A stretch of 64,000 bases of DNA, from assembly GCA_963719225.1 (NCBI GenBank), contig CAVRAY010000002.1:640001-704000 (forward strand). Reading direction: 5' to 3'. Origin of the DNA: Thermoanaerobaculia bacterium. Its GTDB lineage: Bacteria; Acidobacteriota; Thermoanaerobaculia; UBA5066. The notes below the pieces were generated by a model. That model was not told where the DNA came from, searched no databases, and worked only from the letters and a program-made list of their open reading frames with translations. The position numbers and the translations under genes are program-made. Shown here piece after piece: positions 1 to 64,000 of the stretch. The number at the start of each line of letters is the position of its first letter. Position 1 is the first letter of the stretch.

Positions 1-52
1 CGCTCGCCGGAGACTGCGCGAGAAGACCGAGGAGGACGTGGGGGAGGGACAC
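1..52 (-). CDS. PadR-family transcriptional regulator, N-terminal 17 codons (runs off the left edge)
   Basis: My translation from GTG at 52 gives MSLPHVLLGLLAQSPAS, matching the typical PadR/AphA N-terminus (MSLxHxLLGLLxxxPxSGYDL). A TATACT hexamer lies 6 nt upstream. Not in the ORF track. Confidence 0.7.
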   Translation of the reverse strand, partial: MSLPHVLLGLLAQSPAS

Positions 53-62
53 GCCCCGAGTA

Positions 63-78
63 TATGACTCTTCACATA
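63..78. promoter_or_regulatory. Palindromic operator TATG-N8-CATA overlapping the PadR gene promoter
   Basis: TATG (63-66) and CATA (75-78) abut the -10 hexamer at 59-64 (minus strand). PadR-family proteins commonly autoregulate through short AT-rich palindromes; the assignment is inference. Confidence 0.4.
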
Positions 79-140
79 CCGGGGTGGAAAACCCGTGCGG
101 TTCTCTGTGGAAATCCGCCATCCCGAATCGGCCGGCGGAC

Positions 141-170
141 AAAAAAATAAGGGGGCTGGTGTAGCCCCCG
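141..170 (-). terminator. Rho-independent terminator
   Basis: Minus strand reads GGGGGCT-ACACC-AGCCCCC-TTATTTTTTT: a perfect 7-bp GC stem plus U tract, about 45 nt after the small ORF stop. Confidence 0.85.
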
Positions 171-213
171 AATCCCGGAAATACCTTGGATTGAGTGAGT
201 TGAATGAAAGGGC

Positions 214-276
214 TTACTTCTTCCCCTTCTTCCCCTTCTTGGTCGACTTCTTCGCAGCTTTCTTCTTGGCCGGCAT
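214..276 (-). CDS. 20-aa lysine-rich small protein MPAKKKAAKKSTKKGKKGKK
   Basis: ATG at 276, TAA at 214-216. GAGGAGGTGA Shine-Dalgarno ends 8 nt upstream. Has its own promoter and terminator. 11 of 20 residues are Lys. Below the ORF-track size cutoff. Confidence 0.75.
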   Translation of the reverse strand: MPAKKKAAKKSTKKGKKGKK

Positions 277-297
277 GGTTTCTGTCACCTCCTCACT

Positions 298-389
298 GGC
301 AGGTTTCGTTGACAGTGCCGGAAGCTGCATGCTAGCTTGGCCGCCCCTCGAAGGACGGGGACTAGCGCTTCCGGATTCTGTCGACTGCC
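298..389 (-). ncRNA. Long structured 5' leader hairpin upstream of the Lys-rich small ORF (unassigned RNA motif)
   Basis: Nested complementary segments (plus-strand letters): GGCAG 298-302/CTGCC 385-389, GACAG 311-315/CTGTC 378-382, CCGGAAGC 318-325/GCTTCCGG 367-374, GCTAG 331-335/CTAGC 362-366, with an apical GC hairpin. I do not recognise it as a named family. Confidence 0.5.
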
Positions 390-493
390 TCGATTCACTC
401 GTTGACGTCGATAAGTTTCAAAGAACCTGGTTCCCGTGGGACGGCATCGTGAGCTTCGATCACGGCGCCGTCCCTTTTTTCTTCCTGTCGAGA

Positions 494-523
494 ATTGTAT
501 AGAGGCTTCACATGGCGAATCAA
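494..523 (-). promoter_or_regulatory. Sigma-70 type promoter for the small-ORF transcript
   Basis: Minus strand TTGATT (523-518), 18 nt, TACAAT (499-494), with an AT-rich tract upstream. Predicted TSS near 487. Confidence 0.6.
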
Positions 524-634
524 GAATTTTTTTCTTGACGCGTGAAGTTTCTTTCACCTGACGTCCTCGACCCGTCGAGGGGTCTCGCGCGCATCCGGGC
601 TAGGATCGCGCACGGAGACATTCGGAGACATCGC

Positions 635-1483
635 ATGACGGACTCACTCGTGCTCGCTCACTCGCCCGACTCCGACGACGCGTTCATGTTCTACGGACTG
701 CGCGCGAACGCCGTCGACACGGAGGGCGTCAGGTACACGCACACGCTCGCCGACATCGAGACGCTCAACCGGCGCGCGCTCGCGGGCGAGCTCGCGATCA
801 CGGCGGTTTCGTTCCATGCGTACGCGTACCTCGCGGACCGCTACGTGCTCCTGCCGCACGGCGCCTCGTTCGGCGACGGGTACGGGCCGTGCGTCGTCGC
901 GCGCCGCGCGGGCGGCCCGGAGACGCTCGCGGACCTCACGGGCCGGCGTGTCGCGATTCCCGGCGCCCTCACGTCCGCCGCGATGTGCCTCTCCCTCTAC
1001 GCGAAGGGGGCGACGCCCGTCGTCATGGCGTTCGACCGCGTCGGGGACGCCGTGAACGCCGGAGAGGTGGACGCGGGCGTCGTGATCCACGAGGGGCAGC
1101 TCACGTGGAAGGACGAGGGGTTCCGCCTCGTCGCCGACTTCGGCGTCGTGTGGAAGGAGGAGACGGGCCTCCCGCTCCCTCTCGGCGGCAACGCCGTCCG
1201 CCGCGACCTCGGGCCGGAGCTCATCGCGCGCGTCTCCCGGGCGCTCGGGCGGTCGATCGCGTACGCCCTCGACCACCGCGAGGACGCCCTCACGGACGCG
1301 ATGCGCTTCGCCCGCGGGCTTCCGCGCGAGAAGGCGGACCGGTTCGTCGGCATGTACGTGAACGACTGGACGCGGTCCTACGGGCCGAGGGGGCGCGAGG
1401 CCGTCCGTCTCTTCCTGAAGAGAGGCCACGAGGCCGGGATCCTCCCGCGGCTCGTCGAGCCGGAGTGGGTGGCGGAGGGTTGA
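635..1483 (+). CDS. mqnD: 1,4-dihydroxy-6-naphthoate synthase, MqnA/MqnD family (futalosine menaquinone pathway)
   Basis: Motifs AHSPDSDDAFMFY, DIETLN, GVVIHEGQLT, LPLPLGGN, MYVN. Start moved to ATG 635, preceded by GGAGA. Confidence 0.8.
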   Translation: MTDSLVLAHSPDSDDAFMFYGLRANAVDTEGVRYTHTLADIETLNRRALAGELAITAVSFHAYAYLADRYVLLPHGASFGDGYGPCVVARRAGGPETLADLTGRRVAIPGALTSAAMCLSLYAKGATPVVMAFDRVGDAVNAGEVDAGVVIHEGQLTWKDEGFRLVADFGVVWKEETGLPLPLGGNAVRRDLGPELIARVSRALGRSIAYALDHREDALTDAMRFARGLPREKADRFVGMYVNDWTRSYGPRGREAVRLFLKRGHEAGILPRLVEPEWVAEG

Positions 1484-1487
1484 AGGC

Positions 1488-1991
1488 GTGACGAAGGGAG
1501 AGCGCGCTCTCGCCGGGACGTTTCTGTTCGTCGCGGCGCTCTGGTGCGGGACGCTCGCCTTCTTCGGGGCCTTCGGCGCCTGGGTCGTCCTCGAGACGTC
1601 GCCGAGCCGCCACGCGGCCGGGGCCGTGAACGCGGCGCTCCTCGACGTCCTCGACGCGGTCTCGCTCGGCGCCGCGCTTCTCCTCGCGGCGGGCCTCGTC
1701 CTCTGGAACCGTGCGCGGCCCTGGACGGCGCGCGCGCGCGGCTACGCGGTCCGCTTCCTCGCGGTCGCGGCCGTCGCGGCGGCGGCGTCGCTCTTCGTCG
1801 TGACTCCCGAGATGATGGAGCGTCGCGCCCGCATGGGACCGATCGAGCTCGTGCCGAAGCAGGATCCCGCGCGAGCCGCCTGGGGCCGTCTCCACGGCAT
1901 CTCGTCGCTCACGCTCCTCGTGCGGCTCGCCGCCTCCGCGGGAGTCTTCGCGGCGGGCTTCTCGCAGATCCCGAAGGGCGAAGCCCGGTAA
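1488..1991 (+). CDS. DUF4149/TMEM205-like small membrane protein
   Basis: Four hydrophobic helices, SRHAAG, VTPEM and C-terminal WGRLHGISS pattern. Lies 4 nt after mqnD. Confidence 0.7.
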   Translation: MTKGERALAGTFLFVAALWCGTLAFFGAFGAWVVLETSPSRHAAGAVNAALLDVLDAVSLGAALLLAAGLVLWNRARPWTARARGYAVRFLAVAAVAAAASLFVVTPEMMERRARMGPIELVPKQDPARAAWGRLHGISSLTLLVRLAASAGVFAAGFSQIPKGEAR

Positions 1992-2001
1992 CCGGCCGCG
2001 C

Positions 2002-2880
2002 TCAGGCCGCGTGGTGGAGAAAGAACTCCGTCCACCTGCGCTCGTACTCCTCGGGCACGACGGCCTGCGGCTCGTCCGCGTGGTGGCAGTGCCCGCAGGC
2101 CGGCACGCGCCAGAACGTCTTCGGCCCGGCGAGCGCCTCGTAGAGCCGCGGCGAGAAGCGGATCGGTACGAGCGCGTCCGTCTCGCCGTGGACGACGGTC
2201 ACGGGACACGTGACGCGCCTCGCCGCGGCGACGGGGTCCGCGCGCGCGAGGTCGAGGCCTTCCGTCCTCTCGACCCGGCGGACGAGGAGTCGGACGGGCC
2301 CCTCGAGCAGGACGCGCGGCAGCCCGGTGGCACGATGGAGGTAGTGGACGGCCATGACGCGCAGGTCGCCGAACGGCGACTGGAGCCAGAGCGCGGCGGG
2401 CGTCCGGGCGGCCGCGAGCTGCAGCGCGAGGAGGGAGCCGAGCGAGCAGCCGTCGATTCCGAGGCGGGCGGCCGTCACGCCGAAGCGCGCGCCCGCGAGA
2501 TCGAGAAGCAGGAGGAGGTCGGTCGTCTCGCGGATCCCGTACGTGATGCGAGCTCCCGTGGAGGGCGGATGCCCGCGCAGGTGAGGGACGAGGACGTTGA
2601 ACCCGAGCCGCAGGGCGCGCACGGCGTCCCGCGTCCACTCGGCGGCGCCTCCGCCCTTGCCATGGAGGAAGAGGAGAGTCGCGCGCGTCTCGGGGCGCCC
2701 CGGGGACGCGAACAAGGTCACGAGGCGGGCGGGTTCGGCGGGGTCTCCGTCGTGAACGAGCGTCTCCACGAGCCCGGAGCGCCCGGCCGCGGTCCGGACG
2801 GCTTCGTGGAAGGCCTCGACGGACGCCGTCACGGGTGCGAGCCCGACCGGCGAGAGGAGGATTCCCGCGAGCGAGCGCAT
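2002..2880 (-). CDS. Alpha/beta-fold hydrolase
   Basis: FLHGKGG oxyanion region, nucleophile motif GCSLG, VVHGETDALVP and GHCH. Confidence 0.8.
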   Translation of the reverse strand: MRSLAGILLSPVGLAPVTASVEAFHEAVRTAAGRSGLVETLVHDGDPAEPARLVTLFASPGRPETRATLLFLHGKGGGAAEWTRDAVRALRLGFNVLVPHLRGHPPSTGARITYGIRETTDLLLLLDLAGARFGVTAARLGIDGCSLGSLLALQLAAARTPAALWLQSPFGDLRVMAVHYLHRATGLPRVLLEGPVRLLVRRVERTEGLDLARADPVAAARRVTCPVTVVHGETDALVPIRFSPRLYEALAGPKTFWRVPACGHCHHADEPQAVVPEEYERRWTEFFLHHAA

Positions 2881-2898
2881 GCGCGGCGGCCGACCGGC

Positions 2899-4221
2899 TC
2901 AGGAAGCCTTCGCGGTCTTCTTCTGGACGCCCGCGTCGGCGGCCGCGCGGTAGGCGGCGTTCTGCGGCTCGAGCGCGGCGGCCCGCTTCCACGCGGCGGC
3001 GGCGCCGGCGGCGTCCCCCGTCGCTCCGAGCGCCTGCGCGAGCGCCGCCTGCGCGGCGGCGTCCTCGCCCTGGGAAAGCGCGACGGCACGCCGCGCCTGC
3101 TTGAGCGATTCGGCGGAGTCCTTGAGCGCGAGCGCGGCACGCGCCGCGCGCGTCGCGAGGCCGGCGTCCAGGGCGCCTCCGCCCGTCGTGAGCGCGGCCG
3201 CGAAGGTCTTCTTCGCCTCGGCGGGGCGACCCGTTGCCGCGTATGCCTCCGCGAGGTCGAGCGCGCGCTCGACCCGCACGCCGGAAGCGGCCCCGTTGCG
3301 CTGGGCCGCGGCGCTCGCGCGCTCGTACGCCGCGAGAGCCTCGGCGGCGTGACCCGCTTTCTTCTCGGCCCCGCCGAGCGCCGCGAGGACGTCGGCGTCG
3401 TACGGGCCGTTTTCGCCGACGGCGGCGAGCGTCTCGGCGGCCACGGTGCGCGCCGTCGCGACGTCGCCCCGCTCCCCGAGCGCCGTCACGTACGCGGCGG
3501 CGAAGAATCCGCGCCGCGGATCGTTTCCGAGCCGCGGCAGGAACGTCGCGATGAGGTCGCCGGTCTCGGGGGAGTGGTCGTCGTCGAGCGTCTCGATCGC
3601 GACGAGCTGCGCGAAGAGCTGGAAGACCTCGGGACGGGACAGGTCCCCTTCCTCGGAGACGATCCTGAGGGCGATCGGCCTCAGGCGCACGCGGTCCCGC
3701 CTCAGGGCGAGCGCGTTGCCGAGGCGAAGGGCGTCCTCTCGGTTCCACTTCGTCTTCAGGTTCGCGAGGCCCTCGAGGAGCGGCGTCTTCGACTCGAGGA
3801 TGGCGTCGCCGCCGCGCATGAAGTCGGCGGCCTGGTATCCGCCGACGAGACGGTCGATCTCGTTTCCGTCGCCATCCAGGAACAGGACCGTCGGGAACGA
3901 GAACGCCTGGTAGCGGGCGGAAATCTTCCGGCCCTCGCCCTTCTCGGCGTCGACGCGCGCGGGCACGACGGATTTCTTCGCCCAGGCGACGACTCCCGCG
4001 TCCGCGAACGTCGTTCGGTCCATGATCTTGCAGGGCCCGCACCAGGATGCGACGACGTCGAGCATGACGGGCTTGTGCTCGGCCTTCGCGCGCCTCAGGA
4101 CCTCGGCGAAAGGCCGTCCCTCGCTGAAGGGCACGTGGCCGGCGGGCAACGCCGCGTCCGCGGCGAGAAGGGAAAGAGGGGCGGAGAAGGCCGCAACGAG
4201 GAGGAACCGGGAGAGTCTCAC
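2899..4221 (-). CDS. Secreted thioredoxin-domain protein with C-terminal TPR-like repeats
   Basis: Signal-peptide-like start at GTG 4221, WCGPCK active site, FPTVLFLD cis-Pro loop, Ala-rich TPR-like helices. The upstream part of the track ORF (to 5151) is shadow of truA. Confidence 0.8.
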   Translation of the reverse strand: MRLSRFLLVAAFSAPLSLLAADAALPAGHVPFSEGRPFAEVLRRAKAEHKPVMLDVVASWCGPCKIMDRTTFADAGVVAWAKKSVVPARVDAEKGEGRKISARYQAFSFPTVLFLDGDGNEIDRLVGGYQAADFMRGGDAILESKTPLLEGLANLKTKWNREDALRLGNALALRRDRVRLRPIALRIVSEEGDLSRPEVFQLFAQLVAIETLDDDHSPETGDLIATFLPRLGNDPRRGFFAAAYVTALGERGDVATARTVAAETLAAVGENGPYDADVLAALGGAEKKAGHAAEALAAYERASAAAQRNGAASGVRVERALDLAEAYAATGRPAEAKKTFAAALTTGGGALDAGLATRAARAALALKDSAESLKQARRAVALSQGEDAAAQAALAQALGATGDAAGAAAAWKRAAALEPQNAAYRAAADAGVQKKTAKAS

Positions 4222-4235
4222 CTGCGAATGATGCC

Positions 4236-5039
4236 TCAGAAGCCGGGGCGGAAGGGGTCGATCGGAGGCGGCGGGGGATCCCCGGGATACGTGACGGACT
4301 CGATGAAAAGGCCCGAGGGCGGGGCCGTCCACGCGGCGCTCTTCGACGTCCGCGTCGCGAGCATCGCCTTGACGTCCGAGACCGCGAGCCGGCCCGTGCC
4401 GACCTCGACGAGCGTCCCCGTGAGCCGGCGGACCATCTTCCAGAGGAAGTGCGACGCGCCGACGCGGAAGAGCAGGAGATCGGGCGCCTCGGGAGGCGTC
4501 TCGAGACGCGCGAACGCGATCTCGACGAGCGTCGAGTCGTGGCCCTCGGCGTTCTCGCAGAAGCTCCCGAAGTCGTGGCGGCCCGGAAGAAGGTCGGCGG
4601 CGGCCTGCATCGCGCGCGCGTCGAGCCGGTCCTTGATCCACCAGACGTAGCGCTTGCCGAACGCGGTGCGCCGCCGCGAGATGCGGTAGCGGTAGACGCG
4701 CGCGGTCGCGTCGTGCCGGGCGTGGAACGCGCGCGGCGCGGGCGCGAGGTTCAGCACGTGGATGTCCGGCGGAAGGCGGTCGTTGAGCGCCTGCCGGATC
4801 TTCCCGAGCTCCGGCGCGCGGGCCTGGAACGAGCCGTGGAGGGACGCGACCTGTGCGAACGCGTGGACGCCGGCGTCCGTGCGACCCGCGCCGTTCACCT
4901 TGACGTCCTCGCCGAGCACGTCGCGGCAGGCGGCCGCGAGCGTGCCCTGAACGGTCCTGGCGTTCACCTGCGACTGCCAGCCACGATACCGCCCGCCGTC
5001 GTATTCGAGGGTCGCGCGGAGGACGGCGGGGGCGCTCAC
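4236..5039 (-). CDS. truA: tRNA pseudouridine(38-40) synthase TruA
   Basis: LEYDG...GWQ, GAGRTDAGVHA (catalytic Asp), FHARH, FLWKMVR, TAPPSGL. Confidence 0.92.
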   Translation of the reverse strand: MSAPAVLRATLEYDGGRYRGWQSQVNARTVQGTLAAACRDVLGEDVKVNGAGRTDAGVHAFAQVASLHGSFQARAPELGKIRQALNDRLPPDIHVLNLAPAPRAFHARHDATARVYRYRISRRRTAFGKRYVWWIKDRLDARAMQAAADLLPGRHDFGSFCENAEGHDSTLVEIAFARLETPPEAPDLLLFRVGASHFLWKMVRRLTGTLVEVGTGRLAVSDVKAMLATRTSKSAAWTAPPSGLFIESVTYPGDPPPPPIDPFRPGF

Positions 5040-5074
5040 GGTCCCATTGTCGCCTCGAACCCGCTATCCTGCCG

Positions 5075-6271
5075 TTGCTCGTGACGAGCGAGACGCTGGA
5101 AGCCGCACGCCCCTTCACGCGCGCCCGCGACGCGGGTGCCGAGGCCCGCACGGCGGCGGGCCTGAGGGCCCTCGTCTCCGCGCTGAAGGACGCCGCCGGC
5201 GACGCGTGGGCGGGCGCCGCGCTCGGCGGGGCGCTCGGCCGCGGCGAAGGGGCGACGCTCCTCGGCCGGGACGGGAGCGGCCACCCGGCCGACCCCTTCG
5301 AAATCCTCGTCGTTCTCGACGCGCCCGTTCGGGAGGTCCCCGCGATCGCGCGCCGCCTCGTGAAAGCGGCCGGCGAGGCCGCGCGCGCCCGCCGCCTTCA
5401 CGCGAAGGTCGAAGCCGTGGCGCGCCGCGCGCTCGCGCTCCTGCCACCCACGCTCGCGAACATGGAGCTCCTCGGCGCGCGGCGGATCGTGGACGGACCT
5501 GAGGATCTCCTCCCCCTCTTCGAGGACGTCTTCCGGGGCGGTCCCGACCGCTTCGAAGGCGTGCGTCTCCTCGCGAAGACGGGCGCCGGGCTTCTCGCGG
5601 CGGAGCGGCTCGTCGACCGGTCCGCGACCGGGGCGCGGGCGCGCGAGGCGCTGCGGCTCGTTCAGAGCGCGGACCTCGCGCTCGGCGAGTCCGTCCTGAT
5701 CTCGGCGGCCCGCTGGGCGCCGGGGGTCTCGGCGCGCGAGGCGGAGCTTCGGGCGCTCGGCGCGGAATCGCCGGACGGGCCGCGGCGGCCGGGCTTCCAC
5801 GTCCGGATGAGCTGGACGCGCTTTCGGGACCTCGTCGACCGGCACCGGGCCGCCGCCGCGTCGCTCGACGCGCCCGGGGGGCCGGAGAACGTCGACGCCC
5901 GCCGGCAGGTCGCGCGCGCCGGCGACCGCTTCATGGAGGTCCTGCGTCTCTTCGAGGAGGAGCGCCTCGGCGCCGAGCTCCCGAACTGGACCGAGTACGC
6001 GATCGTCCTCGCGCGCCGGCGGAGCGGCGCGGCGGTCTCCGAGCTCTTCGGCGAGGAGGAGGAGATCGAGGACGCCGCGGGTGCCGGCCGGGTCGCGCGC
6101 AAGTCGGCGCGCTCCTGGCCCCTCGCCGAGCGCGTCGCGCCGGCCGCGGCGGCGCTCGTGGACTGGGACCCGGGCGATCTCCCGATCGTCCCCGTCCTCC
6201 TCGACCTGCCCGACACGGCCTCTCGCGACGCGCTCCGGCAGCGCGCGATCGCCTGGGGGGAAGGGGCCTGA
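5075..6271 (+). CDS. Hypothetical protein with a degenerate pol-beta-like nucleotidyltransferase N-terminus
   Basis: GGALGRGEG resembles the GS-type NTase helix motif, but the following strand reads DPFEILVV rather than D-x-D. Start is TTG 5075 or GTG 5081. Confidence 0.55.
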   Translation: MLVTSETLEAARPFTRARDAGAEARTAAGLRALVSALKDAAGDAWAGAALGGALGRGEGATLLGRDGSGHPADPFEILVVLDAPVREVPAIARRLVKAAGEAARARRLHAKVEAVARRALALLPPTLANMELLGARRIVDGPEDLLPLFEDVFRGGPDRFEGVRLLAKTGAGLLAAERLVDRSATGARAREALRLVQSADLALGESVLISAARWAPGVSAREAELRALGAESPDGPRRPGFHVRMSWTRFRDLVDRHRAAAASLDAPGGPENVDARRQVARAGDRFMEVLRLFEEERLGAELPNWTEYAIVLARRRSGAAVSELFGEEEEIEDAAGAGRVARKSARSWPLAERVAPAAAALVDWDPGDLPIVPVLLDLPDTASRDALRQRAIAWGEGA

Positions 6272-6274
6272 GCC

Positions 6275-7054
6275 CTAGAGCCGGGACCTGCCCCGGGTGA
6301 GGGCGAGGGAGAAATCGAGCAGCGTGTTCGTCCCGCGGACGGCGACGCGCTTCAGGCGAAACGGGTCGGAGAGGTCGGGCGGGATACCGCCGCGGATGAC
6401 CGTCGCGGCGCGGTAGCCCGCCGCACGCACGGCCGCGACGCTCCTGTCGTCGAACGCGCCGTACGGGTAGCAGAAGGACACGACCGGCGCGCCGAGGGCG
6501 GCCTCGAGCGCCGCCTTGCTCCCCGCGACTTCGGCCACGAGGTCCGCGTCCGGGAGTCCCGGGAGCGCGCGGTGCGTCGCGCCGTGCGAGCCGATCTCGA
6601 CCCCCGCCGCGGCGAGGGCGCGCACGCCGTCCGCGCCGAGGAGCGCGTCGCCGGGCGTCTCGCCGTCCCAGTCGTTGACGCCGCCGAGCCTGCCGGAGAC
6701 GACGAAGACCGTGGCTCCGAAGCCGTGCGCCTTCAGGACCGGCAGCGCGCGGGTAAGGACGCCGGCGTATCCGTCGTCGAACGTGAGGACGGCGCGCGCC
6801 TGGGGCGAGACGGGACTCTCGAGGACGTCGCGCAACGCGACGCCGCGGATGCCGCGCCGCGCGAGAACGTCGAGCTGGCGCGCGAAGTCCTCCGGGAGGA
6901 CGCGCCAGCGGTTCAGGCGCGAGCCGTGGAGGTGCGGTCCGATCTCGTGGTACATGAGGATCGGCGTGCCCGGCCGTCTCGGGCGCCACCAGGTGAACCG
7001 CAGGGAGAGGGCGGCGCCGAGCGCGGCGAGGGCGGAGGCGAGGACGCCCGTCAT
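6275..7054 (-). CDS. Polysaccharide deacetylase (CE4/NodB-like)
   Basis: ILMYH, LTFDDGY, EIGSHGATH, FCYPYG motifs. N-terminal membrane anchor. ATG 7054 overlaps the GT2 stop (ATGA). Confidence 0.9.
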   Translation of the reverse strand: MTGVLASALAALGAALSLRFTWWRPRRPGTPILMYHEIGPHLHGSRLNRWRVLPEDFARQLDVLARRGIRGVALRDVLESPVSPQARAVLTFDDGYAGVLTRALPVLKAHGFGATVFVVSGRLGGVNDWDGETPGDALLGADGVRALAAAGVEIGSHGATHRALPGLPDADLVAEVAGSKAALEAALGAPVVSFCYPYGAFDDRSVAAVRAAGYRAATVIRGGIPPDLSDPFRLKRVAVRGTNTLLDFSLALTRGRSRL

Positions 7055-7914
7055 CGGCGCGCGCGCAGGGTCGCCCTCGGGCGCGGGCCGGCCGTCGCCT
7101 CGGTCGGCGCTCCCGCAGGGAGCAGCCGCTCGCCGCGCGCGACCGCCCGCTCGAGCTCGCGGAGCTTGAGGTACTTCAGGAGCGTGTTCGAGGCCGAGAG
7201 CGCCGCGAACGTGAGGCCGGCGGTGCCGTCGAGGACCCCGAGCCTGAGGAATGCGCGGTCCAGGAACTCCCAGGCGACCCGGACGGGAAGGAACGGCATC
7301 GTCCCCCGGCGCGCCGACAATTTCGCCTCTGCCGCGAGGGTCGTGTAGCGATCGAGCTTTTCGAGGTAGTGGGCGAGATCGCGGTACGAGCGGTGCAGGA
7401 TCGTCTCGTCGAGAGCCTCGACGGGGCCGTTCGCGAGCACCCGCTCGTGAACGGGGTCCGACGAGAAGCGCGCGCGCGCGCGGTCGTAGAGTCGCGCAGG
7501 CCGGACGACGGTGTCGCGGCCGAAACGGAGCGCGCGTCCGAGGAACTCGAGGCGGATCGGAATCCGGAACGCGGCCGGCGGGTCCTCCTCGGACCCGACC
7601 GTCGCGAGCCGGCTGCGGATTTCGAGCGCGAGGGCCGGCGAGACGATCTCGTCGGCGTCGACGGAGAGCACCCAGCGATTCGAGGCGAGGGCGGCGGCGG
7701 CGTTCTTCTGCGCGCCGAAGCCGTCGAAGGCGCGGACGAGGACGCGCGCGCCCGCGGCCTCGGCGATCTCCGCCGTCCGGTCGGCCGTCGCGGCGTCCAC
7801 GACGACCACGATCTCGTCGGCGAACGCGGCGGCCTCGAGGGCCGCCGGAAGGCGGTCCTCTTCGTCGCGCGCGATCAGCGTGACCGTGAGCGGCGGGCCG
7901 TCTGGCTCGGACAT
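7051..7914 (-). CDS. Glycosyltransferase family 2 (LPS beta-1,4-glucosyltransferase-like)
   Basis: LIARDEE, DEIVVV, FDGFGAQKN, WVLSVDADE, VHE, YLEKLDRYT, LGVLDG motifs. Start at ATG 7914. Confidence 0.88.
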   Translation of the reverse strand: MSEPDGPPLTVTLIARDEEDRLPAALEAAAFADEIVVVVDAATADRTAEIAEAAGARVLVRAFDGFGAQKNAAAALASNRWVLSVDADEIVSPALALEIRSRLATVGSEEDPPAAFRIPIRLEFLGRALRFGRDTVVRPARLYDRARARFSSDPVHERVLANGPVEALDETILHRSYRDLAHYLEKLDRYTTLAAEAKLSARRGTMPFLPVRVAWEFLDRAFLRLGVLDGTAGLTFAALSASNTLLKYLKLRELERAVARGERLLPAGAPTEATAGPRPRATLRARR

Positions 7915-7976
7915 CCGGGGGCCGAGTATGGACCCGCGTGCCGGGCCGTTCACACGCCGTCCGTATACTCCGGCTC

Positions 7977-9545
7977 GTGTCCGCCGGGCGTCCGTCCGAA
8001 GATCCCGAAGCGTCCGGCCGCCTTCTCTTCGCGGCGGCGCTCGCGGCGGGGGCCCTGCTGCGGCTCGTCCTTCTCGGACGCCCCGACCTCTTCGCCTCGG
8101 ACGAAGGCCGCTGGGCCGTGGGAGCGCGAAACGTGCTCGAGGGCGGGGCGCAGGTGCTCGCACCCTCCACGACGCCGCTCGGCGACCCGTCGGGCACGCC
8201 GATCCTCTTTCCGTGGCTCCTCTCCGGGATGGTGCGTGTGTTCGGCGCCGAGGAGTGGGCCGTGCGGCTCCCGTCGGCGGTGCTCGGGCTCGTCGCGGCG
8301 TTCATCGTCGAGCGGATCGTGCGCCGCGGGTGGGGGCAGCCCGCCGGCCATCTCTCGGGAGCGTTCGTGGCCCTCTTCCCCCCGCTCGTCGCGGCTTCCC
8401 GCGTCGCGACGGTCGAGCCGGCTCTCGTGACGCTCGGCCTGGCCGGGATCATCTTCGGCCTGCGCGCCTTCGAGGAGGACATCCCGTGGGAGGGGGCGGC
8501 CGCGGGCGCCTTCTTCGGTCTCGGCTTTCTCGCCAAGGGCTACGCGGTCGGGCTCTTCCTTCTCCCGCTCCTCGTCGCGCTCGCGGCGCGCCCGCGTCTC
8601 TTCGGGCTCGGACGGACGAAGCGCTCGCTCCTGTTTCTCGCCGCGGCCTTCGTCGCGGTAGGCGGATCGTACCTGCTCGCCGTCCTCGTCCTGGCGCCCC
8701 GATCGTTCGCGTTTCAGCTCGCGACGGCGTTCGGGGCCTCCGAGGCCGCCGCGCGCGCCGCCGTTCTTCCCACCGCGTTCTCCGCGGACCTCGTGTCGAT
8801 CCTGAGGCCCGTCTTCTGGTTCCTGCCCGTCACGCTTCTCGGCATCGCGTTCCTGTGGCGCGACGTCGGCGAGGACGAGATCGCCTCGGGCGCGACGGGC
8901 GGGGACCGACGCCTCGCGCACGGCCTGCTCTGGGGCGCGTACTTCGTCGAGCTCGTGGTCGTCGTCGCGGTCGCGGGGCGTTACCGTCTCTCCTCGATTC
9001 CGCTCATGCCGGCCGTCGCGACGCTGACCGGACTCGGCGCGACGGCGATCGTCGTGTCGGTTCGCGCGCGCACGTCTCTGACGACGCAGCGCGTCGCGGC
9101 GGGCACGATGGCGGGGCTGCTCGCAATCGGCGGCATCGAGTCGGCGCGTCGGATCCGGCACGATCTCCTGACCCACCGGACGGGGGCCCGCGAGGTCGCC
9201 GCCCAGATCGAGCCGGCCGTCGCGCCGCTCTCGCCGCGGGCGATCGCGTTCCGCGCGCCCGAGCCCGATGCCATCGCGTTTCACCTGTTCCGGACCGGGC
9301 TCTCCTGGAACGGATCGGAGACGCCCGCGTCCCTCGAGGAGGACGAGGCCGCCGGCGTGCGGTGCTGGGCCTGGCGCGCGCGAGAGGGGCCGCCGGAGGC
9401 TCCCGCACCCGACGCGAAGGCCTGGCTCGTCGCCCATGCGCGCGACGTGACGGCGGACGTCGACGCGCGCGCGGGGCGCACGACCGGGCTTTCCGTCTTC
9501 GTCCCGAAGGCCGCCGCTGCCGCTCCGGCGGCCGCCCGGCCATAA
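7977..9545 (+). CDS. ArnT/PMT-type GT-C membrane glycosyltransferase
   Basis: SDEGRW acidic motif after TM1, P-x-LFPWL, EWAVRLPSA, LAKG and many TM helices. Start refined to GTG 7977, 7 nt after TATACT. Confidence 0.8.
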   Translation: MSAGRPSEDPEASGRLLFAAALAAGALLRLVLLGRPDLFASDEGRWAVGARNVLEGGAQVLAPSTTPLGDPSGTPILFPWLLSGMVRVFGAEEWAVRLPSAVLGLVAAFIVERIVRRGWGQPAGHLSGAFVALFPPLVAASRVATVEPALVTLGLAGIIFGLRAFEEDIPWEGAAAGAFFGLGFLAKGYAVGLFLLPLLVALAARPRLFGLGRTKRSLLFLAAAFVAVGGSYLLAVLVLAPRSFAFQLATAFGASEAAARAAVLPTAFSADLVSILRPVFWFLPVTLLGIAFLWRDVGEDEIASGATGGDRRLAHGLLWGAYFVELVVVVAVAGRYRLSSIPLMPAVATLTGLGATAIVVSVRARTSLTTQRVAAGTMAGLLAIGGIESARRIRHDLLTHRTGAREVAAQIEPAVAPLSPRAIAFRAPEPDAIAFHLFRTGLSWNGSETPASLEEDEAAGVRCWAWRAREGPPEAPAPDAKAWLVAHARDVTADVDARAGRTTGLSVFVPKAAAAAPAAARP

Positions 9546-9555
9546 TCGGCCCCCC

Positions 9556-10899
9556 ATGACGACCGTTCTTCTCGCCGACCGGGACGGCGCGGCCTTCGGG
9601 CCGCTCGCGCCTCGCGTCGTCCCCGCCCTCCTGCCGCTTGCGGGGATTCCCCTCCTCGAGCGCGCGCTCGAGGCGCTCGCCGCGGCCGGCCACCGGTCGG
9701 CGCTCCTCGTCGTCGGTCCGCGCGCGTCCGAGATCGAGCGCCGCTTCGGCAAGGGGATCCGCTGGGGGATCGCCCTCGAAGTCGTGCGTCGCGAGGACGG
9801 GGAGAGCATCGGGGACGTCCTCAGGCGCCTCGAGCACCGGCTCGACGGCGAGACCGTGCTCGTGCGCGGAGACGTCGGCGTCCACGCGGCGATCGGGGAG
9901 TTCCTTTCGAAGGTCGAAGACGCGCGCGGACCCGTCGTCGAGGCCACGCTCGGCGGCCGCCCCGCGGGCATGTGGCGCCTCCTGCCGGGCGCCCTCAAGA
10001 AGAAGGACTTCCCGCGGGAGCCCGCCGAAGCCGGATGGGCGCACGACCCGGACTTCGTCGCGCTGCCGCTCACGTCGTCGGCCACCCTGATCGACGGCGT
10101 CGGTGCCTATCGACGCGCGGACGCCGAACACGCCGGCGGGCGCCGGGCGCTCGCGGAGCGTGCCCACGTCGACGCGGACGCGACGCTCGACGGCGCGACG
10201 ACGGTGGGCGAGGAAGCCACCGTCCTTTCGGGGGCGCGGCTCGCGAACACGAGCGTCCTCCCGCGGACCGCGATCCCGCCCGGAGTCGTGCTCGCGGACG
10301 CGGTCGTCTCGGGCAACCTCGTCGTGGACGCCGCGTCGGGGCGGGCGAGCCTCCTGACGGATCTCCTTCCGGCCGCAGCCGGGACGCACGCGGGCGGCCG
10401 CACGCTCGGGTTCGCGGCCCTCGTGCTCTCCCTTCCGCTCTGGCCTGTCGCGGCCGCGTGGAGCGCGATCGCGAACGCGGGCCACGCGACGCGACCCGCG
10501 ACGCTGGCGGGGAACGCCCCCGGCGGGGGCCGCGCGGCCTTCACGACGTTCCGGTTCGAAACGGCCGTTCCCGTCCTGCGCGACCTGCCGCTCCTCCTCG
10601 CGGTCGTCCGCGGCCGCCTCGCGCTCACGGGGGTCACGCCGCTGACGCCCGCCGAGGAGGCGGCTCTCGCCGAGCCGTGGGAGAAGACCCGGGACGAGGC
10701 GCCCGCCGGCCTCCTCTCTCTTTCGCGGCTCGCGGGCCCCGCGTCGGCGCCGCCGGAAGTGGCGCGCGTCCTCGACGCGTTCGAGGCCCGGCGTCCCTCG
10801 CCGCTCCTCGGCCGCGCCCTCAAGGCGCTGTTCTCGGCGCGCGCGTGGACGGCGCCGAACGTGTGGAACCCGGACGCTCTCAAGGAGGAGAAGTCGTGA
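9556..10899 (+). CDS. Fusion of NDP-sugar pyrophosphorylase-like domain, left-handed beta-helix-like segment and phosphoglycosyl-transferase-like C-terminus (catalytic motifs degenerate)
   Basis: PLAPRVVPALLPLAGIPLL and FGKGIRWG (NTP transferase), hexapeptide-like TTVGEEATVLSGARL, LRDLPLLLAVVRGRLALTG and PAGLL (bacterial sugar transferase). Confidence 0.65.
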   Translation: MTTVLLADRDGAAFGPLAPRVVPALLPLAGIPLLERALEALAAAGHRSALLVVGPRASEIERRFGKGIRWGIALEVVRREDGESIGDVLRRLEHRLDGETVLVRGDVGVHAAIGEFLSKVEDARGPVVEATLGGRPAGMWRLLPGALKKKDFPREPAEAGWAHDPDFVALPLTSSATLIDGVGAYRRADAEHAGGRRALAERAHVDADATLDGATTVGEEATVLSGARLANTSVLPRTAIPPGVVLADAVVSGNLVVDAASGRASLLTDLLPAAAGTHAGGRTLGFAALVLSLPLWPVAAAWSAIANAGHATRPATLAGNAPGGGRAAFTTFRFETAVPVLRDLPLLLAVVRGRLALTGVTPLTPAEEAALAEPWEKTRDEAPAGLLSLSRLAGPASAPPEVARVLDAFEARRPSPLLGRALKALFSARAWTAPNVWNPDALKEEKS

Positions 10900-12269
10900 G
10901 CGTGCTCGTCGTCCGGGCGCCTTTCGACGGGGCGGAGGTCGCGCGTCTCCCGCGTCCGTCGCCCGCCGAGGTGGACGCGGCTGTCTCCCGGGCGGTCGCC
11001 GTCTTCGAGGAGACGAGGGCCCTCCCGACATACGCCCGCGTCGCGATCCTGCGGCGCGTCGCAGCCGCGCTCGAGGCGCAGCGTGATCCGCTCGGGGAGA
11101 CGATCGCACGGGAGGCCGGCAAGCCGCTGCGCGCGGCGCGGACGGAGGTCGAGCGATCCTCCGCGACGTTCTCGGCGGCGGCCGCCGCCCTCGAGGCGTG
11201 GCGGGGCGAGATGCTCCCGCTCGACGTGAACGCGGCGTCGGTCGCGCGCTGGGGCGTCGTGAGGCGCGTGCCGCTCGGGCCCGTCCTCGCGATCACGCCG
11301 TTCAACTTTCCGCTGAACCTCACGGCGCACAAGGTCGCCCCCGCGATCGCGGTCGGGGCGCCCGTCGTCCAGAAGCCGGCGTCGCAGACACCGCTCTCCG
11401 CCTTCGCGCTGCAGGCGATCGTGCGCGCCGCGGGGTGGCCGTCCGACGCCTACGCCGTGCTGCCGCTGTCCGGCCGCGAGGCCGAAGGCCTCGTGACGGA
11501 TCCCCGCCTTCCCGTCGTCTCGTTCACGGGTTCCGGAGCGGTCGGCTGGCGGCTCCGCGAGATCGCGCCGAGGAAGCGCGTCTCGCTCGAGCTCGGCGGC
11601 AACGCGGCCGCCGTCGTCCACTCCGACGCCGACCTGGACGACGCGGCCTCGCGCGTGGCCGCGGGCGCCTTCGGCTACGCGGGCCAGTCCTGCATCTCGG
11701 TCCAGCGCGTCCTCGTCCAGAGGGACGTCCTCGCCGCGTTCGAGGAAAAGCTCCTCGCGAAGACGGCGGCGCTCGCGGCGGGCGATCCGCTCGACGAGAG
11801 GACGGACGTCGGGCCGATGATCGCGCGCGAGGAGGCGGACCGCGCCGTGCGGTGGATCGAGGAGGCCGTCGCGGGCGGCGCGCGGGTGCTCGCAGGAGCG
11901 ACGCGCGACGGCTCGGTCGTCGTCCCGACCGTTCTCGGCGACACGACGCGGTCGATGAAGGTCGAGGCGCAGGAGGTCTTCGCGCCCGTCGTGACGCTCG
12001 CGGCCTACGACACGTGGGACGACGCGCTCCGGCGCGTGAACGACTCGAAATACGGTCTGCAGGCCGGGATCTTCACGAGGGACCTTGGCCGCATCCAGCG
12101 CGCGTTCGACGTTCTCGAGGTCGGCGCGATCGTCGTGAACGACGTCCCGACGTGGCGCGCCGACCGGATGCCGTACGGCGGTGTGAAGGAATCCGGGATC
12201 GGGCGCGAGGGACCGGCCTACGCCATGGAAGAGTTCACGGAGCCGCGGCTCCTCGTCCTGAGGCCCTAG
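10896..12269 (+). CDS. NAD(P)-dependent aldehyde dehydrogenase
   Basis: ITPFNFPLN, KPASQTP, SFTGS, LELGGNA, catalytic GQSCIS, EVFAPV, PYGGVKESG. GTG 10896 overlaps the upstream stop. Confidence 0.93.
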   Translation: MSVLVVRAPFDGAEVARLPRPSPAEVDAAVSRAVAVFEETRALPTYARVAILRRVAAALEAQRDPLGETIAREAGKPLRAARTEVERSSATFSAAAAALEAWRGEMLPLDVNAASVARWGVVRRVPLGPVLAITPFNFPLNLTAHKVAPAIAVGAPVVQKPASQTPLSAFALQAIVRAAGWPSDAYAVLPLSGREAEGLVTDPRLPVVSFTGSGAVGWRLREIAPRKRVSLELGGNAAAVVHSDADLDDAASRVAAGAFGYAGQSCISVQRVLVQRDVLAAFEEKLLAKTAALAAGDPLDERTDVGPMIAREEADRAVRWIEEAVAGGARVLAGATRDGSVVVPTVLGDTTRSMKVEAQEVFAPVVTLAAYDTWDDALRRVNDSKYGLQAGIFTRDLGRIQRAFDVLEVGAIVVNDVPTWRADRMPYGGVKESGIGREGPAYAMEEFTEPRLLVLRP

Positions 12270-12304
12270 ACGCGGGGGCGCGCGAAGCGCCGCGAAAGGA
12301 ACAG

Positions 12305-12763
12305 ATGGAAGACGTCTCGACGTTCTCGATCTCGGCCTCCTGGGATCCGGCCGGAAAGGTCGGCCGGCTCGCGAACGCCGACGGCTCGTTCGCGACGGTC
12401 CACGCGGGGGCGTCCGCTCTCGGCGGTATGGCGGGCGCCGTGAACCCGGAGGAGCTCCTCCTCGCCGGCGTCGCGGCGTGCTTCGTCCAGACGTGGGCGA
12501 TCTTCCTCGAGAAGCTCAAGCTCCCCGTGCCCCAGCCGAGGATCGACGCGACCTGCGAGATGGCGAAGGACCCGGCGGGCGGCTACCGGATCACGCGGAT
12601 CGACATCGCCGCCCTCGTGCCGCAGGCGCTTCTCGCCGAGAGGCGCGCGGACGTCGACAAGGCGCTGTCGCTCGCCGAGAAATACTGCATCGTCTCGAAG
12701 GCCGTGCGGGGCTCCGTGCCCGTGTCCGTGGCCGTCACGGCGGACGGAGAGCCCGGCGCTTAG
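12305..12763 (+). CDS. OsmC/Ohr family protein
   Basis: NPEELLLAGVAACF and AEKYCIVS two-Cys signature. ATG 12305 follows AAGGA. Confidence 0.88.
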   Translation: MEDVSTFSISASWDPAGKVGRLANADGSFATVHAGASALGGMAGAVNPEELLLAGVAACFVQTWAIFLEKLKLPVPQPRIDATCEMAKDPAGGYRITRIDIAALVPQALLAERRADVDKALSLAEKYCIVSKAVRGSVPVSVAVTADGEPGA

Positions 12764-14907
12764 AGGTTCTCCTCGAACCACTCGGCGAGGCGCTGGTTCT
12801 TGTAGAGGAGCGCCTCGCCGCGCGGCCCGTGCTTCTGGCGCGGGAGCGGCACGAAGACGAAGTCCTTCCGCGCCTTCATGAGCTCGTCCACGAAGCGGAT
12901 CGTGTTCTGCATGTGGACGTTGTCGTCGGACGTCCCGTGGAAAAGGAGGAGCTTCGTCCCGAGCTCCTTCGCGGCGAGAAGCGGCGACGACGACCGGTAG
13001 CCGCCCGGATTCTCCTTGGGCGTCTTCATGTACCGCTCCGTGTAGATCGAGTCGTAGAGCGACCAGTCCACGACGGGCGCGCCGGCCGCCGCGCACTTGA
13101 ACGTCGCGCCCGCGTGCGTCGCCGCGAAGAGCGTCATGTAGCCGCCGTACGACCAGCCCGTGATCCCGATGCGCCCGCCGTCCACGTACGGCCTCTTCTT
13201 CAGCTCGGCGACGCCCTCGAGCTGATCCGCGAGCTCCTGAGCGCCCATGTTCCTCAGGATCGGCGTCTCGAACGCGTGGCCGCGGCCCCACGAACCACGG
13301 TTGTCCATCGACCACACGAGGAATCCCTTCGACGCGAGGTAGCGGTCGAGCGCGGGTGGCCACGCGTTCTGGACGAGCTGCGTGTGCGGACCCCCATAGA
13401 CGTACACGACGACCGGGTACTTCCGCGCGGGATCGAAGCCCGCGGGCTTCACGAGCCGGGTGTAGAAAACCGTCCCGTCCGCGCCCGCGAACGAGCCGAG
13501 CTCCACGCTCCCGAGCTCGTAGCCCTCGAGGGGGTCCTTCTCGTCGAGGACGGTGACGGCGGCGCCGGAGACGGAGCGGACGACGGTGCGGGGAGGCGCT
13601 TCGACGCTCGAGCAGGTGTCGACGAAGTGCGCGGCGTCCGGCGCGAACACGGGCGCGTGGACCCCGGGCTCGGTTGTGACGCGGGTCATCGACGACCCGT
13701 CCAGCTTCGCGACGAAGACCTGTCGCTCGCGCGGGTCCGGCGTCGTCGCGCGGAACAAGACGGTCCCCGTCTTCTCGTCGACGCTCCAGGGGCCGTCGAC
13801 CATGAAGTCGCCCTTCGTGATCGCGTTCTTCAGGGTGCCGTCCGCCGCGTGGCGCTCGAGGTGGAAATGCCCGGTTCTCTCGGAGAGAAGGACGAACGAG
13901 CCGTCCTTGAGGAAGTGCGCCGGCGCGAGCGCGTTGATCCAGGCCGGGTCGGTCTCGGAGACGAGCGTCTTCGGCGCGCCGCCCGACCGGGCGAGGAGGA
14001 GCACGTCCCGGCGCGTCTGCGGCCTGTCGAGAACGGTGAAGCAGACCGCCTTGCCGTCCGGTGTCCAGGACATCACGGGGGCGACGTACGCGTCGTCCGG
14101 CACGGACGTGAAGGCGGCCGTCTCCTTCCCGGCGAGGTTGACCACGTGGACGGACGGGACGGCGTTCGGGTCGCCCGCCTTCGGGTAGCGCTCGGCCTCG
14201 ACCTTTCCGTTCGTCGGGACGTAGTCGACGATCGGGTACGTCGGGACGCGCGTCTGATCGAGCGACAGGTACGCGATCGCGGACGAGTCCGGCGACCAGA
14301 AGAACGACCGGTTGTGACCGCGGGCCGCGAGCTCCTCGCCGTAGACCCAGTCGAGGACGCCGTTCAGGATCGCGTCCGAGCCGGACGTCGTGAGGCGCGT
14401 CTCTTTGCCCGTCGCGACGTCGAGGACGAAGAGGTCGTGCTTCTTGACGTAGGCGAGACGGGTGCCGTCGGGCGACCATTCGGGAACCGTCTCTTCGTCG
14501 GCGTCGTTCGTGACACGTCTCGGCTCGCCGCCCGGCGTCACGAGCCAGAGGTCGTCGTCGAACGGGACCGCGAACGCGTCGCCCTTCGGCGTGAACACGG
14601 CTCCGCGGAGGGCGAGCTTCTTCTCCCGACCCGCGCGGTCCTTCACGGCGGGCGCGTCCATGAGCTTCGCCTTCCTGCCGGTCGCCGCGTCGGCCTGCCA
14701 GAGGGCGGCGGGCGCGTCGGGGCCGCCTGCGGAATCCGGCCACACGACGTGCGTCGCGTCGCGCCAGGCGTACGGGACGGGCATCCGCGCCCGGGAGACC
14801 ACCTCGAGGGTCAGCGGCTTCTTCGGCTGAGCCGTTCCGGAAGTCGGCGGCGGAGCCGTTGCCTGCGCGGCGGCGAGAGCGGCGGCGGCGAGGGGCGCGA
14901 GGATCAC
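12760..14907 (-). CDS. Secreted S9 family dipeptidyl peptidase IV-like protein
   Basis: Signal peptide, DWVYGEE, YPKAG, VYGGP, GWSYGG nucleophile, DDNVH and terminal KHG. GTG 14907 overlaps the upstream stop. Confidence 0.93.
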   Translation of the reverse strand: MILAPLAAAALAAAQATAPPPTSGTAQPKKPLTLEVVSRARMPVPYAWRDATHVVWPDSAGGPDAPAALWQADAATGRKAKLMDAPAVKDRAGREKKLALRGAVFTPKGDAFAVPFDDDLWLVTPGGEPRRVTNDADEETVPEWSPDGTRLAYVKKHDLFVLDVATGKETRLTTSGSDAILNGVLDWVYGEELAARGHNRSFFWSPDSSAIAYLSLDQTRVPTYPIVDYVPTNGKVEAERYPKAGDPNAVPSVHVVNLAGKETAAFTSVPDDAYVAPVMSWTPDGKAVCFTVLDRPQTRRDVLLLARSGGAPKTLVSETDPAWINALAPAHFLKDGSFVLLSERTGHFHLERHAADGTLKNAITKGDFMVDGPWSVDEKTGTVLFRATTPDPRERQVFVAKLDGSSMTRVTTEPGVHAPVFAPDAAHFVDTCSSVEAPPRTVVRSVSGAAVTVLDEKDPLEGYELGSVELGSFAGADGTVFYTRLVKPAGFDPARKYPVVVYVYGGPHTQLVQNAWPPALDRYLASKGFLVWSMDNRGSWGRGHAFETPILRNMGAQELADQLEGVAELKKRPYVDGGRIGITGWSYGGYMTLFAATHAGATFKCAAAGAPVVDWSLYDSIYTERYMKTPKENPGGYRSSSPLLAAKELGTKLLLFHGTSDDNVHMQNTIRFVDELMKARKDFVFVPLPRQKHGPRGEALLYKNQRLAEWFEENL

Positions 14908-16460
14908 TTCGTCTCTCCCTTCACGGAAGCGGCCGGCTGCATCGTCAGGGGATCGCGGAGCGGGAGAACGACGAGCTTCCCGCCCGTGAGATCCCGGAAC
15001 TGCACGGGGTGCTTCGGGTCGGGATTCAGAAGGTCCGCCTCGCGGCCGACGACGAGGATCGTCGCGGACCCGGGCGTCAGGAGTCGCTTCGCGACGCGCG
15101 CGACGTCGGCCTTCGTCACGTTCTCCACCCTCGACTGGTACGCGGCCCACCAGCGGGGGTCCGCCGCGTAACGGCCCGTGAACTCCTCGTCCGCGAGGCC
15201 GTCCGCGACCTGCACGGGCGTCGCGAAGCGGCGCGGGAGCGTCTCGACGAACGAGCGCTTCGCGGTCTCGAGCTCCTCGTCCGTGACCCCGCCGTCGCGC
15301 AGCTTCCGCATCTCCTCGAGGACGATTCCGGCGGCGTAGGCGGACGTCCGGACCTTCGACTGGAACGCGGCGCCGAAGCGGCCGGGATAGAAGACGCCGC
15401 CCGCGAGGACGGAGCCGGCCGAGTACGCGAGGCCCTCGTCGGAGCGGACGCGGTTCGTGATGCGGCTCGTGAAGCCTCCACCTCCGAGGACGTCGTTCAT
15501 GACGGAGGCCGCGATGAAGTCCGGATCCGTCCTCATCAGGCCTGGAAGGAGGATCGAGACGCGTCCCTGGTTCACGTCCTTGTCGACGAGAAACGTGCCG
15601 GGCGGAAGCGCGTGCGACGGCTTCGGGACGGGCGGCGCGGCCTCACCCGCGAACGGCCAGTCCGAGAGGAGCGCGTCGAGCTTCGCGGCCATCTCGGCCT
15701 TCCGGAAGTCGCCCGCGGCCGCGACGATCATGTTGCGCGGGACCATCCACCTCCGATGGAACCCGACGAGGTCGGATTGCGTGAGGGAGTCGAGGGAGGC
15801 CTTCGTCTCCCAGCGGTTGACGTAGAAGTCCGGCCCCGTGAGGAGAACGGAGCGCTCGCGCGCCTCGATCGCGGCGGACGAGTCGTTGCGGCGCTTGAGC
15901 TCCGCGACGAGCTGCTCCTTGCGGAGCCTGAGGCGGTCCTCCTGGAACGCGGGCTCCGTGAGGACCTCGCGGAGGATCGAGAGGCCCTCGTCGAGGTCCT
16001 TCGAGAGGAGGTTGAGAGACACGATGCCGCGGTCGTCGAAATAGCCCGAGGCCTGCGTGCTGCTCGGCCGGCCGGCGGGGTGTTCGGGGTTGAGGAGCGC
16101 GGCGAGATACGCGAGGCGCTCCTCGAGGTCCTCGGCCTTCCTCTTCTTCGTCCCGCCTCGCCCGAGGAGCCAGCCCGTCGTCTCGGCGAGCCCCTCCTTG
16201 CCGGGCGGATTCAGGTAGGTGCCACCCCGGAGGAGGATCTGGACGTTCACGAGCGGGAGGTCGTGGCTCTCGACGAGATAGCAGACGACGCCGGACCTCG
16301 GGAGGACGACGCGGTGGTCTTTCGCGGCGGGCGGCGCCCAGGCGAACGGTTTCACGGCGATCTGCTCGGGACGGGCGGGGATCGCGTCCGAAGCGTGGAG
16401 CGCGGGAGCGGCGAGGGCGAGCGCGGCCGCGAGGAAGAAGGGGCGCGCGAGTCTTGCCAT
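14904..16460 (-). CDS. M16B peptidase, non-catalytic partner subunit
   Basis: Signal peptide, HDLPLV, GLAETT in place of HxxEH, LGGGGFTSRITNRVRSDEGLAY (R/Y motif). Confidence 0.88.
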   Translation of the reverse strand: MARLARPFFLAAALALAAPALHASDAIPARPEQIAVKPFAWAPPAAKDHRVVLPRSGVVCYLVESHDLPLVNVQILLRGGTYLNPPGKEGLAETTGWLLGRGGTKKRKAEDLEERLAYLAALLNPEHPAGRPSSTQASGYFDDRGIVSLNLLSKDLDEGLSILREVLTEPAFQEDRLRLRKEQLVAELKRRNDSSAAIEARERSVLLTGPDFYVNRWETKASLDSLTQSDLVGFHRRWMVPRNMIVAAAGDFRKAEMAAKLDALLSDWPFAGEAAPPVPKPSHALPPGTFLVDKDVNQGRVSILLPGLMRTDPDFIAASVMNDVLGGGGFTSRITNRVRSDEGLAYSAGSVLAGGVFYPGRFGAAFQSKVRTSAYAAGIVLEEMRKLRDGGVTDEELETAKRSFVETLPRRFATPVQVADGLADEEFTGRYAADPRWWAAYQSRVENVTKADVARVAKRLLTPGSATILVVGREADLLNPDPKHPVQFRDLTGGKLVVLPLRDPLTMQPAASVKGETK

Positions 16461-16462
16461 GA

Positions 16463-18050
16463 TCACTTTCCCTCCGCGGCCGGGGCGGCGGGCCCGGGCC
16501 CGGGCGCGCGGCGCCCGGGGTGCCGCGGCGGCGTGCCGCCCTTGCGCGTGTACGTCGCGACGCCACGGTTCTCCTTCGTGAGGTAGGTCCGGGCGACCCG
16601 CCGCACGTCCTCGGCGGTGACGGCCTGGATCCTCTTCGGCCCGTCCCGGAACTCCCTCCAGTCGCCGCGGCCGTCGTTGCCGAGGAGCTGGTAGAGGATG
16701 CCCATGTTCGTCTGCATCGAGCGGAAGGCCTGCGCCGCCGCGTTGTTCTTGACCTTCTGAAGCTCGTCCGGCGGGACGACGTCCTGTTTCAGCGTGTCGA
16801 GCACCGCGTAGATCGCGTGCTCGGTTTCCGCGGGCTCCCGCCCCTCCCGCACCTGGGCGTCGACCTCGAACTCTCCCGCGTACTTCCGCGAGAAGGCGCT
16901 CGCCTGTGCGCTCGTCGCGACGGGGCTCGTCCCGTCGACGAGGGCCTTGTAGAGGCGCCCCGTACGCCCGTTCAGGATCTGGGAGAGGACCTGCAGCGGG
17001 TAGGAGTCCCTGTGCTGGAACGGAACGGTGTGCCAGAGGACGTCCACGCGCGGATTCGTGTCGGCCTCGCCGTTCATCCGCATCTCGGCCTCCCACTTCG
17101 GCGCGAGGAGCGTCATCTCCGGAGGCGGGTTCTTGCCGCGCGGGATGCGGCCGAAGTACTTCGAGGCGAGCGCGAGGGCCTCCTTCGGATCGAAGTCGCC
17201 CACGAGGACGGCCGTGACGTTGTTCGGCGCGTAGAAGAGAGCGTAGTACGCGTCGGCCTCGGCCTTCGTGATGGCCGGGATGTCCGAGGCGTCACCCGAC
17301 GACGGGCCACGAGTACGGGTGGCCGTCCCAGAACATCTCCTCGAAGGCCTCGTCGAGGCTGCCCGTGGGCGTCGATTCGGTCCTCATGCGGCGCTCCTCG
17401 AAGACGACGTCCCGCTCGGAGTAGAACTCGCGGAAGACCGGCGCGCTCAGCCGGTCCGACTCCATCCAGAACCAGAGCTCGAGCCGGTTCTTCGGCACCG
17501 TGACGAAGTACTGCGTGACGTCCGTGTTCGTGGAGGCGTTCATTCCCGAGGCTCCGGCCGTCGTGTAGATCCGGTCGAACTCGTTCTTGACGAGGAGGTC
17601 GCGTTGCTCCTTCACGAGCGCGTCGAACTCGCGGTCGAGCTCGCGGTACCGGGCCGTCTTGTTCTCCGGCTTCGTGATGTCGTCGATCTCCCCGCGGCGC
17701 AGGGCGGCCCTGAGAACCGCGTCCTGCGCGCGCATGAGGCCCCGGACGCGCTCCTGCTCGTCGATGAGCTTCGCGTCGCGGGCGACGTCCTTCGTCCCGA
17801 TCGCCTTCGTCCCCTTGAACATCATGTGCTCGAAGAGATGGCTGATCCCCGTGATGCCCGGGCGCTCGTTCGCGCTCCCGACGTGCGCGACCCAGCCGGC
17901 GGAGACCGACGGCTCGTCGGGGCGCGGGACGAGGAGGAGCCTCATCCCGTTCGGGAGAACGTGCTCCTCGACCTCGAGCGCGGCGCGGGCGGGGAGAGCG
18001 GGGACTCCGACGGTCACGAGGGCCGCGGCGAGAAAGATTCCGCGTCTCAT
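16463..18050 (-). pseudogene. M16B zinc peptidase catalytic subunit split by a single-base frameshift near 17292 (real lesion or sequencing error)
   Basis: N-half from ATG 18050 (AGGAG SD) has GISHLFEHMMFKG and EERRMR and stops at HPYSWPVVG-TGA. The +1 frame continues ASDIPAITKAEADAYYALFYAPNNVTAVLVGDF, the expected sequence. Confidence 0.85.
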
Positions 18051-18111
18051 GTGTACTCCTGTGGGCACGACGTGGGGACCGATCCTACGCCGTCGCGGGA
18101 CCCGCGAGGCG

Positions 18112-19314
18112 TCAGCGGCGCGTCGGGTCCAGACGCCAGACCGTGCGTCCCTTCCGGACCTCCTCGACGACGCGGAGCTTCGCGTGGCGTGCCGGGTCCG
18201 CGGCGGTCGGGTCCTCCGAGAGGACGGACATGTCGGCCGGCCGGCCAGCTTCCAGCACGGCCTTCCCGGAGAGCACATCCGCGACGAGGGCCCGGAGGGC
18301 CTCGGAACCCGGCTCGCGCGGGGCGGGAGGTGGAGGAGCCGCTGCCGCGACCGCGGGAGCCGGCACGGGCGCGGGCGCGGGGGGAGGAGCGGGAGTCGGC
18401 GTCGGTGTCGCCGCGACCGCGACGGCGGCGGGGGCGGCCGCTGGTTCCTCCGGCGCGTTGAGGTGGACGCTCTCGGCGAAGAGGCGAGCGCGCTCCCTCT
18501 CGTCGAGCCGCGGGACGAGCCTCGCGAACGCGGCCGTGTGCGCCGTCCCCTCGAGGACGCCGCTCGGCTCGAAGATGCGCCCCCGGCGCCGGATGACGCC
18601 GCCCTTCGGATCCTTCGTGCGCCAGGAGATCCCGGCCTTCTGGAGGGCGATCGTGTTGTACGCGCCCGCGTCATCCGTGCTCGAGACGACGATGACGGGA
18701 ATCGTCGCGGTGATCGTGTCGAGCTCCTCGCGCGTCGGGGGCCTCTTCTCCTCGAGCTTCGTGACGTCGTAGCCGAAGCCGAGGACGACGCGGTGCCTCC
18801 TCGGGAGGCTCGAGCGGAGCATCCACGCCCGGAGCGTGTCGCGAAGCGACCGGATCGTGTATGGAAGGCCGGCCGGCGGGGGGGACAGGTCCGCCGCGAG
18901 GTCCCTCAGGGGCGGCGCGGGTGCCGAGGGGGGCGGCGGCGGCGTGCGCCTCGGAACCCGCACGGGCGCGGTGCGAGCACCCGCGGCCGCCGGCTTCTCG
19001 ATCTTCCGCTCGCTGCCACGGGGCGGGACCGCCGCGGCCCGGGCGAGCACGACGACGCCTGCGACGAGCGTCTGCCCGTGCAGGTCGATCGGCAGCGTGA
19101 GCCGGCCCTTCCACTTCCTTTCGACGTCTCCCCTCGTCCCGAGGGCGGCGATCCTGCCGTCCTTGACCGCGAGCGCTTCCGGCCGGACGCCTCCGCCCGC
19201 GAGGATCGGACCGCCGTACCAGATGAAGTCCGCGTTCTGGGCGCGCGCCGGGGCTGCGGGAGCGGCCGCGAGAAGGGCGGCGAGAGCGGCGGCGGGGGTC
19301 GAGCGGCGCGGCAC
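18112..19314 (-). CDS. Secreted YtcJ/amidohydrolase-3-like protein lacking the catalytic barrel motifs, with Pro/Ala-rich linkers
   Basis: EALAVKDGRIAALG, IDLHGQTL, GFGYD, PTREELD, NTIAL, DPKGGVI, PSGVLE and C-terminal LEAGRPADMSVLSEDP. No HxH motif. Start refined to GTG 19314. Confidence 0.65.
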   Translation of the reverse strand: MPRRSTPAAALAALLAAAPAAPARAQNADFIWYGGPILAGGGVRPEALAVKDGRIAALGTRGDVERKWKGRLTLPIDLHGQTLVAGVVVLARAAAVPPRGSERKIEKPAAAGARTAPVRVPRRTPPPPPSAPAPPLRDLAADLSPPPAGLPYTIRSLRDTLRAWMLRSSLPRRHRVVLGFGYDVTKLEEKRPPTREELDTITATIPVIVVSSTDDAGAYNTIALQKAGISWRTKDPKGGVIRRRGRIFEPSGVLEGTAHTAAFARLVPRLDERERARLFAESVHLNAPEEPAAAPAAVAVAATPTPTPAPPPAPAPVPAPAVAAAAPPPPAPREPGSEALRALVADVLSGKAVLEAGRPADMSVLSEDPTAADPARHAKLRVVEEVRKGRTVWRLDPTRR

Positions 19315-19394
19315 GGGGCGCCGATGGTAACGCCGCCCCGCCGCGCGGGCGAGTCGGCCCGGAGCGACACGGCTGGTGAGAGAATTGGGTACAG

Positions 19395-21647
19395 GTGGCG
19401 CAGTTCCGTTCGGGCGAAGAGCTGTCCCTGCCCGCGCTGGCACGGACGCAGGGATTCGCCTCCGACAGGTTCACGGTCGTCGACGTCATTCGCGGCGGGA
19501 TGGGCGTCTGCGCGAAGGTCCGTCAGGGCCAGGGCCCCTCGTTCGCCATGAAGGCCCTGCCCGCGGGCGGCAAGGAGGGCGAAGCGTTCGAGCGGTTCCT
19601 CGTCGAGCTGCAGACGTGGCTCAAGCTCTCCGCGTGCGACGGCATCGTCGAGGCGCTCTGCGTCTTCCCGTATCAGGACACGCCGGTCGTCTGCTCGCGC
19701 TGGATGTCGGGCGGGAACCTGAGGCCCCACCTCGCGGACAAGGATCCCGAGCACTTCTACCGGACGATCCTCAGGATCGCCGGGGCGCTCGAATGGGCGT
19801 ACCGCGAGCACGGGATCCTGCATCGCGACCTCAAGCCCGAGAACATCCTGATCGACGACCTCGACCGCGCGGCGGTGTCGGACTGGGGGATCGCGGGCAC
19901 CCGTGGCGACGACGTGGCCGGCGCGGCCGACGGGTCGATGGTCATCTACGGGACTGCGGCGTACGCGTCGCCCGAGCAGCTGCTCGGCGGCGTCCCGCTC
20001 GACGTCCGGTCCGACATCTACAGTCTCGCGTGCGTCATGTACGAATGGGAAAGGGGCCGTGTCCCGTTCACGGGCGACTGGCACGAGATCCGGACGGCGA
20101 AGATCAGAAACGAGCCGCCCCGCATCGCGTCCGGGATCTTCCGCCGTTCGAGCCTCGGCGCCGACGAGATCATCACGCGCGGCCTCGAGCGCGAGCGGCA
20201 CGGACGCTACCCGGACTGGAAGTCCTTCATCACGGACCTCGTGAACGCCGCCCAGAGGCGCGACCTGAAGATCGGGCGCTTCATCCCGAGGATGCGCTAC
20301 CAGGCCTCGGAGGTGCGCGGCGAGGTCCTGCGCGCGAAGGTCACGAAGGGCGCCGTCGTGACGGGTCGCGGAGGGCCGTCCGTCGACGTGCGCGGAGCCC
20401 GGAAGGAGCTCGACGAGGCGCTCCGCCTGGCCGAGAAGCAGGACTGGGCCGGCGCGGCCGAAATCCTCTCCCGAGTCGTCCTCCCGTCGGTCGTGCGCGA
20501 GATGCCGGACGACCCGCTTCAGCAGACGGCCGCGATCACGCTTGCGCGGGCCCTCCTGAAGCTCGACCATCCGGCGGAAGCGGTCGCGGCGCTCGACCCG
20601 CTGTCCGCGGCGGCCGAGAAGCCCTCGGACCTGTTCGCCCTTCTCGCCGAGGCGCACCTCAGGCTCGGGAACGCGGGCCTCTCGGAGCGCGCCGCGCGCA
20701 CGGGGCTCCTTCTCCACAAGACGGAGCCCGCGCTCCTCGACGTCCTTCTCGCGGCGCAGACCGCCCAGGGGCTCGTGGCGGACGCGGTCGCGACGGCCCG
20801 CCAGCGGCTCGCGGGCCGCCGGGAGGCCGCGACTCTGCTCGACGCGGCCGAGCAGCTGCTGAGCCACGCGGCCGCCGTGCCCGAGACGCGCCTGCCCGAC
20901 TCGCTCGCGAACGTCCACGAGGCTCTCGCTCTCGCGACGGAGGCGCGCGGCCTCGCGCCGCGGGACGCGCGCGCGCGGGTGCTGCGGGCCAAGGCGCTTC
21001 ACGCTCTCGACCGCTTCTCCGACGCGAAGGCGGACCTCGCGCTCGGCCCCGTGAGGATCGACGCGGCCCTGCGCCGCGACGCGGCCGAGGTCGAGGCGCG
21101 CGGCCTCCTGCGCCTGAGGGAGTACGCGGGGTGTCTCGCGCAGTGCAACAAGGCGCTCGCGGCGTTTCCGTCGAGCACGGGCCTCGCGCGGACGCGCGCG
21201 CTCGCGTTCGCCGAGGGATTCGTCCTCGGGGTCGAGACAGGCGGCCGCCGCGCGGTGGATGACGCCGCGATGAGCTTCTTCGAAAGGGCGGTCGCCGATC
21301 CCGATGTCCGCGAGCCCGGGGATTTCGTGACGCTCGCGCGCTACCGCGAGTGGACCGGGCGCGCCGAGGACGGCGTCACGGTCCTGCGCGACGGGAGGGC
21401 GGCGTTCCCGAAATCGTGGGAGATCGCCGTCGCTCTCTCGCGGCTCCTCGAGCGCCGCGGCGAGTTCGAGGAGTCGCTCGAGATCGCGCAGGACGCGGTG
21501 AAATCCGCGCCGTTCCGGCCCGAGGCCTGGCGCGCCCTCGCGGCGGTCAAGAGCGTGCTCGGCCCGAAGGCGGACGCGGACGAGGCGCGGCAGAGGGCGG
21601 TGCAGGTCGAGAAGCGCCTGAAGGCGCTACGCGCGGCGCCCGGCTGA
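19395..21647 (+). CDS. Hanks-type Ser/Thr protein kinase with C-terminal TPR-like repeats (cytoplasmic)
   Basis: GGMG, AMK, HRDLKPEN, DWG, GTAAYASPEQ, SDIYSL. No clear TM segment. Confidence 0.9.
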   Translation: MAQFRSGEELSLPALARTQGFASDRFTVVDVIRGGMGVCAKVRQGQGPSFAMKALPAGGKEGEAFERFLVELQTWLKLSACDGIVEALCVFPYQDTPVVCSRWMSGGNLRPHLADKDPEHFYRTILRIAGALEWAYREHGILHRDLKPENILIDDLDRAAVSDWGIAGTRGDDVAGAADGSMVIYGTAAYASPEQLLGGVPLDVRSDIYSLACVMYEWERGRVPFTGDWHEIRTAKIRNEPPRIASGIFRRSSLGADEIITRGLERERHGRYPDWKSFITDLVNAAQRRDLKIGRFIPRMRYQASEVRGEVLRAKVTKGAVVTGRGGPSVDVRGARKELDEALRLAEKQDWAGAAEILSRVVLPSVVREMPDDPLQQTAAITLARALLKLDHPAEAVAALDPLSAAAEKPSDLFALLAEAHLRLGNAGLSERAARTGLLLHKTEPALLDVLLAAQTAQGLVADAVATARQRLAGRREAATLLDAAEQLLSHAAAVPETRLPDSLANVHEALALATEARGLAPRDARARVLRAKALHALDRFSDAKADLALGPVRIDAALRRDAAEVEARGLLRLREYAGCLAQCNKALAAFPSSTGLARTRALAFAEGFVLGVETGGRRAVDDAAMSFFERAVADPDVREPGDFVTLARYREWTGRAEDGVTVLRDGRAAFPKSWEIAVALSRLLERRGEFEESLEIAQDAVKSAPFRPEAWRALAAVKSVLGPKADADEARQRAVQVEKRLKALRAAPG

Positions 21648-21653
21648 GCGCGC

Positions 21654-22358
21654 TTAGAGGAAGCGGCGGACGGCGTCCTTCCAGAAGGGCCAGTCGTGGC
21701 CGAAGACGCCGGGCCAGAACTCGGCGTGGACCCGCTGGCCCTGCCGCGCGAGGAGATCCGCGAAGTCGCGGTTCTCGCGCACGAGGGAGTCCTGCTCGCC
21801 GGTCGCGACGACCCACTCGACCTGGCGGAGCTTCTCCTTCCACCCGTCGTCCATGTTCGCGATGTACGCGGAGGGCGTGTGGTAATAGCAAAGGTCGTCC
21901 CAGTACCCGTCGAGGTAGCGCGACACGTCGTAAAGCCCCGAGAAGCAGATCGCCTTCGTGACGCGCCCGGGATAGCGGCCCGCGAGGTTCGCGGCGTGGT
22001 ACGCGCCGAAGCTCGCCCCGAGCGTGACGACGTTCCCGCCGGCGCGCCCTTCGATGAGGGGGAGCATCTCGTCGCGGAGATAGCGGTCGTAGTCGTCGTG
22101 CCGGCGCGCGCGGTCGCGCGGGGAGATCCTCTTGTCGTACCAGCCCTCGTTGTCGACGGAGTCGACGCAGACGAGCTGGAGCCACCCGGAGTCGACCTTT
22201 TCCGCGAGGGCGCCGACGAGGCCGAAGTCCTCGTTCTGGTAGAAGCGGCCCGCGGACGTCGGGAAGATGAGGACCGGCCGGCCGCGGTCTCCGAACCAGA
22301 GGTATTCCATCGGCCGGCCGAGGGAGGCGCTCCGCCATGAGCCGTATTCGCGCTTCAT
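21654..22358 (-). CDS. Putative esterase, alpha/beta hydrolase of the type found with ATP-grasp/YbdK clusters
   Basis: FPTSAGRFY, CVDSVD, GASFGAYHA nucleophile, FSGLYD, GHDWPFW. True start ATG 22358. Confidence 0.85.
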   Translation of the reverse strand: MKREYGSWRSASLGRPMEYLWFGDRGRPVLIFPTSAGRFYQNEDFGLVGALAEKVDSGWLQLVCVDSVDNEGWYDKRISPRDRARRHDDYDRYLRDEMLPLIEGRAGGNVVTLGASFGAYHAANLAGRYPGRVTKAICFSGLYDVSRYLDGYWDDLCYYHTPSAYIANMDDGWKEKLRQVEWVVATGEQDSLVRENRDFADLLARQGQRVHAEFWPGVFGHDWPFWKDAVRRFL

Positions 22359-22384
22359 GGGCGCGGAGTCTAAAGGAGCGCGCC

Positions 22385-22407
22385 ATGTGGGAATTGGGAT
22401 TCCACAT
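22385..22407. promoter_or_regulatory. Inverted repeat ATGTGG-N11-CCACAT in the AT-rich divergent intergenic region
   Basis: ATGTGGGAATTGGGATTCCACAT lies between the esterase and histidine kinase starts. A TAAGAT -10 candidate is at 22433-22438. Confidence 0.35.
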
Positions 22408-22457
22408 TTGCGAATGAGACTCGCCAAAAGCGTAAGATTCCGCTCGAGGGCGGGAGC

Positions 22458-23603
22458 ATGCCGGGAACGGGCGGTGAAACGTCCACGGGCCCCTTCGGAG
22501 AGCGCTTCGGCGCGCTTCTCGAAGCCGCTCCCGACGCGATGGTCATCGTGGACCACGAGGGCCGGATCGTGCTCGTGAACCGGCAGACGGAGCGCCTGTT
22601 CCAGTGGGGACGCGCCGAGGTGATCGGGCAATCCGTCGAGATGCTCGTGCCCGACCGGTTTGGCGGCACGCACGCGCTCCACCGCGCCGGCTACTTCGCG
22701 TCGCCGCGCACCCGGTCCATGGGATCGGGGCTCGATCTCTTCGGCCGCCGCAAGGACGGAACGGAATTCCCGGTCGAGATCAGTTTGAGCCCGCTCGAGA
22801 CCGAGGAAGGCGTCCTCGTGACCGCCGCGATCCGGGACAGCTCCGAACGGATCGGACAGATGCGGAAGATCCAGGAGGCAAACCGGCTCAAGAGCGAGTT
22901 CCTCGCGAACATGTCGCACGAGCTCAGGACTCCGCTCAACGCGATCATCGGCTTCTCGGAGCTCCTCTACGACGGCAAGGCCGGCCCGACGACCGCCGAA
23001 CAAAGAGAGTATCTCGGCGACGTCCTCTCGAGCGCGCAGCATCTCCTCCAGCTCATCAACGACATCCTCGACCTCTCGAAGGTCGAGGCGGGGAAGATGA
23101 CGCTCCGCTTCGAGCCGGTCGACGTCGCCCGTCTCGCCGCCGACGTGAGGGACACGCTCGGGGCGTTCTCCTCGGCGAAGAAAGCGGCGATCACGATCGA
23201 CGTCCCGCCGGAACTCGGCGTCGTCGAGGCGGACGCCTCGAAGCTCAAGCAGGTCCTCTACAACTACGTCTCGAACGCGCTGAAATTCGGCCCCGACGGG
23301 GTTCGCGTGACGGTGCGCGCGCGGCGCGACGGCCCGGACTCGTTCCGCGTCGAGGTCGCCGACGAGGGGATCGGCATCCGCCCCGAGGACGTGCCGCGCC
23401 TCTTCACCGAGTTCCTGCAGCTCGACGCCGGGGCGGCCAAGAAGTATCCCGGGACGGGGCTCGGGCTCGCGCTCACGAAACGCATCGTGGAAGCGCAGGG
23501 CGGGCGCGTCGGAGTCGAGTCGCGCTTCGGCGAGGGCTCGACGTTCTTCGCCGTCCTGCCCGTGCGCGCGCCGCCCGGCGGGGAGATGGGCCGTGTCCGC
23601 TGA
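22458..23603 (+). CDS. PAS-domain sensor histidine kinase
   Basis: PAS (EAAPDAMVIVD...RRKDGTEFPVEISL), H-box SHELRTPLN, N-box NALKF, G-boxes DEGIGI and GTGLGL. Confidence 0.93.
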   Translation: MPGTGGETSTGPFGERFGALLEAAPDAMVIVDHEGRIVLVNRQTERLFQWGRAEVIGQSVEMLVPDRFGGTHALHRAGYFASPRTRSMGSGLDLFGRRKDGTEFPVEISLSPLETEEGVLVTAAIRDSSERIGQMRKIQEANRLKSEFLANMSHELRTPLNAIIGFSELLYDGKAGPTTAEQREYLGDVLSSAQHLLQLINDILDLSKVEAGKMTLRFEPVDVARLAADVRDTLGAFSSAKKAAITIDVPPELGVVEADASKLKQVLYNYVSNALKFGPDGVRVTVRARRDGPDSFRVEVADEGIGIRPEDVPRLFTEFLQLDAGAAKKYPGTGLGLALTKRIVEAQGGRVGVESRFGEGSTFFAVLPVRAPPGGEMGRVR

Positions 23604-23976
23604 CAGCGTCCTCATCGTCGACGACAACCGCGCGAACCTGAAGCTCGCACGCGTCGTGCTCTCGGGCGCCGGCTTCGACGTCCACACGGCGTCGGACGCG
23701 GAGGAGGCGCTCGCGGCGCTGCGGACGCTGCGTCCGCGCGTGATTCTCATGGACCTTCAGCTGCCCGGCATGAGCGGGCTCGAGCTCACGCGGCGGCTGA
23801 AGTCGGCTCCCGAGACACGCGCGGTCGTGATCCTCGCGATGACGGCGTACGCGATGAAGGGTGACGAGGCGAAGGCGCGGGAGGCGGGCTGTGACGGCTA
23901 CGTCACGAAGCCGATCGACACGCGGGCGCTCGCGGCGCTCGTCGGGCGCGCGGCGGCAGGCGACGGCTCAACGTGA
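23593..23976 (+). CDS. Single-domain response regulator (DivK-like)
   Basis: IVDDN, LMDLQLPGMSG, TAYAMKGD, YVTKP. Overlaps both neighbours. Confidence 0.92.
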   Translation: MSADSVLIVDDNRANLKLARVVLSGAGFDVHTASDAEEALAALRTLRPRVILMDLQLPGMSGLELTRRLKSAPETRAVVILAMTAYAMKGDEAKAREAGCDGYVTKPIDTRALAALVGRAAAGDGST

Positions 23977-26009
23977 GAGTCCTCGTCGTGGACGACCTGG
24001 AGATCAACCGCAGGGTCGTGCGCGCGATGCTCCAGGCCGAAGGCTACGACGTCATCGAGGCGGCCGACGGGAGTGAGGCGCTCGAGCGGCTGCGGGCCGA
24101 GAGCGCCGACGCCGTCGTCTGCGACATCCTGATGCCGCGGATGGACGGGTATCGCTTCTGCTACGAGGTCCGCGCGTCTCCCGATCTCCAGAAGCTGCCC
24201 ATCGTCATCTACACGGCGACGTACACGTCCGACTCGGACGAGCGGCTCGCGCTGTCGGTCGGCGCGGACGCCTTCGTTCGGAAGCCCGCGCCGGCTGCGA
24301 AGCTCGCCGAGGCGATCGAGCAGGCGTGCTCCGGCCGCACGGTCCGGCGAGAGCCCGTCCCGCCGGTGAGCGGACTCTCGATCTTGAAGGAGTACAGCGA
24401 GGCGCTCGTGCGCAAGCTCGAGGAGAGAAACCGCGAGCTCGAAGAGACGCGCGACCGGCTCCTGAACGACATCCGGCGGCGCACGGCGGCCGAGGCGGCG
24501 CACCGGCGGGCGGAGGAGCGGTTCCGGCGCCTGTTCGAGTCGAACACGATCGGGATCGCGGTCGCGGACGCGGACGGAAAGGTCACGGAAGCGAACGACG
24601 CCTATCTCGCGATCGTCGGCTTCGCCCGTCAGGAGCTCGAGCGCGGCGAGATCAACCACGCGACCCTCACGCCTCCGGAATATCGCGAGCAGGACGGGCA
24701 GGCCTTCGCGGACCTGCGTCGCACGGGTGTCGCGCCTCTCCGCGAGAAGGAGATCGTCCGCCGCGACGGCACGCGCGTCCCGATCCTCGTCGGCGTCTCG
24801 GCCCTCGGCGAGTCGGAGGGGGCGGTCCTCGGCTACCTCATCGACCTGACGCAGCGCAAGAAGCTCGAGGAGCAGTTCCGCCAGTCCCAGAAGATGGAAG
24901 CCGTCGGGATGCTCGCCGGAGGCGTCGCGCACGACTTCAACAACATCCTGACGGTGATCCTCGGCTTCGGCGACCTTCTCGCAGGGCGCTTCGGCCCGGA
25001 TGATCCCGGCCGCGAGGAGGTTCAGGAGATCCTCCTCGCGGCGAGCCGCGCCACGAGCCTCACGAAGCAGCTCCTCGCCTTCAGCCGGCGCCAGGTCCTC
25101 GAGCCGGCCGTGCTCGACGCCGGCGCGCTCGTGAAAGACGTTCAGCGGATGCTCGGACGGCTCATCGGAGAGGACGTCGCCCTCGAGACGCGCGTCGCCG
25201 CCGAGCCGGGCTGGGTCCTCGCGGACCGCGGCCAGCTCGAGCAGGTGCTCCTGAACCTCGCCGTGAACGCGCGCGACGCGATGCCGAAGGGCGGCCGGCT
25301 CACGATCGAGACGGCGAACGTCGACCTGGACGAAGGCTTCGCGGCCCACAGCGAGGGTGCCGGCGTCGGCCCCCACGTTCTCGTGGCCGTCTCGGACACG
25401 GGCGTCGGCATGGACGCCGCCACGCGCGAGCGCGTGTTCGAGCCGTTCTTCACGACGAAGGAGACGGGGCGGGGCACCGGGCTCGGCCTTTCCACCGTGT
25501 ACGGCATCGTGCGGCAGTCGGGCGGATGGATATGGCTCTACAGCGAGCCGGGGATGGGGACGACGTTCAAGATCTACCTCCCGCGCGTCGCCCCGCCGGA
25601 GACCGACGCGAGGCCGTCCGGGGAACGCGTGCTCTCGAGCGGAGAGGGCGAGACGGTGCTCGTCGTCGAGGACGAGCCCGCGATCCGCGCCCTCGCCTGC
25701 CGTGTGCTCCGGTCGAACGGCTACCGGGTGCTGGATGCGGCGAGCGGGCGGGAGGCCGAGGACACGGCGGCGCGGCACGCCGGCCGTCTCGACGCGCTCG
25801 TGACCGACCTCGTGATGCCGGACACCTCGGGGACGGAGCTCGCCGGGCACCTCGCGGCATCCCGGCCCGGGCTGAAGGTCCTCTTCATGTCGGGTTACAC
25901 GGACGACACCGTCGTCCGGAGCGGCCTCCTGGCCGAGGGTCGCGCCTTCCTGCAGAAGCCGTTCTCCCCGAGGATGCTGCTCGACAAGGTTCGCGAGATC
26001 CTCTCCTGA
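23973..26009 (+). CDS. Hybrid sensor kinase REC-PAS-HisKA-HATPase-REC
   Basis: N-terminal receiver, PAS, AHDFNN H-box, [20 protein letters not shown] and a C-terminal receiver. Confidence 0.93.
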
Positions 26010-26086
26010 GTCCCGCGCTCCGCGGCTCGATTGCGGCCCGTCGCGGGCGTCCGCTAGGATGCCGCGCGACAGAGAGGGTCCACGAC

Positions 26087-27040
26087 ATGGCCAAGAAGCG
26101 GATCGGCGTCCTCTTCGGGATGGAAGACACGTTCCCGTGGGCGCTCATGAACGAGATCAACGAGACGGCGAAGCGGAACGGCGACGACGTCGAAGCCGGT
26201 CCCGTGAAGATCTCGTTCCTGACCCAGGAGCAGTCGTTCGAGGACGCCGTGATCCTCGACCGGATCAGCCAGGACGTCCCGTTCTACCGGACGTACCTCA
26301 AGTGCGCGGTCCTTCGCGGCGCGCAGGTCGTGAACAACCCGATCTGGTGGTCCGCGGACGACAAGTACCTCGACAACGTCGTCGCGCTCGCGGCCGGCGT
26401 CGCGGTCCCGAAGACGGTCCTCCTCCCGCACAAGGACCGCCCGCCGGGAACGACCGCGACATCCTTCCGCAATCTCGACTTCCTGGACTGGGACCGCTTG
26501 TTCGGTTATCTCGGCTTCCCGATCTTCCTGAAGCCCGCGAACGGAGGCGGATGGAAGGACGTCTACAAGTGCGACACGGCCGAGGAGTTCTTCGCGGCGT
26601 ACGACAAGACCCGGGACCTCGAGATGATGGCGCAGGAGGCGATCGCGTTCACGGAGTACTACCGGTGCTACGTCGTCGGGCGCTCGCGCGTGAGGATCAT
26701 GCAATACGACCCGCGCGAGCCGCACCACCTGCGCTATTCGGCCGTGCTCGGGAAGCCCGTGCCCGCCGCGATGGCCGAGCGCGTGACGCGCGACGCCCTC
26801 GCCCTCTGCCGCGCGCTCGGGTACGACCTGAACACGGTCGAGTTCGCGGTGCGGGACGGGATTCCCTACGCGATCGACTTCATGAACTGCGCCCCGGACG
26901 CCGAGCGCGCGTCGGTCGGCGAGGAGAGCTTCCAGTGGATCGTGAAGGAGATGGCGGAGTTCCTCATGGACCTCGCGAAGAATCCGCGTCCGTTCGAGGC
27001 GACCGGCACGTGGCCCGCCCTCCTCGGCCTGAAGAAATGA
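26087..27040 (+). CDS. RimK-like ATP-grasp protein
   Basis: ILDRIS, VVNNP, SADDK, VPKTVLLP, FLKPANGGGWK, QEAI, NTVEFA, IDFMN. Start ATG 26087. Confidence 0.85.
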   Translation: MAKKRIGVLFGMEDTFPWALMNEINETAKRNGDDVEAGPVKISFLTQEQSFEDAVILDRISQDVPFYRTYLKCAVLRGAQVVNNPIWWSADDKYLDNVVALAAGVAVPKTVLLPHKDRPPGTTATSFRNLDFLDWDRLFGYLGFPIFLKPANGGGWKDVYKCDTAEEFFAAYDKTRDLEMMAQEAIAFTEYYRCYVVGRSRVRIMQYDPREPHHLRYSAVLGKPVPAAMAERVTRDALALCRALGYDLNTVEFAVRDGIPYAIDFMNCAPDAERASVGEESFQWIVKEMAEFLMDLAKNPRPFEATGTWPALLGLKK

Positions 27041-27056
27041 GCCGGGCGGGCTGACC

Positions 27057-28169
27057 GTGGGGGCGCCCCGCCCGTCCTTCACCCTCGGAATCGAGGAAGA
27101 GTTCCAGATCGTCGACCCGGAGACGCGGGCGCTGAAGGCACACATCCAGGAGCTCTTCGCCGCCGGCGAGCTGCGCCTCAAGGACAAGATCAAGCGCGAG
27201 TTTCACCAGTCCGTCATCGAGGTCGGAACCGGGATCTGCCGGAACATCGCGGAGGCACGCGCGGACGTCACGAACCTCAGGCGCGAGATCGTCCGGCTCA
27301 CGGCCGAAAACGGGCTCGCGATCGGAGCGGCCGGCACGCACCCGATCACGCACTGGTCGCAGATTCCCGTGACGCCGAACCCGCGCTACGAGCAGATCCT
27401 GTACGACCTCGGGGCCGTCGCCCGGGGGAACCTCATCTTCGGCCTCCACGTCCACGTCGCCGTCGAGCACGACGAGACGCGCATCGCGCTCCAGAACGCG
27501 GCGCGCTATTTTCTCCCGCACGTCTTCGCGCTCTCGACGAACTCCCCGTTCTGGTCCGGCCACGAGACGGGCTGGAAGAGCTACCGCGCGAAGGTGTTCG
27601 ACCGGTTCCCGCGGACCGGCATCCCGGACCAGTTCTTCTCGTGGGCGGACTACATGAGCTACGTCGAGACGCTCGTGAAGACGAACTGCATCGACAACCC
27701 GAAGAAGATCTGGTGGGACGTCCGCCCGCATCCGTTCTTCCCGACGCTCGAATACCGGATCTGCGACATCCCGATGCGCGTCGACGAGACGATCTGCCTC
27801 GCGGCGCTGTTCCAGGCGATCACGGTCAAGCTCTGGAAGCTCCACGACCGGAACCTCTCGTACCGCCTCTACTCGCGCGCGCTCATCAGCGAGAACAAGT
27901 ACCGGGCCGCGCGCTTCGGGATCGACGGCAAGCTCATCGACTTCGGCAAGAAGGAGGAGGTGCCGTTCACCGAGCTCCTCGGCGAGCTCCTCGCGTTCGT
28001 CGACGACGTCCTCGACGAGCTCGGCTCGCGCGGCGAGGTCGAGTACGTCCACACGATCGTGAAGCGCAAGACGGGGGCGGACCGGCAGCTCGAGGTCTTC
28101 GAGAGGACGAAGAGTCTTCCGGCGGTCGTGGATTACATCCTCGCGGAGACGCGCCACGGCATCGACTGA
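27057..28169 (+). CDS. ybdK: Carboxylate-amine ligase, YbdK/GCS2 (glutamate-cysteine ligase 2) family
   Basis: TLGIEEEFQIVD, AAGTHP, FGLHVHV, NSPFW, WWDVRP, TLEYRICD, ENKYRAARFG. Confidence 0.9.
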   Translation: MGAPRPSFTLGIEEEFQIVDPETRALKAHIQELFAAGELRLKDKIKREFHQSVIEVGTGICRNIAEARADVTNLRREIVRLTAENGLAIGAAGTHPITHWSQIPVTPNPRYEQILYDLGAVARGNLIFGLHVHVAVEHDETRIALQNAARYFLPHVFALSTNSPFWSGHETGWKSYRAKVFDRFPRTGIPDQFFSWADYMSYVETLVKTNCIDNPKKIWWDVRPHPFFPTLEYRICDIPMRVDETICLAALFQAITVKLWKLHDRNLSYRLYSRALISENKYRAARFGIDGKLIDFGKKEEVPFTELLGELLAFVDDVLDELGSRGEVEYVHTIVKRKTGADRQLEVFERTKSLPAVVDYILAETRHGID

Positions 28170-28173
28170 GGCT

Positions 28174-29607
28174 TTTTTTACCGCGGCGGACGTCGCGCGC
28201 GCGACGGGGACGGCCGTGCCCGCGGGCGCGCCGGACGGCTTCCCGTCCGTCTCGACCGACACGCGGGGGATTCCCGCGGGTGCCCTCTTCGTTGCGCTGA
28301 AGGGCGAGCGCTTCGACGCGCACGCGTTCCTCGCCCAGGCGAAGGCGAAGGGCGCCGGGGCCGCCGTCGTGCGCAAGGGCACGCCGGCGGTGCCGGGCCT
28401 CGCGCTCTTCGAGGTGGGCGACACGCTCCGGGCGCTCGGCGCGCTCGCGGCGTTCCACCGGCGGCGTTTCCCGATTTCCGTCGCCGCCGTCGCGGGCTCG
28501 AACGGAAAGACGACGACGAAGGAGATGCTCGCCGCGATCCTCGAGACGCGCGGCGCCGCGCTCGCGACGGCGGGGAACCTGAACAACGAGGTCGGGGTGC
28601 CGCTCACGCTGCTGCGCCTCACGAAGGAGCACGTCGCGGCGGTCGTCGAGGTCGGGATGTCGGCGCCGGGGGAGCTCGCACGGCTGACGGAGATGACGCG
28701 CCCCGACGCCGGCGTCGTGACGCTCGTCGCCGCCGAGCACCTCGAGTTCCTGAAGGACCTCGACGGCGTCGCGGACGCGGAGGGAGAGCTCTACCGCGGC
28801 CTTCTGCCCGGCTCCGTCGCCGTCGTGAACGCGGACGATCCGCGCTGCCTGGCGCAGGCGGAGCGGGTGGCGGGCGGCGTGAAGAAGATCTTCTTTGGAA
28901 AGAGCGCTCTCGCCGACGTTCGTCTTCTGTCGGTAACGCCCTTGGGTTTGGAGGGTCAGAAGATCTGCTTAGAAGGGGAAGAGTGGGACGGCCGTTCGGG
29001 AGGCGGGCGCCTCGGCGGAAACCTACAGCGCAGCAGGTGCGACATCATGCTGGGGTTCGTGGGGGAGCACAACGCCATGAATGCCGTGGCGGCGGCGGCC
29101 ACGGCGCGGGCTCTCTCTTACTCATTCGAGGAGATCTCCCGGGGTCTCTCCTTGGTCCGTCCGTATGCGCACCGTTCTCGAATCGTTGCGGGGGCGGGCG
29201 GGATCACGATCCTCGACGACTGCTACAACGCCTCGCCCGCGTCGATGCAGGCCGCGCTCGCGACGCTGACGTCGCTCGTCGCGGCCGGGGGCGGGAAGGG
29301 CCGGGCGGTCGCGGTCCTCGGCGACATGCTGGAGCTGGGAGAGGCCGAAGAGGAAGAGCATCGAAAGTTGGGGAGAGGGGCGGAGGGGCGAGTCGAGCTG
29401 GCCGCTTTCTTCGGGCCGCGTTCCTCTCTTACATTCAAAGAATTCTTCTCTTCTTCTTCTTCTTCCGCCCACTTCACCGAGATCGAAGCCCTCCTCGCGT
29501 GGCTGCGTCCGCAGCTCCGGGCGGGAGACGTCGTCCTCGTGAAGGGGAGCCGGGGGATGAAGCTCGAGCGCGTCGTCGACGCCCTCGCCGCCCCGGCGAC
29601 GGCCTGA
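28174..29607 (+). CDS. murF: UDP-N-acetylmuramoyl-tripeptide--D-Ala-D-Ala ligase; start codon unclear
   Basis: STDTR, LFVALKGERFDAH, GSNGKTTTKE, GNLNNEVGVP, DDCYNASP, VLGDMLELG, VKGSRGMKLE. MurF-like FFTAADVARATG begins at 28174 without a canonical start; first GTG is 28216. Confidence 0.9.
   Translation, partial: FFTAADVARATGTAVPAGAPDGFPSVSTDTRGIPAGALFVALKGERFDAHAFLAQAKAKGAGAAVVRKGTPAVPGLALFEVGDTLRALGALAAFHRRRFPISVAAVAGSNGKTTTKEMLAAILETRGAALATAGNLNNEVGVPLTLLRLTKEHVAAVVEVGMSAPGELARLTEMTRPDAGVVTLVAAEHLEFLKDLDGVADAEGELYRGLLPGSVAVVNADDPRCLAQAERVAGGVKKIFFGKSALADVRLLSVTPLGLEGQKICLEGEEWDGRSGGGRLGGNLQRSRCDIMLGFVGEHNAMNAVAAAATARALSYSFEEISRGLSLVRPYAHRSRIVAGAGGITILDDCYNASPASMQAALATLTSLVAAGGGKGRAVAVLGDMLELGEAEEEEHRKLGRGAEGRVELAAFFGPRSSLTFKEFFSSSSSSAHFTEIEALLAWLRPQLRAGDVVLVKGSRGMKLERVVDALAAPATA
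28965..29444. repeat. Degenerate copies of the intragenic TTCGAAG-core motif in murF
   Basis: CTGCTTAGAAGGGGAAGAG 28965-28983, TTACTCATTCGAGGAGATCT 29118-29137, CTTACATTCAAAGAATT 29428-29444, all in AT-enriched patches. Confidence 0.4.
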
Positions 29608-29608
29608 G

Positions 29609-30139
29609 CTACCGGCCCGCCGCGGCCTTCGCGGGAGCCTCCGCGAGCAGGCGAAGGACGGCATCCTCCATCGCGGGGCTCTTGAGGCCCGCCTTTCGGC
29701 CCTCGGCGATCGCCTCTTCCCTCGTGCGCCCGCGCCGGTACGCGATGACCGCGAGCGTGGCGCCGACTCGATTGCTGCTCGAGCAGTAGATGAGGACGGG
29801 GGCGGCCTTCTGGCCGGAGAGGACGGCCTCGACCTTCGCGACGTCCCCGAGCGAGAACGTGTCCGGTGCGACCGGCACGGACACGAACGCGAGGCCCTGA
29901 GCCTCCACGGCCTCGCGGGCCTGCGCGACGCCTTCCCGCGGCTGGCGCAGGTCGATCGCCGTGCGGAATCCGGCGGCTTTCAACGAGGCGAACGCCTCCT
30001 TCGACGGCTTGCCCGAGACGGCAAGGCTCGGCGAGAGCCGCTGGTAGTTCATCGCGTCGAGCGACTCCGGGATGCCTGCAGCCGCGGCGAGAGCGGGCGC
30101 GAGCGTGAGGACGAGAGCGGGGAAGAGCCGGTTCTTCAT
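29609..30139 (-). CDS. Secreted DUF442/PTP-like (sulfurtransferase or phosphatase fold) protein
   Basis: Signal peptide, SGKP, GFRTAIDLR, PVLIYCSSSNRV (Cx4R). Start ATG 30139. Confidence 0.78.
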   Translation of the reverse strand: MKNRLFPALVLTLAPALAAAAGIPESLDAMNYQRLSPSLAVSGKPSKEAFASLKAAGFRTAIDLRQPREGVAQAREAVEAQGLAFVSVPVAPDTFSLGDVAKVEAVLSGQKAAPVLIYCSSSNRVGATLAVIAYRRGRTREEAIAEGRKAGLKSPAMEDAVLRLLAEAPAKAAAGR

Positions 30140-30159
30140 GGCATGTCTCCGATCCGACT

Positions 30160-31299
30160 CTAACGCGTGAGCGCGGCGCGCGCGTCGAGAACCCTTCGGC
30201 GGGCGTCGCGGGGCGTCGGCGCCAGTGCCGTCAGGTGGCCCATCTTGCGGCCGGGCCGCGGCTCCTTCTTGCCGTAGAGGTGGAGCGCGACGCCCGGCGA
30301 GGCGCAGGCTCTCTCCCACGCGGGCGTGCCGCCGGCCCACAGGTCGCCGAGAAGGTTCGCCATCGCGGCCGGCCGCAGGAGCTCCGTCGACCCGAGCGGC
30401 AGGCCGCAGACGGCGCGCAGCTGCTGCTCGAACTGGCTCGTGACGCAGGCGTCGATCGTGAGGTGCCCCGAGTTGTGCGGCCGCGGGGCGATCTCGTTCA
30501 CGAGCAGCGCGCCGTCCTTCGTATGGAAGAGCTCGATGCAGAGAACCCCGACGAAATCAAGCGCTTCGAGGATCGTCCGAGTGATTTCGTAAGCTCGTGT
30601 TTCTTCGAAGGTGGACAGAGCGGAGGGACAGCGGGTGACGTCGAGGATGTGACTGCTGTGTTCGTTCTCGAAGGAAGGAAAGAACACGACACGACCATCA
30701 GAGCTACGCGCCGCGATGACCGAGACTTCCCGCTCGAACTCGATGAAGGATTCGAGGACGCACGGCACCCTGCCGAGGCGGCCCCACGCAGCTTCCGCCT
30801 CCCGTTCATCCTTCGAGGAAATCCTCTCTTGTCCCTTCCCGTCGTACCCGAATGCGGCCGTCTTGAGAACCGCCGGGGCGCCGACCAGGGACAGCGCGGA
30901 GGCGAGCTCGTCGTTCGTGCGCACGGCCACCCACGACGCGAGAGGGACATTCACCTTTCTAAGAAATTCCTTTTCCCTCTCTCGATTCTGGCTCACCCAG
31001 AGCGCTTCGGCGGAAGGGTGGACCGGGACAAGGCGCTCGACTTCGTCGAGCGCCGCCCGCGGCACGTTCTCGAACTCGAACGTGAGGACGTCGAGGCCCT
31101 TCGCGAATGCGCGAAGCGCGTCGAGGTCGTCGTACGGAGCCGAGACCTCGACATCCGCGACGTGGCCGGTCGGCGAGTCCGTCTCGGGCGAAAACGTGTG
31201 CACGCGGTAGCCCATCGTCCGCGCCGCGAGGGCGAACATGCGTCCGAGCTGGCCGCTTCCGAGGACGCCGACCGTGGAGCCCGGGGGGACGATCCTCAC
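30160..31299 (-). CDS. purK: N5-carboxyaminoimidazole ribonucleotide synthase
   Basis: [49 protein letters not shown]. Confidence 0.96.
30601..30965. repeat. Intragenic inverted motif copies in purK
   Basis: TTCTTCGAAGGTGGA 30601-30615, TTCATCCTTCGAGGAA 30805-30820, ATTCACCTTTCTAAGAA 30949-30965. Confidence 0.55.
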
Positions 31300-31799
31300 G
31301 GGAGCCGGGACTGCAAGACCTTCCGGGTCTGTCTTGATCGGAAGGCCTTGAGCTTCTTCCGAAGCGCGGGCCGCGTGTTCGAGACGATCGCCGCCGCGAG
31401 GAGACCCGCGTTCGTCGCCCCCGCCTTGCCGATCGCGAGCGTGCCGACCGGCACGCCGGCCGGCATCTGCGCGATCGAGAGGAGGGAGTCGAGGCCCTTG
31501 AGCGCGCGGCTCTCGACGGGGACGCCGAGGACCGGCACGGCCGTCTGCGCGGCGAGCATCCCGGGAAGGTGCGCGGCACCGCCCGCTCCCGCCACGATCA
31601 CTTCGAGGCCGCGGGCCTCGGCCTCGGCCGCGTACGCCGCGAGCAGTCTCGGCGTTCGGTGGGCCGAGACGACGCGCCTCTCGTACGGGACGCCGAGCCG
31701 TTCGAGCGCGTCGGCGGCGTGCCTCATCGTCTCCCAGTCGGACGTCGAGCCCATCACGAGGCCTACGAGAGGCTTCGGCCTTCGTCCGCCCTTCTTCAT
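31296..31799 (-). CDS. purE: N5-CAIR mutase
   Basis: [36 protein letters not shown]. Confidence 0.97.
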
Positions 31800-31832
31800 G
31801 GGCGCGATCCTACCGTGAGGGCCCGGGCGTGC

Positions 31833-32690
31833 TCAGGCGCTCCAGGCGCGGGCGGTCTCGGCCGCGAATTCGTCGAAGCGGCGAGGCGCATGCCCGAGGA
31901 GCGCCGTGAGGCGCGCGACGTCCTCGGGCGTGGCCTTGAGGCCGTGTTCCTGGAAGAACTCGTACATGAGCCGGAAGTCGAACGCCGCGAACGCGGGAAG
32001 GTACGCGAGCGAGGCCTTCTCCCACGCGTCGAGGTCGTTCCCGCCGTACGCGATCTTGCGGCCGAGGACGCCGCCCCACGTCGCGGCCGTACCCGTCGCG
32101 GTCAGGAGGTCCGGCCCGACGAGGTTGACCGTCTCGTTCTTCGCGGCATCAGACACGAGCGCGAGCGCGGCCGCCTCCGCGATGTCGCGGACGTCCACGC
32201 GCGACAGGCCGGTGTCGCCGAACGGCTGCGGGTAGACGTCGTGCGTGAGCATCTCGTCCCGGTACCAGAGGTCGTTCTGGTAGAAGTTGTTCGGCCTGAG
32301 GATCGTGAAGGGGATTCCCGAGTCCCTGATCGCCGCCTCGATCGGGAGCTTCGCCCCGAAGTGCGGGAGATGCGGCGCCTCGTCCACGCGGTGGACGGAG
32401 AGGAACACGATCTTCTTCACGCCCGAGAGCCGGCAGCCGTTGACGGCCATGAGGCCCTCGTGGCACTCGCTCGCGCTCAGGGCGGTCAGGACGAAGACGG
32501 CGTCCCGTCCGGCGAAGGCGGATCGGATCGTGGCGGGGTCCAGGAGGTCCCCGACGACGGCCCGCGCCCCGGAGGGCACGGGCTTTTTCGCGTCGCGCGT
32601 GAGGATCGAGACGTCCGTGCCTCGTTTCAGGAGCTCCTGGGTGACCTGGGACCCGACGGTTCCGGTGCCCCCGAGGACGAGGACGTTCAT
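31833..32690 (-). CDS. NmrA-like NAD(P)-binding atypical SDR
   Basis: GGTGTVG Rossmann motif, PHFGAK, TILRPNNFYQN, VDVRDIAE. Start refined to ATG 32690. Confidence 0.88.
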   Translation of the reverse strand: MNVLVLGGTGTVGSQVTQELLKRGTDVSILTRDAKKPVPSGARAVVGDLLDPATIRSAFAGRDAVFVLTALSASECHEGLMAVNGCRLSGVKKIVFLSVHRVDEAPHLPHFGAKLPIEAAIRDSGIPFTILRPNNFYQNDLWYRDEMLTHDVYPQPFGDTGLSRVDVRDIAEAAALALVSDAAKNETVNLVGPDLLTATGTAATWGGVLGRKIAYGGNDLDAWEKASLAYLPAFAAFDFRLMYEFFQEHGLKATPEDVARLTALLGHAPRRFDEFAAETARAWSA

Positions 32691-32700
32691 CAGGGGCATC

Positions 32701-34002
32701 CTAGCCCATGTGGGCGATGACCGCGTCTCCGAACTTGCTGCACGAGACCTCGGTGGCGCCTTCCATCTGGCGCGCGAAGTCGTACGTGACGGTCTTGGCC
32801 CGGATCGCGCCGTCCATTCCCTTCAGGATGAAGTCGGCGGCCTCGGTCCAGCCCATGTAGCGCAGCATCATCTCGCCGGAGAGGACGACGGAGCCCGGGT
32901 TCACCTTGTCGAGGTTCGCGTACTTCGGCGCGGTGCCGTGCGTCGCCTCGAAGATGGCGTGGCCGGTCACGTAGTTCACGTTGCCGCCGGGCGCGATGCC
33001 GATCCCGCCGACCTGCGCGGCGAGCGCGTCGGAAAGGTAGTCGCCGTTCAGATTCAGCGTCGCGATGACGTCGAACTCGTCGGGCCGCGTGAGGACCTGC
33101 TGGAGCGTGATGTCCGCGATGGCGTCCTTGACGAGAATCTTGCCCTTCGCGAGCTCGGCCTTCTGCTCCGCGTTCGCCGCGGCCTCGCCCTTGTCCTTCT
33201 TCGTCCGCTCCCACTGGTCCCACGTGTACGTCTTTTCCGCGAACTCCCTCTCGGCGAGCGCGTAGCCGTAGTTCCGGAACGCGCCTTCCGTGTACTTCAT
33301 GATGTTGCCCTTGTGGACGAACGTGACGCTCTTCGACTTGTTCCTGATCGCGTACTCGATCGCCGCCCGGATGAGACGCTCGCTGCCCTCCTGCGAGACC
33401 GGCTTGATGCCGAAGCCCGTCGTCGCGGGAAAGCGGAGCTTCTTGTACTGGGCCGGGAAGTTCTCCTTGATGAACGCCGCGAGCTTCTGCGCCTCGTCCG
33501 TCCCCGCCGCGAACTCGATCCCGGCGTAGATGTCCTCGGTGTTCTCCCGGAAGATGACCATGTTCACCTTCTCGGGGTGCTTCACGGGAGACGGGACGCC
33601 CTGGAACCACCGCACGGGGCGGAGGCAGACGTAGAGGTCGAGGAGCTGCCGGAGCGCGACGTTCAGCGAGCGGATCCCGCCGCCGATCGGCGTCGTGAGC
33701 GGGCCCTTGATGCCCACGAGGTACTCGCGGAACGCGTCGATCGTCTCGTCGGGGAGCCACGTCTGGAGGTTGTCGTAGGCCTTCTGCCCCGCGTAAACTT
33801 CCATCCACTGGATCTGCCTCTTGCCGCCGTAGGCCTTCGCGACCGCGGCGTCGAGGACGCGCACGGACGCGCGCCAGATGTCCGGGCCGGTGCCGTCCCC
33901 CTCGATGAAGGGCAGGATCGGACGGTCGGGGACCTGGAGCTTCCCGCCGGAGATCGTGATCTTCTGTCCCGTGGCGGGCACCGTGGGCTTGGCGCTGGGC
34001 AT
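32701..34002 (-). CDS. icd: NADP-dependent isocitrate dehydrogenase
   Basis: [77 protein letters not shown]. Confidence 0.97.
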
Positions 34003-34097
34003 GGGCGTCCTCCTTCGTTCGGGCGCGAATCATAGGGGCCGCCCGACGGTCCCGGCAACGAAGCGAATGAATCAGTCCGGCGGGTCGTCCGCGGGCG

Positions 34098-35816
34098 TCA
34101 ATCCTGGTCGAGACGCGCCTCGCGCGGATACGGGTAGACGTCCACGATCTCGCCGGCGCGCTCGCGCCTCTGCGCGTCGAGCCAGAAGCGGACGTCGAGG
34201 AGGTCCCCGTGCCGCTCGAGGAAGGCCTCGCGCGGCTCCCCCCTCAGCCCCATGAACGTCAGGAACTCCTCGGGGAAGACGTCGTTCTCCCCGACGTAGA
34301 ACGACGCGTCCGCCGCTCCGGTCTCGTCCCCCGCGCAGGCCGGGAGCTCGCGGAAGCGGACGTCGGTCAGGAAGGAGATCTCGTCGTAGTCGTAGAAGAC
34401 GACCCGGCCGTGCCGGGTCAGGCCGAAGTTCTTCGGCAGGAGGTCGCCGGGAAAGATGTTCGACTTCGCGAGGTCGCGGATCGCCTCGCCGAAGTCCACG
34501 ACCGCGGAGCAGCCTCCGGCGGGAGGCGCGTCCTTCAGGTAGAGATCGAGCGGCGTCAGGCGGCGCTCCGTGAAGAGGTGGTGGAGGACGACCTCGTCGC
34601 CGCGCACCTCGACGGTCTCGGAGATGCCGGTGAGGAGCGCGTCGAGGAGCGCGGGCTCGAAGCGTGAGACGGGAAACGAGAGGTGCTCGAACTCCTGCAC
34701 GTCCGCGAGCCGGCCGGCGCGCGTGTGGCGGAAAACGAGCCGGTACTTGTCGAGAACGTCCTTCCGGCTCGCCGTCTTCGGGGGCGCGAAAGAGTCGCGG
34801 ATGACCTTGAAGACGACGTCGTAGGACGGGAGCGTGAAGACGAGCATGACCATCCCGCGGGCGCCGGGAGCCTCGACGAAGCGGTCGTCCGACGACGCGA
34901 AGTGGCGGAGGAGGTCGCGGTAGAGCTCCGTCTTGCCGTGCTTGTCGAACCCGAGGGCGTTGTAGAGCTCTCCGACGGGCTTCTTCGGCATGAGCGTCTT
35001 CAGGAACCCGACGAGCGCGGCCGGGTGGCCGGCGTCCACGTGGAAGTAGGAGCGCGTGAAGCTGAAGACGATCGAGACCTCGTCCTCGTCGCAGAGGACG
35101 GCGTCGACCTCGATCCGTCCCGTGCGATTCAGGAGAGCGAAGACGACGGGCCTCTGGCGGCCGCCCCGGCGGACACGCCCGATGAGGTACGCCCCCTTGC
35201 TCCGGAAAAAGACGGGCCTCAGGACATCCAGCGCGTCGAACTCCGGGGCTCCCCACGCCGCGCCGAGGATCCGCTCGAGGGCGCGTGTCGCGAGGGCCGC
35301 GTCGCGCGCGAGATTCTCCCAGCCGGCGGCGAAGGGATGCGCCGCGAGCGCGCTCCTCACCGCCGCCTCGCGGCCGGGCCGGCCGTCGTACGAGGCGAGT
35401 AAACGCCCGGCGGCCTCGACGGGGAGCGGCGCGGGCTCGCGGTGGACGAACTCGGCGCGGTCGTCGACGCCGACAGTGTGGAAGATGCGGCGCGAGGCCG
35501 AGTTGAAGAACGTCTCGACGAGTTCGGCGTCGCGGCGCGGGGCGACGAGCTCCGCGAAGTGCTCTTTCATCCCGGACCAGACGCCTGGGTCGTCGACGCC
35601 CACGCCGAGGACGCGGCGGAGGTCCCCGACGGCGGAGTCGAGCGTCCGGCGGTAGAGCTCGAGGCGCTCGAGTGCGTCCGTCCGTCCGCTGCGCCAGTCG
35701 CGCGCGGAGAACCGGACGCCCGCCCGCCGCGTGATCGCGGCGAATGCCTGCGCATACGCCTCCCAGCCGGCGAGGAGGCGCTCGGCGCCGGCGCGGACGG
35801 CGTCGCGCGGGATCAC
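34098..35816 (-). CDS. aceK: Isocitrate dehydrogenase kinase/phosphatase
   Basis: ETFFNS, FSFTRSYF, KHGKTELYR, APGARGMVM, VFKVIRD, IFPGDLLPKNFG, VVFYDYDEI, DVFPEEF. Confidence 0.95.
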   Translation of the reverse strand: MIPRDAVRAGAERLLAGWEAYAQAFAAITRRAGVRFSARDWRSGRTDALERLELYRRTLDSAVGDLRRVLGVGVDDPGVWSGMKEHFAELVAPRRDAELVETFFNSASRRIFHTVGVDDRAEFVHREPAPLPVEAAGRLLASYDGRPGREAAVRSALAAHPFAAGWENLARDAALATRALERILGAAWGAPEFDALDVLRPVFFRSKGAYLIGRVRRGGRQRPVVFALLNRTGRIEVDAVLCDEDEVSIVFSFTRSYFHVDAGHPAALVGFLKTLMPKKPVGELYNALGFDKHGKTELYRDLLRHFASSDDRFVEAPGARGMVMLVFTLPSYDVVFKVIRDSFAPPKTASRKDVLDKYRLVFRHTRAGRLADVQEFEHLSFPVSRFEPALLDALLTGISETVEVRGDEVVLHHLFTERRLTPLDLYLKDAPPAGGCSAVVDFGEAIRDLAKSNIFPGDLLPKNFGLTRHGRVVFYDYDEISFLTDVRFRELPACAGDETGAADASFYVGENDVFPEEFLTFMGLRGEPREAFLERHGDLLDVRFWLDAQRRERAGEIVDVYPYPREARLDQD

Positions 35817-36985
35817 GGTCGCGATGCGAGCTCCCGTTCGACGATCGCGACGAGGCCGGGGACGTCCGCGTCGAAGTCCGTGTACTCGTCGGGGGCGTCG
35901 TGCGCGAGGAAGAGGTGCCTTTGGCCGAGGCTCGCGGCCTGCGTGACGAAGTGCGTGTTCGGGACGTCGTTCGGATAGAGGACGACGACGGGGATCTCTC
36001 CGGAGAAGAGGATCCAGCCGAGGCCGGCCCCGTACGCCCCGGCGACGATCTCCGCGGTGCGAAACGCCTCGACCTGTGCGCGAGCGGGCATGCCGACGAG
36101 GTGGACGGACCGGAAGCCGTGAGGCGCGAGCGCCTCGAGGGCGGCGCCCTCGTTCCTCACGCGCCGATGACGGTCCCCTTCACGCGACACCCAGATTCTC
36201 TCGCGCGGCTCGGCCGTGAGGGGCAGGCCGAACGCGCGAAACACGGCCCCGCGGATCTCGCGGATCCACTCCGCGGGCAGGAACCCGTTCGAATGCCCCG
36301 TCAGGAACGATGGCAGGAGCACGCGGTCCGCACGCACCCACGTTCTCTTCGGCAGGACGCGCAGCGAGGCGCTCTCCGGCAGGAGCGCGGCCAGGACGTC
36401 CCGCTCGGCGGGATGCAGCGTGTCCGGAACGACGAGCGTGAACGGCTCGCCGGCGGTCCGCGTGCGCCGCAGGGAGACGAGCCGGGGGATCGAGTCGACG
36501 AGCCAGTGCCATAGGTTGTCGCCGAAGACGTTCAGGATCGTGGCCACGGTTCCGCGGATCCTCACCGGGCGGAGCGGACGAAGGCCCTCGTACACGGTCG
36601 TGTAGGGAAGGCGGTACGCGAGCACCGACTCCTCGATGATCGTCCCTTTCGCGGTGAGCACGAGACCGGTCCCGACGTGGACGACGCCATCCGGTACCTC
36701 GCACACGAAGATGTCGGGCCGGTCGAACGATCCGCCGGAATAGAACTTGGCGACGCGGAGGAAGGCCCCGTCGCCGAGACCCGCGAACGGGACGCGACCT
36801 GCCGGGACGAGGACCTCGAGGTTCGTCACGCCGCGCCCGAGAAGGTCCCGTGCGTGCGCGACGTCCACGACCCGCAGCCGCCGAAGCCCGACGCGGTCCA
36901 GGGCCGGCGCCGCACGCAGGAGCCGGCGCTTGGCCCTGTGGAGCCCGTCGACCGCCGCACGCCGCAGGCGCCCCGCCGCCGACAT
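35813..36985 (-). CDS. Glycosyltransferase family 61 (DUF563)
   Basis: NLWHWLVD, IWVSR...RRVRNE, QVEAF...AGAYGAGL pattern. ATG 36985 follows GAGGAG. Stop overlaps the aceK start. Confidence 0.8.
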   Translation of the reverse strand: MSAAGRLRRAAVDGLHRAKRRLLRAAPALDRVGLRRLRVVDVAHARDLLGRGVTNLEVLVPAGRVPFAGLGDGAFLRVAKFYSGGSFDRPDIFVCEVPDGVVHVGTGLVLTAKGTIIEESVLAYRLPYTTVYEGLRPLRPVRIRGTVATILNVFGDNLWHWLVDSIPRLVSLRRTRTAGEPFTLVVPDTLHPAERDVLAALLPESASLRVLPKRTWVRADRVLLPSFLTGHSNGFLPAEWIREIRGAVFRAFGLPLTAEPRERIWVSREGDRHRRVRNEGAALEALAPHGFRSVHLVGMPARAQVEAFRTAEIVAGAYGAGLGWILFSGEIPVVVLYPNDVPNTHFVTQAASLGQRHLFLAHDAPDEYTDFDADVPGLVAIVERELASRP

Positions 36986-37026
36986 CACGTCTCCTCGAGC
37001 ATGCATTCGATGTTAGCGGAGTGGGA

Positions 37027-37385
37027 CGGCCGCGCGGTCGTCCTCCTCGCGATCCCGATGGTCCTCGAGATGGCGCTCGAGTCCGTCTTCGCGGTCGTGG
37101 ACGTCTTCTGGGTCTCGAAGCTCGGCGGGGCCGCCGTCGCGACGACGACGGGGCGCGGCCTCGCCGTCGTTCTTCAGCTCGTGATCCTCTCGCGCGGGAC
37201 GGGGCGCATCGCCGTCCGACGCGAGCACCTCGCACTCGACCCGAAGACGATGCTCTCCCTCCTGAGGCTCTCGGGCGCCGCGATCTTTCAGTCGCTCGTC
37301 GGGACGGCGAGCTGGATCGGGCTCGTGAGGATCCTCGCGGGCTTCGGGAGCGCCGCACTCGCCGGCTACACGATCGCGATCCGGT
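37027..37385 (+). pseudogene. MATE efflux transporter remnant (truncated at both ends, internal deletion)
   Basis: GRAVVLLAIPMVLEMALESVFAVVDVFWVSKLG (first MATE helix) is fused directly to GAAVATTTGRG...FGSAALAGYTIAIR (mid-protein). Only about 120 codons remain. Confidence 0.75.
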
Positions 37386-37454
37386 GGCGGTCGTCGGCGG
37401 AATCCTGTTCCGGCGCGGAAGGTGGAAGGAGAAGAGGGTCTAAACTCCGCGCCC

Positions 37455-38666
37455 ATGCATCCGGGCCACCGCGCCGCGTTCAACGCGGCGTTCGCGCCCG
37501 CTCTCGCGGAGCGGTACGCGGCCGACCTCGTGCGCCGCGCCGGCCGAGTGCCGGGCTTCCGCCTCGCCGAGACGCCGGTATTCCTGACGCCCGAGCTCGA
37601 CGCGGCGCTCGCGAAAGCCGCGCGCGAGATCGTCGACGCTCTCTCCGCCCCGGGCCTCCTCGCGCGGATGAAGCAGGCGATCCCGCCGCGCTGGGACGCG
37701 CCGGGCATGGATCCGATCCCGTCGCTCGCCCAGGTGGACTTCGCCGTCGTCCGCGAGGGCGGGCGGCTCGTCCCGAGGCTCATCGAGCTGCAGGGCTTCC
37801 CGTCGCTCTCCGCGTTCGAGGTGCTCCAGGCCGACGCGTGGAACGCGGCTCTCGAGGGCGTCGCGGGCCTCCCACGGGTCGCGTGGAGCCCGTACTTTTC
37901 CGGGCTCGACCGGACCGGGTTCGTCGACCTGTTCCGGCGGACCGTCGTGGGGTCGGAGGATCCCGCCGAGGTCGTCCTCCTGGACCTCGAGCCCGACCGG
38001 CAGAAGACCGCGATCGACTTCTCGGCGACGCGCGTGCTGCTCGGGGTCGAGAGCGTCGACCCGCGCGCGCTCGTGAAAGAGGGGCGGCGTCTTTTCCGCG
38101 ACGTCTCGGGCCGGCGCGTCCCCGTGAAGCGCGTCTACAACCGCATCGTGTTCGACGAGCTCATCCAGACGGGCGCGCGCCTTCCGTTCGACTTCCGCGA
38201 GGACCTCGACGTCGCCTGGGTGCCGCACCCGAACTGGTACTGGACGTGGTCGAAGGCGTCGTTGCCGTTTCTGACGCACGAGACGGTGCCGAAAGCGACG
38301 GTCGTGTCGGAGTTCGGTCCGGTGCCCGAAGACGTCGGGGAGCGCTACGTGCTGAAGCCCCTCTTCTCCTTCGCGGGCGGCGGCGTGAACGTCGACCCGA
38401 CGCCCGCGGACGTCGCGGCCATCCCCGAGACCGAGCGCGCGCACTGGGTCCTCATGGAGAAGATCGCATACGACCCGTGCCTCGCGGCGGCCGACGGCGG
38501 CGCCGTCAAGGTCGAGGTCCGGATGATGTTCTTCCGGCCCGACGGCGACGCGCGGCCGACGCTCGGGCTGAACCTTTGCCGGCTCTCGCGCGGCAAGATG
38601 CTCGGCGTCGACTTCAACAGGGACTTCACGTGGGTGGGCTCGTCCGTGGCGCTCAGGCCGGCGTGA
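37455..38666 (+). CDS. Uncharacterised protein, probably ATP-grasp-related (glutathionylspermidine synthase-like)
   Basis: QVDFAV, LIELQGFPS, RVYNRIVFDEL, WSKASLP, YVLKPLFSFAGGGV, LMEKI, KVEVRMM resemble circularly permuted ATP-grasp motifs. ATG 37455 is 8 nt after TAAACT. Confidence 0.6.
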   Translation: MHPGHRAAFNAAFAPALAERYAADLVRRAGRVPGFRLAETPVFLTPELDAALAKAAREIVDALSAPGLLARMKQAIPPRWDAPGMDPIPSLAQVDFAVVREGGRLVPRLIELQGFPSLSAFEVLQADAWNAALEGVAGLPRVAWSPYFSGLDRTGFVDLFRRTVVGSEDPAEVVLLDLEPDRQKTAIDFSATRVLLGVESVDPRALVKEGRRLFRDVSGRRVPVKRVYNRIVFDELIQTGARLPFDFREDLDVAWVPHPNWYWTWSKASLPFLTHETVPKATVVSEFGPVPEDVGERYVLKPLFSFAGGGVNVDPTPADVAAIPETERAHWVLMEKIAYDPCLAAADGGAVKVEVRMMFFRPDGDARPTLGLNLCRLSRGKMLGVDFNRDFTWVGSSVALRPA

Positions 38667-40163
38667 GCGGCGCTCCCGATTCCGGCGCGGGGCGCCGGCG
38701 GCTCGTCGTCGCCCTGCTCCTCGCGGGCGTCGCGCTTCAGCTCGGCGGCCTCCTCGTCGCGGCGGCCGGGACGGACCTGCGCGCGCCGCAGTCCGAGGAC
38801 ATGGTCCCGTTCACCTACCTGCTCGCGACGATCGCGTCCGTCCTCGCCGCCGTCGTCGCGATGGCGGGCTCGGTCCTCATCCTGTCCCTCACGCTCGGGA
38901 CGGCCGTCCAGAGGTCCCACCTCGGATCGATCATCCTCGGCGACGAGGACTTCCGGACCGCCGTCTCGGGCGCGATCGTCACGATCGTCGCGGCCTGCCT
39001 CTCGCTCCTCGCGGCGCACCTGCCGGCCGTGTCGCACAACGCGGCGGCGATCTTCCTCCTCTCGGGCGGAGGCGTCGTCGAATTCACGGGGTGCATCCTC
39101 GGGCTCGCGCGGCTCTTCCAGCGGATCCCGCGCCTCCTGACGCAGGAGAACCTCCTCGAGACGTCGCTCGCGCTCGTCGACGCGTCCTACCTCGCGGCAC
39201 AGGAGGACCGGCTCCTCGGGTCCGGCGCGACGGCGCAGGGCCGCCTCGACGTCCTGAACGACCTCATCTTCTCGTTCCGCGTCTACCCGGTCGAGACGGA
39301 CGACCCGCTCGTGACCGTCCACGACGTCCTCGAGAACGTCCTCGCGCAGAGCCCGGCGTCCGTCGTCGCGACGTCGCTCGGGCAGGTCTCCGGGCGCTTC
39401 ACGGCGCTCGCGGGAGAGACGCATGACCAGATCTTCCAGCTTCTCGTGACGCCCTGGCTCGCCGAGCTGCGCGTCGCGGTCGTCAGGCGCGGGTCGCCGT
39501 CCGTCGCGCTCGCGTTCTTCGACCTCTGGGCGGACGTCCTCGTCGCGGCGCGCGAGAAGAGAATGCCCGGGTTCTACGCGCACTCGGCTCGACCGTTCGT
39601 CGCCTCGCTGAGGCACGTCGCGACCGCGGGTCTCTTCGAGGAGGCGGGCGGCCGCGTCCTGAGGCCGCTCGTCCGCGTCATGTCCGTCGCGGGGGACGAT
39701 CTCGCGGCGCTCGGGCCGTGGGCGGGCGCGCTCGTGGGCTGGATGCGCGAGGACGCCGAGACGGGACGCGGCGAGTGGACGCGCGTCCTGTGGAACCCCG
39801 TCGAGACCGTGCTCGAGCGGTCCGCCGAAGACCTCGCTCACGATTCGCCTCTCCTCGGCGCGCTCGTCCACGGGCTCACCGGAGTCGCCCGGGTCGCGGC
39901 CCGTGCCGGGATCGAGACGGGCGACGGCCGGCCGTTCGCGCTCAAGATCGCGACGCGGATGCGGCGCGCCCAGATCGAGCTGATGGAGGCGGCCACGGCC
40001 GTCGGCGCGGAGGCGTCGGAGCGCGTGCGCGAGCGGGTCGTCGCTCCTTGGCGAGCCGATCGCGGCCGTCGTCGCGCTCGCGGACCGGCGGCCCGAGCTC
40101 GCGGACGTGGCGGCGCTCCTCTCGTCCGAACGCCTCGTCGACGAGCGCGACGGCGAAGCCTAA
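38663..40163 (+). pseudogene. Hypothetical membrane protein (about 4 N-terminal TM helices plus helical domain) with a one-base frameshift near 40045
   Basis: GTG 38663 overlaps the upstream TGA. Protein-like sequence runs to ERVRERVV, then the alternative frame gives LLGEPIAAVVALADRRPELADVAALLSSERLVDERDGEA-TAA (40161-40163), meeting the convergent kinase stop. Confidence 0.65.
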
Positions 40164-41494
40164 CGCGGCGCGGCGCGGTCGGGGAGGGCGCACGTCACGA
40201 TCGTGCCGCCGCCGGGGCGCGGGCCGAGCGCAAGCGTGCCGCCGTGCGCGGCGAGGATCTCGGCGCACAGCGGAAGCCCGAGGCCGCGGCCGCCGCGCGT
40301 GAGGCGCGCGGCCGACGAGAGCGGCAGCGCCGCGCGCCTCATCGCCTCCTCGTCCATGCCGGGCCCGCGGTCGAGGACGCGGAGGATCGACCCGCCCCGC
40401 GGCGACGGCTCCACGCAGACGGCGATCTCGCCCGCGGGGCCGCCCGCCTCCGCCGCGTTCTTGAGGAGGTTCAGGAGCACCTGCTGGATCTGGGCAGGGT
40501 CGAAAACGGCCGCCGGCGGGTCGGGCGTTCCGAGGATGCGGAACGGGACCGCGCGCCGCACGGATTCGAGGAACGGCGCCCAGAGAACGGTCTCGGGCGC
40601 CGGCGCGGGCAGCCGCGCGAGAGCCGCGTAGCCCTCTACGAACCGGGAGAGGTGGCGCACGCGCTCGTCGATCGTCGCGAGGATCTCCTCGAGACGGTCG
40701 GCGTGGCGTCCATCCGAGGCGGCGAGGCGCGCCGAGTGGACGAGCGAGCTGACGGGCGCGAGCGAGTTGTTCACCTCGTGGCTCACGACCCGGATGACCT
40801 TGCGCCATGCTTCCAGCTCCTGGCGGCGGACGTCGCCCGTGAGCGTCTCGACGACGACGAGGCGGTGCCGCTGCGTGTGGAGGTGAAAGGCGCGCACGGC
40901 GACGCGCCACGTCTCCTCCTCGTGCGGCCCCGTGCGGGCGGCGACGGTCGTGTCCACGCCCGCGAGAAGCGCGTCCCGAAGCGGATTTGGAGCCTCGATC
41001 TCGGCGAGCGCGAGCCCGACGAGCCGCCCCTGACCGGCGAACATCTTGCGTGCCGCGGCATTCGCGTAGACGACCCGGTCCCGTGCGTTCAGGAGGAGGA
41101 TCGCCATCGGCGCGCCCTGCAGGACGGTGTCGAGGAGCAGCTCGCGCTCGTAGATCTCGCGCCGCTCGGTCCTGAGGACGTCACCCATCCGGTTGAAGAT
41201 CGCGACGAGCGCGCCGAGCTCGTCCTCGCACCCCGGAGCGAGCCGGAAGCCGAAGTCGTTCTCCTGGAAACCCTTCACGCCGTCGGCGATGCCACGGAGG
41301 ACTTCGACCATCGGCTGCCAGGCCAAGGCCGTGCCGGCGACCGCCGCCGCGAGGCCTGCCGCGAGGGAGAGAGCGGCCACGACGGCGAGCGGGATTCCCG
41401 TCGCCAGGAGCGCGGCGCCGAGGCCTACGGCGACGAGCGCGGCTCCGAACGCCGCCACGGTCAGCCGCATCTCGAGGCTGAGACGGCGTCCCAC
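40160..41494 (-). CDS. Membrane sensor histidine kinase (HAMP-PAS-HisKA-HATPase, NtrY-like)
   Basis: Two TM helices, DELGALVAIFNRM HAMP, SHEVNNSL H-box, NLLKNA, DRGPG, GLGL. Confidence 0.9.
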   Translation of the reverse strand: MGRRLSLEMRLTVAAFGAALVAVGLGAALLATGIPLAVVAALSLAAGLAAAVAGTALAWQPMVEVLRGIADGVKGFQENDFGFRLAPGCEDELGALVAIFNRMGDVLRTERREIYERELLLDTVLQGAPMAILLLNARDRVVYANAAARKMFAGQGRLVGLALAEIEAPNPLRDALLAGVDTTVAARTGPHEEETWRVAVRAFHLHTQRHRLVVVETLTGDVRRQELEAWRKVIRVVSHEVNNSLAPVSSLVHSARLAASDGRHADRLEEILATIDERVRHLSRFVEGYAALARLPAPAPETVLWAPFLESVRRAVPFRILGTPDPPAAVFDPAQIQQVLLNLLKNAAEAGGPAGEIAVCVEPSPRGGSILRVLDRGPGMDEEAMRRAALPLSSAARLTRGGRGLGLPLCAEILAAHGGTLALGPRPGGGTIVTCALPDRAAPR

Positions 41495-41497
41495 TGT

Positions 41498-42874
41498 TCA
41501 GTCCCGGGGCCGGCGCTCGAGGGTGATGCCGAGTCTCTCCATCCTCCTGTAAAGGGCCTGGCGGGACAGCCCGAGCTCTTCGGCGGCCTGCGAAACACGG
41601 CCGGAGTGCCTCACGATGACGGCCTCGAGCGTGGCGCGCTCCGTCGCGTCGCCCCGGCCCGCGAGAGGGGAACCGCCCGAAGGCTCGCCGAACCCGAGCG
41701 ACGCGGGCGTGAGGACATCGCCGCTCTCGACGAGGAGGGCGCGCCGGACGCGGTTCTCGAGCTCGCGGACGTTGCCGGGCCACGCGTGCGAAAGCAGCGC
41801 GCGCTGCGCCGCCGCGGACAGCGCGGGAGCGGGCCGCGGCGCGGCGAAGGTCGCGAGGATCGCGGAAGCGAGCGGCAGGATGTCGTCGGCGCGGTCTCTC
41901 AGCGCGGGCACCGCGAGCTCGACGACGTTCAGGCGGAAATAGAGGTCCTCGCGGAAACGGCCCTCGCGGATCGCGAGCGGCAGGTCCGCGTTCGTCGCGC
42001 AGACGACGCGCACGTCCACCCGGCGGGTCTCGTTGGAGCCGAGGCGCTCGAACGCGCCGCTCTGGAGGACGCGCAGGAGCTTGACCTGCCCTTCCGGCGG
42101 GAGCGTGCCGATCTCGTCGAGGAAGAGCGTTCCCCCGTGCGCCGCCTCGAAGCGTCCCGCGCGTGTCCGCGACGCCCCCGTGAAGGCACCGGCCTCGGCG
42201 CCGAACAGCTCGCTTTCGATGAGGTCGTGCGGAAGGGCGCCGGCGCTGATCTTCACATACGGCCCGGAGGCGCGGCGCGAGTTCGTCTGCACGATGTCCG
42301 CGAGGCGCTCCTTGCCGGCGCCGTTCGGGCCCGTGACGAGGACGGGCACGTCGGCAGGCGCGATCTTGACGGCGAGGCTCACGACGCGATGCATCGCCTC
42401 GCTCTCGTAGATGAGGCCGCGCAGGTCGTGGCGATCCGCGAGGGCGGCGCGGGAGGCGGCGCGCTCGGTCCGCGCGCGCGCCGTCTCTTCCTCGAGGGTT
42501 CTCAGGCGGACGAGGTTTCGGATCGACGCGACGAGCTTCGCGTCGTCCCAGGGCTTCCCGAAGTAGTCGGCGGCGCCCTCGCGGACGAGGGCGACCGCCG
42601 TCTCGAGGGACGCCCAGGCCGTCATGAGGAGGACCGGAAGGCCGGGGTCCGCGCTCCTGAGCGCCCGGAACAGCGCGGCCCCGTCCTCTCCCGAAGTGGC
42701 GCCGGAGCGGAAGTTCATGTCCTGGACGACGACCTTCACGGCCCCTTCGGCCAGTGCGGCCAGCGCCTGCTCGGGCGTCCGCGCGACGCGGCTCGGGATG
42801 TCGTGAAGCTCGAGGAGGATCTCGAGAGCCTCGGAGACGGCCGGGTCGTCGTCGACGATCAGGACCGTGGACAC
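41498..42874 (-). CDS. Sigma-54-dependent response regulator (NtrC family)
   Basis: Receiver domain, GPNGAGKE, ESELFG, GAFTGA, LFLDEIG, FREDLYFRL, WPGNVREL and Fis-type HTH. Start GTG 42874. Confidence 0.95.
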   Translation of the reverse strand: MSTVLIVDDDPAVSEALEILLELHDIPSRVARTPEQALAALAEGAVKVVVQDMNFRSGATSGEDGAALFRALRSADPGLPVLLMTAWASLETAVALVREGAADYFGKPWDDAKLVASIRNLVRLRTLEEETARARTERAASRAALADRHDLRGLIYESEAMHRVVSLAVKIAPADVPVLVTGPNGAGKERLADIVQTNSRRASGPYVKISAGALPHDLIESELFGAEAGAFTGASRTRAGRFEAAHGGTLFLDEIGTLPPEGQVKLLRVLQSGAFERLGSNETRRVDVRVVCATNADLPLAIREGRFREDLYFRLNVVELAVPALRDRADDILPLASAILATFAAPRPAPALSAAAQRALLSHAWPGNVRELENRVRRALLVESGDVLTPASLGFGEPSGGSPLAGRGDATERATLEAVIVRHSGRVSQAAEELGLSRQALYRRMERLGITLERRPRD

Positions 42875-42965
42875 GCGTCCCGTCCTGCGGAGAGGGTTGC
42901 GCCGGGCCGACATCTCCTGAGGAGACGCAGGCCGGCCGTGAAAGGTTCCGCTCCCGCGCGGGCTC

Positions 42966-44231
42966 TCACACGTTTCGCGTCGCGATCGCCGGGGCGACGC
43001 GAGCCCCCTTGAGGGCGGGGAACCACGTCGCGAGGAGGCCGGCCGCCCAGAGGAGGAGGACGCCGCCCGCGAGGTACGAGGCGTCCATCCGGTGGGCCTT
43101 GAGCTGGGACACGAGCGCGGCGTTCAGAAGGACGGCGAGAAAGACGCCCAGCGAGAGCCCGAGCGTCGTGACGATCCAGTTTTCGAGAAGGAAGTAGCGG
43201 AGGATGTCGGCCTTCTGGGCGCCGAGCGCGCGACGGGTTCCGATCTGCCGCGTCCGTTCCGCGACCGAGAAGGACGTGAGCCCGATGATTCCGAGGGACG
43301 TCACGAAGAGGAGGAGGACGATCACACCGGTCAGCACGGCGAGGACGAGCTTCTGGTTCGCCTGGAATCCGTCCTTGACCTCGAGGAGCGGTCTGACGCG
43401 GACGTTGCGGCCGGGGTTCGCGTCGAGGAGCGCCTTCTCGACCGACGAGGCGACGCTCGTGAGCGCTCCCGGCTCCGTCCTCACGAGGTACGCCGAGCCC
43501 CCGCCGTAGGTCGCCGAGGAGCTCGGATAGAACAGGACGTACTCGTGGATCGGCCAGCCGTACGGGTTATAGAACCGGTCGATGACCCCGACGACGTGGT
43601 ACTGATCGCCGTCGCTGTCCTCGAGCCGCTGGTCGAGAGGGGAGCCGTCCCCGAACGCGAGGCGCGCGAACGCCCGGCTGATGACGACGTCCTGCGAGAT
43701 CTTGTTCTTCGGGGTCCCGTCCTCTCCGCGCTCCCGTGGAGTCGCGAAGAGCGCGGCGAGCCTCGCGTCCTCGGACTCGACCTCGGCGCGCGTGAAGCCG
43801 CGCCCCTCGACGACGGGGTCCCCGAGCGTCGAGAAGGTCCCCTCGTCCGCGTTGTAGACCTGGTTCCTCAGCCACGGTCCCTTGCTCCCCGCCGGCCGCG
43901 TCTCCATCGAGCTTCCGCCGCCCTGCCACGGCAGGAACCGCGTATTCGAGACCGCCTTGACTCCCGGGAGCCTCCCGAGGACGTCGAGGTCCGCGCGGAC
44001 GGAGTTCGCGAGGTAGCCCCGCTCCTGGAACGCGGGCGCGAACGGCTGGCTGCGGACCGTCAGGATGTTCGCGTCGTCGAAGCCCGACTCCTTCCCGAGC
44101 TCCTTCTGCGCGTCGCGGATGAGGCTCACGCAGTTCGTCACGACGGCGAGCGTGAGCGCGATCTCGAGGACGATGAGGCCGTAGCGCACCTTGCTGCGCG
44201 TCATCGCGCGGAGGATCGGGCCGAATTCCAT
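42966..44231 (-). CDS. MacB/FtsX-type ABC transporter permease
   Basis: TM1, large periplasmic domain, RTRQIGTRRALGA and three C-terminal TM helices. Confidence 0.92.
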   Translation of the reverse strand: MEFGPILRAMTRSKVRYGLIVLEIALTLAVVTNCVSLIRDAQKELGKESGFDDANILTVRSQPFAPAFQERGYLANSVRADLDVLGRLPGVKAVSNTRFLPWQGGGSSMETRPAGSKGPWLRNQVYNADEGTFSTLGDPVVEGRGFTRAEVESEDARLAALFATPRERGEDGTPKNKISQDVVISRAFARLAFGDGSPLDQRLEDSDGDQYHVVGVIDRFYNPYGWPIHEYVLFYPSSSATYGGGSAYLVRTEPGALTSVASSVEKALLDANPGRNVRVRPLLEVKDGFQANQKLVLAVLTGVIVLLLFVTSLGIIGLTSFSVAERTRQIGTRRALGAQKADILRYFLLENWIVTTLGLSLGVFLAVLLNAALVSQLKAHRMDASYLAGGVLLLWAAGLLATWFPALKGARVAPAIATRNV

Positions 44232-44241
44232 GGGCGCCTCC

Positions 44242-45570
44242 TCAGGAAACCTTCAGGTGGAGAGCGGGCGGAAGCTGGCAGGTCCGCCACGCGGGATACG
44301 CGCCCGCGACGAATCCGGCGGCGAGCGCGAGGAGGATCGAGAGGCCGACCATCGGCGCGTCGAGGTGGAAGAAGCCGGGGCGGCCTCCCTGCGCCTTCAT
44401 GACCGCGTTCAGGAACGAGAGGCCGGCGACGGAGAGCGCGAGGCCGAGGATCCCTCCGACGAGACCGATGACCTCGCACTCGACGATGTGCTGGACGAAG
44501 ATGTCGAGGCGGCTCGCGCCGAGCGCGCGCCTCACCCCGATCTCGGGCGCGCGCGCGAGGAACTTTCCGAGGAGCAGCCCGACGAGATTGAGCGAGCAGA
44601 TCGCGAGGAAGAGAAGGGAGACGACGAGAAGGGTGTTCGCCTCCTTCGGGACGACCCTGAAGTCGTCCATGAGCTCGCCGACCGTCGAGAGCCGGTTGTT
44701 GAGCGGCCGCAGGAACCGGCCGTGCCGGCGCTGGTCGAGCGCGTACGCGTCGAGGAAGGAACGGTACGCCGCGACGGCGGCCGCGTCCGGCAGCTCGACC
44801 CACATCTGGATCCAGGTCTGCTCCGAGTTCAGGACCCTGTCGATGCCGGTGCCCGTGGGAGAGGGCCCCCAGCCGTCGGAGTTCCCGAACGTCCGGAGGT
44901 TCATGGGCCGCATCATCGAGAACGGGATGTAGAGGTTCTCCGGCGCCTGGGCCTGGCCGGTCGTCAGGTCGTAGAACTTGACGCTCGGCGTCCAGGCGTC
45001 GAGGACGCCGACGACGCGAAAGTCCCGGTCCTCGAGACGCACGGTCTTCCCGACGCTGTTTTCGCCGCCGAAGAGGCGGTCGTTCATCTCCTTGGAGAGC
45101 ACGGTCACGGGCTCGCCCGCGCCGTCGGCCTTCGCGTCCCAGCCCGCGCCGAACCGGAAGGGCGCCGCGAACATCGGGAAGAAGTCCGCGTAGCAGACGC
45201 GGATCGACTCCTTGAACGGGCGGCCGACCTTCGGGTCGGGGAAGACGTAGAGCATCGTGCGGAAGTCGGCCGTCTGCCGGACCGGGATCTTCGACTTCAT
45301 GAGCTCGACCATGTCGCGGTACGTGATCTGGCTGGGCAGGGTGTTCTTGCCGTCGCCCGGATACGCCTTCTGGGGGTCCCAGCTGTCCACGCGGACGTAG
45401 TACAGGACCTTGCTCTTCGCGGGCACGGGATCCTGCGCGAACGCGTGGCGCGCCGCCGCGAACGTCGTCGAGAGAGCGATCCCGAGCGCGATGCCGAGGA
45501 CGATGAGGGCCGAGAGGACCCGGTTCCTCTGCATGCTCTTCCAGGCGATGCGAAGGTTGTGAAGCAGCAT
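44242..45570 (-). CDS. MacB/FtsX-type ABC transporter permease
   Basis: Same architecture, with EIGVRRALGA and AGAYPAWR. Confidence 0.92.
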   Translation of the reverse strand: MLLHNLRIAWKSMQRNRVLSALIVLGIALGIALSTTFAAARHAFAQDPVPAKSKVLYYVRVDSWDPQKAYPGDGKNTLPSQITYRDMVELMKSKIPVRQTADFRTMLYVFPDPKVGRPFKESIRVCYADFFPMFAAPFRFGAGWDAKADGAGEPVTVLSKEMNDRLFGGENSVGKTVRLEDRDFRVVGVLDAWTPSVKFYDLTTGQAQAPENLYIPFSMMRPMNLRTFGNSDGWGPSPTGTGIDRVLNSEQTWIQMWVELPDAAAVAAYRSFLDAYALDQRRHGRFLRPLNNRLSTVGELMDDFRVVPKEANTLLVVSLLFLAICSLNLVGLLLGKFLARAPEIGVRRALGASRLDIFVQHIVECEVIGLVGGILGLALSVAGLSFLNAVMKAQGGRPGFFHLDAPMVGLSILLALAAGFVAGAYPAWRTCQLPPALHLKVS

Positions 45571-45580
45571 GGCGGCTCCT

Positions 45581-46312
45581 TCAGGCGAGCGCGGCCGCGA
45601 GGTTCGCCGAGATCGGCGGAACGCGGACGTCGCCCTCGGCCGGCGACTCGAGGTCGATGACCTTGCCGTCGAGGAGGTGGATCTCGCGCGAGGCGCGCGC
45701 GGCGCACTCCGGCGCGTGCGTGACCATCACGATCGTCGTGCCCCGCTCGTTGATCTTCTCGAGGAGGTCCATGACCTCGCGCGACATGAGCGTGTCGAGG
45801 TTCCCCGTGGGCTCGTCCGCGAGGATGAGCCGTGGGTCGCCCGCGAGAACGCGCGCGATCGCGACGCGCTGCTGCTGCCCGCCCGAGAGCTGGGACGGCA
45901 GGTGGTGGAGGCGCGACGAGAGCCCGACGAGCTCGACGGCCCGTCCGATGCGCTCCTTGCGCTCGGGCGCGGGGAGACGGCGGTACCTGAGCGGGACGTC
46001 GACGTTGTCGAAGACGTCGAGATCCGGAATCAGGTTGAAGCTCTGGAAGACGAACCCGATCTTCTGGTTCCGGATGCGCGACATCTCCCGGTCCGTCAGG
46101 CGGCTCACGTCCTCCCCGTCCAGGGAGTACGTGCCGCCGTCGAACGTGTCGAGGAGACCCGCGATGTTGAGGAACGTCGTCTTGCCGGAGCCGGAGCGGC
46201 CCATGAGCGCGACGAACTCGCCCGCCTTCACGTCGAGCGAGAAGTCGAGCAGGGCGTGCGTCTCGACGAGGTCGGTCCGGTAGATCTTCTGGATTCCACG
46301 CATCGACAGCAT
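45581..46312 (-). CDS. ABC transporter ATP-binding protein (LolD/MacB-like)
   Basis: GRSGSGKT, GFVFQSFNL, LSGGQQQRVAIAR, LADEPTGNLD, VTH. Confidence 0.96.
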   Translation of the reverse strand: MLSMRGIQKIYRTDLVETHALLDFSLDVKAGEFVALMGRSGSGKTTFLNIAGLLDTFDGGTYSLDGEDVSRLTDREMSRIRNQKIGFVFQSFNLIPDLDVFDNVDVPLRYRRLPAPERKERIGRAVELVGLSSRLHHLPSQLSGGQQQRVAIARVLAGDPRLILADEPTGNLDTLMSREVMDLLEKINERGTTIVMVTHAPECAARASREIHLLDGKVIDLESPAEGDVRVPPISANLAAALA

Positions 46313-46323
46313 GAGGGTCTCCT

Positions 46324-47598
46324 TCAGCGCACGAGAACCGTGCGGGCGGTTGCGAAGTCGGTCGTGTCGGACAGGATCACGCGCTCGCCGGCCGAGAGGC
46401 CGCGGACGACCTCGACCTCCGAGACGCTGACGGCGCCCGTTTCGATGGGACGGCGCGTCGCGACGCCCGAGGAGTCGACGACCCAGGCGGACCGGCCGGC
46501 GCCGCTCTCGAGGAAAGGCCCGCGCGGAAGCTTCAGGACCCCTTTCTTCGTCTCGAAGAGGAGACGCACGGCGACGCGCTGGCTCTGCCTCAGCCCGGAG
46601 GGCGCCTCCCCCGCGAAGACGACCGTGCCCTTGACCTGGCTATCCCTCACCTCGGGAGAGATGGCGGCGATGCGGCCGTCGTAGTCCTTGCCCTCGTACG
46701 AAATGAGGGCAGGCGTGCCGGGGACGAGGTCTGCCGCGTAGTTCTCGGGCACGGAGATCTCGACCTCGTACGTCCCGAGGTTCACGACCGTGAGGACCGG
46801 CGCGTTCGCGGGGACCGAGTCGCGGTCCTGGACGGCGACGGAGGCGACCACGCCCGCAAACGGGGCCGTGATGGAGAGCTCGGCGACCTGGCGCGCGAGC
46901 TCGCCGGCGACCGCGGCCTGCCGGCGCTCGAGCGCCTCCTTGTCGCGGATGTCGAACTCGGCCGTCTCCTTGTCGAGGACGGCGGAGCCCTTCGCGTTCC
47001 TCAGCTCGTACTGCGCGATCTTGAGGTCGTCCTTCGCCTTCTCGTAGTCGGTCTTGTTGAGGAGTCCCTCCTGAAACGTGCGCTCCGCACGCTCCATGAG
47101 CCTCTCGGCCGCGCTCAGCCTGACCGCGAGGACGTCGATGTCCTGCGCGTTCTTGGCGGCCGACTGGCGGGCGAGGATCTTCTGCCGACCGAGCGCCGAC
47201 TGCATCGAGAGGAGCGTCGAGCGCTCCTGCGTCAGCCGGCTCATGAGCTCGGGGCTCTCGATGCGGGCGAGGAGCAGACCCTTCGTCACCGTCTCGCCGG
47301 CCTTCACCTTGAGCGCGACGATGCCGGCCGCGGGCGCGAAGAGGGTCGGGTGGAGCGCCGCGACGATGCGGCCCTGCGCGGACGCGTCCCGCACGAGGTC
47401 GCCGCGCTCGACCGTGCCGAGACGGATCGACGCGAGGGCGACCGTCCGGTCCGCCTTCGACCAGCGGCGCAGCGCGGGGGCGACGGCGACCCCGAGGACG
47501 AGCACGGCCCCTCCGGCGACGAGCCCGATGCGCAGCGGCCGCGAGAGCCCGGCGGGCTTCTCGACGGCGCGATCCATCGGCGAGACGCTCTCGATCAT
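46324..47598 (-). CDS. Periplasmic adaptor (HlyD/MacA-like membrane fusion protein)
   Basis: N-terminal TM helix, lipoyl halves APAAGIV and ITAPFAGVV, coiled hairpin, VEVVRGLSAGERVI. Start is 47598 or 47577. Confidence 0.9.
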   Translation of the reverse strand: MIESVSPMDRAVEKPAGLSRPLRIGLVAGGAVLVLGVAVAPALRRWSKADRTVALASIRLGTVERGDLVRDASAQGRIVAALHPTLFAPAAGIVALKVKAGETVTKGLLLARIESPELMSRLTQERSTLLSMQSALGRQKILARQSAAKNAQDIDVLAVRLSAAERLMERAERTFQEGLLNKTDYEKAKDDLKIAQYELRNAKGSAVLDKETAEFDIRDKEALERRQAAVAGELARQVAELSITAPFAGVVASVAVQDRDSVPANAPVLTVVNLGTYEVEISVPENYAADLVPGTPALISYEGKDYDGRIAAISPEVRDSQVKGTVVFAGEAPSGLRQSQRVAVRLLFETKKGVLKLPRGPFLESGAGRSAWVVDSSGVATRRPIETGAVSVSEVEVVRGLSAGERVILSDTTDFATARTVLVR

Positions 47599-47610
47599 CG
47601 CGGGCGGAAG

Positions 47611-47626
47611 AGCAACCGCGCTGCCA
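47611..47626 (-). promoter_or_regulatory. Sigma-54 (-24/-12) promoter
   Basis: Minus strand TGGCAG-CGCGG-TTGCT matches TGGCAC-N5-TTGCW and lies just upstream of the adaptor gene. Confidence 0.85.
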
Positions 47627-47644
47627 GCGACCGACGGCCCGTGG

Positions 47645-47657
47645 AATCAAGGAGTTG
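47645..47657 (+). promoter_or_regulatory. IHF binding site
   Basis: AATCAA-GGAG-TTG is an exact WATCAANNNNTTR match, located between the promoter and the palindrome. Confidence 0.7.
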
Positions 47658-47681
47658 GTCGCGCGCGGCGGGCGCGAGCGC

Positions 47682-47714
47682 GACAGGTGTCCGGTGCACG
47701 GCCGGACACCTGTC
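47682..47714. promoter_or_regulatory. 13-bp perfect inverted repeat, probable enhancer for the NtrC-family activator
   Basis: GACAGGTGTCCGG-N7-CCGGACACCTGTC. No U tract follows, so a terminator role is less likely. Confidence 0.6.
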
Positions 47715-47726
47715 CGGGTCCGGTCT

Positions 47727-48824
47727 CTACGCGACCGCGAGCCCGGCGCCCCAGTGGAGGCCGGCGCCGAGAGCCGCGAAGGCGACGAGGGAGCCGTCCT
47801 TCGCCTTCCCTCCCTGGCGCGCCTCGTGCCACGCGATCGGCAGCGTCGCCGCCGTCGTGTTGCCGTACTTCTGGATGTTGTTGAACACCCTGTCGTCCGG
47901 CAAGCCGAGCACCTTCTGCGCGGCCTCGTTGATCCTGAGGTTCGCCTGGTGCATGAGGAGAAGGTCGAGGTCGGCGAGCGTCCTGCCGTTCGCGGCGAGG
48001 ATGTCCTGGACGGCGGCCGGCATGAGCGTCGTCGCGAGGCGGAAGACCTGCCGCCCCTCGACGATCGGGATCGTGCCGAGGTTCTCGAACATCTCGGGCG
48101 TGAAGAACGGACGGGACTTGCAGCCGCCGCCGGGCACGTAGAGCTTGTCCCAGTGGTCGCCGTCCGTGTACATCGCGAAACCCAGAAAGCCACGGCCATC
48201 CTGGGAAGCGTTCGCCTCGAGGACCATCGCGCCCGCGCCGTCACCGAACAGGACCGCGCGGTCGCGCATGCCCGACGCGCGCTCGTACCAGAAGGGATCG
48301 CACGGGCCGGCGGATTTTCCGAGCATGACGTCCCATACGGATTCCGGCCACGGCATGAGCCCGCTGTGGACCTCGGCGCCCACGAGGAGGATGCGGTCGT
48401 ACATCCCGGAACGGATGAACGCGTCCGCCGTCTGCAGGCCCGAGAGAAACCCCGCGCACTGCATGCGGATGTCGAGGGCGTGCGTCGTCTTCAGGCCGAG
48501 GCGCGTCGCGAGGAGGCCGCCGTTCCCGGGGAAGTAGTGGTCGGGCGTCATCGTCGCGAAGATGATGAGGTCGACGTCGGCCGCGGTCAGGGAAGCATCG
48601 GCGAGCGCGGCGGCTGCGGCGGCGGCGCCGATCTCGGCGGACCCGACGCCGGGCGCGACGAACCGGCGCTCCTTGATGCCGGTCCTCGGCACGATCCACT
48701 CGTCCGTCGTGTTCATGATCCGGCCCATCATCTCGTTCGTCACGACCTGGGGAGGCAGGTACATGCCCGAGCCCCGGATCACGGTCGTGCGCTCTTTTTT
48801 CGGCGGGGCCGTCAGATTTTTCAC
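47727..48824 (-). CDS. fabH: 3-oxoacyl-ACP synthase III family
   Basis: TTDEWI..RTGIKERR, catalytic MQCAGF, LFGDGAGA, HQANLRI, YGNTTAA, GAGLHWG. Confidence 0.88.
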   Translation of the reverse strand: MKNLTAPPKKERTTVIRGSGMYLPPQVVTNEMMGRIMNTTDEWIVPRTGIKERRFVAPGVGSAEIGAAAAAAALADASLTAADVDLIIFATMTPDHYFPGNGGLLATRLGLKTTHALDIRMQCAGFLSGLQTADAFIRSGMYDRILLVGAEVHSGLMPWPESVWDVMLGKSAGPCDPFWYERASGMRDRAVLFGDGAGAMVLEANASQDGRGFLGFAMYTDGDHWDKLYVPGGGCKSRPFFTPEMFENLGTIPIVEGRQVFRLATTLMPAAVQDILAANGRTLADLDLLLMHQANLRINEAAQKVLGLPDDRVFNNIQKYGNTTAATLPIAWHEARQGGKAKDGSLVAFAALGAGLHWGAGLAVA

Positions 48825-48895
48825 GCGGCGGAGTCTACCGGAAGGGTGGCGTTAACGCCGGGGAAGCGGCGCCCTGAAAAAGCCGACGAGGCCGC

Positions 48896-49186
48896 TCACG
48901 GCTTCGTTTTCAGGACGGCGACCGTCGCGCCCCAGCCCCCCCGCTCGGGCGTCGCGTCCGCGAAGGACACGACGTGAGGCGAACGCTCGAGGACCCGGCG
49001 GACGATCGCCCGCTGGACCCCGATGCCGCGTCCGTGAACGACCCGGACCTCGCGAAAGCCCTTCTCCGCCGCGGCCGCGAGGTACTCCGCGACGACGGCC
49101 GCCGTTTCGTCCGGCCGGAACGGATGCAGATCGAGCGCGTCCTCGACGGGGAGCGCCAGCGCCGATTCGGGGTCCGCGCCGTCCAT
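48896..49186 (-). CDS. Stand-alone Smr/MutS2 domain protein
   Basis: LDLH, VRVVHGRGIG, GGWGATVAVL. Confidence 0.9.
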   Translation of the reverse strand: MDGADPESALALPVEDALDLHPFRPDETAAVVAEYLAAAAEKGFREVRVVHGRGIGVQRAIVRRVLERSPHVVSFADATPERGGWGATVAVLKTKP

Positions 49187-49225
49187 CGTCCTAGAATAGC
49201 GTCCTCGACTTCATGAGGTGACACG

Positions 49226-50143
49226 ATGAAGAGACTCGTCTCCGCGTTCGCTCTGCTCGGGCTCCTTTCGTCTCCGGCCCTCGCGCAGAGCAACAAGCCC
49301 CGGGTGGCCGTCCTCGAGTTCAAGAACAAGGCGTCGCATTACTCGTGGAGCTGGTACGACGCCGGGCGCGGCGCCCAGGACATGCTCGTGACCGAGCTCG
49401 TCAAGACCGGAAAGTACCGGGTGATCGAGCGCGAGCAGCTCGCCGCGATCATGCAGGAGAAAAACCTCTCGCTCTCGGGGGACATCGACCCGCGCACGGC
49501 CGTCAAGATCGGCAAGATGCTCGGCGTCGAGTACCTCATCGCCGGCGCGGTGACCGAGCTCGGCGTCACGGATCGAGGAGCGAGCGTGCCCGGGGGACTC
49601 GGGCGTTTCGGCCTGCCCTCCGTGAGCGTGCGCTCGCAGAAGGCGGAGGCCGCGCTCGACGCGCGCGCGTTCTCCACGTCCACGGGCGAGATCGTGTGGG
49701 CGGACACCGCGCGGGACGAGACCTCGGACGCGAGCGTCTACGTCGCAGGCGCGGGCGGCGGCGCCTCCGACCACGGCAAGGTCGACAAGATCATGCGGCC
49801 CGTCGTCCAGAAGCTCGCCGCGTCGTTCGCGAAGGCGGACGTCAAGACGTCCGGCATGGGCGGCAGGAGCGACGCGTCGGGCATCGTCGGGAAGATCGCG
49901 AAGGCGGACGGCGGCATGCTCTACGTGAACGTCGGCTCGGAGGGCGGCGTCAAGGAAGGCGACGAGTTCACGGTCTACCGCGTCGGCGAGCAGATCAAGG
50001 ACCCGGATACGGGCGAGGTGCTCGGGGCGAACGAGACCCGGGTCGGCCGCGTCAAGATCACGTCCGTGAAGGGCCCGCGCCTCTCGACGGCCGCAGCGAT
50101 CTCGGGTAGCGGCTTCCGGGCGGGCGACACGCTGAAGAACTGA
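49226..50143 (+). CDS. CsgG/HfaB-like (TolB-N fold) secreted protein with FlgT-C-like beta domain
   Basis: Signal peptide, RVAVLEF, YRVIEREQL, KIGKMLGVEYLIAGAVTE, YVNVG..GVKEGD, IKDPDTGEVLG. GAGGTG SD. Confidence 0.8.
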   Translation: MKRLVSAFALLGLLSSPALAQSNKPRVAVLEFKNKASHYSWSWYDAGRGAQDMLVTELVKTGKYRVIEREQLAAIMQEKNLSLSGDIDPRTAVKIGKMLGVEYLIAGAVTELGVTDRGASVPGGLGRFGLPSVSVRSQKAEAALDARAFSTSTGEIVWADTARDETSDASVYVAGAGGGASDHGKVDKIMRPVVQKLAASFAKADVKTSGMGGRSDASGIVGKIAKADGGMLYVNVGSEGGVKEGDEFTVYRVGEQIKDPDTGEVLGANETRVGRVKITSVKGPRLSTAAAISGSGFRAGDTLKN

Positions 50144-50168
50144 GGAGAAGAGAACCAGATTCCCGGTC

Positions 50169-52010
50169 TTATCTTCCGGAAAGATCTCTGGCTTCACGCA
50201 CGCGGGGAGAGCGTGGGGCTCTCTGCCCGGCCTTGTCGAGCTCGTCGCGAAGCTCGCCGCGCGCGTCGGCGAACGCGAGTCCCATGACCCACCCGGCGTC
50301 CGGGCCCGGGTTCGGGCCCATGGCCTCGACCTCCTCGGCGACGAAGCGCAGGACGCGCGTCTCGGCGGCCGGACCGGCGTCGCGAAGCGCCCGCGTGAGG
50401 AGCTGCCACGCCTCGGCGTTCCGGCCGTCCGCGTACGCGACGCCGGCGCGCGCGTACGCGTCGAGGAAGCGCACCTCGGCCGTCGGCCGCCGCGCAAGCA
50501 CCTCGCGCGCCGTCCCCATGGCGCTCACGAAATCCTCGCGCGTCAGGCGCGAGCGGCCGTGCGTGTCGAGCGCCTCCCACGCGGCGGAGAGCTGCGTGTC
50601 GCCCGAGAATCCGGCGCCGGAGAGGAGGGGAGGGAAAGAGGTCTGTTTCGGACGCGGGGGGGCGGACGATTCGCGCGTCGAGCTTCCGGCCGCGCTTCGG
50701 GAGGCGATGCGAGGATTTTCGGATTTTTCTTCGAAGGGTGAAGAGGGGCCGCGCGCACCCGCCGCCGAAGCGGCGGGCGGGGCGGAAACGGCCGCCGGCC
50801 CCGTATTCACTTTCGAAGAATCCTCTTCGGACGTTGCGGCTGGCGAGGCGCCGGTCGAGGGGGCGGCTGCCGCGGTCGCCGGGGTCCCTTCTTTCTCACT
50901 CGAAGAACTTCCGGGCGGCACCTTCGTCTCCGCGCTGCTCGACGCGCTCGGGTGGCCCGTCCCGCGCAGCAGGAGGAACGCCCCGACGCCGACGCTCAGG
51001 AGGAGGATCGCGCCGATCGCCCACTTCGTCCGCTTCGTCGGGTCGACGCCCGGGACGGGCGCGGAGGCGGGCGCGGCGAGAGGCGGCGAGGCGAAGTCCT
51101 TCGACGCGACCGTTCGGAGCTGCGAGAGGCCCGCGCCGGCCTCGGGCATCGGCTGCGGAACCGTGGCGGCGGCGCTCGGCACGCCCAGCGCGTCACCGAG
51201 CGCGCGCACGAACGCGCCGCACGTCGCGTAGCGCTCCTCGGGCTTCTTCGCGAGCGCCTTGCCCAGCACGGCGTCCGCGGCCGCCGGGCTGCCGGGCAGG
51301 ACCGTCGACAGGGGCGGAGGCGGCGCCGTGACCTGCTGGTGGAGGACGGCGAGCGGCGAGTCGGCGAGGAACGGCACGCGGCCCGCGAGGAGCTCGAACG
51401 CGACGACCGCGAGCGCGTACTCGTCGGCGCGCCCGTCGAGCGCGCCGCCCGTCGCCTGCTCGGGCGCCATGTAGAGCGGCGTCCCCATCACGGTGCCCGT
51501 CGCCGTGAGGCCCGACGTCGCGTCGACGCTGCGCGCGAGGCCGAAGTCCGCGAGGAGCGGCCGGCCCTGCGAGTCCATGAGGACGTTCGCGGGCTTGATG
51601 TCGCGGTGGAGAATCCCCTTGCCGTGCGCGTGGTCGAGCGCGCTCGCGATCGCGGCGAGCCACGCGACCGCGAGCGGCGGCGGGACCGGGCCCGCACCGC
51701 GGGCCTTCAGCGAGCCGCCCGCGACGAGCGGCATGACGAGGTAGGAGACGTCCTCGCCGTCCACGGTGGCCGCACCGTAGTCGTAGACGGGCAGGACGTT
51801 CGGGTGCTCGAGGCCCGCGACGAGGCGCGCCTCGCGCAGGAAACGCTCCCGGAACGTCGGGTCCTGCGCGACGGGACCGAGAATCACCTTGACGGCGACC
51901 GTGCGCTTGAGCGTCTCGTCCTCGGCCTTCCAGACCTCGGACATGCCGCCCGTGCCGGCGCGCTCGAGGAGGCGGTAGCGCCCGAGAACCGTGCCCGTCG
52001 TGATCGGCAT
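50169..52010 (-). CDS. Hanks-type Ser/Thr protein kinase with TM helix, low-complexity linker and helical C-domain
   Basis: GTGGMSEV, VAVK, HRDIKPAN, DFG, GTPLYMAPEQ; TM segment WAIGAILLLSVGVGAFLLL. Confidence 0.93.
   Translation of the reverse strand: MPITTGTVLGRYRLLERAGTGGMSEVWKAEDETLKRTVAVKVILGPVAQDPTFRERFLREARLVAGLEHPNVLPVYDYGAATVDGEDVSYLVMPLVAGGSLKARGAGPVPPPLAVAWLAAIASALDHAHGKGILHRDIKPANVLMDSQGRPLLADFGLARSVDATSGLTATGTVMGTPLYMAPEQATGGALDGRADEYALAVVAFELLAGRVPFLADSPLAVLHQQVTAPPPPLSTVLPGSPAAADAVLGKALAKKPEERYATCGAFVRALGDALGVPSAAATVPQPMPEAGAGLSQLRTVASKDFASPPLAAPASAPVPGVDPTKRTKWAIGAILLLSVGVGAFLLLRGTGHPSASSSAETKVPPGSSSSEKEGTPATAAAAPSTGASPAATSEEDSSKVNTGPAAVSAPPAASAAGARGPSSPFEEKSENPRIASRSAAGSSTRESSAPPRPKQTSFPPLLSGAGFSGDTQLSAAWEALDTHGRSRLTREDFVSAMGTAREVLARRPTAEVRFLDAYARAGVAYADGRNAEAWQLLTRALRDAGPAAETRVLRFVAEEVEAMGPNPGPDAGWVMGLAFADARGELRDELDKAGQRAPRSPRVREARDLSGR
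50721..50823. repeat. About 100-bp palindromic element in frame within the kinase linker
   Basis: Ends TTCTTCGAAGGGTGAA 50727-50742 and TTCACTTTCGAAGAA 50806-50820; inner GGGGCC/GGCCCC stem and hairpin CCCGCCGC-CGAA-GCGGCGGG. Confidence 0.65.
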
Positions 52011-52031
52011 GCCGGACAGGATATCGGAGCG

Positions 52032-54512
52032 TCAGCCCGAGACGGCGGCGTCGGCTTCCGCGGCGTGGTAGAGCACGACGGAGCCGGGGCCCGCCTTCAC
52101 GGCCTCCCCGAGCGCGTCCTCGGCGCGCGCGAGGAGGGTGGCCGTGTCGAACGCGTCGTCGGGGTAGACCGAGATCCCGGCCGAGAGCGCGAGCGTGACG
52201 CCGGACTGCGCGAGCCGCTCGTCGAGGCCGTTCTCGAAGTTCTTCTGGATCGACCGCATCGCGCGGTGCGCCTGGACCTTGCCCGCCTCGAAGATCAGGA
52301 TGTAGAAGCGGTCGTCCCCGTCGCGCGCGACGAAGTTCACGGCGCGGGTCGAGCGGACGAGCTTCGCCGCGAGCTTCGGGAGGAGCGAGTCGCCGTACTC
52401 GGCTCCGAGGCGCAGGACGGACTCCTTGAGCCCGTCCATCCGGATGTGCGCGACCGCGACGGCCTGGCCGTTCCGCTCGGCCCGCCTCACCTCGGACTCG
52501 AGCCGCTTGCCGAGCGACGAGCGGTTGTAGAGGCCCGACTGGCTGTCGCGCTCCGTCTGCTGCTCGATGAGGCGCATGAGGCGCGCGTTGTGAAGAGCGA
52601 CGGCGGCCGCGTCCGCGAGGAGCTCGAGGCGCTCCTTGAGGTCGACGGGCCAGTCGTCGACGCCGCGGCGCGCGGCGACGGACAGGACGCCGATAAGCTC
52701 GTCGTGGTACGTGAGCGGAACGGCGGCTGCCCGGATGAGCGGCGCGGCCCCGCCCCCCGCGTTGCCGGGATAGAACGAGGCGCCCTCGGCGGGGCCGGCC
52801 ACGGCGAGCGTCTTGTCGAGGAACGTGCGGACGATCGGCTGCGCGGTCTGGTCGAACGGAACGGCCCGCCCGAGCTCGTCTCCGACGTCCGCCCCCCAGC
52901 GCGCTCCGATCTTCACGGACTTGGAGGCGGGATCGGCGTCCCAGAACTGCGCGGCGTCCGCCTTCAGCAGGCTCACGGCCTGCTCGCAGAGGGTCTGCTT
53001 GATCCGGTCGATGTCGAACGTCGTCGACAGCGAGCGGCCGACCTCGCGGAGCCGGTCGAGGAAGCGGTACGACTCGCGCTCCTGCTGGAGGAGCCGCACG
53101 GACGCGATCGCGAGGGAGACCTCCACGCCGAGCGCCTCGAAGGAGGGGAGGAGGTCGGCCGGGAGGCCGTCGGGGCGCGCCCCGGAGACGGCGCAGAGGA
53201 CGCCGACGGGCGCGCCGCGGTAGGCGAGCGGGACCGCGAGGAGACCGAGCGGCGTCGCGAGCGACGCGACGGCCGGGCCGCTCGGGAGAAGCGCCTTTCC
53301 GTGCTTGTCGGAGGACGCGTCCACGTAGAACGCGTGGGAGCCCTCCGTCGAGAGGTGGGTCAGGAGCGACTGGGGAATCTGGACCTCCACCGCGCCGCCC
53401 GCCTTCAGGCACGCCGCGTCGGCGCCCGGCAGCTCGCCGGACGGAAGCAGCCGGATCGCGCAGAGGTCGAGGTCGAATTGCGCCGCGAGCTCGGTGACGG
53501 TGCGGCTCACGATCGCGTGGACGTCCGTGAGGCCGGTGAGGGCGGCGTGGAGCCGCCCGACGAAGGCGACGCGCTCGTTGTTGTGGCGCTCGCCGTCGAG
53601 GAGGCGCGCCTTCTCGAGCGCTCCGGCCGCGAGCTTCGAGAGCTCCTGCGCGAGCCGGAGCTCCTGGGGCGTGAGCGCGAAGCCGCCGCGCCGCGACATC
53701 GTGAGGAAGCCGAACACGTGAGCGCCCGCATGGAGGGGCAGCGCCATCCGCCGGCGGCGAACGGGCTGCGTTCCCGGCTCGTCCTCGAACGCGGGGCCGT
53801 GCGCGGCGAGGCACCGCGCGAGGAGGTCGTCGGAGGCGATCGGCGCGCGGCCGGAACGGGGGCGTTCGCCGCTCACGGGGGCCCCGTGCGTCAGGATCTC
53901 GGCGATCTCCTTGGAGTCGGGCTGGAACCGGAACGCGCTCACGCGGTCGAACTCCAGCTCGCGCGAGAGGGACGCGACGGTCAGGCGGATGACTTCGTCG
54001 GGGTTGAGCGAGAGGAAGGCGCCCGAGGCGAGCTCGAACAGGGCGACGGCCTCCTCGCGGCGCTTCATGAGAGTCCCGAGCGTGCGGTCGCGCTCGAGCA
54101 CGTGGCCGATCGTGCGCGCGAACTGCCGCGCCGCATCCTCGGCCTCGGCGTCCGTGCCCGCGATCGTCTCGAGGACGACGCCGAAGACCGCCTGCGTCTG
54201 GTCCTTGACCTTGACCGGCGCGCCGAAGAAGGAAAGCCCGCCCTCGGACGCCTTCTTGGAGCGGCCCTGGGCGAGGACCTCGGCGAGGTGCTGGTTCAGG
54301 CGCGTCTCGGCGGCGGCGGCGACGCTCGAGCGGCCCGAGCGCGTCATCGGCGGGACGCCGGCGCCGGGCAGGAGCGCGACGACGGGAGCGTCGAAGAAGT
54401 GCAGCGCCGAGTTCAGGATCCCGCCGAGCGCCTCGTCGAGCAGCAGGCCTTCCTTCAGCGCTCCTTCGAACGCCTTCAGGAGAGGGAGACCCGGGAAGCG
54501 AGCGGACGGCAT
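52032..54512 (-). CDS. Multi-GAF protein with degenerate GGDEF domain
   Basis: Repeated GAF-like units (LAVPLAYRG..VGVL, AVPLTYHDELIGVL, ALHNARL), DSQSGLYNR and SAGISVYP. Signature position reads RDGDDRF. Start ATG 54512. Confidence 0.85.
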   Translation of the reverse strand: MPSARFPGLPLLKAFEGALKEGLLLDEALGGILNSALHFFDAPVVALLPGAGVPPMTRSGRSSVAAAAETRLNQHLAEVLAQGRSKKASEGGLSFFGAPVKVKDQTQAVFGVVLETIAGTDAEAEDAARQFARTIGHVLERDRTLGTLMKRREEAVALFELASGAFLSLNPDEVIRLTVASLSRELEFDRVSAFRFQPDSKEIAEILTHGAPVSGERPRSGRAPIASDDLLARCLAAHGPAFEDEPGTQPVRRRRMALPLHAGAHVFGFLTMSRRGGFALTPQELRLAQELSKLAAGALEKARLLDGERHNNERVAFVGRLHAALTGLTDVHAIVSRTVTELAAQFDLDLCAIRLLPSGELPGADAACLKAGGAVEVQIPQSLLTHLSTEGSHAFYVDASSDKHGKALLPSGPAVASLATPLGLLAVPLAYRGAPVGVLCAVSGARPDGLPADLLPSFEALGVEVSLAIASVRLLQQERESYRFLDRLREVGRSLSTTFDIDRIKQTLCEQAVSLLKADAAQFWDADPASKSVKIGARWGADVGDELGRAVPFDQTAQPIVRTFLDKTLAVAGPAEGASFYPGNAGGGAAPLIRAAAVPLTYHDELIGVLSVAARRGVDDWPVDLKERLELLADAAAVALHNARLMRLIEQQTERDSQSGLYNRSSLGKRLESEVRRAERNGQAVAVAHIRMDGLKESVLRLGAEYGDSLLPKLAAKLVRSTRAVNFVARDGDDRFYILIFEAGKVQAHRAMRSIQKNFENGLDERLAQSGVTLALSAGISVYPDDAFDTATLLARAEDALGEAVKAGPGSVVLYHAAEADAAVSG

Positions 54513-54550
54513 GGCGGCGAATGGACATAATAGCGCCCCCGGAGGTGCCC

Positions 54551-56059
54551 ATGCAGAGCGCAAACGCGGACCCAAGCATCCGACCGTCGCCCGGGAGTGC
54601 GACCGAGTCCGCGTCCACGGACGGCCTCGCCCGTTCGCTCGAGCGGATCCTGCCCGCTCTCGAGCGCTTCGGGCGGTTCGAGGGTCCGGACGGCGCCGCG
54701 AAGCGGACGGCCTGGCGACGGGCGCTGGACGGCCCTCTGCCCGAGGAGGGCGTGGGGCGCGACGCGGTCCTCGACCTCCTCCGCGACGTCGTGATCCCGA
54801 ACGGCCTGAGGATCGGAGCGCCGGGATTCACCGGCTGGGTCACGACCTCGCCGACGACGGTGCCCGCGGTCGCCCAGCTCGCGGGCGCGGTCACCGCGGC
54901 GCAGCGCTGGTGGGCGACGCCGGGCAACTTCCTCGAGGTCCTCGCGCTGCGCTGGGCCGGACGCCTCGTCGGCCTCCCGGACTCGTTCGAGGGGTCCTTC
55001 ACGAGCGGAGGCGCGACCGCGAACCTGCTCGGCCTCGCCGCGGCCCGCCAGCACGCCGGCGAGCGCCGCGGCGTCGACCCGGGCCTCGACGGCCTCGCGG
55101 GCCTGCCGGAGCCGAAGGTCTACGCCTCGAGCGAGGTCCACCACGTCGTCCATCGGGCGTGCGGCGTCCTCGGGCTCGGACGCCGGGCGTTGCGCCTCGT
55201 CCCGGTCGACGCGGCACGCCGGCCGGATCTCGGGGCGCTCGAGCGTCTCCTGGACGAGGACGTGCGCGCGGGCGCGACGCCCGTCGCGGTCGTCGCCTCG
55301 GCCGGCGACGTGAACACCGGAGCCGTGGACCCCGTCGACGCGATGCGCGAGATCGCGCACGCGCACGGCGTCTGGCTGCATGTGGACGGGGCGTACGGCG
55401 GCTTCGGCGTCCTCGACCCGCGCGTCGCGCCTCTCTTCGGCGACCTCTCGCGGATCGACTCCTTCGCGGTCGACCCGCACAAGTGGATGGCGGCGCCCGT
55501 CGGCTGTGGCGCCGCCTTCGTGCGCGACGGCGGCGTCCTCGCGCGCTCTCTCACGCTCGAGCCGGCGGCCTACGTCGAGATGGCTCCGACGGACACGGGC
55601 GACACGGACTCGCCGTTCGACCAGATGGGCGAGGGCAACCCGAACTTCTCTCTCGACCATTCGGCGCCGCCGCGTGGCCTCGCCGTGTGGGCGCTCCTCA
55701 AGGAGATCGGCGCGCGCGGGATGAGGGAGCGCGTCGTGCGCCACCACGACTGTGCGCGGCGCGTCGCCGAGCGCGTCCGCGCCCACCCGGCGCTCGAGCT
55801 CCTCGCCGAGCCCGTCCTCTCGATCTGCTGCTTCCGCGTGAAGCCCGCGGGGGTGACGGACGAAGCCGCGCTCGACGCGCTGAACGAGAAGGTCCTGCTG
55901 AGCGTGCGGAAGACAGGCCGCGCGATCCCGTCGCACACGCGCGTGAACGGGCGCTTCGCCCTGCGCCCGTGCTTCATCAACCCGCGCCAGGGGCTCGCGG
56001 AAGCGGACGCCACGGTCGACGAGGTGCTCGCGGCGGCGCGGGAACTGGGGGCGGTCTAG
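54551..56059 (+). CDS. Group II PLP-dependent amino-acid decarboxylase
   Basis: FTSGGATAN, AGDVNTGAVDP, WLHVDGAYG, VDPHKWM (PLP Lys), LRPCFINP. ATG 54551 follows GGAGG. Confidence 0.92.
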   Translation: MQSANADPSIRPSPGSATESASTDGLARSLERILPALERFGRFEGPDGAAKRTAWRRALDGPLPEEGVGRDAVLDLLRDVVIPNGLRIGAPGFTGWVTTSPTTVPAVAQLAGAVTAAQRWWATPGNFLEVLALRWAGRLVGLPDSFEGSFTSGGATANLLGLAAARQHAGERRGVDPGLDGLAGLPEPKVYASSEVHHVVHRACGVLGLGRRALRLVPVDAARRPDLGALERLLDEDVRAGATPVAVVASAGDVNTGAVDPVDAMREIAHAHGVWLHVDGAYGGFGVLDPRVAPLFGDLSRIDSFAVDPHKWMAAPVGCGAAFVRDGGVLARSLTLEPAAYVEMAPTDTGDTDSPFDQMGEGNPNFSLDHSAPPRGLAVWALLKEIGARGMRERVVRHHDCARRVAERVRAHPALELLAEPVLSICCFRVKPAGVTDEAALDALNEKVLLSVRKTGRAIPSHTRVNGRFALRPCFINPRQGLAEADATVDEVLAAARELGAV

Positions 56060-56523
56060 GAGGCGTTCGTCGGGACCCGCCCGGTCGCCCAGAGGATCTG
56101 CGCGGCCATGACGAGCATTCCGAGGTCGCGGGCGACGTCCCACCGCATGTCCCGGATGCGCTCGGCGACGGACTTGCCGGCCGACGTCACGTCGAAGCAC
56201 CCGCAGTCGATTGCGTTCCCGCGCAGGAGATTGGCCGAGATCGCGGCGACGAAGACGAGGAGGAGCGCGCCGATCAGCGCCGCCGACGTCCGCGTCCAGA
56301 TCCCGAGGATGAGCGCGAGTCCGGCCAGCAGCTCGAACCACGGCAGGACGAGGGCCATGACGTTCACGAGCAGGCCGGGGACGAGCCGGTAGTTGTAGAC
56401 CATGTGCGCGAAGGCCGGCGGATCGGCGACCTTCGGGAGCGCCGCGGCGACGAAGAAGACGCCGAGCGCGATCTGGACGCGGACGGTGAGCCAGGGAGAG
56501 GTGAGCCGGCCGGCGAGCGTCAC
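56056..56523 (-). CDS. MauE/DoxX family membrane protein
   Basis: AALPKVADP..F...Y, LPWFELLAG, IDCGCF, RD. GTG 56523 overlaps the rhodanese stop. Confidence 0.88.
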   Translation of the reverse strand: MTLAGRLTSPWLTVRVQIALGVFFVAAALPKVADPPAFAHMVYNYRLVPGLLVNVMALVLPWFELLAGLALILGIWTRTSAALIGALLLVFVAAISANLLRGNAIDCGCFDVTSAGKSVAERIRDMRWDVARDLGMLVMAAQILWATGRVPTNAS

Positions 56524-57335
56524 GGCGCCCCCGGCCCCGGCCCGGTCGCGACCTTGCCCCCGCGCCTCACCCAGTCGGGCCAGCCGTCCCTGTAGACGAG
56601 GAGGTTGTCGAAGCCTCCGCCGAAGAGACGCTGGGCGAGCATGTGCGAGTCCTCGCAGTCGCCGCCGGAGCAGTAGACGACGACCGGGAGCTTCCCGTCG
56701 CGCGCCTCGTTCACGAGCGCCGTGACCTTCGTGTCCGCGTCCCCTTCCCACGGCGAGATGTTGCGTGCGCCCGGGACGTGGCCTTCCTCATAGTCCTTCG
56801 TCCGCCGCGCGTCGAGGACGAGGACGCCGTGGGCGACGAGCCACGCGGCATCGTCGCCCGAGATCTCGACGAACGGCTTGTTCGGATGGGAAGGGAAGCG
56901 GGAGAGGAGAAGACCCTTCTGCTCCCCCGCCGCGGGTGGCGCTGGAGCCGCGCCTGCGGGCTTCACGCCGGGGCCAGGGCGCTTTTCTTCGAAGGGTAAT
57001 TTGCCGGCAGCAGCGGCACGCGACGTGGCCCTCGAGGCGGCGGCGGTCGCGCGGGGCGCCGGGGAGGAAGCCCCGCCCTCATTCACCTTCGAAGAGACTT
57101 CTGACGGCGCGGCTGCTCCGGAGCCTGCAGGCGACGAGGGAGGCTGGACCGTCTGCGAGGGAGCAGAAGGTTTCTCCTCCCCCGTCTTCTTCTCCGGCGC
57201 CTTCAGGGCGTCCGGGTACGTTCCGACGAGCGGCAGCTTGCGTTCGCTGCGGGCGAGCGCGTTCGCGACGAACGCGCAGAGAACGGCGGCGGCGACGAGC
57301 GTGAGGGCCTCGCCGAAATGGCGCTTGAGATTCAC
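56520..57335 (-). CDS. Membrane-anchored rhodanese-domain protein
   Basis: N-terminal TM helix, LDARR..YEEGHVPGA, VVYCSGGDC, GWPDW. Start refined to GTG 57335, 7 nt after TAGAAT. Confidence 0.88.
   Translation of the reverse strand: MNLKRHFGEALTLVAAAVLCAFVANALARSERKLPLVGTYPDALKAPEKKTGEEKPSAPSQTVQPPSSPAGSGAAAPSEVSSKVNEGGASSPAPRATAAASRATSRAAAAGKLPFEEKRPGPGVKPAGAAPAPPAAGEQKGLLLSRFPSHPNKPFVEISGDDAAWLVAHGVLVLDARRTKDYEEGHVPGARNISPWEGDADTKVTALVNEARDGKLPVVVYCSGGDCEDSHMLAQRLFGGGFDNLLVYRDGWPDWVRRGGKVATGPGPGAP
56985..57096. repeat. About 112-bp element with inverted ends, in frame within the rhodanese linker
   Basis: TTCTTCGAAGGGTAAT 56985-57000 and ATTCACCTTCGAAGAG 57081-57096. Confidence 0.65.
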
Positions 57336-57431
57336 GGCAGGCATTCTATGCAAGCGCTCCGCCGCGGCAGGCCCGCCCGCGACGGGCATAGAATTCCGGA
57401 CGGTCCGCCTGGCGGGCTGCGGAAGGAACGT

Positions 57432-58727
57432 ATGGCCGAAAAGAACACGATCACGATCACGGACAACCGCACCGGGAAGACGTACGAACTGCCGGTCGAG
57501 AACGGAACGATTCGCGCGCTCGACCTGAGGAAGATCAAGACGGGCGACGAGGACTTCGGGCTCATGACGTACGACCCCGCGTTCACGAACACGGCGTCGT
57601 GCAAGTCGGCCATCACGTTCATCGACGGCGACAAGGGCATCCTCGAGTACCGCGGATACCCGATCGAGCAGCTCGCGGAGAAGTCAACGTTTCTCGAGGT
57701 CGCGTGGCTCCTCCTCAAGGGCGAGCTCCCGACGGCGTCCGAGCTGAAGGAATTCACGCACCACATCTCGATCCACACGTACCTCCACGAGAACCTCAAG
57801 AAGCTCATGGAGGGCTTCCGCCACGACGCGCACCCGATGGGGATGCTGCTCTCGACGGTCGGGGCGCTCTCGACGTTCTACCCGGACGCCAAGAAAGTGT
57901 TCGACAAGAAGTGCCGCGACCACCACATCACGCGCCTGATCTCGAAGATGCCGACGATCGCGGCGTTCACGTACCGCCACACGATCGGCTTTCCGTACGT
58001 CTACCCGGACAACGAGCTGTCCTACACGGGCAACTTCCTCTCGATGATGAAGAAGATGGCCGAGCCGACGTACAAGGTGGACCCGGTGCTCGAGAGGGCG
58101 CTCGACGTTCTCTTCATTCTCCACGCGGACCACGAGCAGAACTGCTCGACGAACGCGATGCGCTCCGTCGGCTCCGCCCAGACCGATCCGTACTCGAGCG
58201 TCGCGGCGGCGACGGCCGCACTCTACGGACCTCTCCACGGCGGCGCGAACGAGGCCGTCCTCAAGATGCTCCACGAGATCGGCGACATCAAGAACGTCCC
58301 CGCGTTCGTGAAGGACGTCAAGGAAGGGCACGGCGAGAAGCGCCTCATGGGCTTCGGCCACCGCGTCTACAAGAACTACGACCCGCGCGCGACGGTCATC
58401 AAGAAGCTCGCGGAGCAGGTGTTCGAGGTCACCGGGAAGAACCCGCTCCTCGGGATCGCGCTCGAGATGGAGCGCATCGCGCTCCAGGACGACTACTTCG
58501 TCAAGAGGAAGCTCTACCCGAACGTCGACTTCTACTCCGGCCTCATCTACGAGGCGATGGGCTTCCACACGGACTTCTTCACGGTCCTGTTCGCGATCCC
58601 GAGGACGGCCGGCTGGCTCGCCCAGTGGCAGGAGCTCGTGGAGGACCCGGAGCAGAAGATCGCACGGCCGCGCCAGATCTTCACGGGCTCGGCGCGGCGC
58701 GACTACAAGCCGATCGACAAGCGCTGA
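57432..58727 (+). CDS. gltA: Citrate synthase
   Basis: YDPAFTNTASC, YRGYPIEQL, LHADHEQNCST, GPLHGGANE, MGFGHRVYK, YPNVDFYSG. ATG 57432 follows AAGGA. Confidence 0.97.
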   Translation: MAEKNTITITDNRTGKTYELPVENGTIRALDLRKIKTGDEDFGLMTYDPAFTNTASCKSAITFIDGDKGILEYRGYPIEQLAEKSTFLEVAWLLLKGELPTASELKEFTHHISIHTYLHENLKKLMEGFRHDAHPMGMLLSTVGALSTFYPDAKKVFDKKCRDHHITRLISKMPTIAAFTYRHTIGFPYVYPDNELSYTGNFLSMMKKMAEPTYKVDPVLERALDVLFILHADHEQNCSTNAMRSVGSAQTDPYSSVAAATAALYGPLHGGANEAVLKMLHEIGDIKNVPAFVKDVKEGHGEKRLMGFGHRVYKNYDPRATVIKKLAEQVFEVTGKNPLLGIALEMERIALQDDYFVKRKLYPNVDFYSGLIYEAMGFHTDFFTVLFAIPRTAGWLAQWQELVEDPEQKIARPRQIFTGSARRDYKPIDKR

Positions 58728-58728
58728 G

Positions 58729-59823
58729 TCAGCGGGCCGGCGGCGTCGGGAGCGCGGCCGCCGCCGGGCGCTGCGGGGACGTGGAGCTCACGGGCAGCTG
58801 GAAGACGTTCTGGAACACGAACAGACCCACGACCGTGAAGACGAGCGCGGCGAGTGGCGCGGCGACCCAGCCGATCGCGATGTTGACGAGCACGCGGTGA
58901 CGGATGCCGCTCTTCCTCACGAGCGCGATCCCGAGAATCGCGCCGACGATCGCCTGCGAGCCCGAGATGGGGACGAGTGGCCACCCCGGCAGTCCCCACG
59001 ATTTCAGGAACGCCTGGAGGGCCGTCGACCCGAAGACGAAGAGCGACGTGGACGCGGCGAAGACCACGATGAGGGCCGCGAGCGGCGAGAGCAGGGTCAG
59101 CCCCGCACCGAGACGCATCATGATCCGCTCCGAGTACGTCACGATGCCGGAGGCGATCGCGAGACCGCCGACGAAGAAGAGCATCTCGACGCTCGTGGCT
59201 CGAAACGGGCCGAGGCCGATCGCTTCCGGGAAAGGCGAGACACGGACGAAGACGCCCATGACGTTCGCAATCGCGTTCTGGCCGAGGCTGAAGGCCGCAA
59301 AGGCGCCGACGGTGATCAGCGTAGCTCGCATCCAGGCGTCCACCTCGAGGAGGTGCACCTTCATACGCGGGATCGCGGCGCGCGCGCCCACGAACAGCAG
59401 CGCGGCGACCGTGCCGGCGAGCGCGGGGCTCACGAACCACGACGAGAGGAGCGTCGTGAGCGTGAGAAGGTCCGTCGGACGACCGGTGAAGAGGTTCCAG
59501 CCCACGATCGCGCCGACGATCGACTGGGAGATCGAGACGGGGAGGCTGTTCTTCGCCAGGAAGAGGACCACGGCGAGGCCCGCGGCGAGCGCGACGACGA
59601 ACGCCCCCGCGGGGGCGTCGATCGAGCCCAGCCGTCCCAGGGTCTGCGTCGTCCCGTGCGCGCCCGCGACCGCCCCGATCACGACGAAGAAGGCCGCGAT
59701 CCAGGCCGCGGTCCGAAAGCGGACCATCTTCGTCCCGACGGCGGTCCCGAAGATGTTCGCGCCGTCGTTCGCGCCGAGCGACCACCCGAGGAAGATCCCG
59801 CTGAGGAGGAAGACCCAGGTCAC
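58729..59823 (-). CDS. Inorganic phosphate transporter, PiT family
   Basis: GANDGANIFGTAVG, PVSISQSIVGA, second repeat GQNAIAN and PISGSQAIVGA. Confidence 0.9.
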   Translation of the reverse strand: MTWVFLLSGIFLGWSLGANDGANIFGTAVGTKMVRFRTAAWIAAFFVVIGAVAGAHGTTQTLGRLGSIDAPAGAFVVALAAGLAVVLFLAKNSLPVSISQSIVGAIVGWNLFTGRPTDLLTLTTLLSSWFVSPALAGTVAALLFVGARAAIPRMKVHLLEVDAWMRATLITVGAFAAFSLGQNAIANVMGVFVRVSPFPEAIGLGPFRATSVEMLFFVGGLAIASGIVTYSERIMMRLGAGLTLLSPLAALIVVFAASTSLFVFGSTALQAFLKSWGLPGWPLVPISGSQAIVGAILGIALVRKSGIRHRVLVNIAIGWVAAPLAALVFTVVGLFVFQNVFQLPVSSTSPQRPAAAALPTPPAR

Positions 59824-59838
59824 GGCCGGAGGCTCCCG

Positions 59839-60483
59839 TCAGATCGTCCGCTTGATCGTGTAGATGGACAGCCGGTCCGCGACGTCCTCGGCGCGGTCCG
59901 AGAGCGTCTCGACGTGGAGGCAGAAGTACCGGAGGTGGATCTTGTGTGCGAGGTCCATGTCCGCCGCGAAGATGCGGCGCTTCAGGCGGTCCGCAAGGCG
60001 GTCCGCCTCTTTCTCGTAGAAGTAGACCTTGTGGATGTGGTCGGGGACGGCCGTGATGTCCCGGAAGAAGGCGCGCACCGCCGACACGAGGTGCTGCGCG
60101 CCCTCGACGCCCGCCTTCGCGAGCTCGAGGTAGTCGTCCGCGAGATCGGGGGGGATCTCGGGCCTCTCGACGGCGAACTGGCTCAGCGTCTTCTTCGCCT
60201 CGTCGATCACGTTGTCGATGTTCTCGAGGAGCCCGAGGACGTCGCCGCGGTGGTCGGGGATGAGCGATTCGCGGTAGAGGCGCGTCTCGATCTCGCGCCT
60301 GAGGGCGTCCGCCTTGCTCTCGAACGTGGCGATCGCCTTGAGGTGCTGCTCGAAGCGTTCCTCGTCCCTCTGGAGGTAGTCCGCGATGCCGAGCTGGAAG
60401 ACGAGCGTTCCCTCGCTGATCGCGTCGAGCAGCTCGTCGATCTGCGCCTCGAGGGCGCGGGTGCGGCGAAAGAGTAGGGTCAT
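59839..60483 (-). CDS. DUF47/PhoU-like phosphate transport regulator
   Basis: ESKADALRR, RGDVLGLLE..D, EKEADRL, LSDRAEDVADRL. ATG 60483 overlaps the upstream stop. Confidence 0.9.
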   Translation of the reverse strand: MTLLFRRTRALEAQIDELLDAISEGTLVFQLGIADYLQRDEERFEQHLKAIATFESKADALRREIETRLYRESLIPDHRGDVLGLLENIDNVIDEAKKTLSQFAVERPEIPPDLADDYLELAKAGVEGAQHLVSAVRAFFRDITAVPDHIHKVYFYEKEADRLADRLKRRIFAADMDLAHKIHLRYFCLHVETLSDRAEDVADRLSIYTIKRTI

Positions 60484-61124
60484 CCCACCTCCATCCCCAC
60501 CACGCGCTTGGCGGCCCTCAGGTAGTTCGTGTTCGGCATGGACGCGATTCCGAGCCCCTCGACGACCGCCTTCATCCCCGCGTAGTTCTCGCTCTCGGCG
60601 CAGGCCGACTCCACCATCGCGCCGTTGAACCACACCTGCGCGTACTCGCAGATGACGCCGTCGATCGTGAAGCCCCAGCGCATCTTCTCGACCGAGACGG
60701 CCGCGAGGTCGGGGTGCGTGCGGGCAAGCGCGATGAAGTCGTCGATGGAGTACGTGTCGCGGTCCAAAGGCATCTCGACCTTGAGGCTCGCGAGGATCGT
60801 GGCGAGATCGGCCTTCCTCACGGGGAACTGGAACTTTCCCCGGGGCTGGAAGATCTCGTAGCCCTCGGGCGTGTCGCCGACCCTCGTCTTGATGTCGAGC
60901 AGGCCCTCGCGCACCTTCACGTTCGCCTCGTTCGTGCGGGAGCTCAGGAAGTATGTCTCGGCCGGCATCTTGCGGGCCTGGAAGAGAACGGTCTTCCCGT
61001 TCCACATCCGGTCCTTCACGACGTCGATCACGGCCCTGCCGAAGACCCGGAACTCGGCGCGGGGGACGATCCTGGCGGCCTCCTCGGCCGACGTCGCGGT
61101 GTTTCGGGCAAACGGATCGGACAT
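60480..61124 (-). CDS. Hypothetical protein, probable divergent CYTH/triphosphate-tunnel fold
   Basis: RAEFRVF (E-x-basic start), ETYFLS, NVKVR..LLDIK, VEKMRWGFTIDGVICE, CAESE and terminal NY mirror the CYTH motif order. AAGGAG SD. Confidence 0.55.
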   Translation of the reverse strand: MSDPFARNTATSAEEAARIVPRAEFRVFGRAVIDVVKDRMWNGKTVLFQARKMPAETYFLSSRTNEANVKVREGLLDIKTRVGDTPEGYEIFQPRGKFQFPVRKADLATILASLKVEMPLDRDTYSIDDFIALARTHPDLAAVSVEKMRWGFTIDGVICEYAQVWFNGAMVESACAESENYAGMKAVVEGLGIASMPNTNYLRAAKRVVGMEVG

Positions 61125-61133
61125 GGATGCTCC

Positions 61134-61871
61134 TTATCGAGTCTTCGCGGGCTCGTTGCCCGCAGAGACGAGGTCACGGAACTTGACGAGATAGAGGGCG
61201 GACAGGACGACTCCCGCCACGAGCCAAAGCGGAGACCTTCGGCTCGGCACGACCTCCAGCTGCATCGACGTGTCGTCGCCCTGGTCGACGTCGCCGAGCC
61301 TCAGGAGCGCGTTCTGCCGGTCGTCTTCGCCGCCGAGCCGGACGCGCGGCTCCGCCTCGAACGTCGTCTGCTTCGGGAGCTGCTCGCGGATGGCCTGAAA
61401 GCGGAAACCCGCTGGGAGGGTCACGAGGACACGGAAGTCCTTGATGAGCGTGACCTGCGAGTTCACGAAGGCGTACCGGAGCATGCGGCTGTCGCGGGGC
61501 ATCGTCATCTTCACTCCCGGCGCGGGGACCGGGGCCCTTGCGAAGATCCTCGGGACGTCGAAGCTGAACGCGAGCCGGCTCGCGCCGGTCGTTGCAGGCG
61601 GCAGAGTCACCTGGAACGTGGCCGCCTCGCCCTGGGGCGACTCCAGGCGAAGTCCTTCCGTGGCTTCCGTCAGCCGGAAATTCGTCGCGGCGCCATGGCT
61701 GAGGGGAACCACGACCGTCTCCGAGGGGCCGCCCGCGATGACGAGCGTCGTCGTCCCGCGGCCCGCGCCGCCGGCGTCGACGTCCAGACGCGTCACGTAT
61801 TCCCGGATCTCCGCCGCGGAGGCGGCGCCCGGGAGGGACGCGAGAAGCGCAAACGCGAGGATCCTCTTCAT
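61134..61871 (-). CDS. Hypothetical exported beta-rich protein with C-terminal membrane anchor
   Basis: Signal peptide MKRILAFALLASLPGAASAA, alternating beta-strand pattern, C-terminal PLWLVAGVVLSALYLV. ATG overlaps the DASS stop. Confidence 0.75.
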   Translation of the reverse strand: MKRILAFALLASLPGAASAAEIREYVTRLDVDAGGAGRGTTTLVIAGGPSETVVVPLSHGAATNFRLTEATEGLRLESPQGEAATFQVTLPPATTGASRLAFSFDVPRIFARAPVPAPGVKMTMPRDSRMLRYAFVNSQVTLIKDFRVLVTLPAGFRFQAIREQLPKQTTFEAEPRVRLGGEDDRQNALLRLGDVDQGDDTSMQLEVVPSRRSPLWLVAGVVLSALYLVKFRDLVSAGNEPAKTR

Positions 61872-63430
61872 TTCGGCATTGCCCAGAACGACGGCGTGAT
61901 CCCGAGCCAGTGGAACCACGTGGCGGCGGAGAGGACGAGAAGGACGAGCCCGACCGTGCAGACGGTGATCCCGTACTTGAAGTTGTCGATCACGGAGTAC
62001 TGGTTCGTGGAGAAGAGAATCACGTTCGGCTTCCCGCTGATCGGGAGGCCGACGACCCAGTCGATCGTGAGCGCCGCGGGAAGCGCGAGCGACACGGGAT
62101 CCCAGCCGAGGGCTTTCGCCATCGTGATGATGATCGGGATCATGATGATCGTGCGGACGGTCTTCGAGGTCGTGAGCAGGTGGCTGTACATCATCACGGC
62201 CACGATGATCGTGAAAGCGGCGCCGAACGGGATCGTCTTGAGGTCCATCCCCCCGAACAGCTGCCGCACGCCCCACTCCGCCGCGCCCGTCCCGTCGAGG
62301 GCGAGTCCGCCGGCGTAGGCGCCCGCGCTGAAGATCAGGAGGTGCCACGGGATGTCGGCCTCCTGCCATTGCAGGACGCCCCAGCGCGGAAACAGGACGA
62401 GGACGGCGCCGAGGAGGGCGGCGAACGGCGCGCTGATCTCCACGCCGAACCAACGCATGTGGAAGATGTCCGTCATCCAGAGGACGAGGACGAGGGTGAA
62501 GATGGCGATGGCCTTCTTCTCCGGGAAGCTCAGCGGCCCCATGGCGGCGTGCTGCGCCTCGATCAGCGGGAGGCCTCCGCCCACGCTCGGGACCTGATCG
62601 GCCTGAGGGATCGGGAAGATCACCTTCCGGCCGAGGAACCAGATGATCAGCATCGTCACGATGGCGATCGGCGCGCCCGCGCGCATCCAGTCCATGTAGT
62701 AGATGCGGTGGCCGCCCATGCTCTCGATGAACCCGACGGCGATGAGGTTCGCGCTCGACCCCGTCATGCTGACGGACGAGAGCACGGAGATCCCCGCGAG
62801 GTTCAGCAGGAACATGTTCTTGCCGAAGTTGTTCGGGTGCGCCTCGCTCGACCCGTAGATGTTCGCGACGACGATCATCAGGGGCAGCGTCATGACGCAG
62901 CGGGCGGCCGTCGCGGGAATGAGCGGGGCGAGGGCGAGCTGGATGATCACGAACGCGAGGAGCGCCCAGGAGGCCTTGCGCCCGAACTTCACGATGAGGA
63001 AGAGCGACATCCGCTTGGCGAGTCGCGTCTTCACGAGCATCGCGGCGAGGATGAAGGCGAGGAGGTTGAGCCAGATGACCTCCATGCCGAGGACGTCCAT
63101 GATCGGCTTGGCCGCCGAGGTGCGCGTCACGAGCAGGAGGAACATCAGGACGAGGGACGTGACGTACGTCGGGAACGGCTCCGTGACCCACCAGGTCAGC
63201 GCGAGCAGGAAGCAGGCGGTGCCCGATTGCGCCGCCGCGCTGAGCCCCATGCCGGGCGGCAGGTAGAGGATCAGGAGAAAAAGGGCGATGCCTCCCGGAA
63301 ACCCGAGGTAGCGCATCCAGCGCTCCGTCGCGCTCTGCGCGTCCCGGGGCTTCGCCGACAGGGTCATCTTCTCCATGTCCAGGAGTTCCTGGAGCGTGGG
63401 AGCCCGGGCCGGAATCGCGCTGGACGCCAC
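61868..63430 (-). CDS. DASS/SLC13 family anion transporter
   Basis: WWVTEPFP..VTSL, LAKRMSL, PATAAR, TGSSANL, IPWHLLIF, GLPISGKPN and many TM helices. Confidence 0.9.
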   Translation of the reverse strand: MASSAIPARAPTLQELLDMEKMTLSAKPRDAQSATERWMRYLGFPGGIALFLLILYLPPGMGLSAAAQSGTACFLLALTWWVTEPFPTYVTSLVLMFLLLVTRTSAAKPIMDVLGMEVIWLNLLAFILAAMLVKTRLAKRMSLFLIVKFGRKASWALLAFVIIQLALAPLIPATAARCVMTLPLMIVVANIYGSSEAHPNNFGKNMFLLNLAGISVLSSVSMTGSSANLIAVGFIESMGGHRIYYMDWMRAGAPIAIVTMLIIWFLGRKVIFPIPQADQVPSVGGGLPLIEAQHAAMGPLSFPEKKAIAIFTLVLVLWMTDIFHMRWFGVEISAPFAALLGAVLVLFPRWGVLQWQEADIPWHLLIFSAGAYAGGLALDGTGAAEWGVRQLFGGMDLKTIPFGAAFTIIVAVMMYSHLLTTSKTVRTIIMIPIIITMAKALGWDPVSLALPAALTIDWVVGLPISGKPNVILFSTNQYSVIDNFKYGITVCTVGLVLLVLSAATWFHWLGITPSFWAMPK

Positions 63431-63437
63431 CGTCAGA

Positions 63438-63911
63438 TCAGGTCCTGCCCCAGTTCTTGAAGGGGTTCTTGAGGAGGTTGGAGTTGAAGTACCGCGGGTC
63501 GCTCGAGACTTCCTCCCCCGCCCAGTCCGGACGGGCGAACGTCTCGGTCTCGCTCTTGAGCTCGATCTCGGCGACCACGAGGCCTTCGTTTTCGCCGTGG
63601 AAGACGTCGATCTCCCACCTCTTCCCGCCGTGAACTTCCGCGTGGCGGTGCTTGTCGATGAGGGGCTTCTCGCAGAGGTGATCGAGGAGGATCGAGGCGT
63701 CTTCGACGGGGATCACGTACTCGAATTCTGAACGGGTCACGCCCGTCGTGACACCCTTGATCGTGAGCTTCGCCCGGGCGCCCTCGATGCGAACGCGTAC
63801 GACCCTCTCCTTCTGCGTGTTCAGGTAGCCCTGCTTGAAGTGGATACCCTCGTCCTGCGGCTTCCAGGCCGCGGTCTTCACGAGGAACTTGCGTTCGATC
63901 TCTTTTGCCAT
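63438..63911 (-). CDS. CYTH-domain triphosphate tunnel metalloenzyme (inorganic triphosphatase-like)
   Basis: EIERKFLV, QGYL, VRVRI, LTIKG, RSEFEY, IDKHR, WEIDVF, AEIEL, EVSSDPRYFN. Confidence 0.92.
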   Translation of the reverse strand: MAKEIERKFLVKTAAWKPQDEGIHFKQGYLNTQKERVVRVRIEGARAKLTIKGVTTGVTRSEFEYVIPVEDASILLDHLCEKPLIDKHRHAEVHGGKRWEIDVFHGENEGLVVAEIELKSETETFARPDWAGEEVSSDPRYFNSNLLKNPFKNWGRT

Positions 63912-63944
63912 GAGGTCTCTCCAGGGCCCTCGAGCCCGATCGTT

Positions 63945-64000
63945 TCAGAGCTTCAGGGCTCGCTTGAGCCCAAGGGGGTAGTTGATGTTCTGTCGGCTGA
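63945..64000 (-). CDS. C-terminal end of an upstream gene, possibly another CYTH-like paralog (partial)
   Basis: My translation SRQNINYPLGLKRALKL-TGA resembles the C-terminus NTNYLRAAKRVVGM of 60480-61124. Only 17 residues are visible. Confidence 0.45.
   Translation of the reverse strand, partial: SRQNINYPLGLKRALKL

Follow-up and report, generated by a model that had tools for sequence, protein, structure and literature searches.

Near the beginning of the 64,000-nucleotide stretch of Thermoanaerobaculia DNA analysed here, which we call the window, two genes frame a short transcription unit on the minus strand. On one side lies a divergent menaquinone-biosynthesis gene of the MqnD type (PF02621; 542..1483, plus strand), whose true start is probably an ATG near 635, and on the other the probable start of a PadR-family regulator gene (PF03551; 1..52, minus strand), which continues beyond the window. 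An initial annotation had proposed, in an AT-rich setting, a promoter, a long leader, a strong Shine-Dalgarno (SD) sequence, an open reading frame (ORF) for a lysine-rich microprotein and a clean intrinsic terminator. All these parts are found on the minus strand where it had placed them, and the local GC content of 53–56% compares with 70–80% in most of the flanking genes. We compared them with 68 loci from 68 genomes of one Thermoanaerobaculia order (37, 25 and 6 from its families f1, f2 and f3), 42 chosen by BLAST and 26 by pattern; these genomes are kin and not independent.

The microgene has a sigma-70-type promoter (TTGATT-18-TACAAT, 494..523, minus strand) with a predicted start near 487. 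It is the sole such site in positions 1–3000, where shuffled sequences give 0.0 ± 0.2, and a −10-like box occupies the matching position in 63 of the 68 loci. An A-tract inside an inverted repeat (TCAAG...CTTGA, 520..538) overlaps the −35 box and may represent an UP element or an operator; within the displayed part of the alignment the repeat is kept throughout family f1, and in f2 it is unrecognisable. One could guess at an operator, possibly for the adjacent PadR protein. The 5′ leader of about 211 nt (277..487, minus strand; mostly 155–222 nt in relatives) belongs to a stably predicted minus-strand fold (z = −3.0 for 141–488) and leads to the SD sequence GAGGAGGTGA (285..294, minus strand), of which GGAGGTG is invariant in 48 of 48 aligned loci. 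The ORF MPAKKKAAKKSTKKGKKGKK (214..276, minus strand), assigned from sequence and conservation, encodes 20 amino acids, 11 of them lysine, with a charge of about +10.5 and no hydrophobic segment. Behind it follow a conserved 3′ UTR motif, AAGGTATTTCCGGGAT (172..187, minus strand), which can pair with leader positions 437–427 in family f1 only, and an intrinsic terminator (141..169, minus strand; stem 169–151, T-run to 141) conserved in the alignment. A further conserved element, TTTCCACAG, was observed at window positions 80–115 and at the same place in L002–L028, about 30–45 nt behind the terminator and upstream of padR; we take it to resemble a DnaA-box-like or regulator site. Single-site statistics do not set the SD sequence or the terminator above chance: the SD octamer GGAGGTGA occurs twice in the window against 1.88 expected, and one terminator was found where shuffles give 1.5 ± 1.1. 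The case for the gene rests on conservation.

The region was detected by BLAST in 45 of 61 genomes, the own genome counted, and a pattern for the leader was matched by 71 of the order's 74 other genomes (24/27 in f1, 43/43 in f2 and 4/4 in f3); one unpublished f2 genome, G037, enters only such tallies. Six loci were dropped from the comparison, two of which (L025 and L026) reach the contig end before the ORF, and four of which are weak matches without an ORF. The SD sequence and the lysine-rich ORF are kept in all 68 loci, promoter and terminator are conserved in the order, and no homologous locus was seen to lose the ATG, the SD sequence or the frame. Changes in the ORF are mostly synonymous: among 24 genus-level ORFs, synonymous variation adds 13 codon types and replacements add 2 amino acids; for 16 ORFs of 19 codons the corresponding numbers are 17 and 5. 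The alanine, threonine and glycine positions are also under selection. Selection on the lysine-rich ORF at the protein level is thereby established as far as sequence comparison reaches, and we regard the microgene as virtually certain to be real, in agreement with the earlier view of a conserved stand-alone gene for a basic microprotein that gene callers miss. Two longer candidates were rejected, a 42-aa ORF with a TTG start (395–523), which begins inside the promoter, and a 38-aa extension from an ATG at 330, where most relatives have ACG. A second copy of the locus in G000, at C2:178124, lies inside a collinear inverted block of more than 80 kb with 70–85% identity (C2 approximately 83,000–223,000 versus approximately 608,000–699,000); given 6.2% contamination, a second species or an old duplication is likelier than a specific paralogue.

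Transcription of the microgene is weakly hinted at by public RNA data, which comprised contigs from 8 runs of 8 studies out of 24 listed. Contigs of relatives cover the ORF and part of the leader in all eight runs, and four of the eight have nothing outside 165–479 within the stretch 60–660, where uncovered stretches count as no evidence. One contig (X3, 173–381) differs at 7 positions and has a depth of 260. The contigs X1 and X2 cross the sense promoter, so that carry-over of DNA is possible, and the contigs come without strand, start or level. High expression, as initially inferred, would agree with the presence of relatives' contigs in all eight runs, but it gains little weight from them because they carry neither strand nor level. 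We discarded a processed 5′ end at 381, where contigs X2 and X3 stop, because X2 shows a loose adapter end and none of the six remaining runs has the same stop.

The initial annotation had also suspected elaborate control by the leader. What emerges is more specific: a complete transcription unit of the opposite strand, missed both by that annotation and by a simple promoter scan, overlaps the leader. Its promoter, of the sigma-70 type and almost perfect (TTGACA-18-TAGCTT, 309..338, plus strand; TTGACA at 309–314, extended −10 TG at 330–331, TAGCTT at 333–338), is present in 68 of 68 loci with a spacing of 17 or 18, and the −35 box lies 26–32 nt from the ATG in every one of them. Across the 42 loci picked by BLAST, no variation is seen in the extended TG or, within the −10 box, in the TA and the two final T, and positions 3 and 4 of the box vary, as promoter selection would give. 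The window contains one such site against 0.00 in 100 shuffles, and the 4.75-Mb genome contains three, two of which are the copies of the microgene locus. The promoter would produce a cis-antisense small RNA of about 139 nt (343..481, plus strand; 106–154 nt in relatives; z = −4.5 for 345–481), predicted to consist of a short 5′ hairpin, a rod closed by a helix of 355–365 with 427–437, and a terminator. The terminator (438..480, plus strand; hairpin 438–474, T-run 475–480) is likewise found in 68 of 68 loci. At least four T within 8 nt behind the hairpin occur on the plus strand in all 68 loci and on the sense strand in none, and a separate count of the T-run gave 62 of 62, with 6 loci unanchored.

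Comparative folding supports an RNA read from the plus strand to different degrees for its different parts. In 23 f1 sequences, 10 of 14 consensus terminator pairs have changed on both sides (RNAalifold), which is strong covariation; in f2 and f3 the T-run abuts the sense −10 box and can partly be explained by this without a terminator. Every one of the 68 loci has a more stable closing helix on the plus strand than on the sense strand, and in 59 the helix outdoes at least 95 of 100 shuffles. In the 25 f2 and f3 sequences, 91.5% of its cells pair, and its G-U pairs would be A-C on the mRNA. Twelve cells have changed on both sides, a number reached by 1 of 500 shuffles, but the counts of both-side pairs and of pair types in these sequences are no better than shuffles, and RNAalifold on the gappy f1 alignment did not recover the helix. 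Searches against Rfam gave no match in the window, none at E ≤ 10 in positions 1–700 and none over the element in 10 related loci, whose 4 matches all lie elsewhere in the loci. The RNA is neither 6S nor SRP RNA, both of which are encoded elsewhere, on contig C1, and it is not a coding RNA, as 18 weak starts are scattered over the 68 loci with none common across families. The conservation of promoter, terminator and strand-specific fold is established by the comparison of loci, and the presence of all three in 68 of 68 loci leads to a cis-antisense RNA overlapping the leader, which we consider very probably real.

An RNA transcribed across the leader might also have its own targets or bind a protein as an independent, trans-acting molecule, the overlap with the leader being secondary. 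Such a role might be suspected from its own conserved fold, from a promoter that is among the three best matches in the genome and from the weak effect predicted on the ribosome site, as described below. The RNA is, however, fully complementary to the leader at a fixed distance from the ATG in 68 of 68 loci, it is neither 6S nor SRP RNA, and among the metagenome matches listed it is found with 20 of the 22 forms that have 11 basic residues and with 0 of 84 other short forms. We therefore give independent action a low probability and continue with an RNA directed at the leader.

Such an antisense RNA would pair with the upstream two thirds of the leader. There the mRNA is predicted to form a helix, P1, in which 389–378 pairs with 315–311 and 302–298 (298..389, minus strand), ending just before the SD sequence, and which may keep this sequence free. 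In 48 sequences, 95.4% of the P1 cells are paired and 10 cells carry changes in both partners, a number reached by 0 of 500 shuffles; counted by pair, only 3 have both partners changed, a count that 176 of 500 shuffles reach. The side containing the antisense −35 box never changes, and the partner strand wobbles. Pairing with the antisense RNA, whose apical loop in f2 and f3 carries most of the complement to the 5′ arm of P1, could open this helix. When the complementary region was kept unpaired, the cost of opening the ribosome site rose by more than 1 kcal/mol in 41 of 54 loci and fell in none, a test that left out 14 of the 68 loci and had no shuffled control. Blocking the 5′ arm of P1 alone raised the cost in 15 of 31 loci, compared with 45 of 155 control windows; in 5 loci, the window's among them, the cost fell. 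A refolding switch that sequesters the SD sequence looks doubtful, since its energetics are weak and the alternative helix flanking the SD sequence shows no both-side change (500 of 500 shuffles as high). Pairing between the 3′ UTR and the leader beats 95% of shuffles in 14 of 37 f1 loci, 0 of 25 f2 loci and 0 of 6 f3 loci. Because these finer tests are weak, we place decay of the duplex by RNase III and interference between the facing promoters ahead of a pure refolding switch. The pairing would yield a duplex of 100–140 bp, a substrate for RNase III, and the sense and antisense promoters, which face each other, might interfere. In the mechanism as a whole, the antisense RNA would hold down a polycationic peptide that binds and compacts nucleic acid by charge. 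The peptide would appear only once activity of the antisense promoter falls, as might happen during starvation or dormancy, which is the least supported step. For an antisense-limited polycation that coats nucleic acid, taken as one complete mechanism, we see the arguments as evenly balanced.

After the initial methionine, 28 distinct peptides contain 314 K, 156 A, 42 T, 32 G, 20 S, 17 P, 4 V and 1 R, and no acidic or aromatic residue. In the 68 loci the length ranges from 18 to 28 residues, yet the charge stays between 10 and 13, and exactly 11 basic residues are found in 59 of the 68 peptides (range 10–13). Fixed charge with varying length fits charge-driven rather than shape-specific binding. 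The N-terminus MA(T/A)KKK is fixed and the sequence is nearly fixed within families; the peptide of the window lacks a KPAA repeat, and some relatives have AKKP-type repeats. None of 10 peptides is present in a collection of about 15 billion proteins. Pfam gave no match for the window's peptide and NCBIfam none for 9 peptides, both searches of low power at such length, and the PDB gave none at E ≤ 10, a weak test for a 20-residue low-complexity query. A published description of the element was not found in the literature, in which the supplements of non-coding RNA and small-protein surveys could hold it. The main texts of two genome-wide surveys of non-coding RNA do not mention Acidobacteria, and a term search of PMC4833913, PMC11109978 and PMC8632094 returned nothing on the element.

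Shorter relatives of the peptide gene extend beyond the order. Within the phylum Acidobacteriota, to which the survey was confined, at least 10 families outside the order have short homologues of 12–34 residues (f13, f22 in 6 of 6 genomes, f46, f51, f56, f86, f91, f103, f108 and f109, with only the SD sequence and ORF seen in f108 and f109). Their leaders are short where upstream DNA was read, and the spacers shift freely. The antisense promoter was found at 0 of 17 loci outside the order, and the same test detected it at 16 of 16 loci of the own order. Exact patterns matched 58 of 401 and 47 of 401 genomes of the phylum and 6 of 121 in another class, many of the matches being longer proteins; since the patterns are strict, these counts set minimum values, and the distribution looks patchy. 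Of the genomes from other orders of the class, 27 were pattern-positive, and none of the 14 examined had the ORF. A loose pattern scan of genome contigs was set aside because most of its 119 loci were unrelated promoters in reverse orientation; the peptide was seen in acidobacterial records only. In metagenomes, at least 106 closed short lysine-rich ORFs occur among the 121 matches listed. Among these matches, 95 short ORFs have a terminator and 20 an antisense promoter, and all 20 have 11 lysines; the 72 forms of at most 17 residues have the sense promoter in 72 cases and the antisense promoter in none. As judged from these sequences, the peptide gene is the more widespread part, and the antisense gate was found only in the own order.

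Several other lysine-rich reading frames came to light in these surveys. The short forms L290–L407, which end in KKKKH or KKKKK, have their own conserved leader hairpins, with GCAAGGGAAAA or GGGAGAA before the SD sequence and often a GAAGCAC terminator loop, a candidate RNA motif. Versions of 80–176 aa that start with the same MATKKK (L225–L227 in family f27, L252, L342 and L399) continue in KKATK, KKAPA or KKVAK repeats and might link the micropeptide to full-size H1-like proteins. Two genomes have two peptide genes at different places (L240 and L241 in G542; L236 and L257 in G663), and both L241 and L257 lie behind a type II/IV secretion ATPase gene. On viral contigs (L409–L528), 23 of 120 pattern matches are closed short lysine-rich ORFs (e.g., L412, L416, L418–L420, L427 and L428). 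None of the 23 has a terminator, and 19 have 16–20 basic residues in 21–31 aa, often with Arg at the end; they could be a separate family of protamine-like peptides for packing phage genomes.

The best reading of these data is a minimal polycation resembling a histone H1 tail, which would have nucleic acid or polyphosphate as its ligand and whose level an antisense RNA would keep low. By analogy, the peptide would be a disordered polycation comparable to the tail of histone H1, AlgP or Hc1 and might coat DNA, RNA and perhaps polyphosphate; binding of polyanions in general is a reasonable inference. Its Lys/Ala-rich, low-complexity and strongly basic sequence has the character of H1-like proteins, and no curated family model (0 in Pfam, 0/9 in NCBIfam, at the low power noted) recognised it. 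Hc1 is several times longer than the micropeptide, with no sequence family match between them. According to PMC3469542, HctA (Hc1) of Chlamydia condenses the nucleoid and blocks growth of E. coli, which the small RNA IhtA relieves. Both systems comprise a histone-like basic protein whose production is limited at translation by a small RNA, here a predicted one, but condensation is demonstrated for Hc1 and only proposed for the micropeptide, and IhtA is trans-encoded with a short pairing region, whereas the antisense RNA gene here lies in cis within the leader. The micropeptide and its antisense RNA would work most like HctA/IhtA, but in cis. The KPAA-repeat tails of AlgP and PhaF from Pseudomonas bind to DNA, to RNA and to polyphosphate granules (PMC9239181, PMC12818456), so the ligand of the peptide cannot be told from its composition. 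These tails and those of histone H1 are equally Lys/Ala/(Pro)-rich and predicted to be disordered, but they are long and attached to folded domains, whereas the peptide of 12–34 residues is free and has no other domain.

A peptide of this size could alternatively occupy an rRNA pocket as an ultra-short protein that is part of the ribosome or associated with it, its supply being tuned by the antisense RNA. The known ultra-short ribosomal proteins bTHX, bS22, bL37 and eL41 are Arg-rich and of fixed length. Like them, the micropeptide is tiny, very basic and, at a size below the limits of gene callers, easily missed, and a strong monocistronic unit in many lineages (with the sense promoter in 72 of 72 short metagenomic forms among the matches listed), a fixed N-terminus and a near-fixed sequence within families would suit a ribosomal component. 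However, the length varies over 12–34 aa with freely shifting spacers, the basic residues are lysine with 1 Arg in 586 residues, the exact-pattern range is patchy, and no solved ribosomal chain, nor any Pfam or NCBIfam model, was matched, the PDB search being weak for such a query. We consider this role unlikely.

The polyanion might, on the other hand, be chiefly polyphosphate, with the peptide acting mainly as a granule protein. In 5 of the 6 genomes of family f22 (L529 and L531–L534), the neighbours of the peptide gene are ppk1, ppx/gppA or CHAD genes, in one f91 and one f56 genome (L536 and L537) it adjoins genes for an ABC ATPase and phoU, and AlgP and CHAD proteins occur on polyphosphate granules (PMC9239181). 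Such neighbourhoods account for only 7 of 20 wide regions, probably by shared descent, and the neighbours differ elsewhere: the own order has the fixed place between mqnD and padR, f46 has MerR with DUF1572 or other genes, and f51 has dnaE. We find a main role in polyphosphate granules improbable.

The arrangement of the locus also recalls type I toxin-antitoxin systems, of which hok/sok and ldr/rdl have a comparable layout. As described in PMC5416894, aapA1/IsoA1 combines a small ORF, a long structured leader and a complete antisense unit. Here too, a predicted cis-encoded antisense RNA gene, with promoter, terminator and fold in 68 of 68 loci, lies over the mRNA of a small protein, and pairing between the 5′ and 3′ ends might occur in part of f1; it was not found in f2 or f3. 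A hydrophobic segment, which defines most type I toxins (PMC6563280), is contradicted by a GRAVY of −1.98 and by the lack of any hydrophobic residue after Met in 64 of 68 peptides; the micropeptide is wholly hydrophilic. Its chromosomal place is fixed, and most lineages have no antisense unit, the antisense promoter being absent from 17 of 17 loci outside the order and from 72 of 72 short forms among the matches listed. Because it lacks a hydrophobic segment and occurs widely without the antitoxin, we do not file the locus as a type I toxin-antitoxin system, for which there is little likelihood. Finally, attenuation of a downstream gene by a leader peptide that responds to charged tRNA-Lys is most improbable. 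It might be suspected from the 11 Lys codons ahead of a terminator and from the PadR gene that comes next on the same strand in 10 of 14 own-order loci scanned, but the downstream genes have no connection with lysine and in other lineages frequently lie on the opposite strand, the stop codon is about 45 nt ahead of the terminator, and selection also acts on the Ala, Thr and Gly positions.

In summary, protein collections lack a conserved gene with a strong promoter that occurs in several classes of Acidobacteriota. Its product, read as an H1-tail-like polycation, is close to the smallest imaginable histone-H1-like protein, and in the own order it is accompanied by an undescribed antisense RNA. 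Soil and wetland Acidobacteria carry the unannotated gene for this half-lysine micropeptide, which likely coats and compacts DNA or RNA, and in the own lineage the antisense RNA is predicted to turn its gene down. A bolder and rather doubtful extension holds that a free polylysine micropeptide of fixed charge is a protamine-like chromatin or condensate switch in Acidobacteria, gated in the own order by an RNA in the style of type I antitoxins. It would be a dormancy switch that does not act on the membrane and consists of nothing but a polycation, present in a phylum that is among the most abundant in soil and escaping both annotation and tryptic proteomics. The peptide is cheap to synthesise, and the cassette of 350 nt can be tested in E. 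coli. If the main reading is true, two known ideas, H1-like compaction and type I antisense control, would be combined in a novel manner, and there would be a handle on DNA packing or entry into dormancy in slow-growing soil bacteria.

Follow-up and report, generated by a model that had tools for sequence, protein, structure and literature searches.

A lineage-restricted, mostly paired DNA site enriched towards the chromosome terminus of a Thermoanaerobaculia bacterium, with a putative chromosome-organising protein as its reader

Overview

A DNA site of about 800 copies, mostly arranged in head-to-head pairs about 75 bp apart, becomes denser from origin to terminus along the chromosome of a Thermoanaerobaculia bacterium. 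The site is polar, its pairs follow a spacing rule, its positions are conserved by way of rare codons, and the DNA around it is unstable in length. These features are best read as paired protein-binding sites, most likely cooperative sites for a putative terminus-biased DNA-binding protein. To the full statement, that this lineage-restricted site is read as double-stranded DNA by a putative chromosome-organising protein, we give a probability of roughly one half.

Definition and number of the sites

The site is an asymmetric element of ~30 bases with the form purine flank–WTTTCTTMGAARG–purine flank. A matrix was trained on the genome, which holds one C-depleted artefact stretch that was masked before the final build, and a scan with this matrix gave 811 sites. 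The core is base-specific and non-compensatory: C3, G7, and A8 are fixed at 99%, and an unaltered A is found opposite a G in position 2 or a C in position 1. Genome-wide the most frequent central base is A (TTCTTAGAA, 52%) and not C (29%). The literal consensus of a preliminary description of this DNA has to be amended: its 15-mers have no exact match and its 16-mer only one in the window (the whole 64-kb stretch analysed).

About two thirds of the sites (538/811) are coding, without transcriptional bias (275 sense, 263 antisense). Genes contained 521 real sites as against 50–63 in three within-gene synonymous shuffles, and 146 head-to-head pairs as against 1–3. A chance origin is dismissed because shuffled genes hold far fewer sites and pairs; the codon-shuffled control that the preliminary description had proposed thus came out in favour of both motif number and pairing. 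No description of the motif was found in the literature searched, and among the motif-string matches listed none concerned bacterial repeats by title. One strict pattern gave no exact pairs in viral contigs.

Orientation, spacing, and interiors of the pairs

Neighbouring sites within 20–300 bp of each other were head-to-head in 257 cases, tandem in 69, and back-to-back in 10 across the genome. Among the 189 apparent singles, 56 have a weak partner on the inner side and one on the outer side. Pair spacing spans 65–250 bp, with a minimum of 65–68 bp and a mode of 75–79 bp, and a 10.5-bp helical phase was not seen (p 0.08–0.17). Between the arms the DNA returns to about 70% GC, the AT-rich part consisting of the motif, its flanks, and weak extra copies. 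No 16-mer was shared by 252 of 266 interiors, and the shared ones seen belonged to paralogous kinases. Intergenic pairs are not enriched between convergent genes (4/64; background 109/969) or divergent genes (16/64; background 310/969).

Hairpin formation or arm-to-arm pairing was rejected on several grounds. Paired-arm identity was 4518, compared with 4447 ± 40 when the pairings were shuffled (z about 1.75), and a high-identity tail was absent among paired arms. The duplex energy of own arms (-15.63 kcal/mol) equals that of swapped arms (-15.58 kcal/mol), and the interiors gave folding z values of 0.13 (n = 52) and -0.22 (n = 89).

Sites and host genes in the window

Above 6 bits the genome-trained matrix finds exactly 11 sites in the window, all of them among those described previously and each where it had been placed. 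The + copy leads in every cluster, as had been claimed. The earlier distance of 90–360 bp needs correction: first-to-partner distances run from 85 to 468 bp, so that the third murF copy lies beyond 360 bp. The murF and purK names stand above NCBIfam cut-offs, whereas the kinase and rhodanese matches fall below theirs.

The murF gene (28216..29607, + strand; TIGR01143, 390 bits, cut-off 288.6) hosts three sites. L1 (28955..28986, centre 28970, +, 28.0 bits) encodes KICLEGEE, using a TTA codon, and opens a loop of ~20 residues that is missing from motif-negative relatives; it is kept in all 20 genomes of two sister genera, g1 and g10, and in none of five outside them. R1 (29113..29144, centre 29129, -, 17.4 bits) lies 159 bp from L1 and is kept in 18/20, while R2 (29422..29453, centre 29438, -, 30.7 bits) is kept in 13/20 and is accompanied by a serine-rich expansion. 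Three further sites lie in purK (30160..31299, - strand). The preliminary description saw no obvious insertion there, and alignment to outgroups bears this out with essentially unchanged length. Site L (30590..30621, centre 30605, +, 20.6 bits) is kept in 8/9 g1 genomes and 0/4 outgroups. R1 (30800..30831, centre 30816, -, 19.3 bits), 211 bp from L, is kept in 6/9, and R2 (30945..30976, centre 30961, -, 30.4 bits) in 9/9. R2 rewrites the protein, with a 10-residue segment altered relative to REKTFLRRSG in one outgroup.

In the Ser/Thr kinase-domain gene (50169..52010, - strand) all three sites fall inside a low-complexity linker: L (50716..50747, centre 50731, +, 21.9 bits), R1 (50800..50831, centre 50816, -, 22.4 bits; 85 bp from L), which encodes SSKVN as a conserved linker island, and R2 (50887..50918, centre 50903, -, 11.7 bits). 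The rhodanese-domain gene (56520..57344, - strand) likewise carries its pair in a linker. Here L (56974..57005, centre 56989, +, 21.6 bits) encodes LPFEEK and R (57076..57107, centre 57092, -, 23.6 bits; 103 bp from L) encodes SSKVNE; the pair is present in 5/5 homologous copies examined. It had been considered that such patches might be chimeric assembly segments. They are not chimeric joins, because the same patches recur in independent genomes; the whole window nonetheless lies in a duplicated block of ~190 kb (C2, 608–800 kb), which looks derived from a related species and may be either a chimeric join or a real transfer.

Conservation and lineage spread

Orthologous site positions are held in essential genes, often by way of rare TTA codons. 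The first murF site uses TTA in 13 of 21 genomes read, a codon that makes up 0.2% of Leu codons genome-wide. The patches of rare codons noted earlier are real: DNA no farther than 20 bp from a site makes up 0.8% of the genome and contains 69 of its 227 TTA codons (30%). Two relatives with 86% identity retain coding sites in 44/52 and 30/36 cases. Sites form conserved islands within otherwise divergent linkers and alter the amino acids. The suggestion that coding DNA carries a second, superimposed code is thus supported, because the sites are conserved at the DNA level, change residues, and stay fixed where linkers diverge. Site abundance is high in one genus, intermediate or decaying in its sister genus, and at background elsewhere in the phylum sample; the g10 genomes G050 and G110 are rich in the motif. 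Apart from one local CAGCTGC-type repeat in G032, no different paired motif was seen in 400 kb each of two motif-negative relatives, G032 and G048.

Origin of sites and local instability

Sites originate by substitution or by short in-frame expansions. Compared with a motif-negative genome, 8 of 15 pairs lie around ancestral coding sequence and account for no more than 2 added residues, and the other 7 have 3–40 additional residues. The gap rate between arms is 0.09–0.16 per codon as against 0.002–0.004, and site-bearing spacers show a median length change of 22–78 bp as against 2 bp. One deletion begins at the motif centre, relatives carry tandem duplications of single arms or entire pairs, and individual intergenic sites are gained and lost among relatives. 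Strong hypermutation between the arms was rejected. Four-fold-site differences were 0.46 and 0.45 against 0.32–0.33 in gap-rich comparisons; they were 0.43 against 0.39 in murF and 0.41 against 0.38 in purK, differences so small that any hypermutation is mild at most.

Distribution along the chromosome

From origin to dif, successive fifths hold 21, 50, 75, 89, and 131 sites on one arm and 47, 53, 89, 95, and 137 on the other, a four-fold climb in density on both arms (68 to 268 sites per fifth). The full gradient was measured in one assembly, and G057 agrees among the 100 of 295 matches listed. Coding and intergenic sites show the gradient alike, and gene counts are equal. Mutational supply is rejected as its cause because A+T at four-fold sites of site-free genes is nearly flat along the arms (0.099–0.109). 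Directly flanking dif are two pairs, which are absent from 2 of 8 g1 genomes, and long stretches without sites exist. A strand-skewed signal of the KOPS, Chi, or Ter kind was dismissed, since the sites have no replichore bias (399/811 leading); GGGNAGGG, by contrast, switches strand near dif.

Candidate readers and a possible mechanism

MatP (PF06303) was not found in 23/23 genomes searched, and an E. coli positive control matched. Cdc6_C and the PF00808 histone fold were also not found in these 23 genomes. A dif-linked ParB was rejected as reader, being present in 32/32 genomes with an identical helix-turn-helix in motif-negative genera. Topo IV, HU/IHF paralogues, ComEC, and a small basic 164-aa protein were set aside as they also occur in motif-negative relatives; for the small protein the Atlas leads were all under 0.9. 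A still incomplete gene-content search covered 0.8 Mb of the 4.2-Mb G032 genome and 0.4 Mb of the 5.6-Mb G048 genome, and in these parts the synteny gaps near the terminus and origin included no evident DNA-binding candidate.

If the sites bind a protein, a dimer would read the TTC-N3-GAA core, and the site would owe its direction to the GAAGAG-type flanks, read by additional subunits or through DNA-shape contacts. Two oriented complexes would cooperate over the short spacer. The 65–68 bp floor would then be steric, and the absent helical phase would point to a contact that flexes or slides, with no rigid loop. Through their graded density the sites would serve to compact or anchor the late-replicating chromosome half or to aid its segregation, a role that MatP/matS and ZapT play elsewhere. 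Under selection for pairs, substitutions would become fixed where domains are conserved, and short expansions would do so in loops and spacers. The broad gradient, with no confinement to a terminus domain, and the number of pairs speak against this reading. A more specific version is tentative, with the odds against it: a recently evolved protein may load or clamp at head-to-head pairs, in a paired loader-site geometry and not a loop, marking the late-replicating half on a gradient; in two genera this code would have altered core proteins by the hundred, and in some members it would be decaying again.

Alternative explanations

Intergenic site turnover and spacer length changes also fit a cutting or selfish system. 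A domesticated or selfish nuclease or transposase system, REPIN-, BoxC-, or MITE-like, would then use the pairs as substrates or have left them as relics; it would cut in the site or close by, with repair creating, duplicating, and deleting copies. Its attractions are the raised gap rate between arms, the 7/15 pairs with 3–40 extra residues, the deletion from the motif centre, the tandem duplications in relatives, a modal spacing near the 71-bp REPIN doublet described in the available part of PMC3116915, and comparable local instability at triplex motifs in that of PMC4666352. We nevertheless regard it as unlikely, as the 8/15 pairs around ancestral coding sequence, and likewise purK, gained at most 2 residues, 252/266 interiors have no common 16-mer, own- and swapped-arm duplexes are equal, and interiors are unfolded. 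Furthermore, searches for Y1 transposase in G000 and G001 and for DUF559 in five genomes found none, and no small gene was bracketed as a cassette. The domesticated palindromic element proposed earlier is accordingly weakened (arms not pair-specific, interiors unique, no RAYT or DUF559 found), and keeps the local insertions, deletions, and duplications on its side. More doubtful is a signal for DNA uptake or recombination, comparable to the neisserial DUS, that is kept up by molecular drive and recognised by a receptor favouring paired sites. Hundreds of copies, lineage restriction, protein rewriting, and permissive core-gene positions match DUS/USS as portrayed in the accessible portions of PMC2817400 and PMC2397512. 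ComEC and a ComEA-like protein are present, as are long site-free stretches. However, motif-negative relatives have ComEC too, a four-fold origin-to-terminus gradient would be unexpected from uptake drive, and paired DUS lie no more than 21 nt from each other and serve as terminators, a single DUS being sufficient (PMC2397512, same portions), whereas the present pairs are separated by 65–250 bp and do not mark the ends of convergent genes.

It is very improbable that the signal acts in RNA, where any transcript would carry a purine arm resembling a Shine-Dalgarno sequence and, after it, the antisense arm. Taken in reverse complement, the 16S 3' end plus spacer start scores 9.5 bits on the matrix, and a head-to-head pair is identical whichever way it is transcribed. 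Yet the coding strand has no G.U asymmetry (584 vs 559; 115 vs 97), singles lack sense bias (63/113), complementarity is not pair-specific, and anti-Shine-Dalgarno pairing does not need the fixed TTC half. Last and least credible are intragenic invertons, the pairs being inverted repeats switched by a global recombinase. Inverted orientation and 65–250 bp spacing suit invertible segments, but paired arms are no more similar than random arms, 20 murF and 9 purK copies all have the same orientation with the frame open, and essential genes are among the carriers. Intergenic interiors in relatives were reversed in 0/11 (7 forward, 4 ties), a result that does not support inversion sites or the recombination sites suggested in the preliminary description.

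Significance and comparison with known systems

To our knowledge, few bacterial DNA signals occur in such numbers that they rewrite a proteome, the textbook example being uptake sequences. The present site adds the pair grammar (orientation, minimum spacing, no phase) and the chromosome-scale gradient. The motif points to a putative protein that organises the terminus or handles DNA in a lineage both abundant and uncultured, and DNA-level constraints explain the odd S-rich and EK-rich loops and rare codons of these proteins. Moreover, the comparative series offers a direct way to test how an overlapping DNA code is gained and lost and what it costs the proteins.

With the neisserial DUS and the Pasteurellaceae USS the sites share an abundant lineage-specific motif (hundreds of copies) that rewrites core proteins at permissive positions. 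They differ in their obligatory-looking pairs 65–250 bp apart, non-terminator character, degenerate matrix, and terminus gradient. REPIN/RAYT elements are similar as inverted doublets with preferred spacing; REPIN/REP doublets lie ~70–110 bp apart and some REPs are intragenic, going by the available parts of PMC3116915 and PMC3733652. In contrast, two thirds of the present sites are coding, many arose without insertion, and they have no hairpin, compensatory change, or common spacer. RAYT (PF01797) was not found in the two g1 genomes G000 and G001, and is present in G050, G032, and motif-negative G048. BoxC/PIT/TM-ECO triplex motifs resemble the sites in purine-rich polarity, head-to-head pairs <100 bp apart, local instability, and unknown function, as far as the accessible text of PMC4666352 goes. 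Here the core is AT-rich and base-specific, no TM-ECO copies were found, and an ITxF-style triplex test (three stems of 6–15 nt, loops of 1–6 nt) was passed by 4 of 250 sites sampled from the 811 and by the positive control.

MatP/matS and ZapT share terminus-biased, dispersed DNA sites with the present system. In the available part of PMC7188993, the 13-mer matS occurs across an 800-kb stretch at the terminus, and Caulobacter ZapT has 10 peaks, mostly intragenic, without a consensus. The Thermoanaerobaculia chromosome instead carries about 250 pairs, far more than E. coli matS, and MatP was not found in any of the 23 genomes; its ~800 sites are polar, locally paired head-to-head, and graded along the whole chromosome.

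The Site and Its Controls

The 11 copies listed in the preliminary description were all recovered, and nothing else in the window scores above 6 bits. The consensus given there was slightly off: none of its 15-mers matches exactly, and its 16-mer does so once. The matrix was trained on all 4.75 Mb of the genome (68% GC; two contigs, C1 and C2) with a C-depleted artefact stretch masked. Once converged, it found 811 sites above 15 bits in the genome; genome-sized Markov-simulated DNA gave about 10–16 matches at 14–16 bits with the first matrix. Each site consists of a purine flank, W-TTTC-TTM-GAAR-G and a second purine flank, with core positions C3, G7 and A8 99% fixed and GAAGAG-type words at floating positions on either side of the core. 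Superposition of the signal on coding sequence goes beyond what codon-shuffled controls give: real genes contain 521 sites and 146 head-to-head pairs, against 50–63 and 1–3 in three synonymous shuffles. The motif is real, genome-wide and under selection, and is a form of overlapping DNA code. Genes were called by our own script (4,074 genes, 89.6% coding), and coding and intergenic site counts are approximate because some called starts are wrong.

The masked stretch (C1:54,000-64,000), in which one strand is nearly C-free (2 C in 2 kb), very probably arose as an artefact of sequencing or assembly. Separately, the 16S 3′ end and spacer start (C1:905,545, reverse strand) are motif-like at 9.5 bits.

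Pair Geometry

Neighbours at 20–300 bp are head-to-head in 257 cases, back-to-back in 10 and tandem in 69. Among 248 pairs at 50–300 bp, both sites fall in the same gene in 147 and in intergenic DNA in 64, the other 37 being mixed. Centre-to-centre spacing has a floor at about 65–68 bp and a mode at 75–79, and its tail extends to about 250; a 10.5-bp periodicity is not seen (p 0.08–0.17). Of 189 single sites, 56 are accompanied by a weak inner-side partner and 1 by an outer-side one. A strict pair pattern was found at 121 or more metagenome loci, about 90 of which look like this lineage, judged by eye from a table of GC content, flanks and best protein match; their preferred spacing is identical. 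Also noted were about nine paralogous Ser/Thr kinases arranged in tandem (C1:2,293,000-2,320,000), most of which carry the same 93-bp pair inside the catalytic domain.

Conservation and Origin of Sites

Alignment of murF covered 24 of 30 loci; the six left out were three incomplete ones and three from additional outgroups. The first site was present in 20/20, the second in 18/20 and the third in 13/20 genomes of the host genus and its sister genus, and none in the 5 outside. TTA encodes leucine in the first site in 13/21 genomes read; genome-wide it makes up 0.2% of leucine codons. The three purK sites are kept in 9/9, 6/9 and 8/9 genomes of the host genus and in 0/4 outgroups, one of them the unpublished G019. 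At 86% identity, two relatives keep 44/52 and 30/36 coding sites.

The preliminary description left open whether the patches are insertions or substitutions, and both were found. In purK the protein is rewritten at the sites without lengthening, and of 15 covered pairs compared with a motif-negative genome (G048), 8 gain no more than 2 residues and 7 gain 3–40, so that substitution and in-frame expansion both build sites. The motif-encoded peptides form the conserved islands of the kinase and rhodanese linkers. Site-bearing spacers differ in length by a median of 22.5 and 78 bp (n = 16, 15) in two relatives, against 2 bp (n = 28, 15) in the comparison; the events behind this are deletions and tandem duplications of arms. 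Between the arms, synonymous divergence shows no more than a mild increase.

The murF gene of both genera (window 28216-29607) shares only 38–44% identity with murF of the remaining genera in the family and order, which suggests a replaced copy. Its first site persists in a motif-poor genome of the sister genus.

A 16-base pattern was found in 24/24 other genomes of the host genus, 4/7 of the sister genus and 0/89 others of the order. A 13-base pattern gave 143–261 matches in four genomes of the host genus and never more than 21 in any of 247 others from the phylum; G019 was negative in both counts. The phylum is probably Acidobacteriota, to which most of the best purK matches belong. Within the sister genus, a 12-base pattern had 71 and 44 matches in two genomes but only 9 each in two more; the second murF site is likewise missing from this latter pair, consistent with decay. 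In the terminus region of one motif-poor sister genome (G032, L145-L164), CAGCTGC-type inverted words are locally overrepresented, probably as one repeat array.

The Duplicated Block

The window lies within a block of about 190 kb (C2:608-800 kb) that repeats C2:8-223 kb in inverted orientation, the two copies being about 78% identical. Compared with genomes G013 and G010 the window shows 84% identity, and compared with G003, with G017 or with its counterpart copy 78%, whereas the main contig matches G003 and G017 at 86%; the block is therefore DNA of a related species, through either chimeric misassembly or a very large transfer. Since the other copy also has the murF, kinase and rhodanese sites, the finding stands. 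Small mobile-type genes flank the block at C2:560-608 kb.

Distribution Along the Chromosome

The origin is marked by dnaA and parS at C2:326-334 kb. At C1:2,037,568 lies a dif-like site, with one site pair on either side. Once the duplicated block is taken out, the arms are balanced (2.26 and 2.17 Mb). From origin to dif, sites per fifth number 21, 50, 75, 89 and 131 on one arm and 47, 53, 89, 95 and 137 on the other, in coding and intergenic sites alike; A+T at four-fold sites of site-free genes is 0.099–0.109 throughout. Among the 100 of 295 matches listed for a relative (G057), 97 are forward matches on its main contig; successive 0.5-Mb intervals contain 12, 17, 28 and 25 of these and the following 0.2 Mb another 15, dif lying near 1.72 Mb.

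A second ParA-ParB operon adjoins dif (L034:961-2620, equal to C1:2,037,865-2,039,524). This ParB was found in all 32 genomes searched within the order; in the four that are near-complete it sits roughly across the chromosome from the origin ParB, and a terminus partition system is possible; no literature was found on a ParA-ParB system at dif. An imperfect palindrome of CCKAA-N5-TTMGG type, about 14–30 bp before dif, is conserved in most genomes of family f1 (L034, L115-L136). Topo IV occurs, within the sample, in f1 only.

Proposed Mechanism and Candidate Readers

In the best reading, with a probability of about one in two, the pairs would be cooperative binding sites of a putative chromosome-organising protein with a terminus bias. 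As candidates for this reader, the ParB beside dif, Topo IV, HU/IHF paralogues, ComEC and a small basic protein were rejected, each occurring in motif-negative relatives too. No reader was identified in the search, whose gene-content comparison covered part of the motif-negative genomes. None of 23 genomes yielded MatP, Cdc6_C or a histone fold. The small basic protein, of 164 aa and encoded at L265:2046-2540, has two similar halves and no Pfam match; it is present in 4/4 family members tested, was not found in one f2 genome, and has Atlas leads among unnamed Planctomycetota clusters only.

Alternative Explanations and Known Systems

A cutting or selfish system of REPIN/BoxC type is regarded as unlikely. 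REPINs are described as extragenic hairpin doublets of 71 or 110 bp with a RAYT (PMC3116915), and intragenic REPs as insertions (PMC3733652). Here, neither arm-to-arm pairing specific to a pair nor compensatory changes within the core were found, and the site is therefore read as sequence, not as a hairpin. An RNA signal is highly improbable. Sites show no bias by replichore or transcription, and pairs are not enriched at promoter-type or terminator-type spacers. TM-ECO elements are intergenic and require three 9-nt stems (PMC4666352); an ITxF-style triplex test was passed by 4/250 sampled sites. Invertons, in which the paired arms would bound a reversible segment, are scarcely credible. An uptake-type drive signal is quite unlikely; DUS likewise rewrite proteins, at permissive positions (PMC2817400), but are described as pairing solely as close terminators (PMC2397512).

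The motif belongs to no family tested. No published description of it was found in the accessible literature; the motif tables that accompany PMC4666352 and PMC3733652 could bear on novelty. For binding by a chromosome-organising protein, the systems compared are matS and ZapT, which share the terminus bias but differ from the motif in having few sites (PMC7188993).
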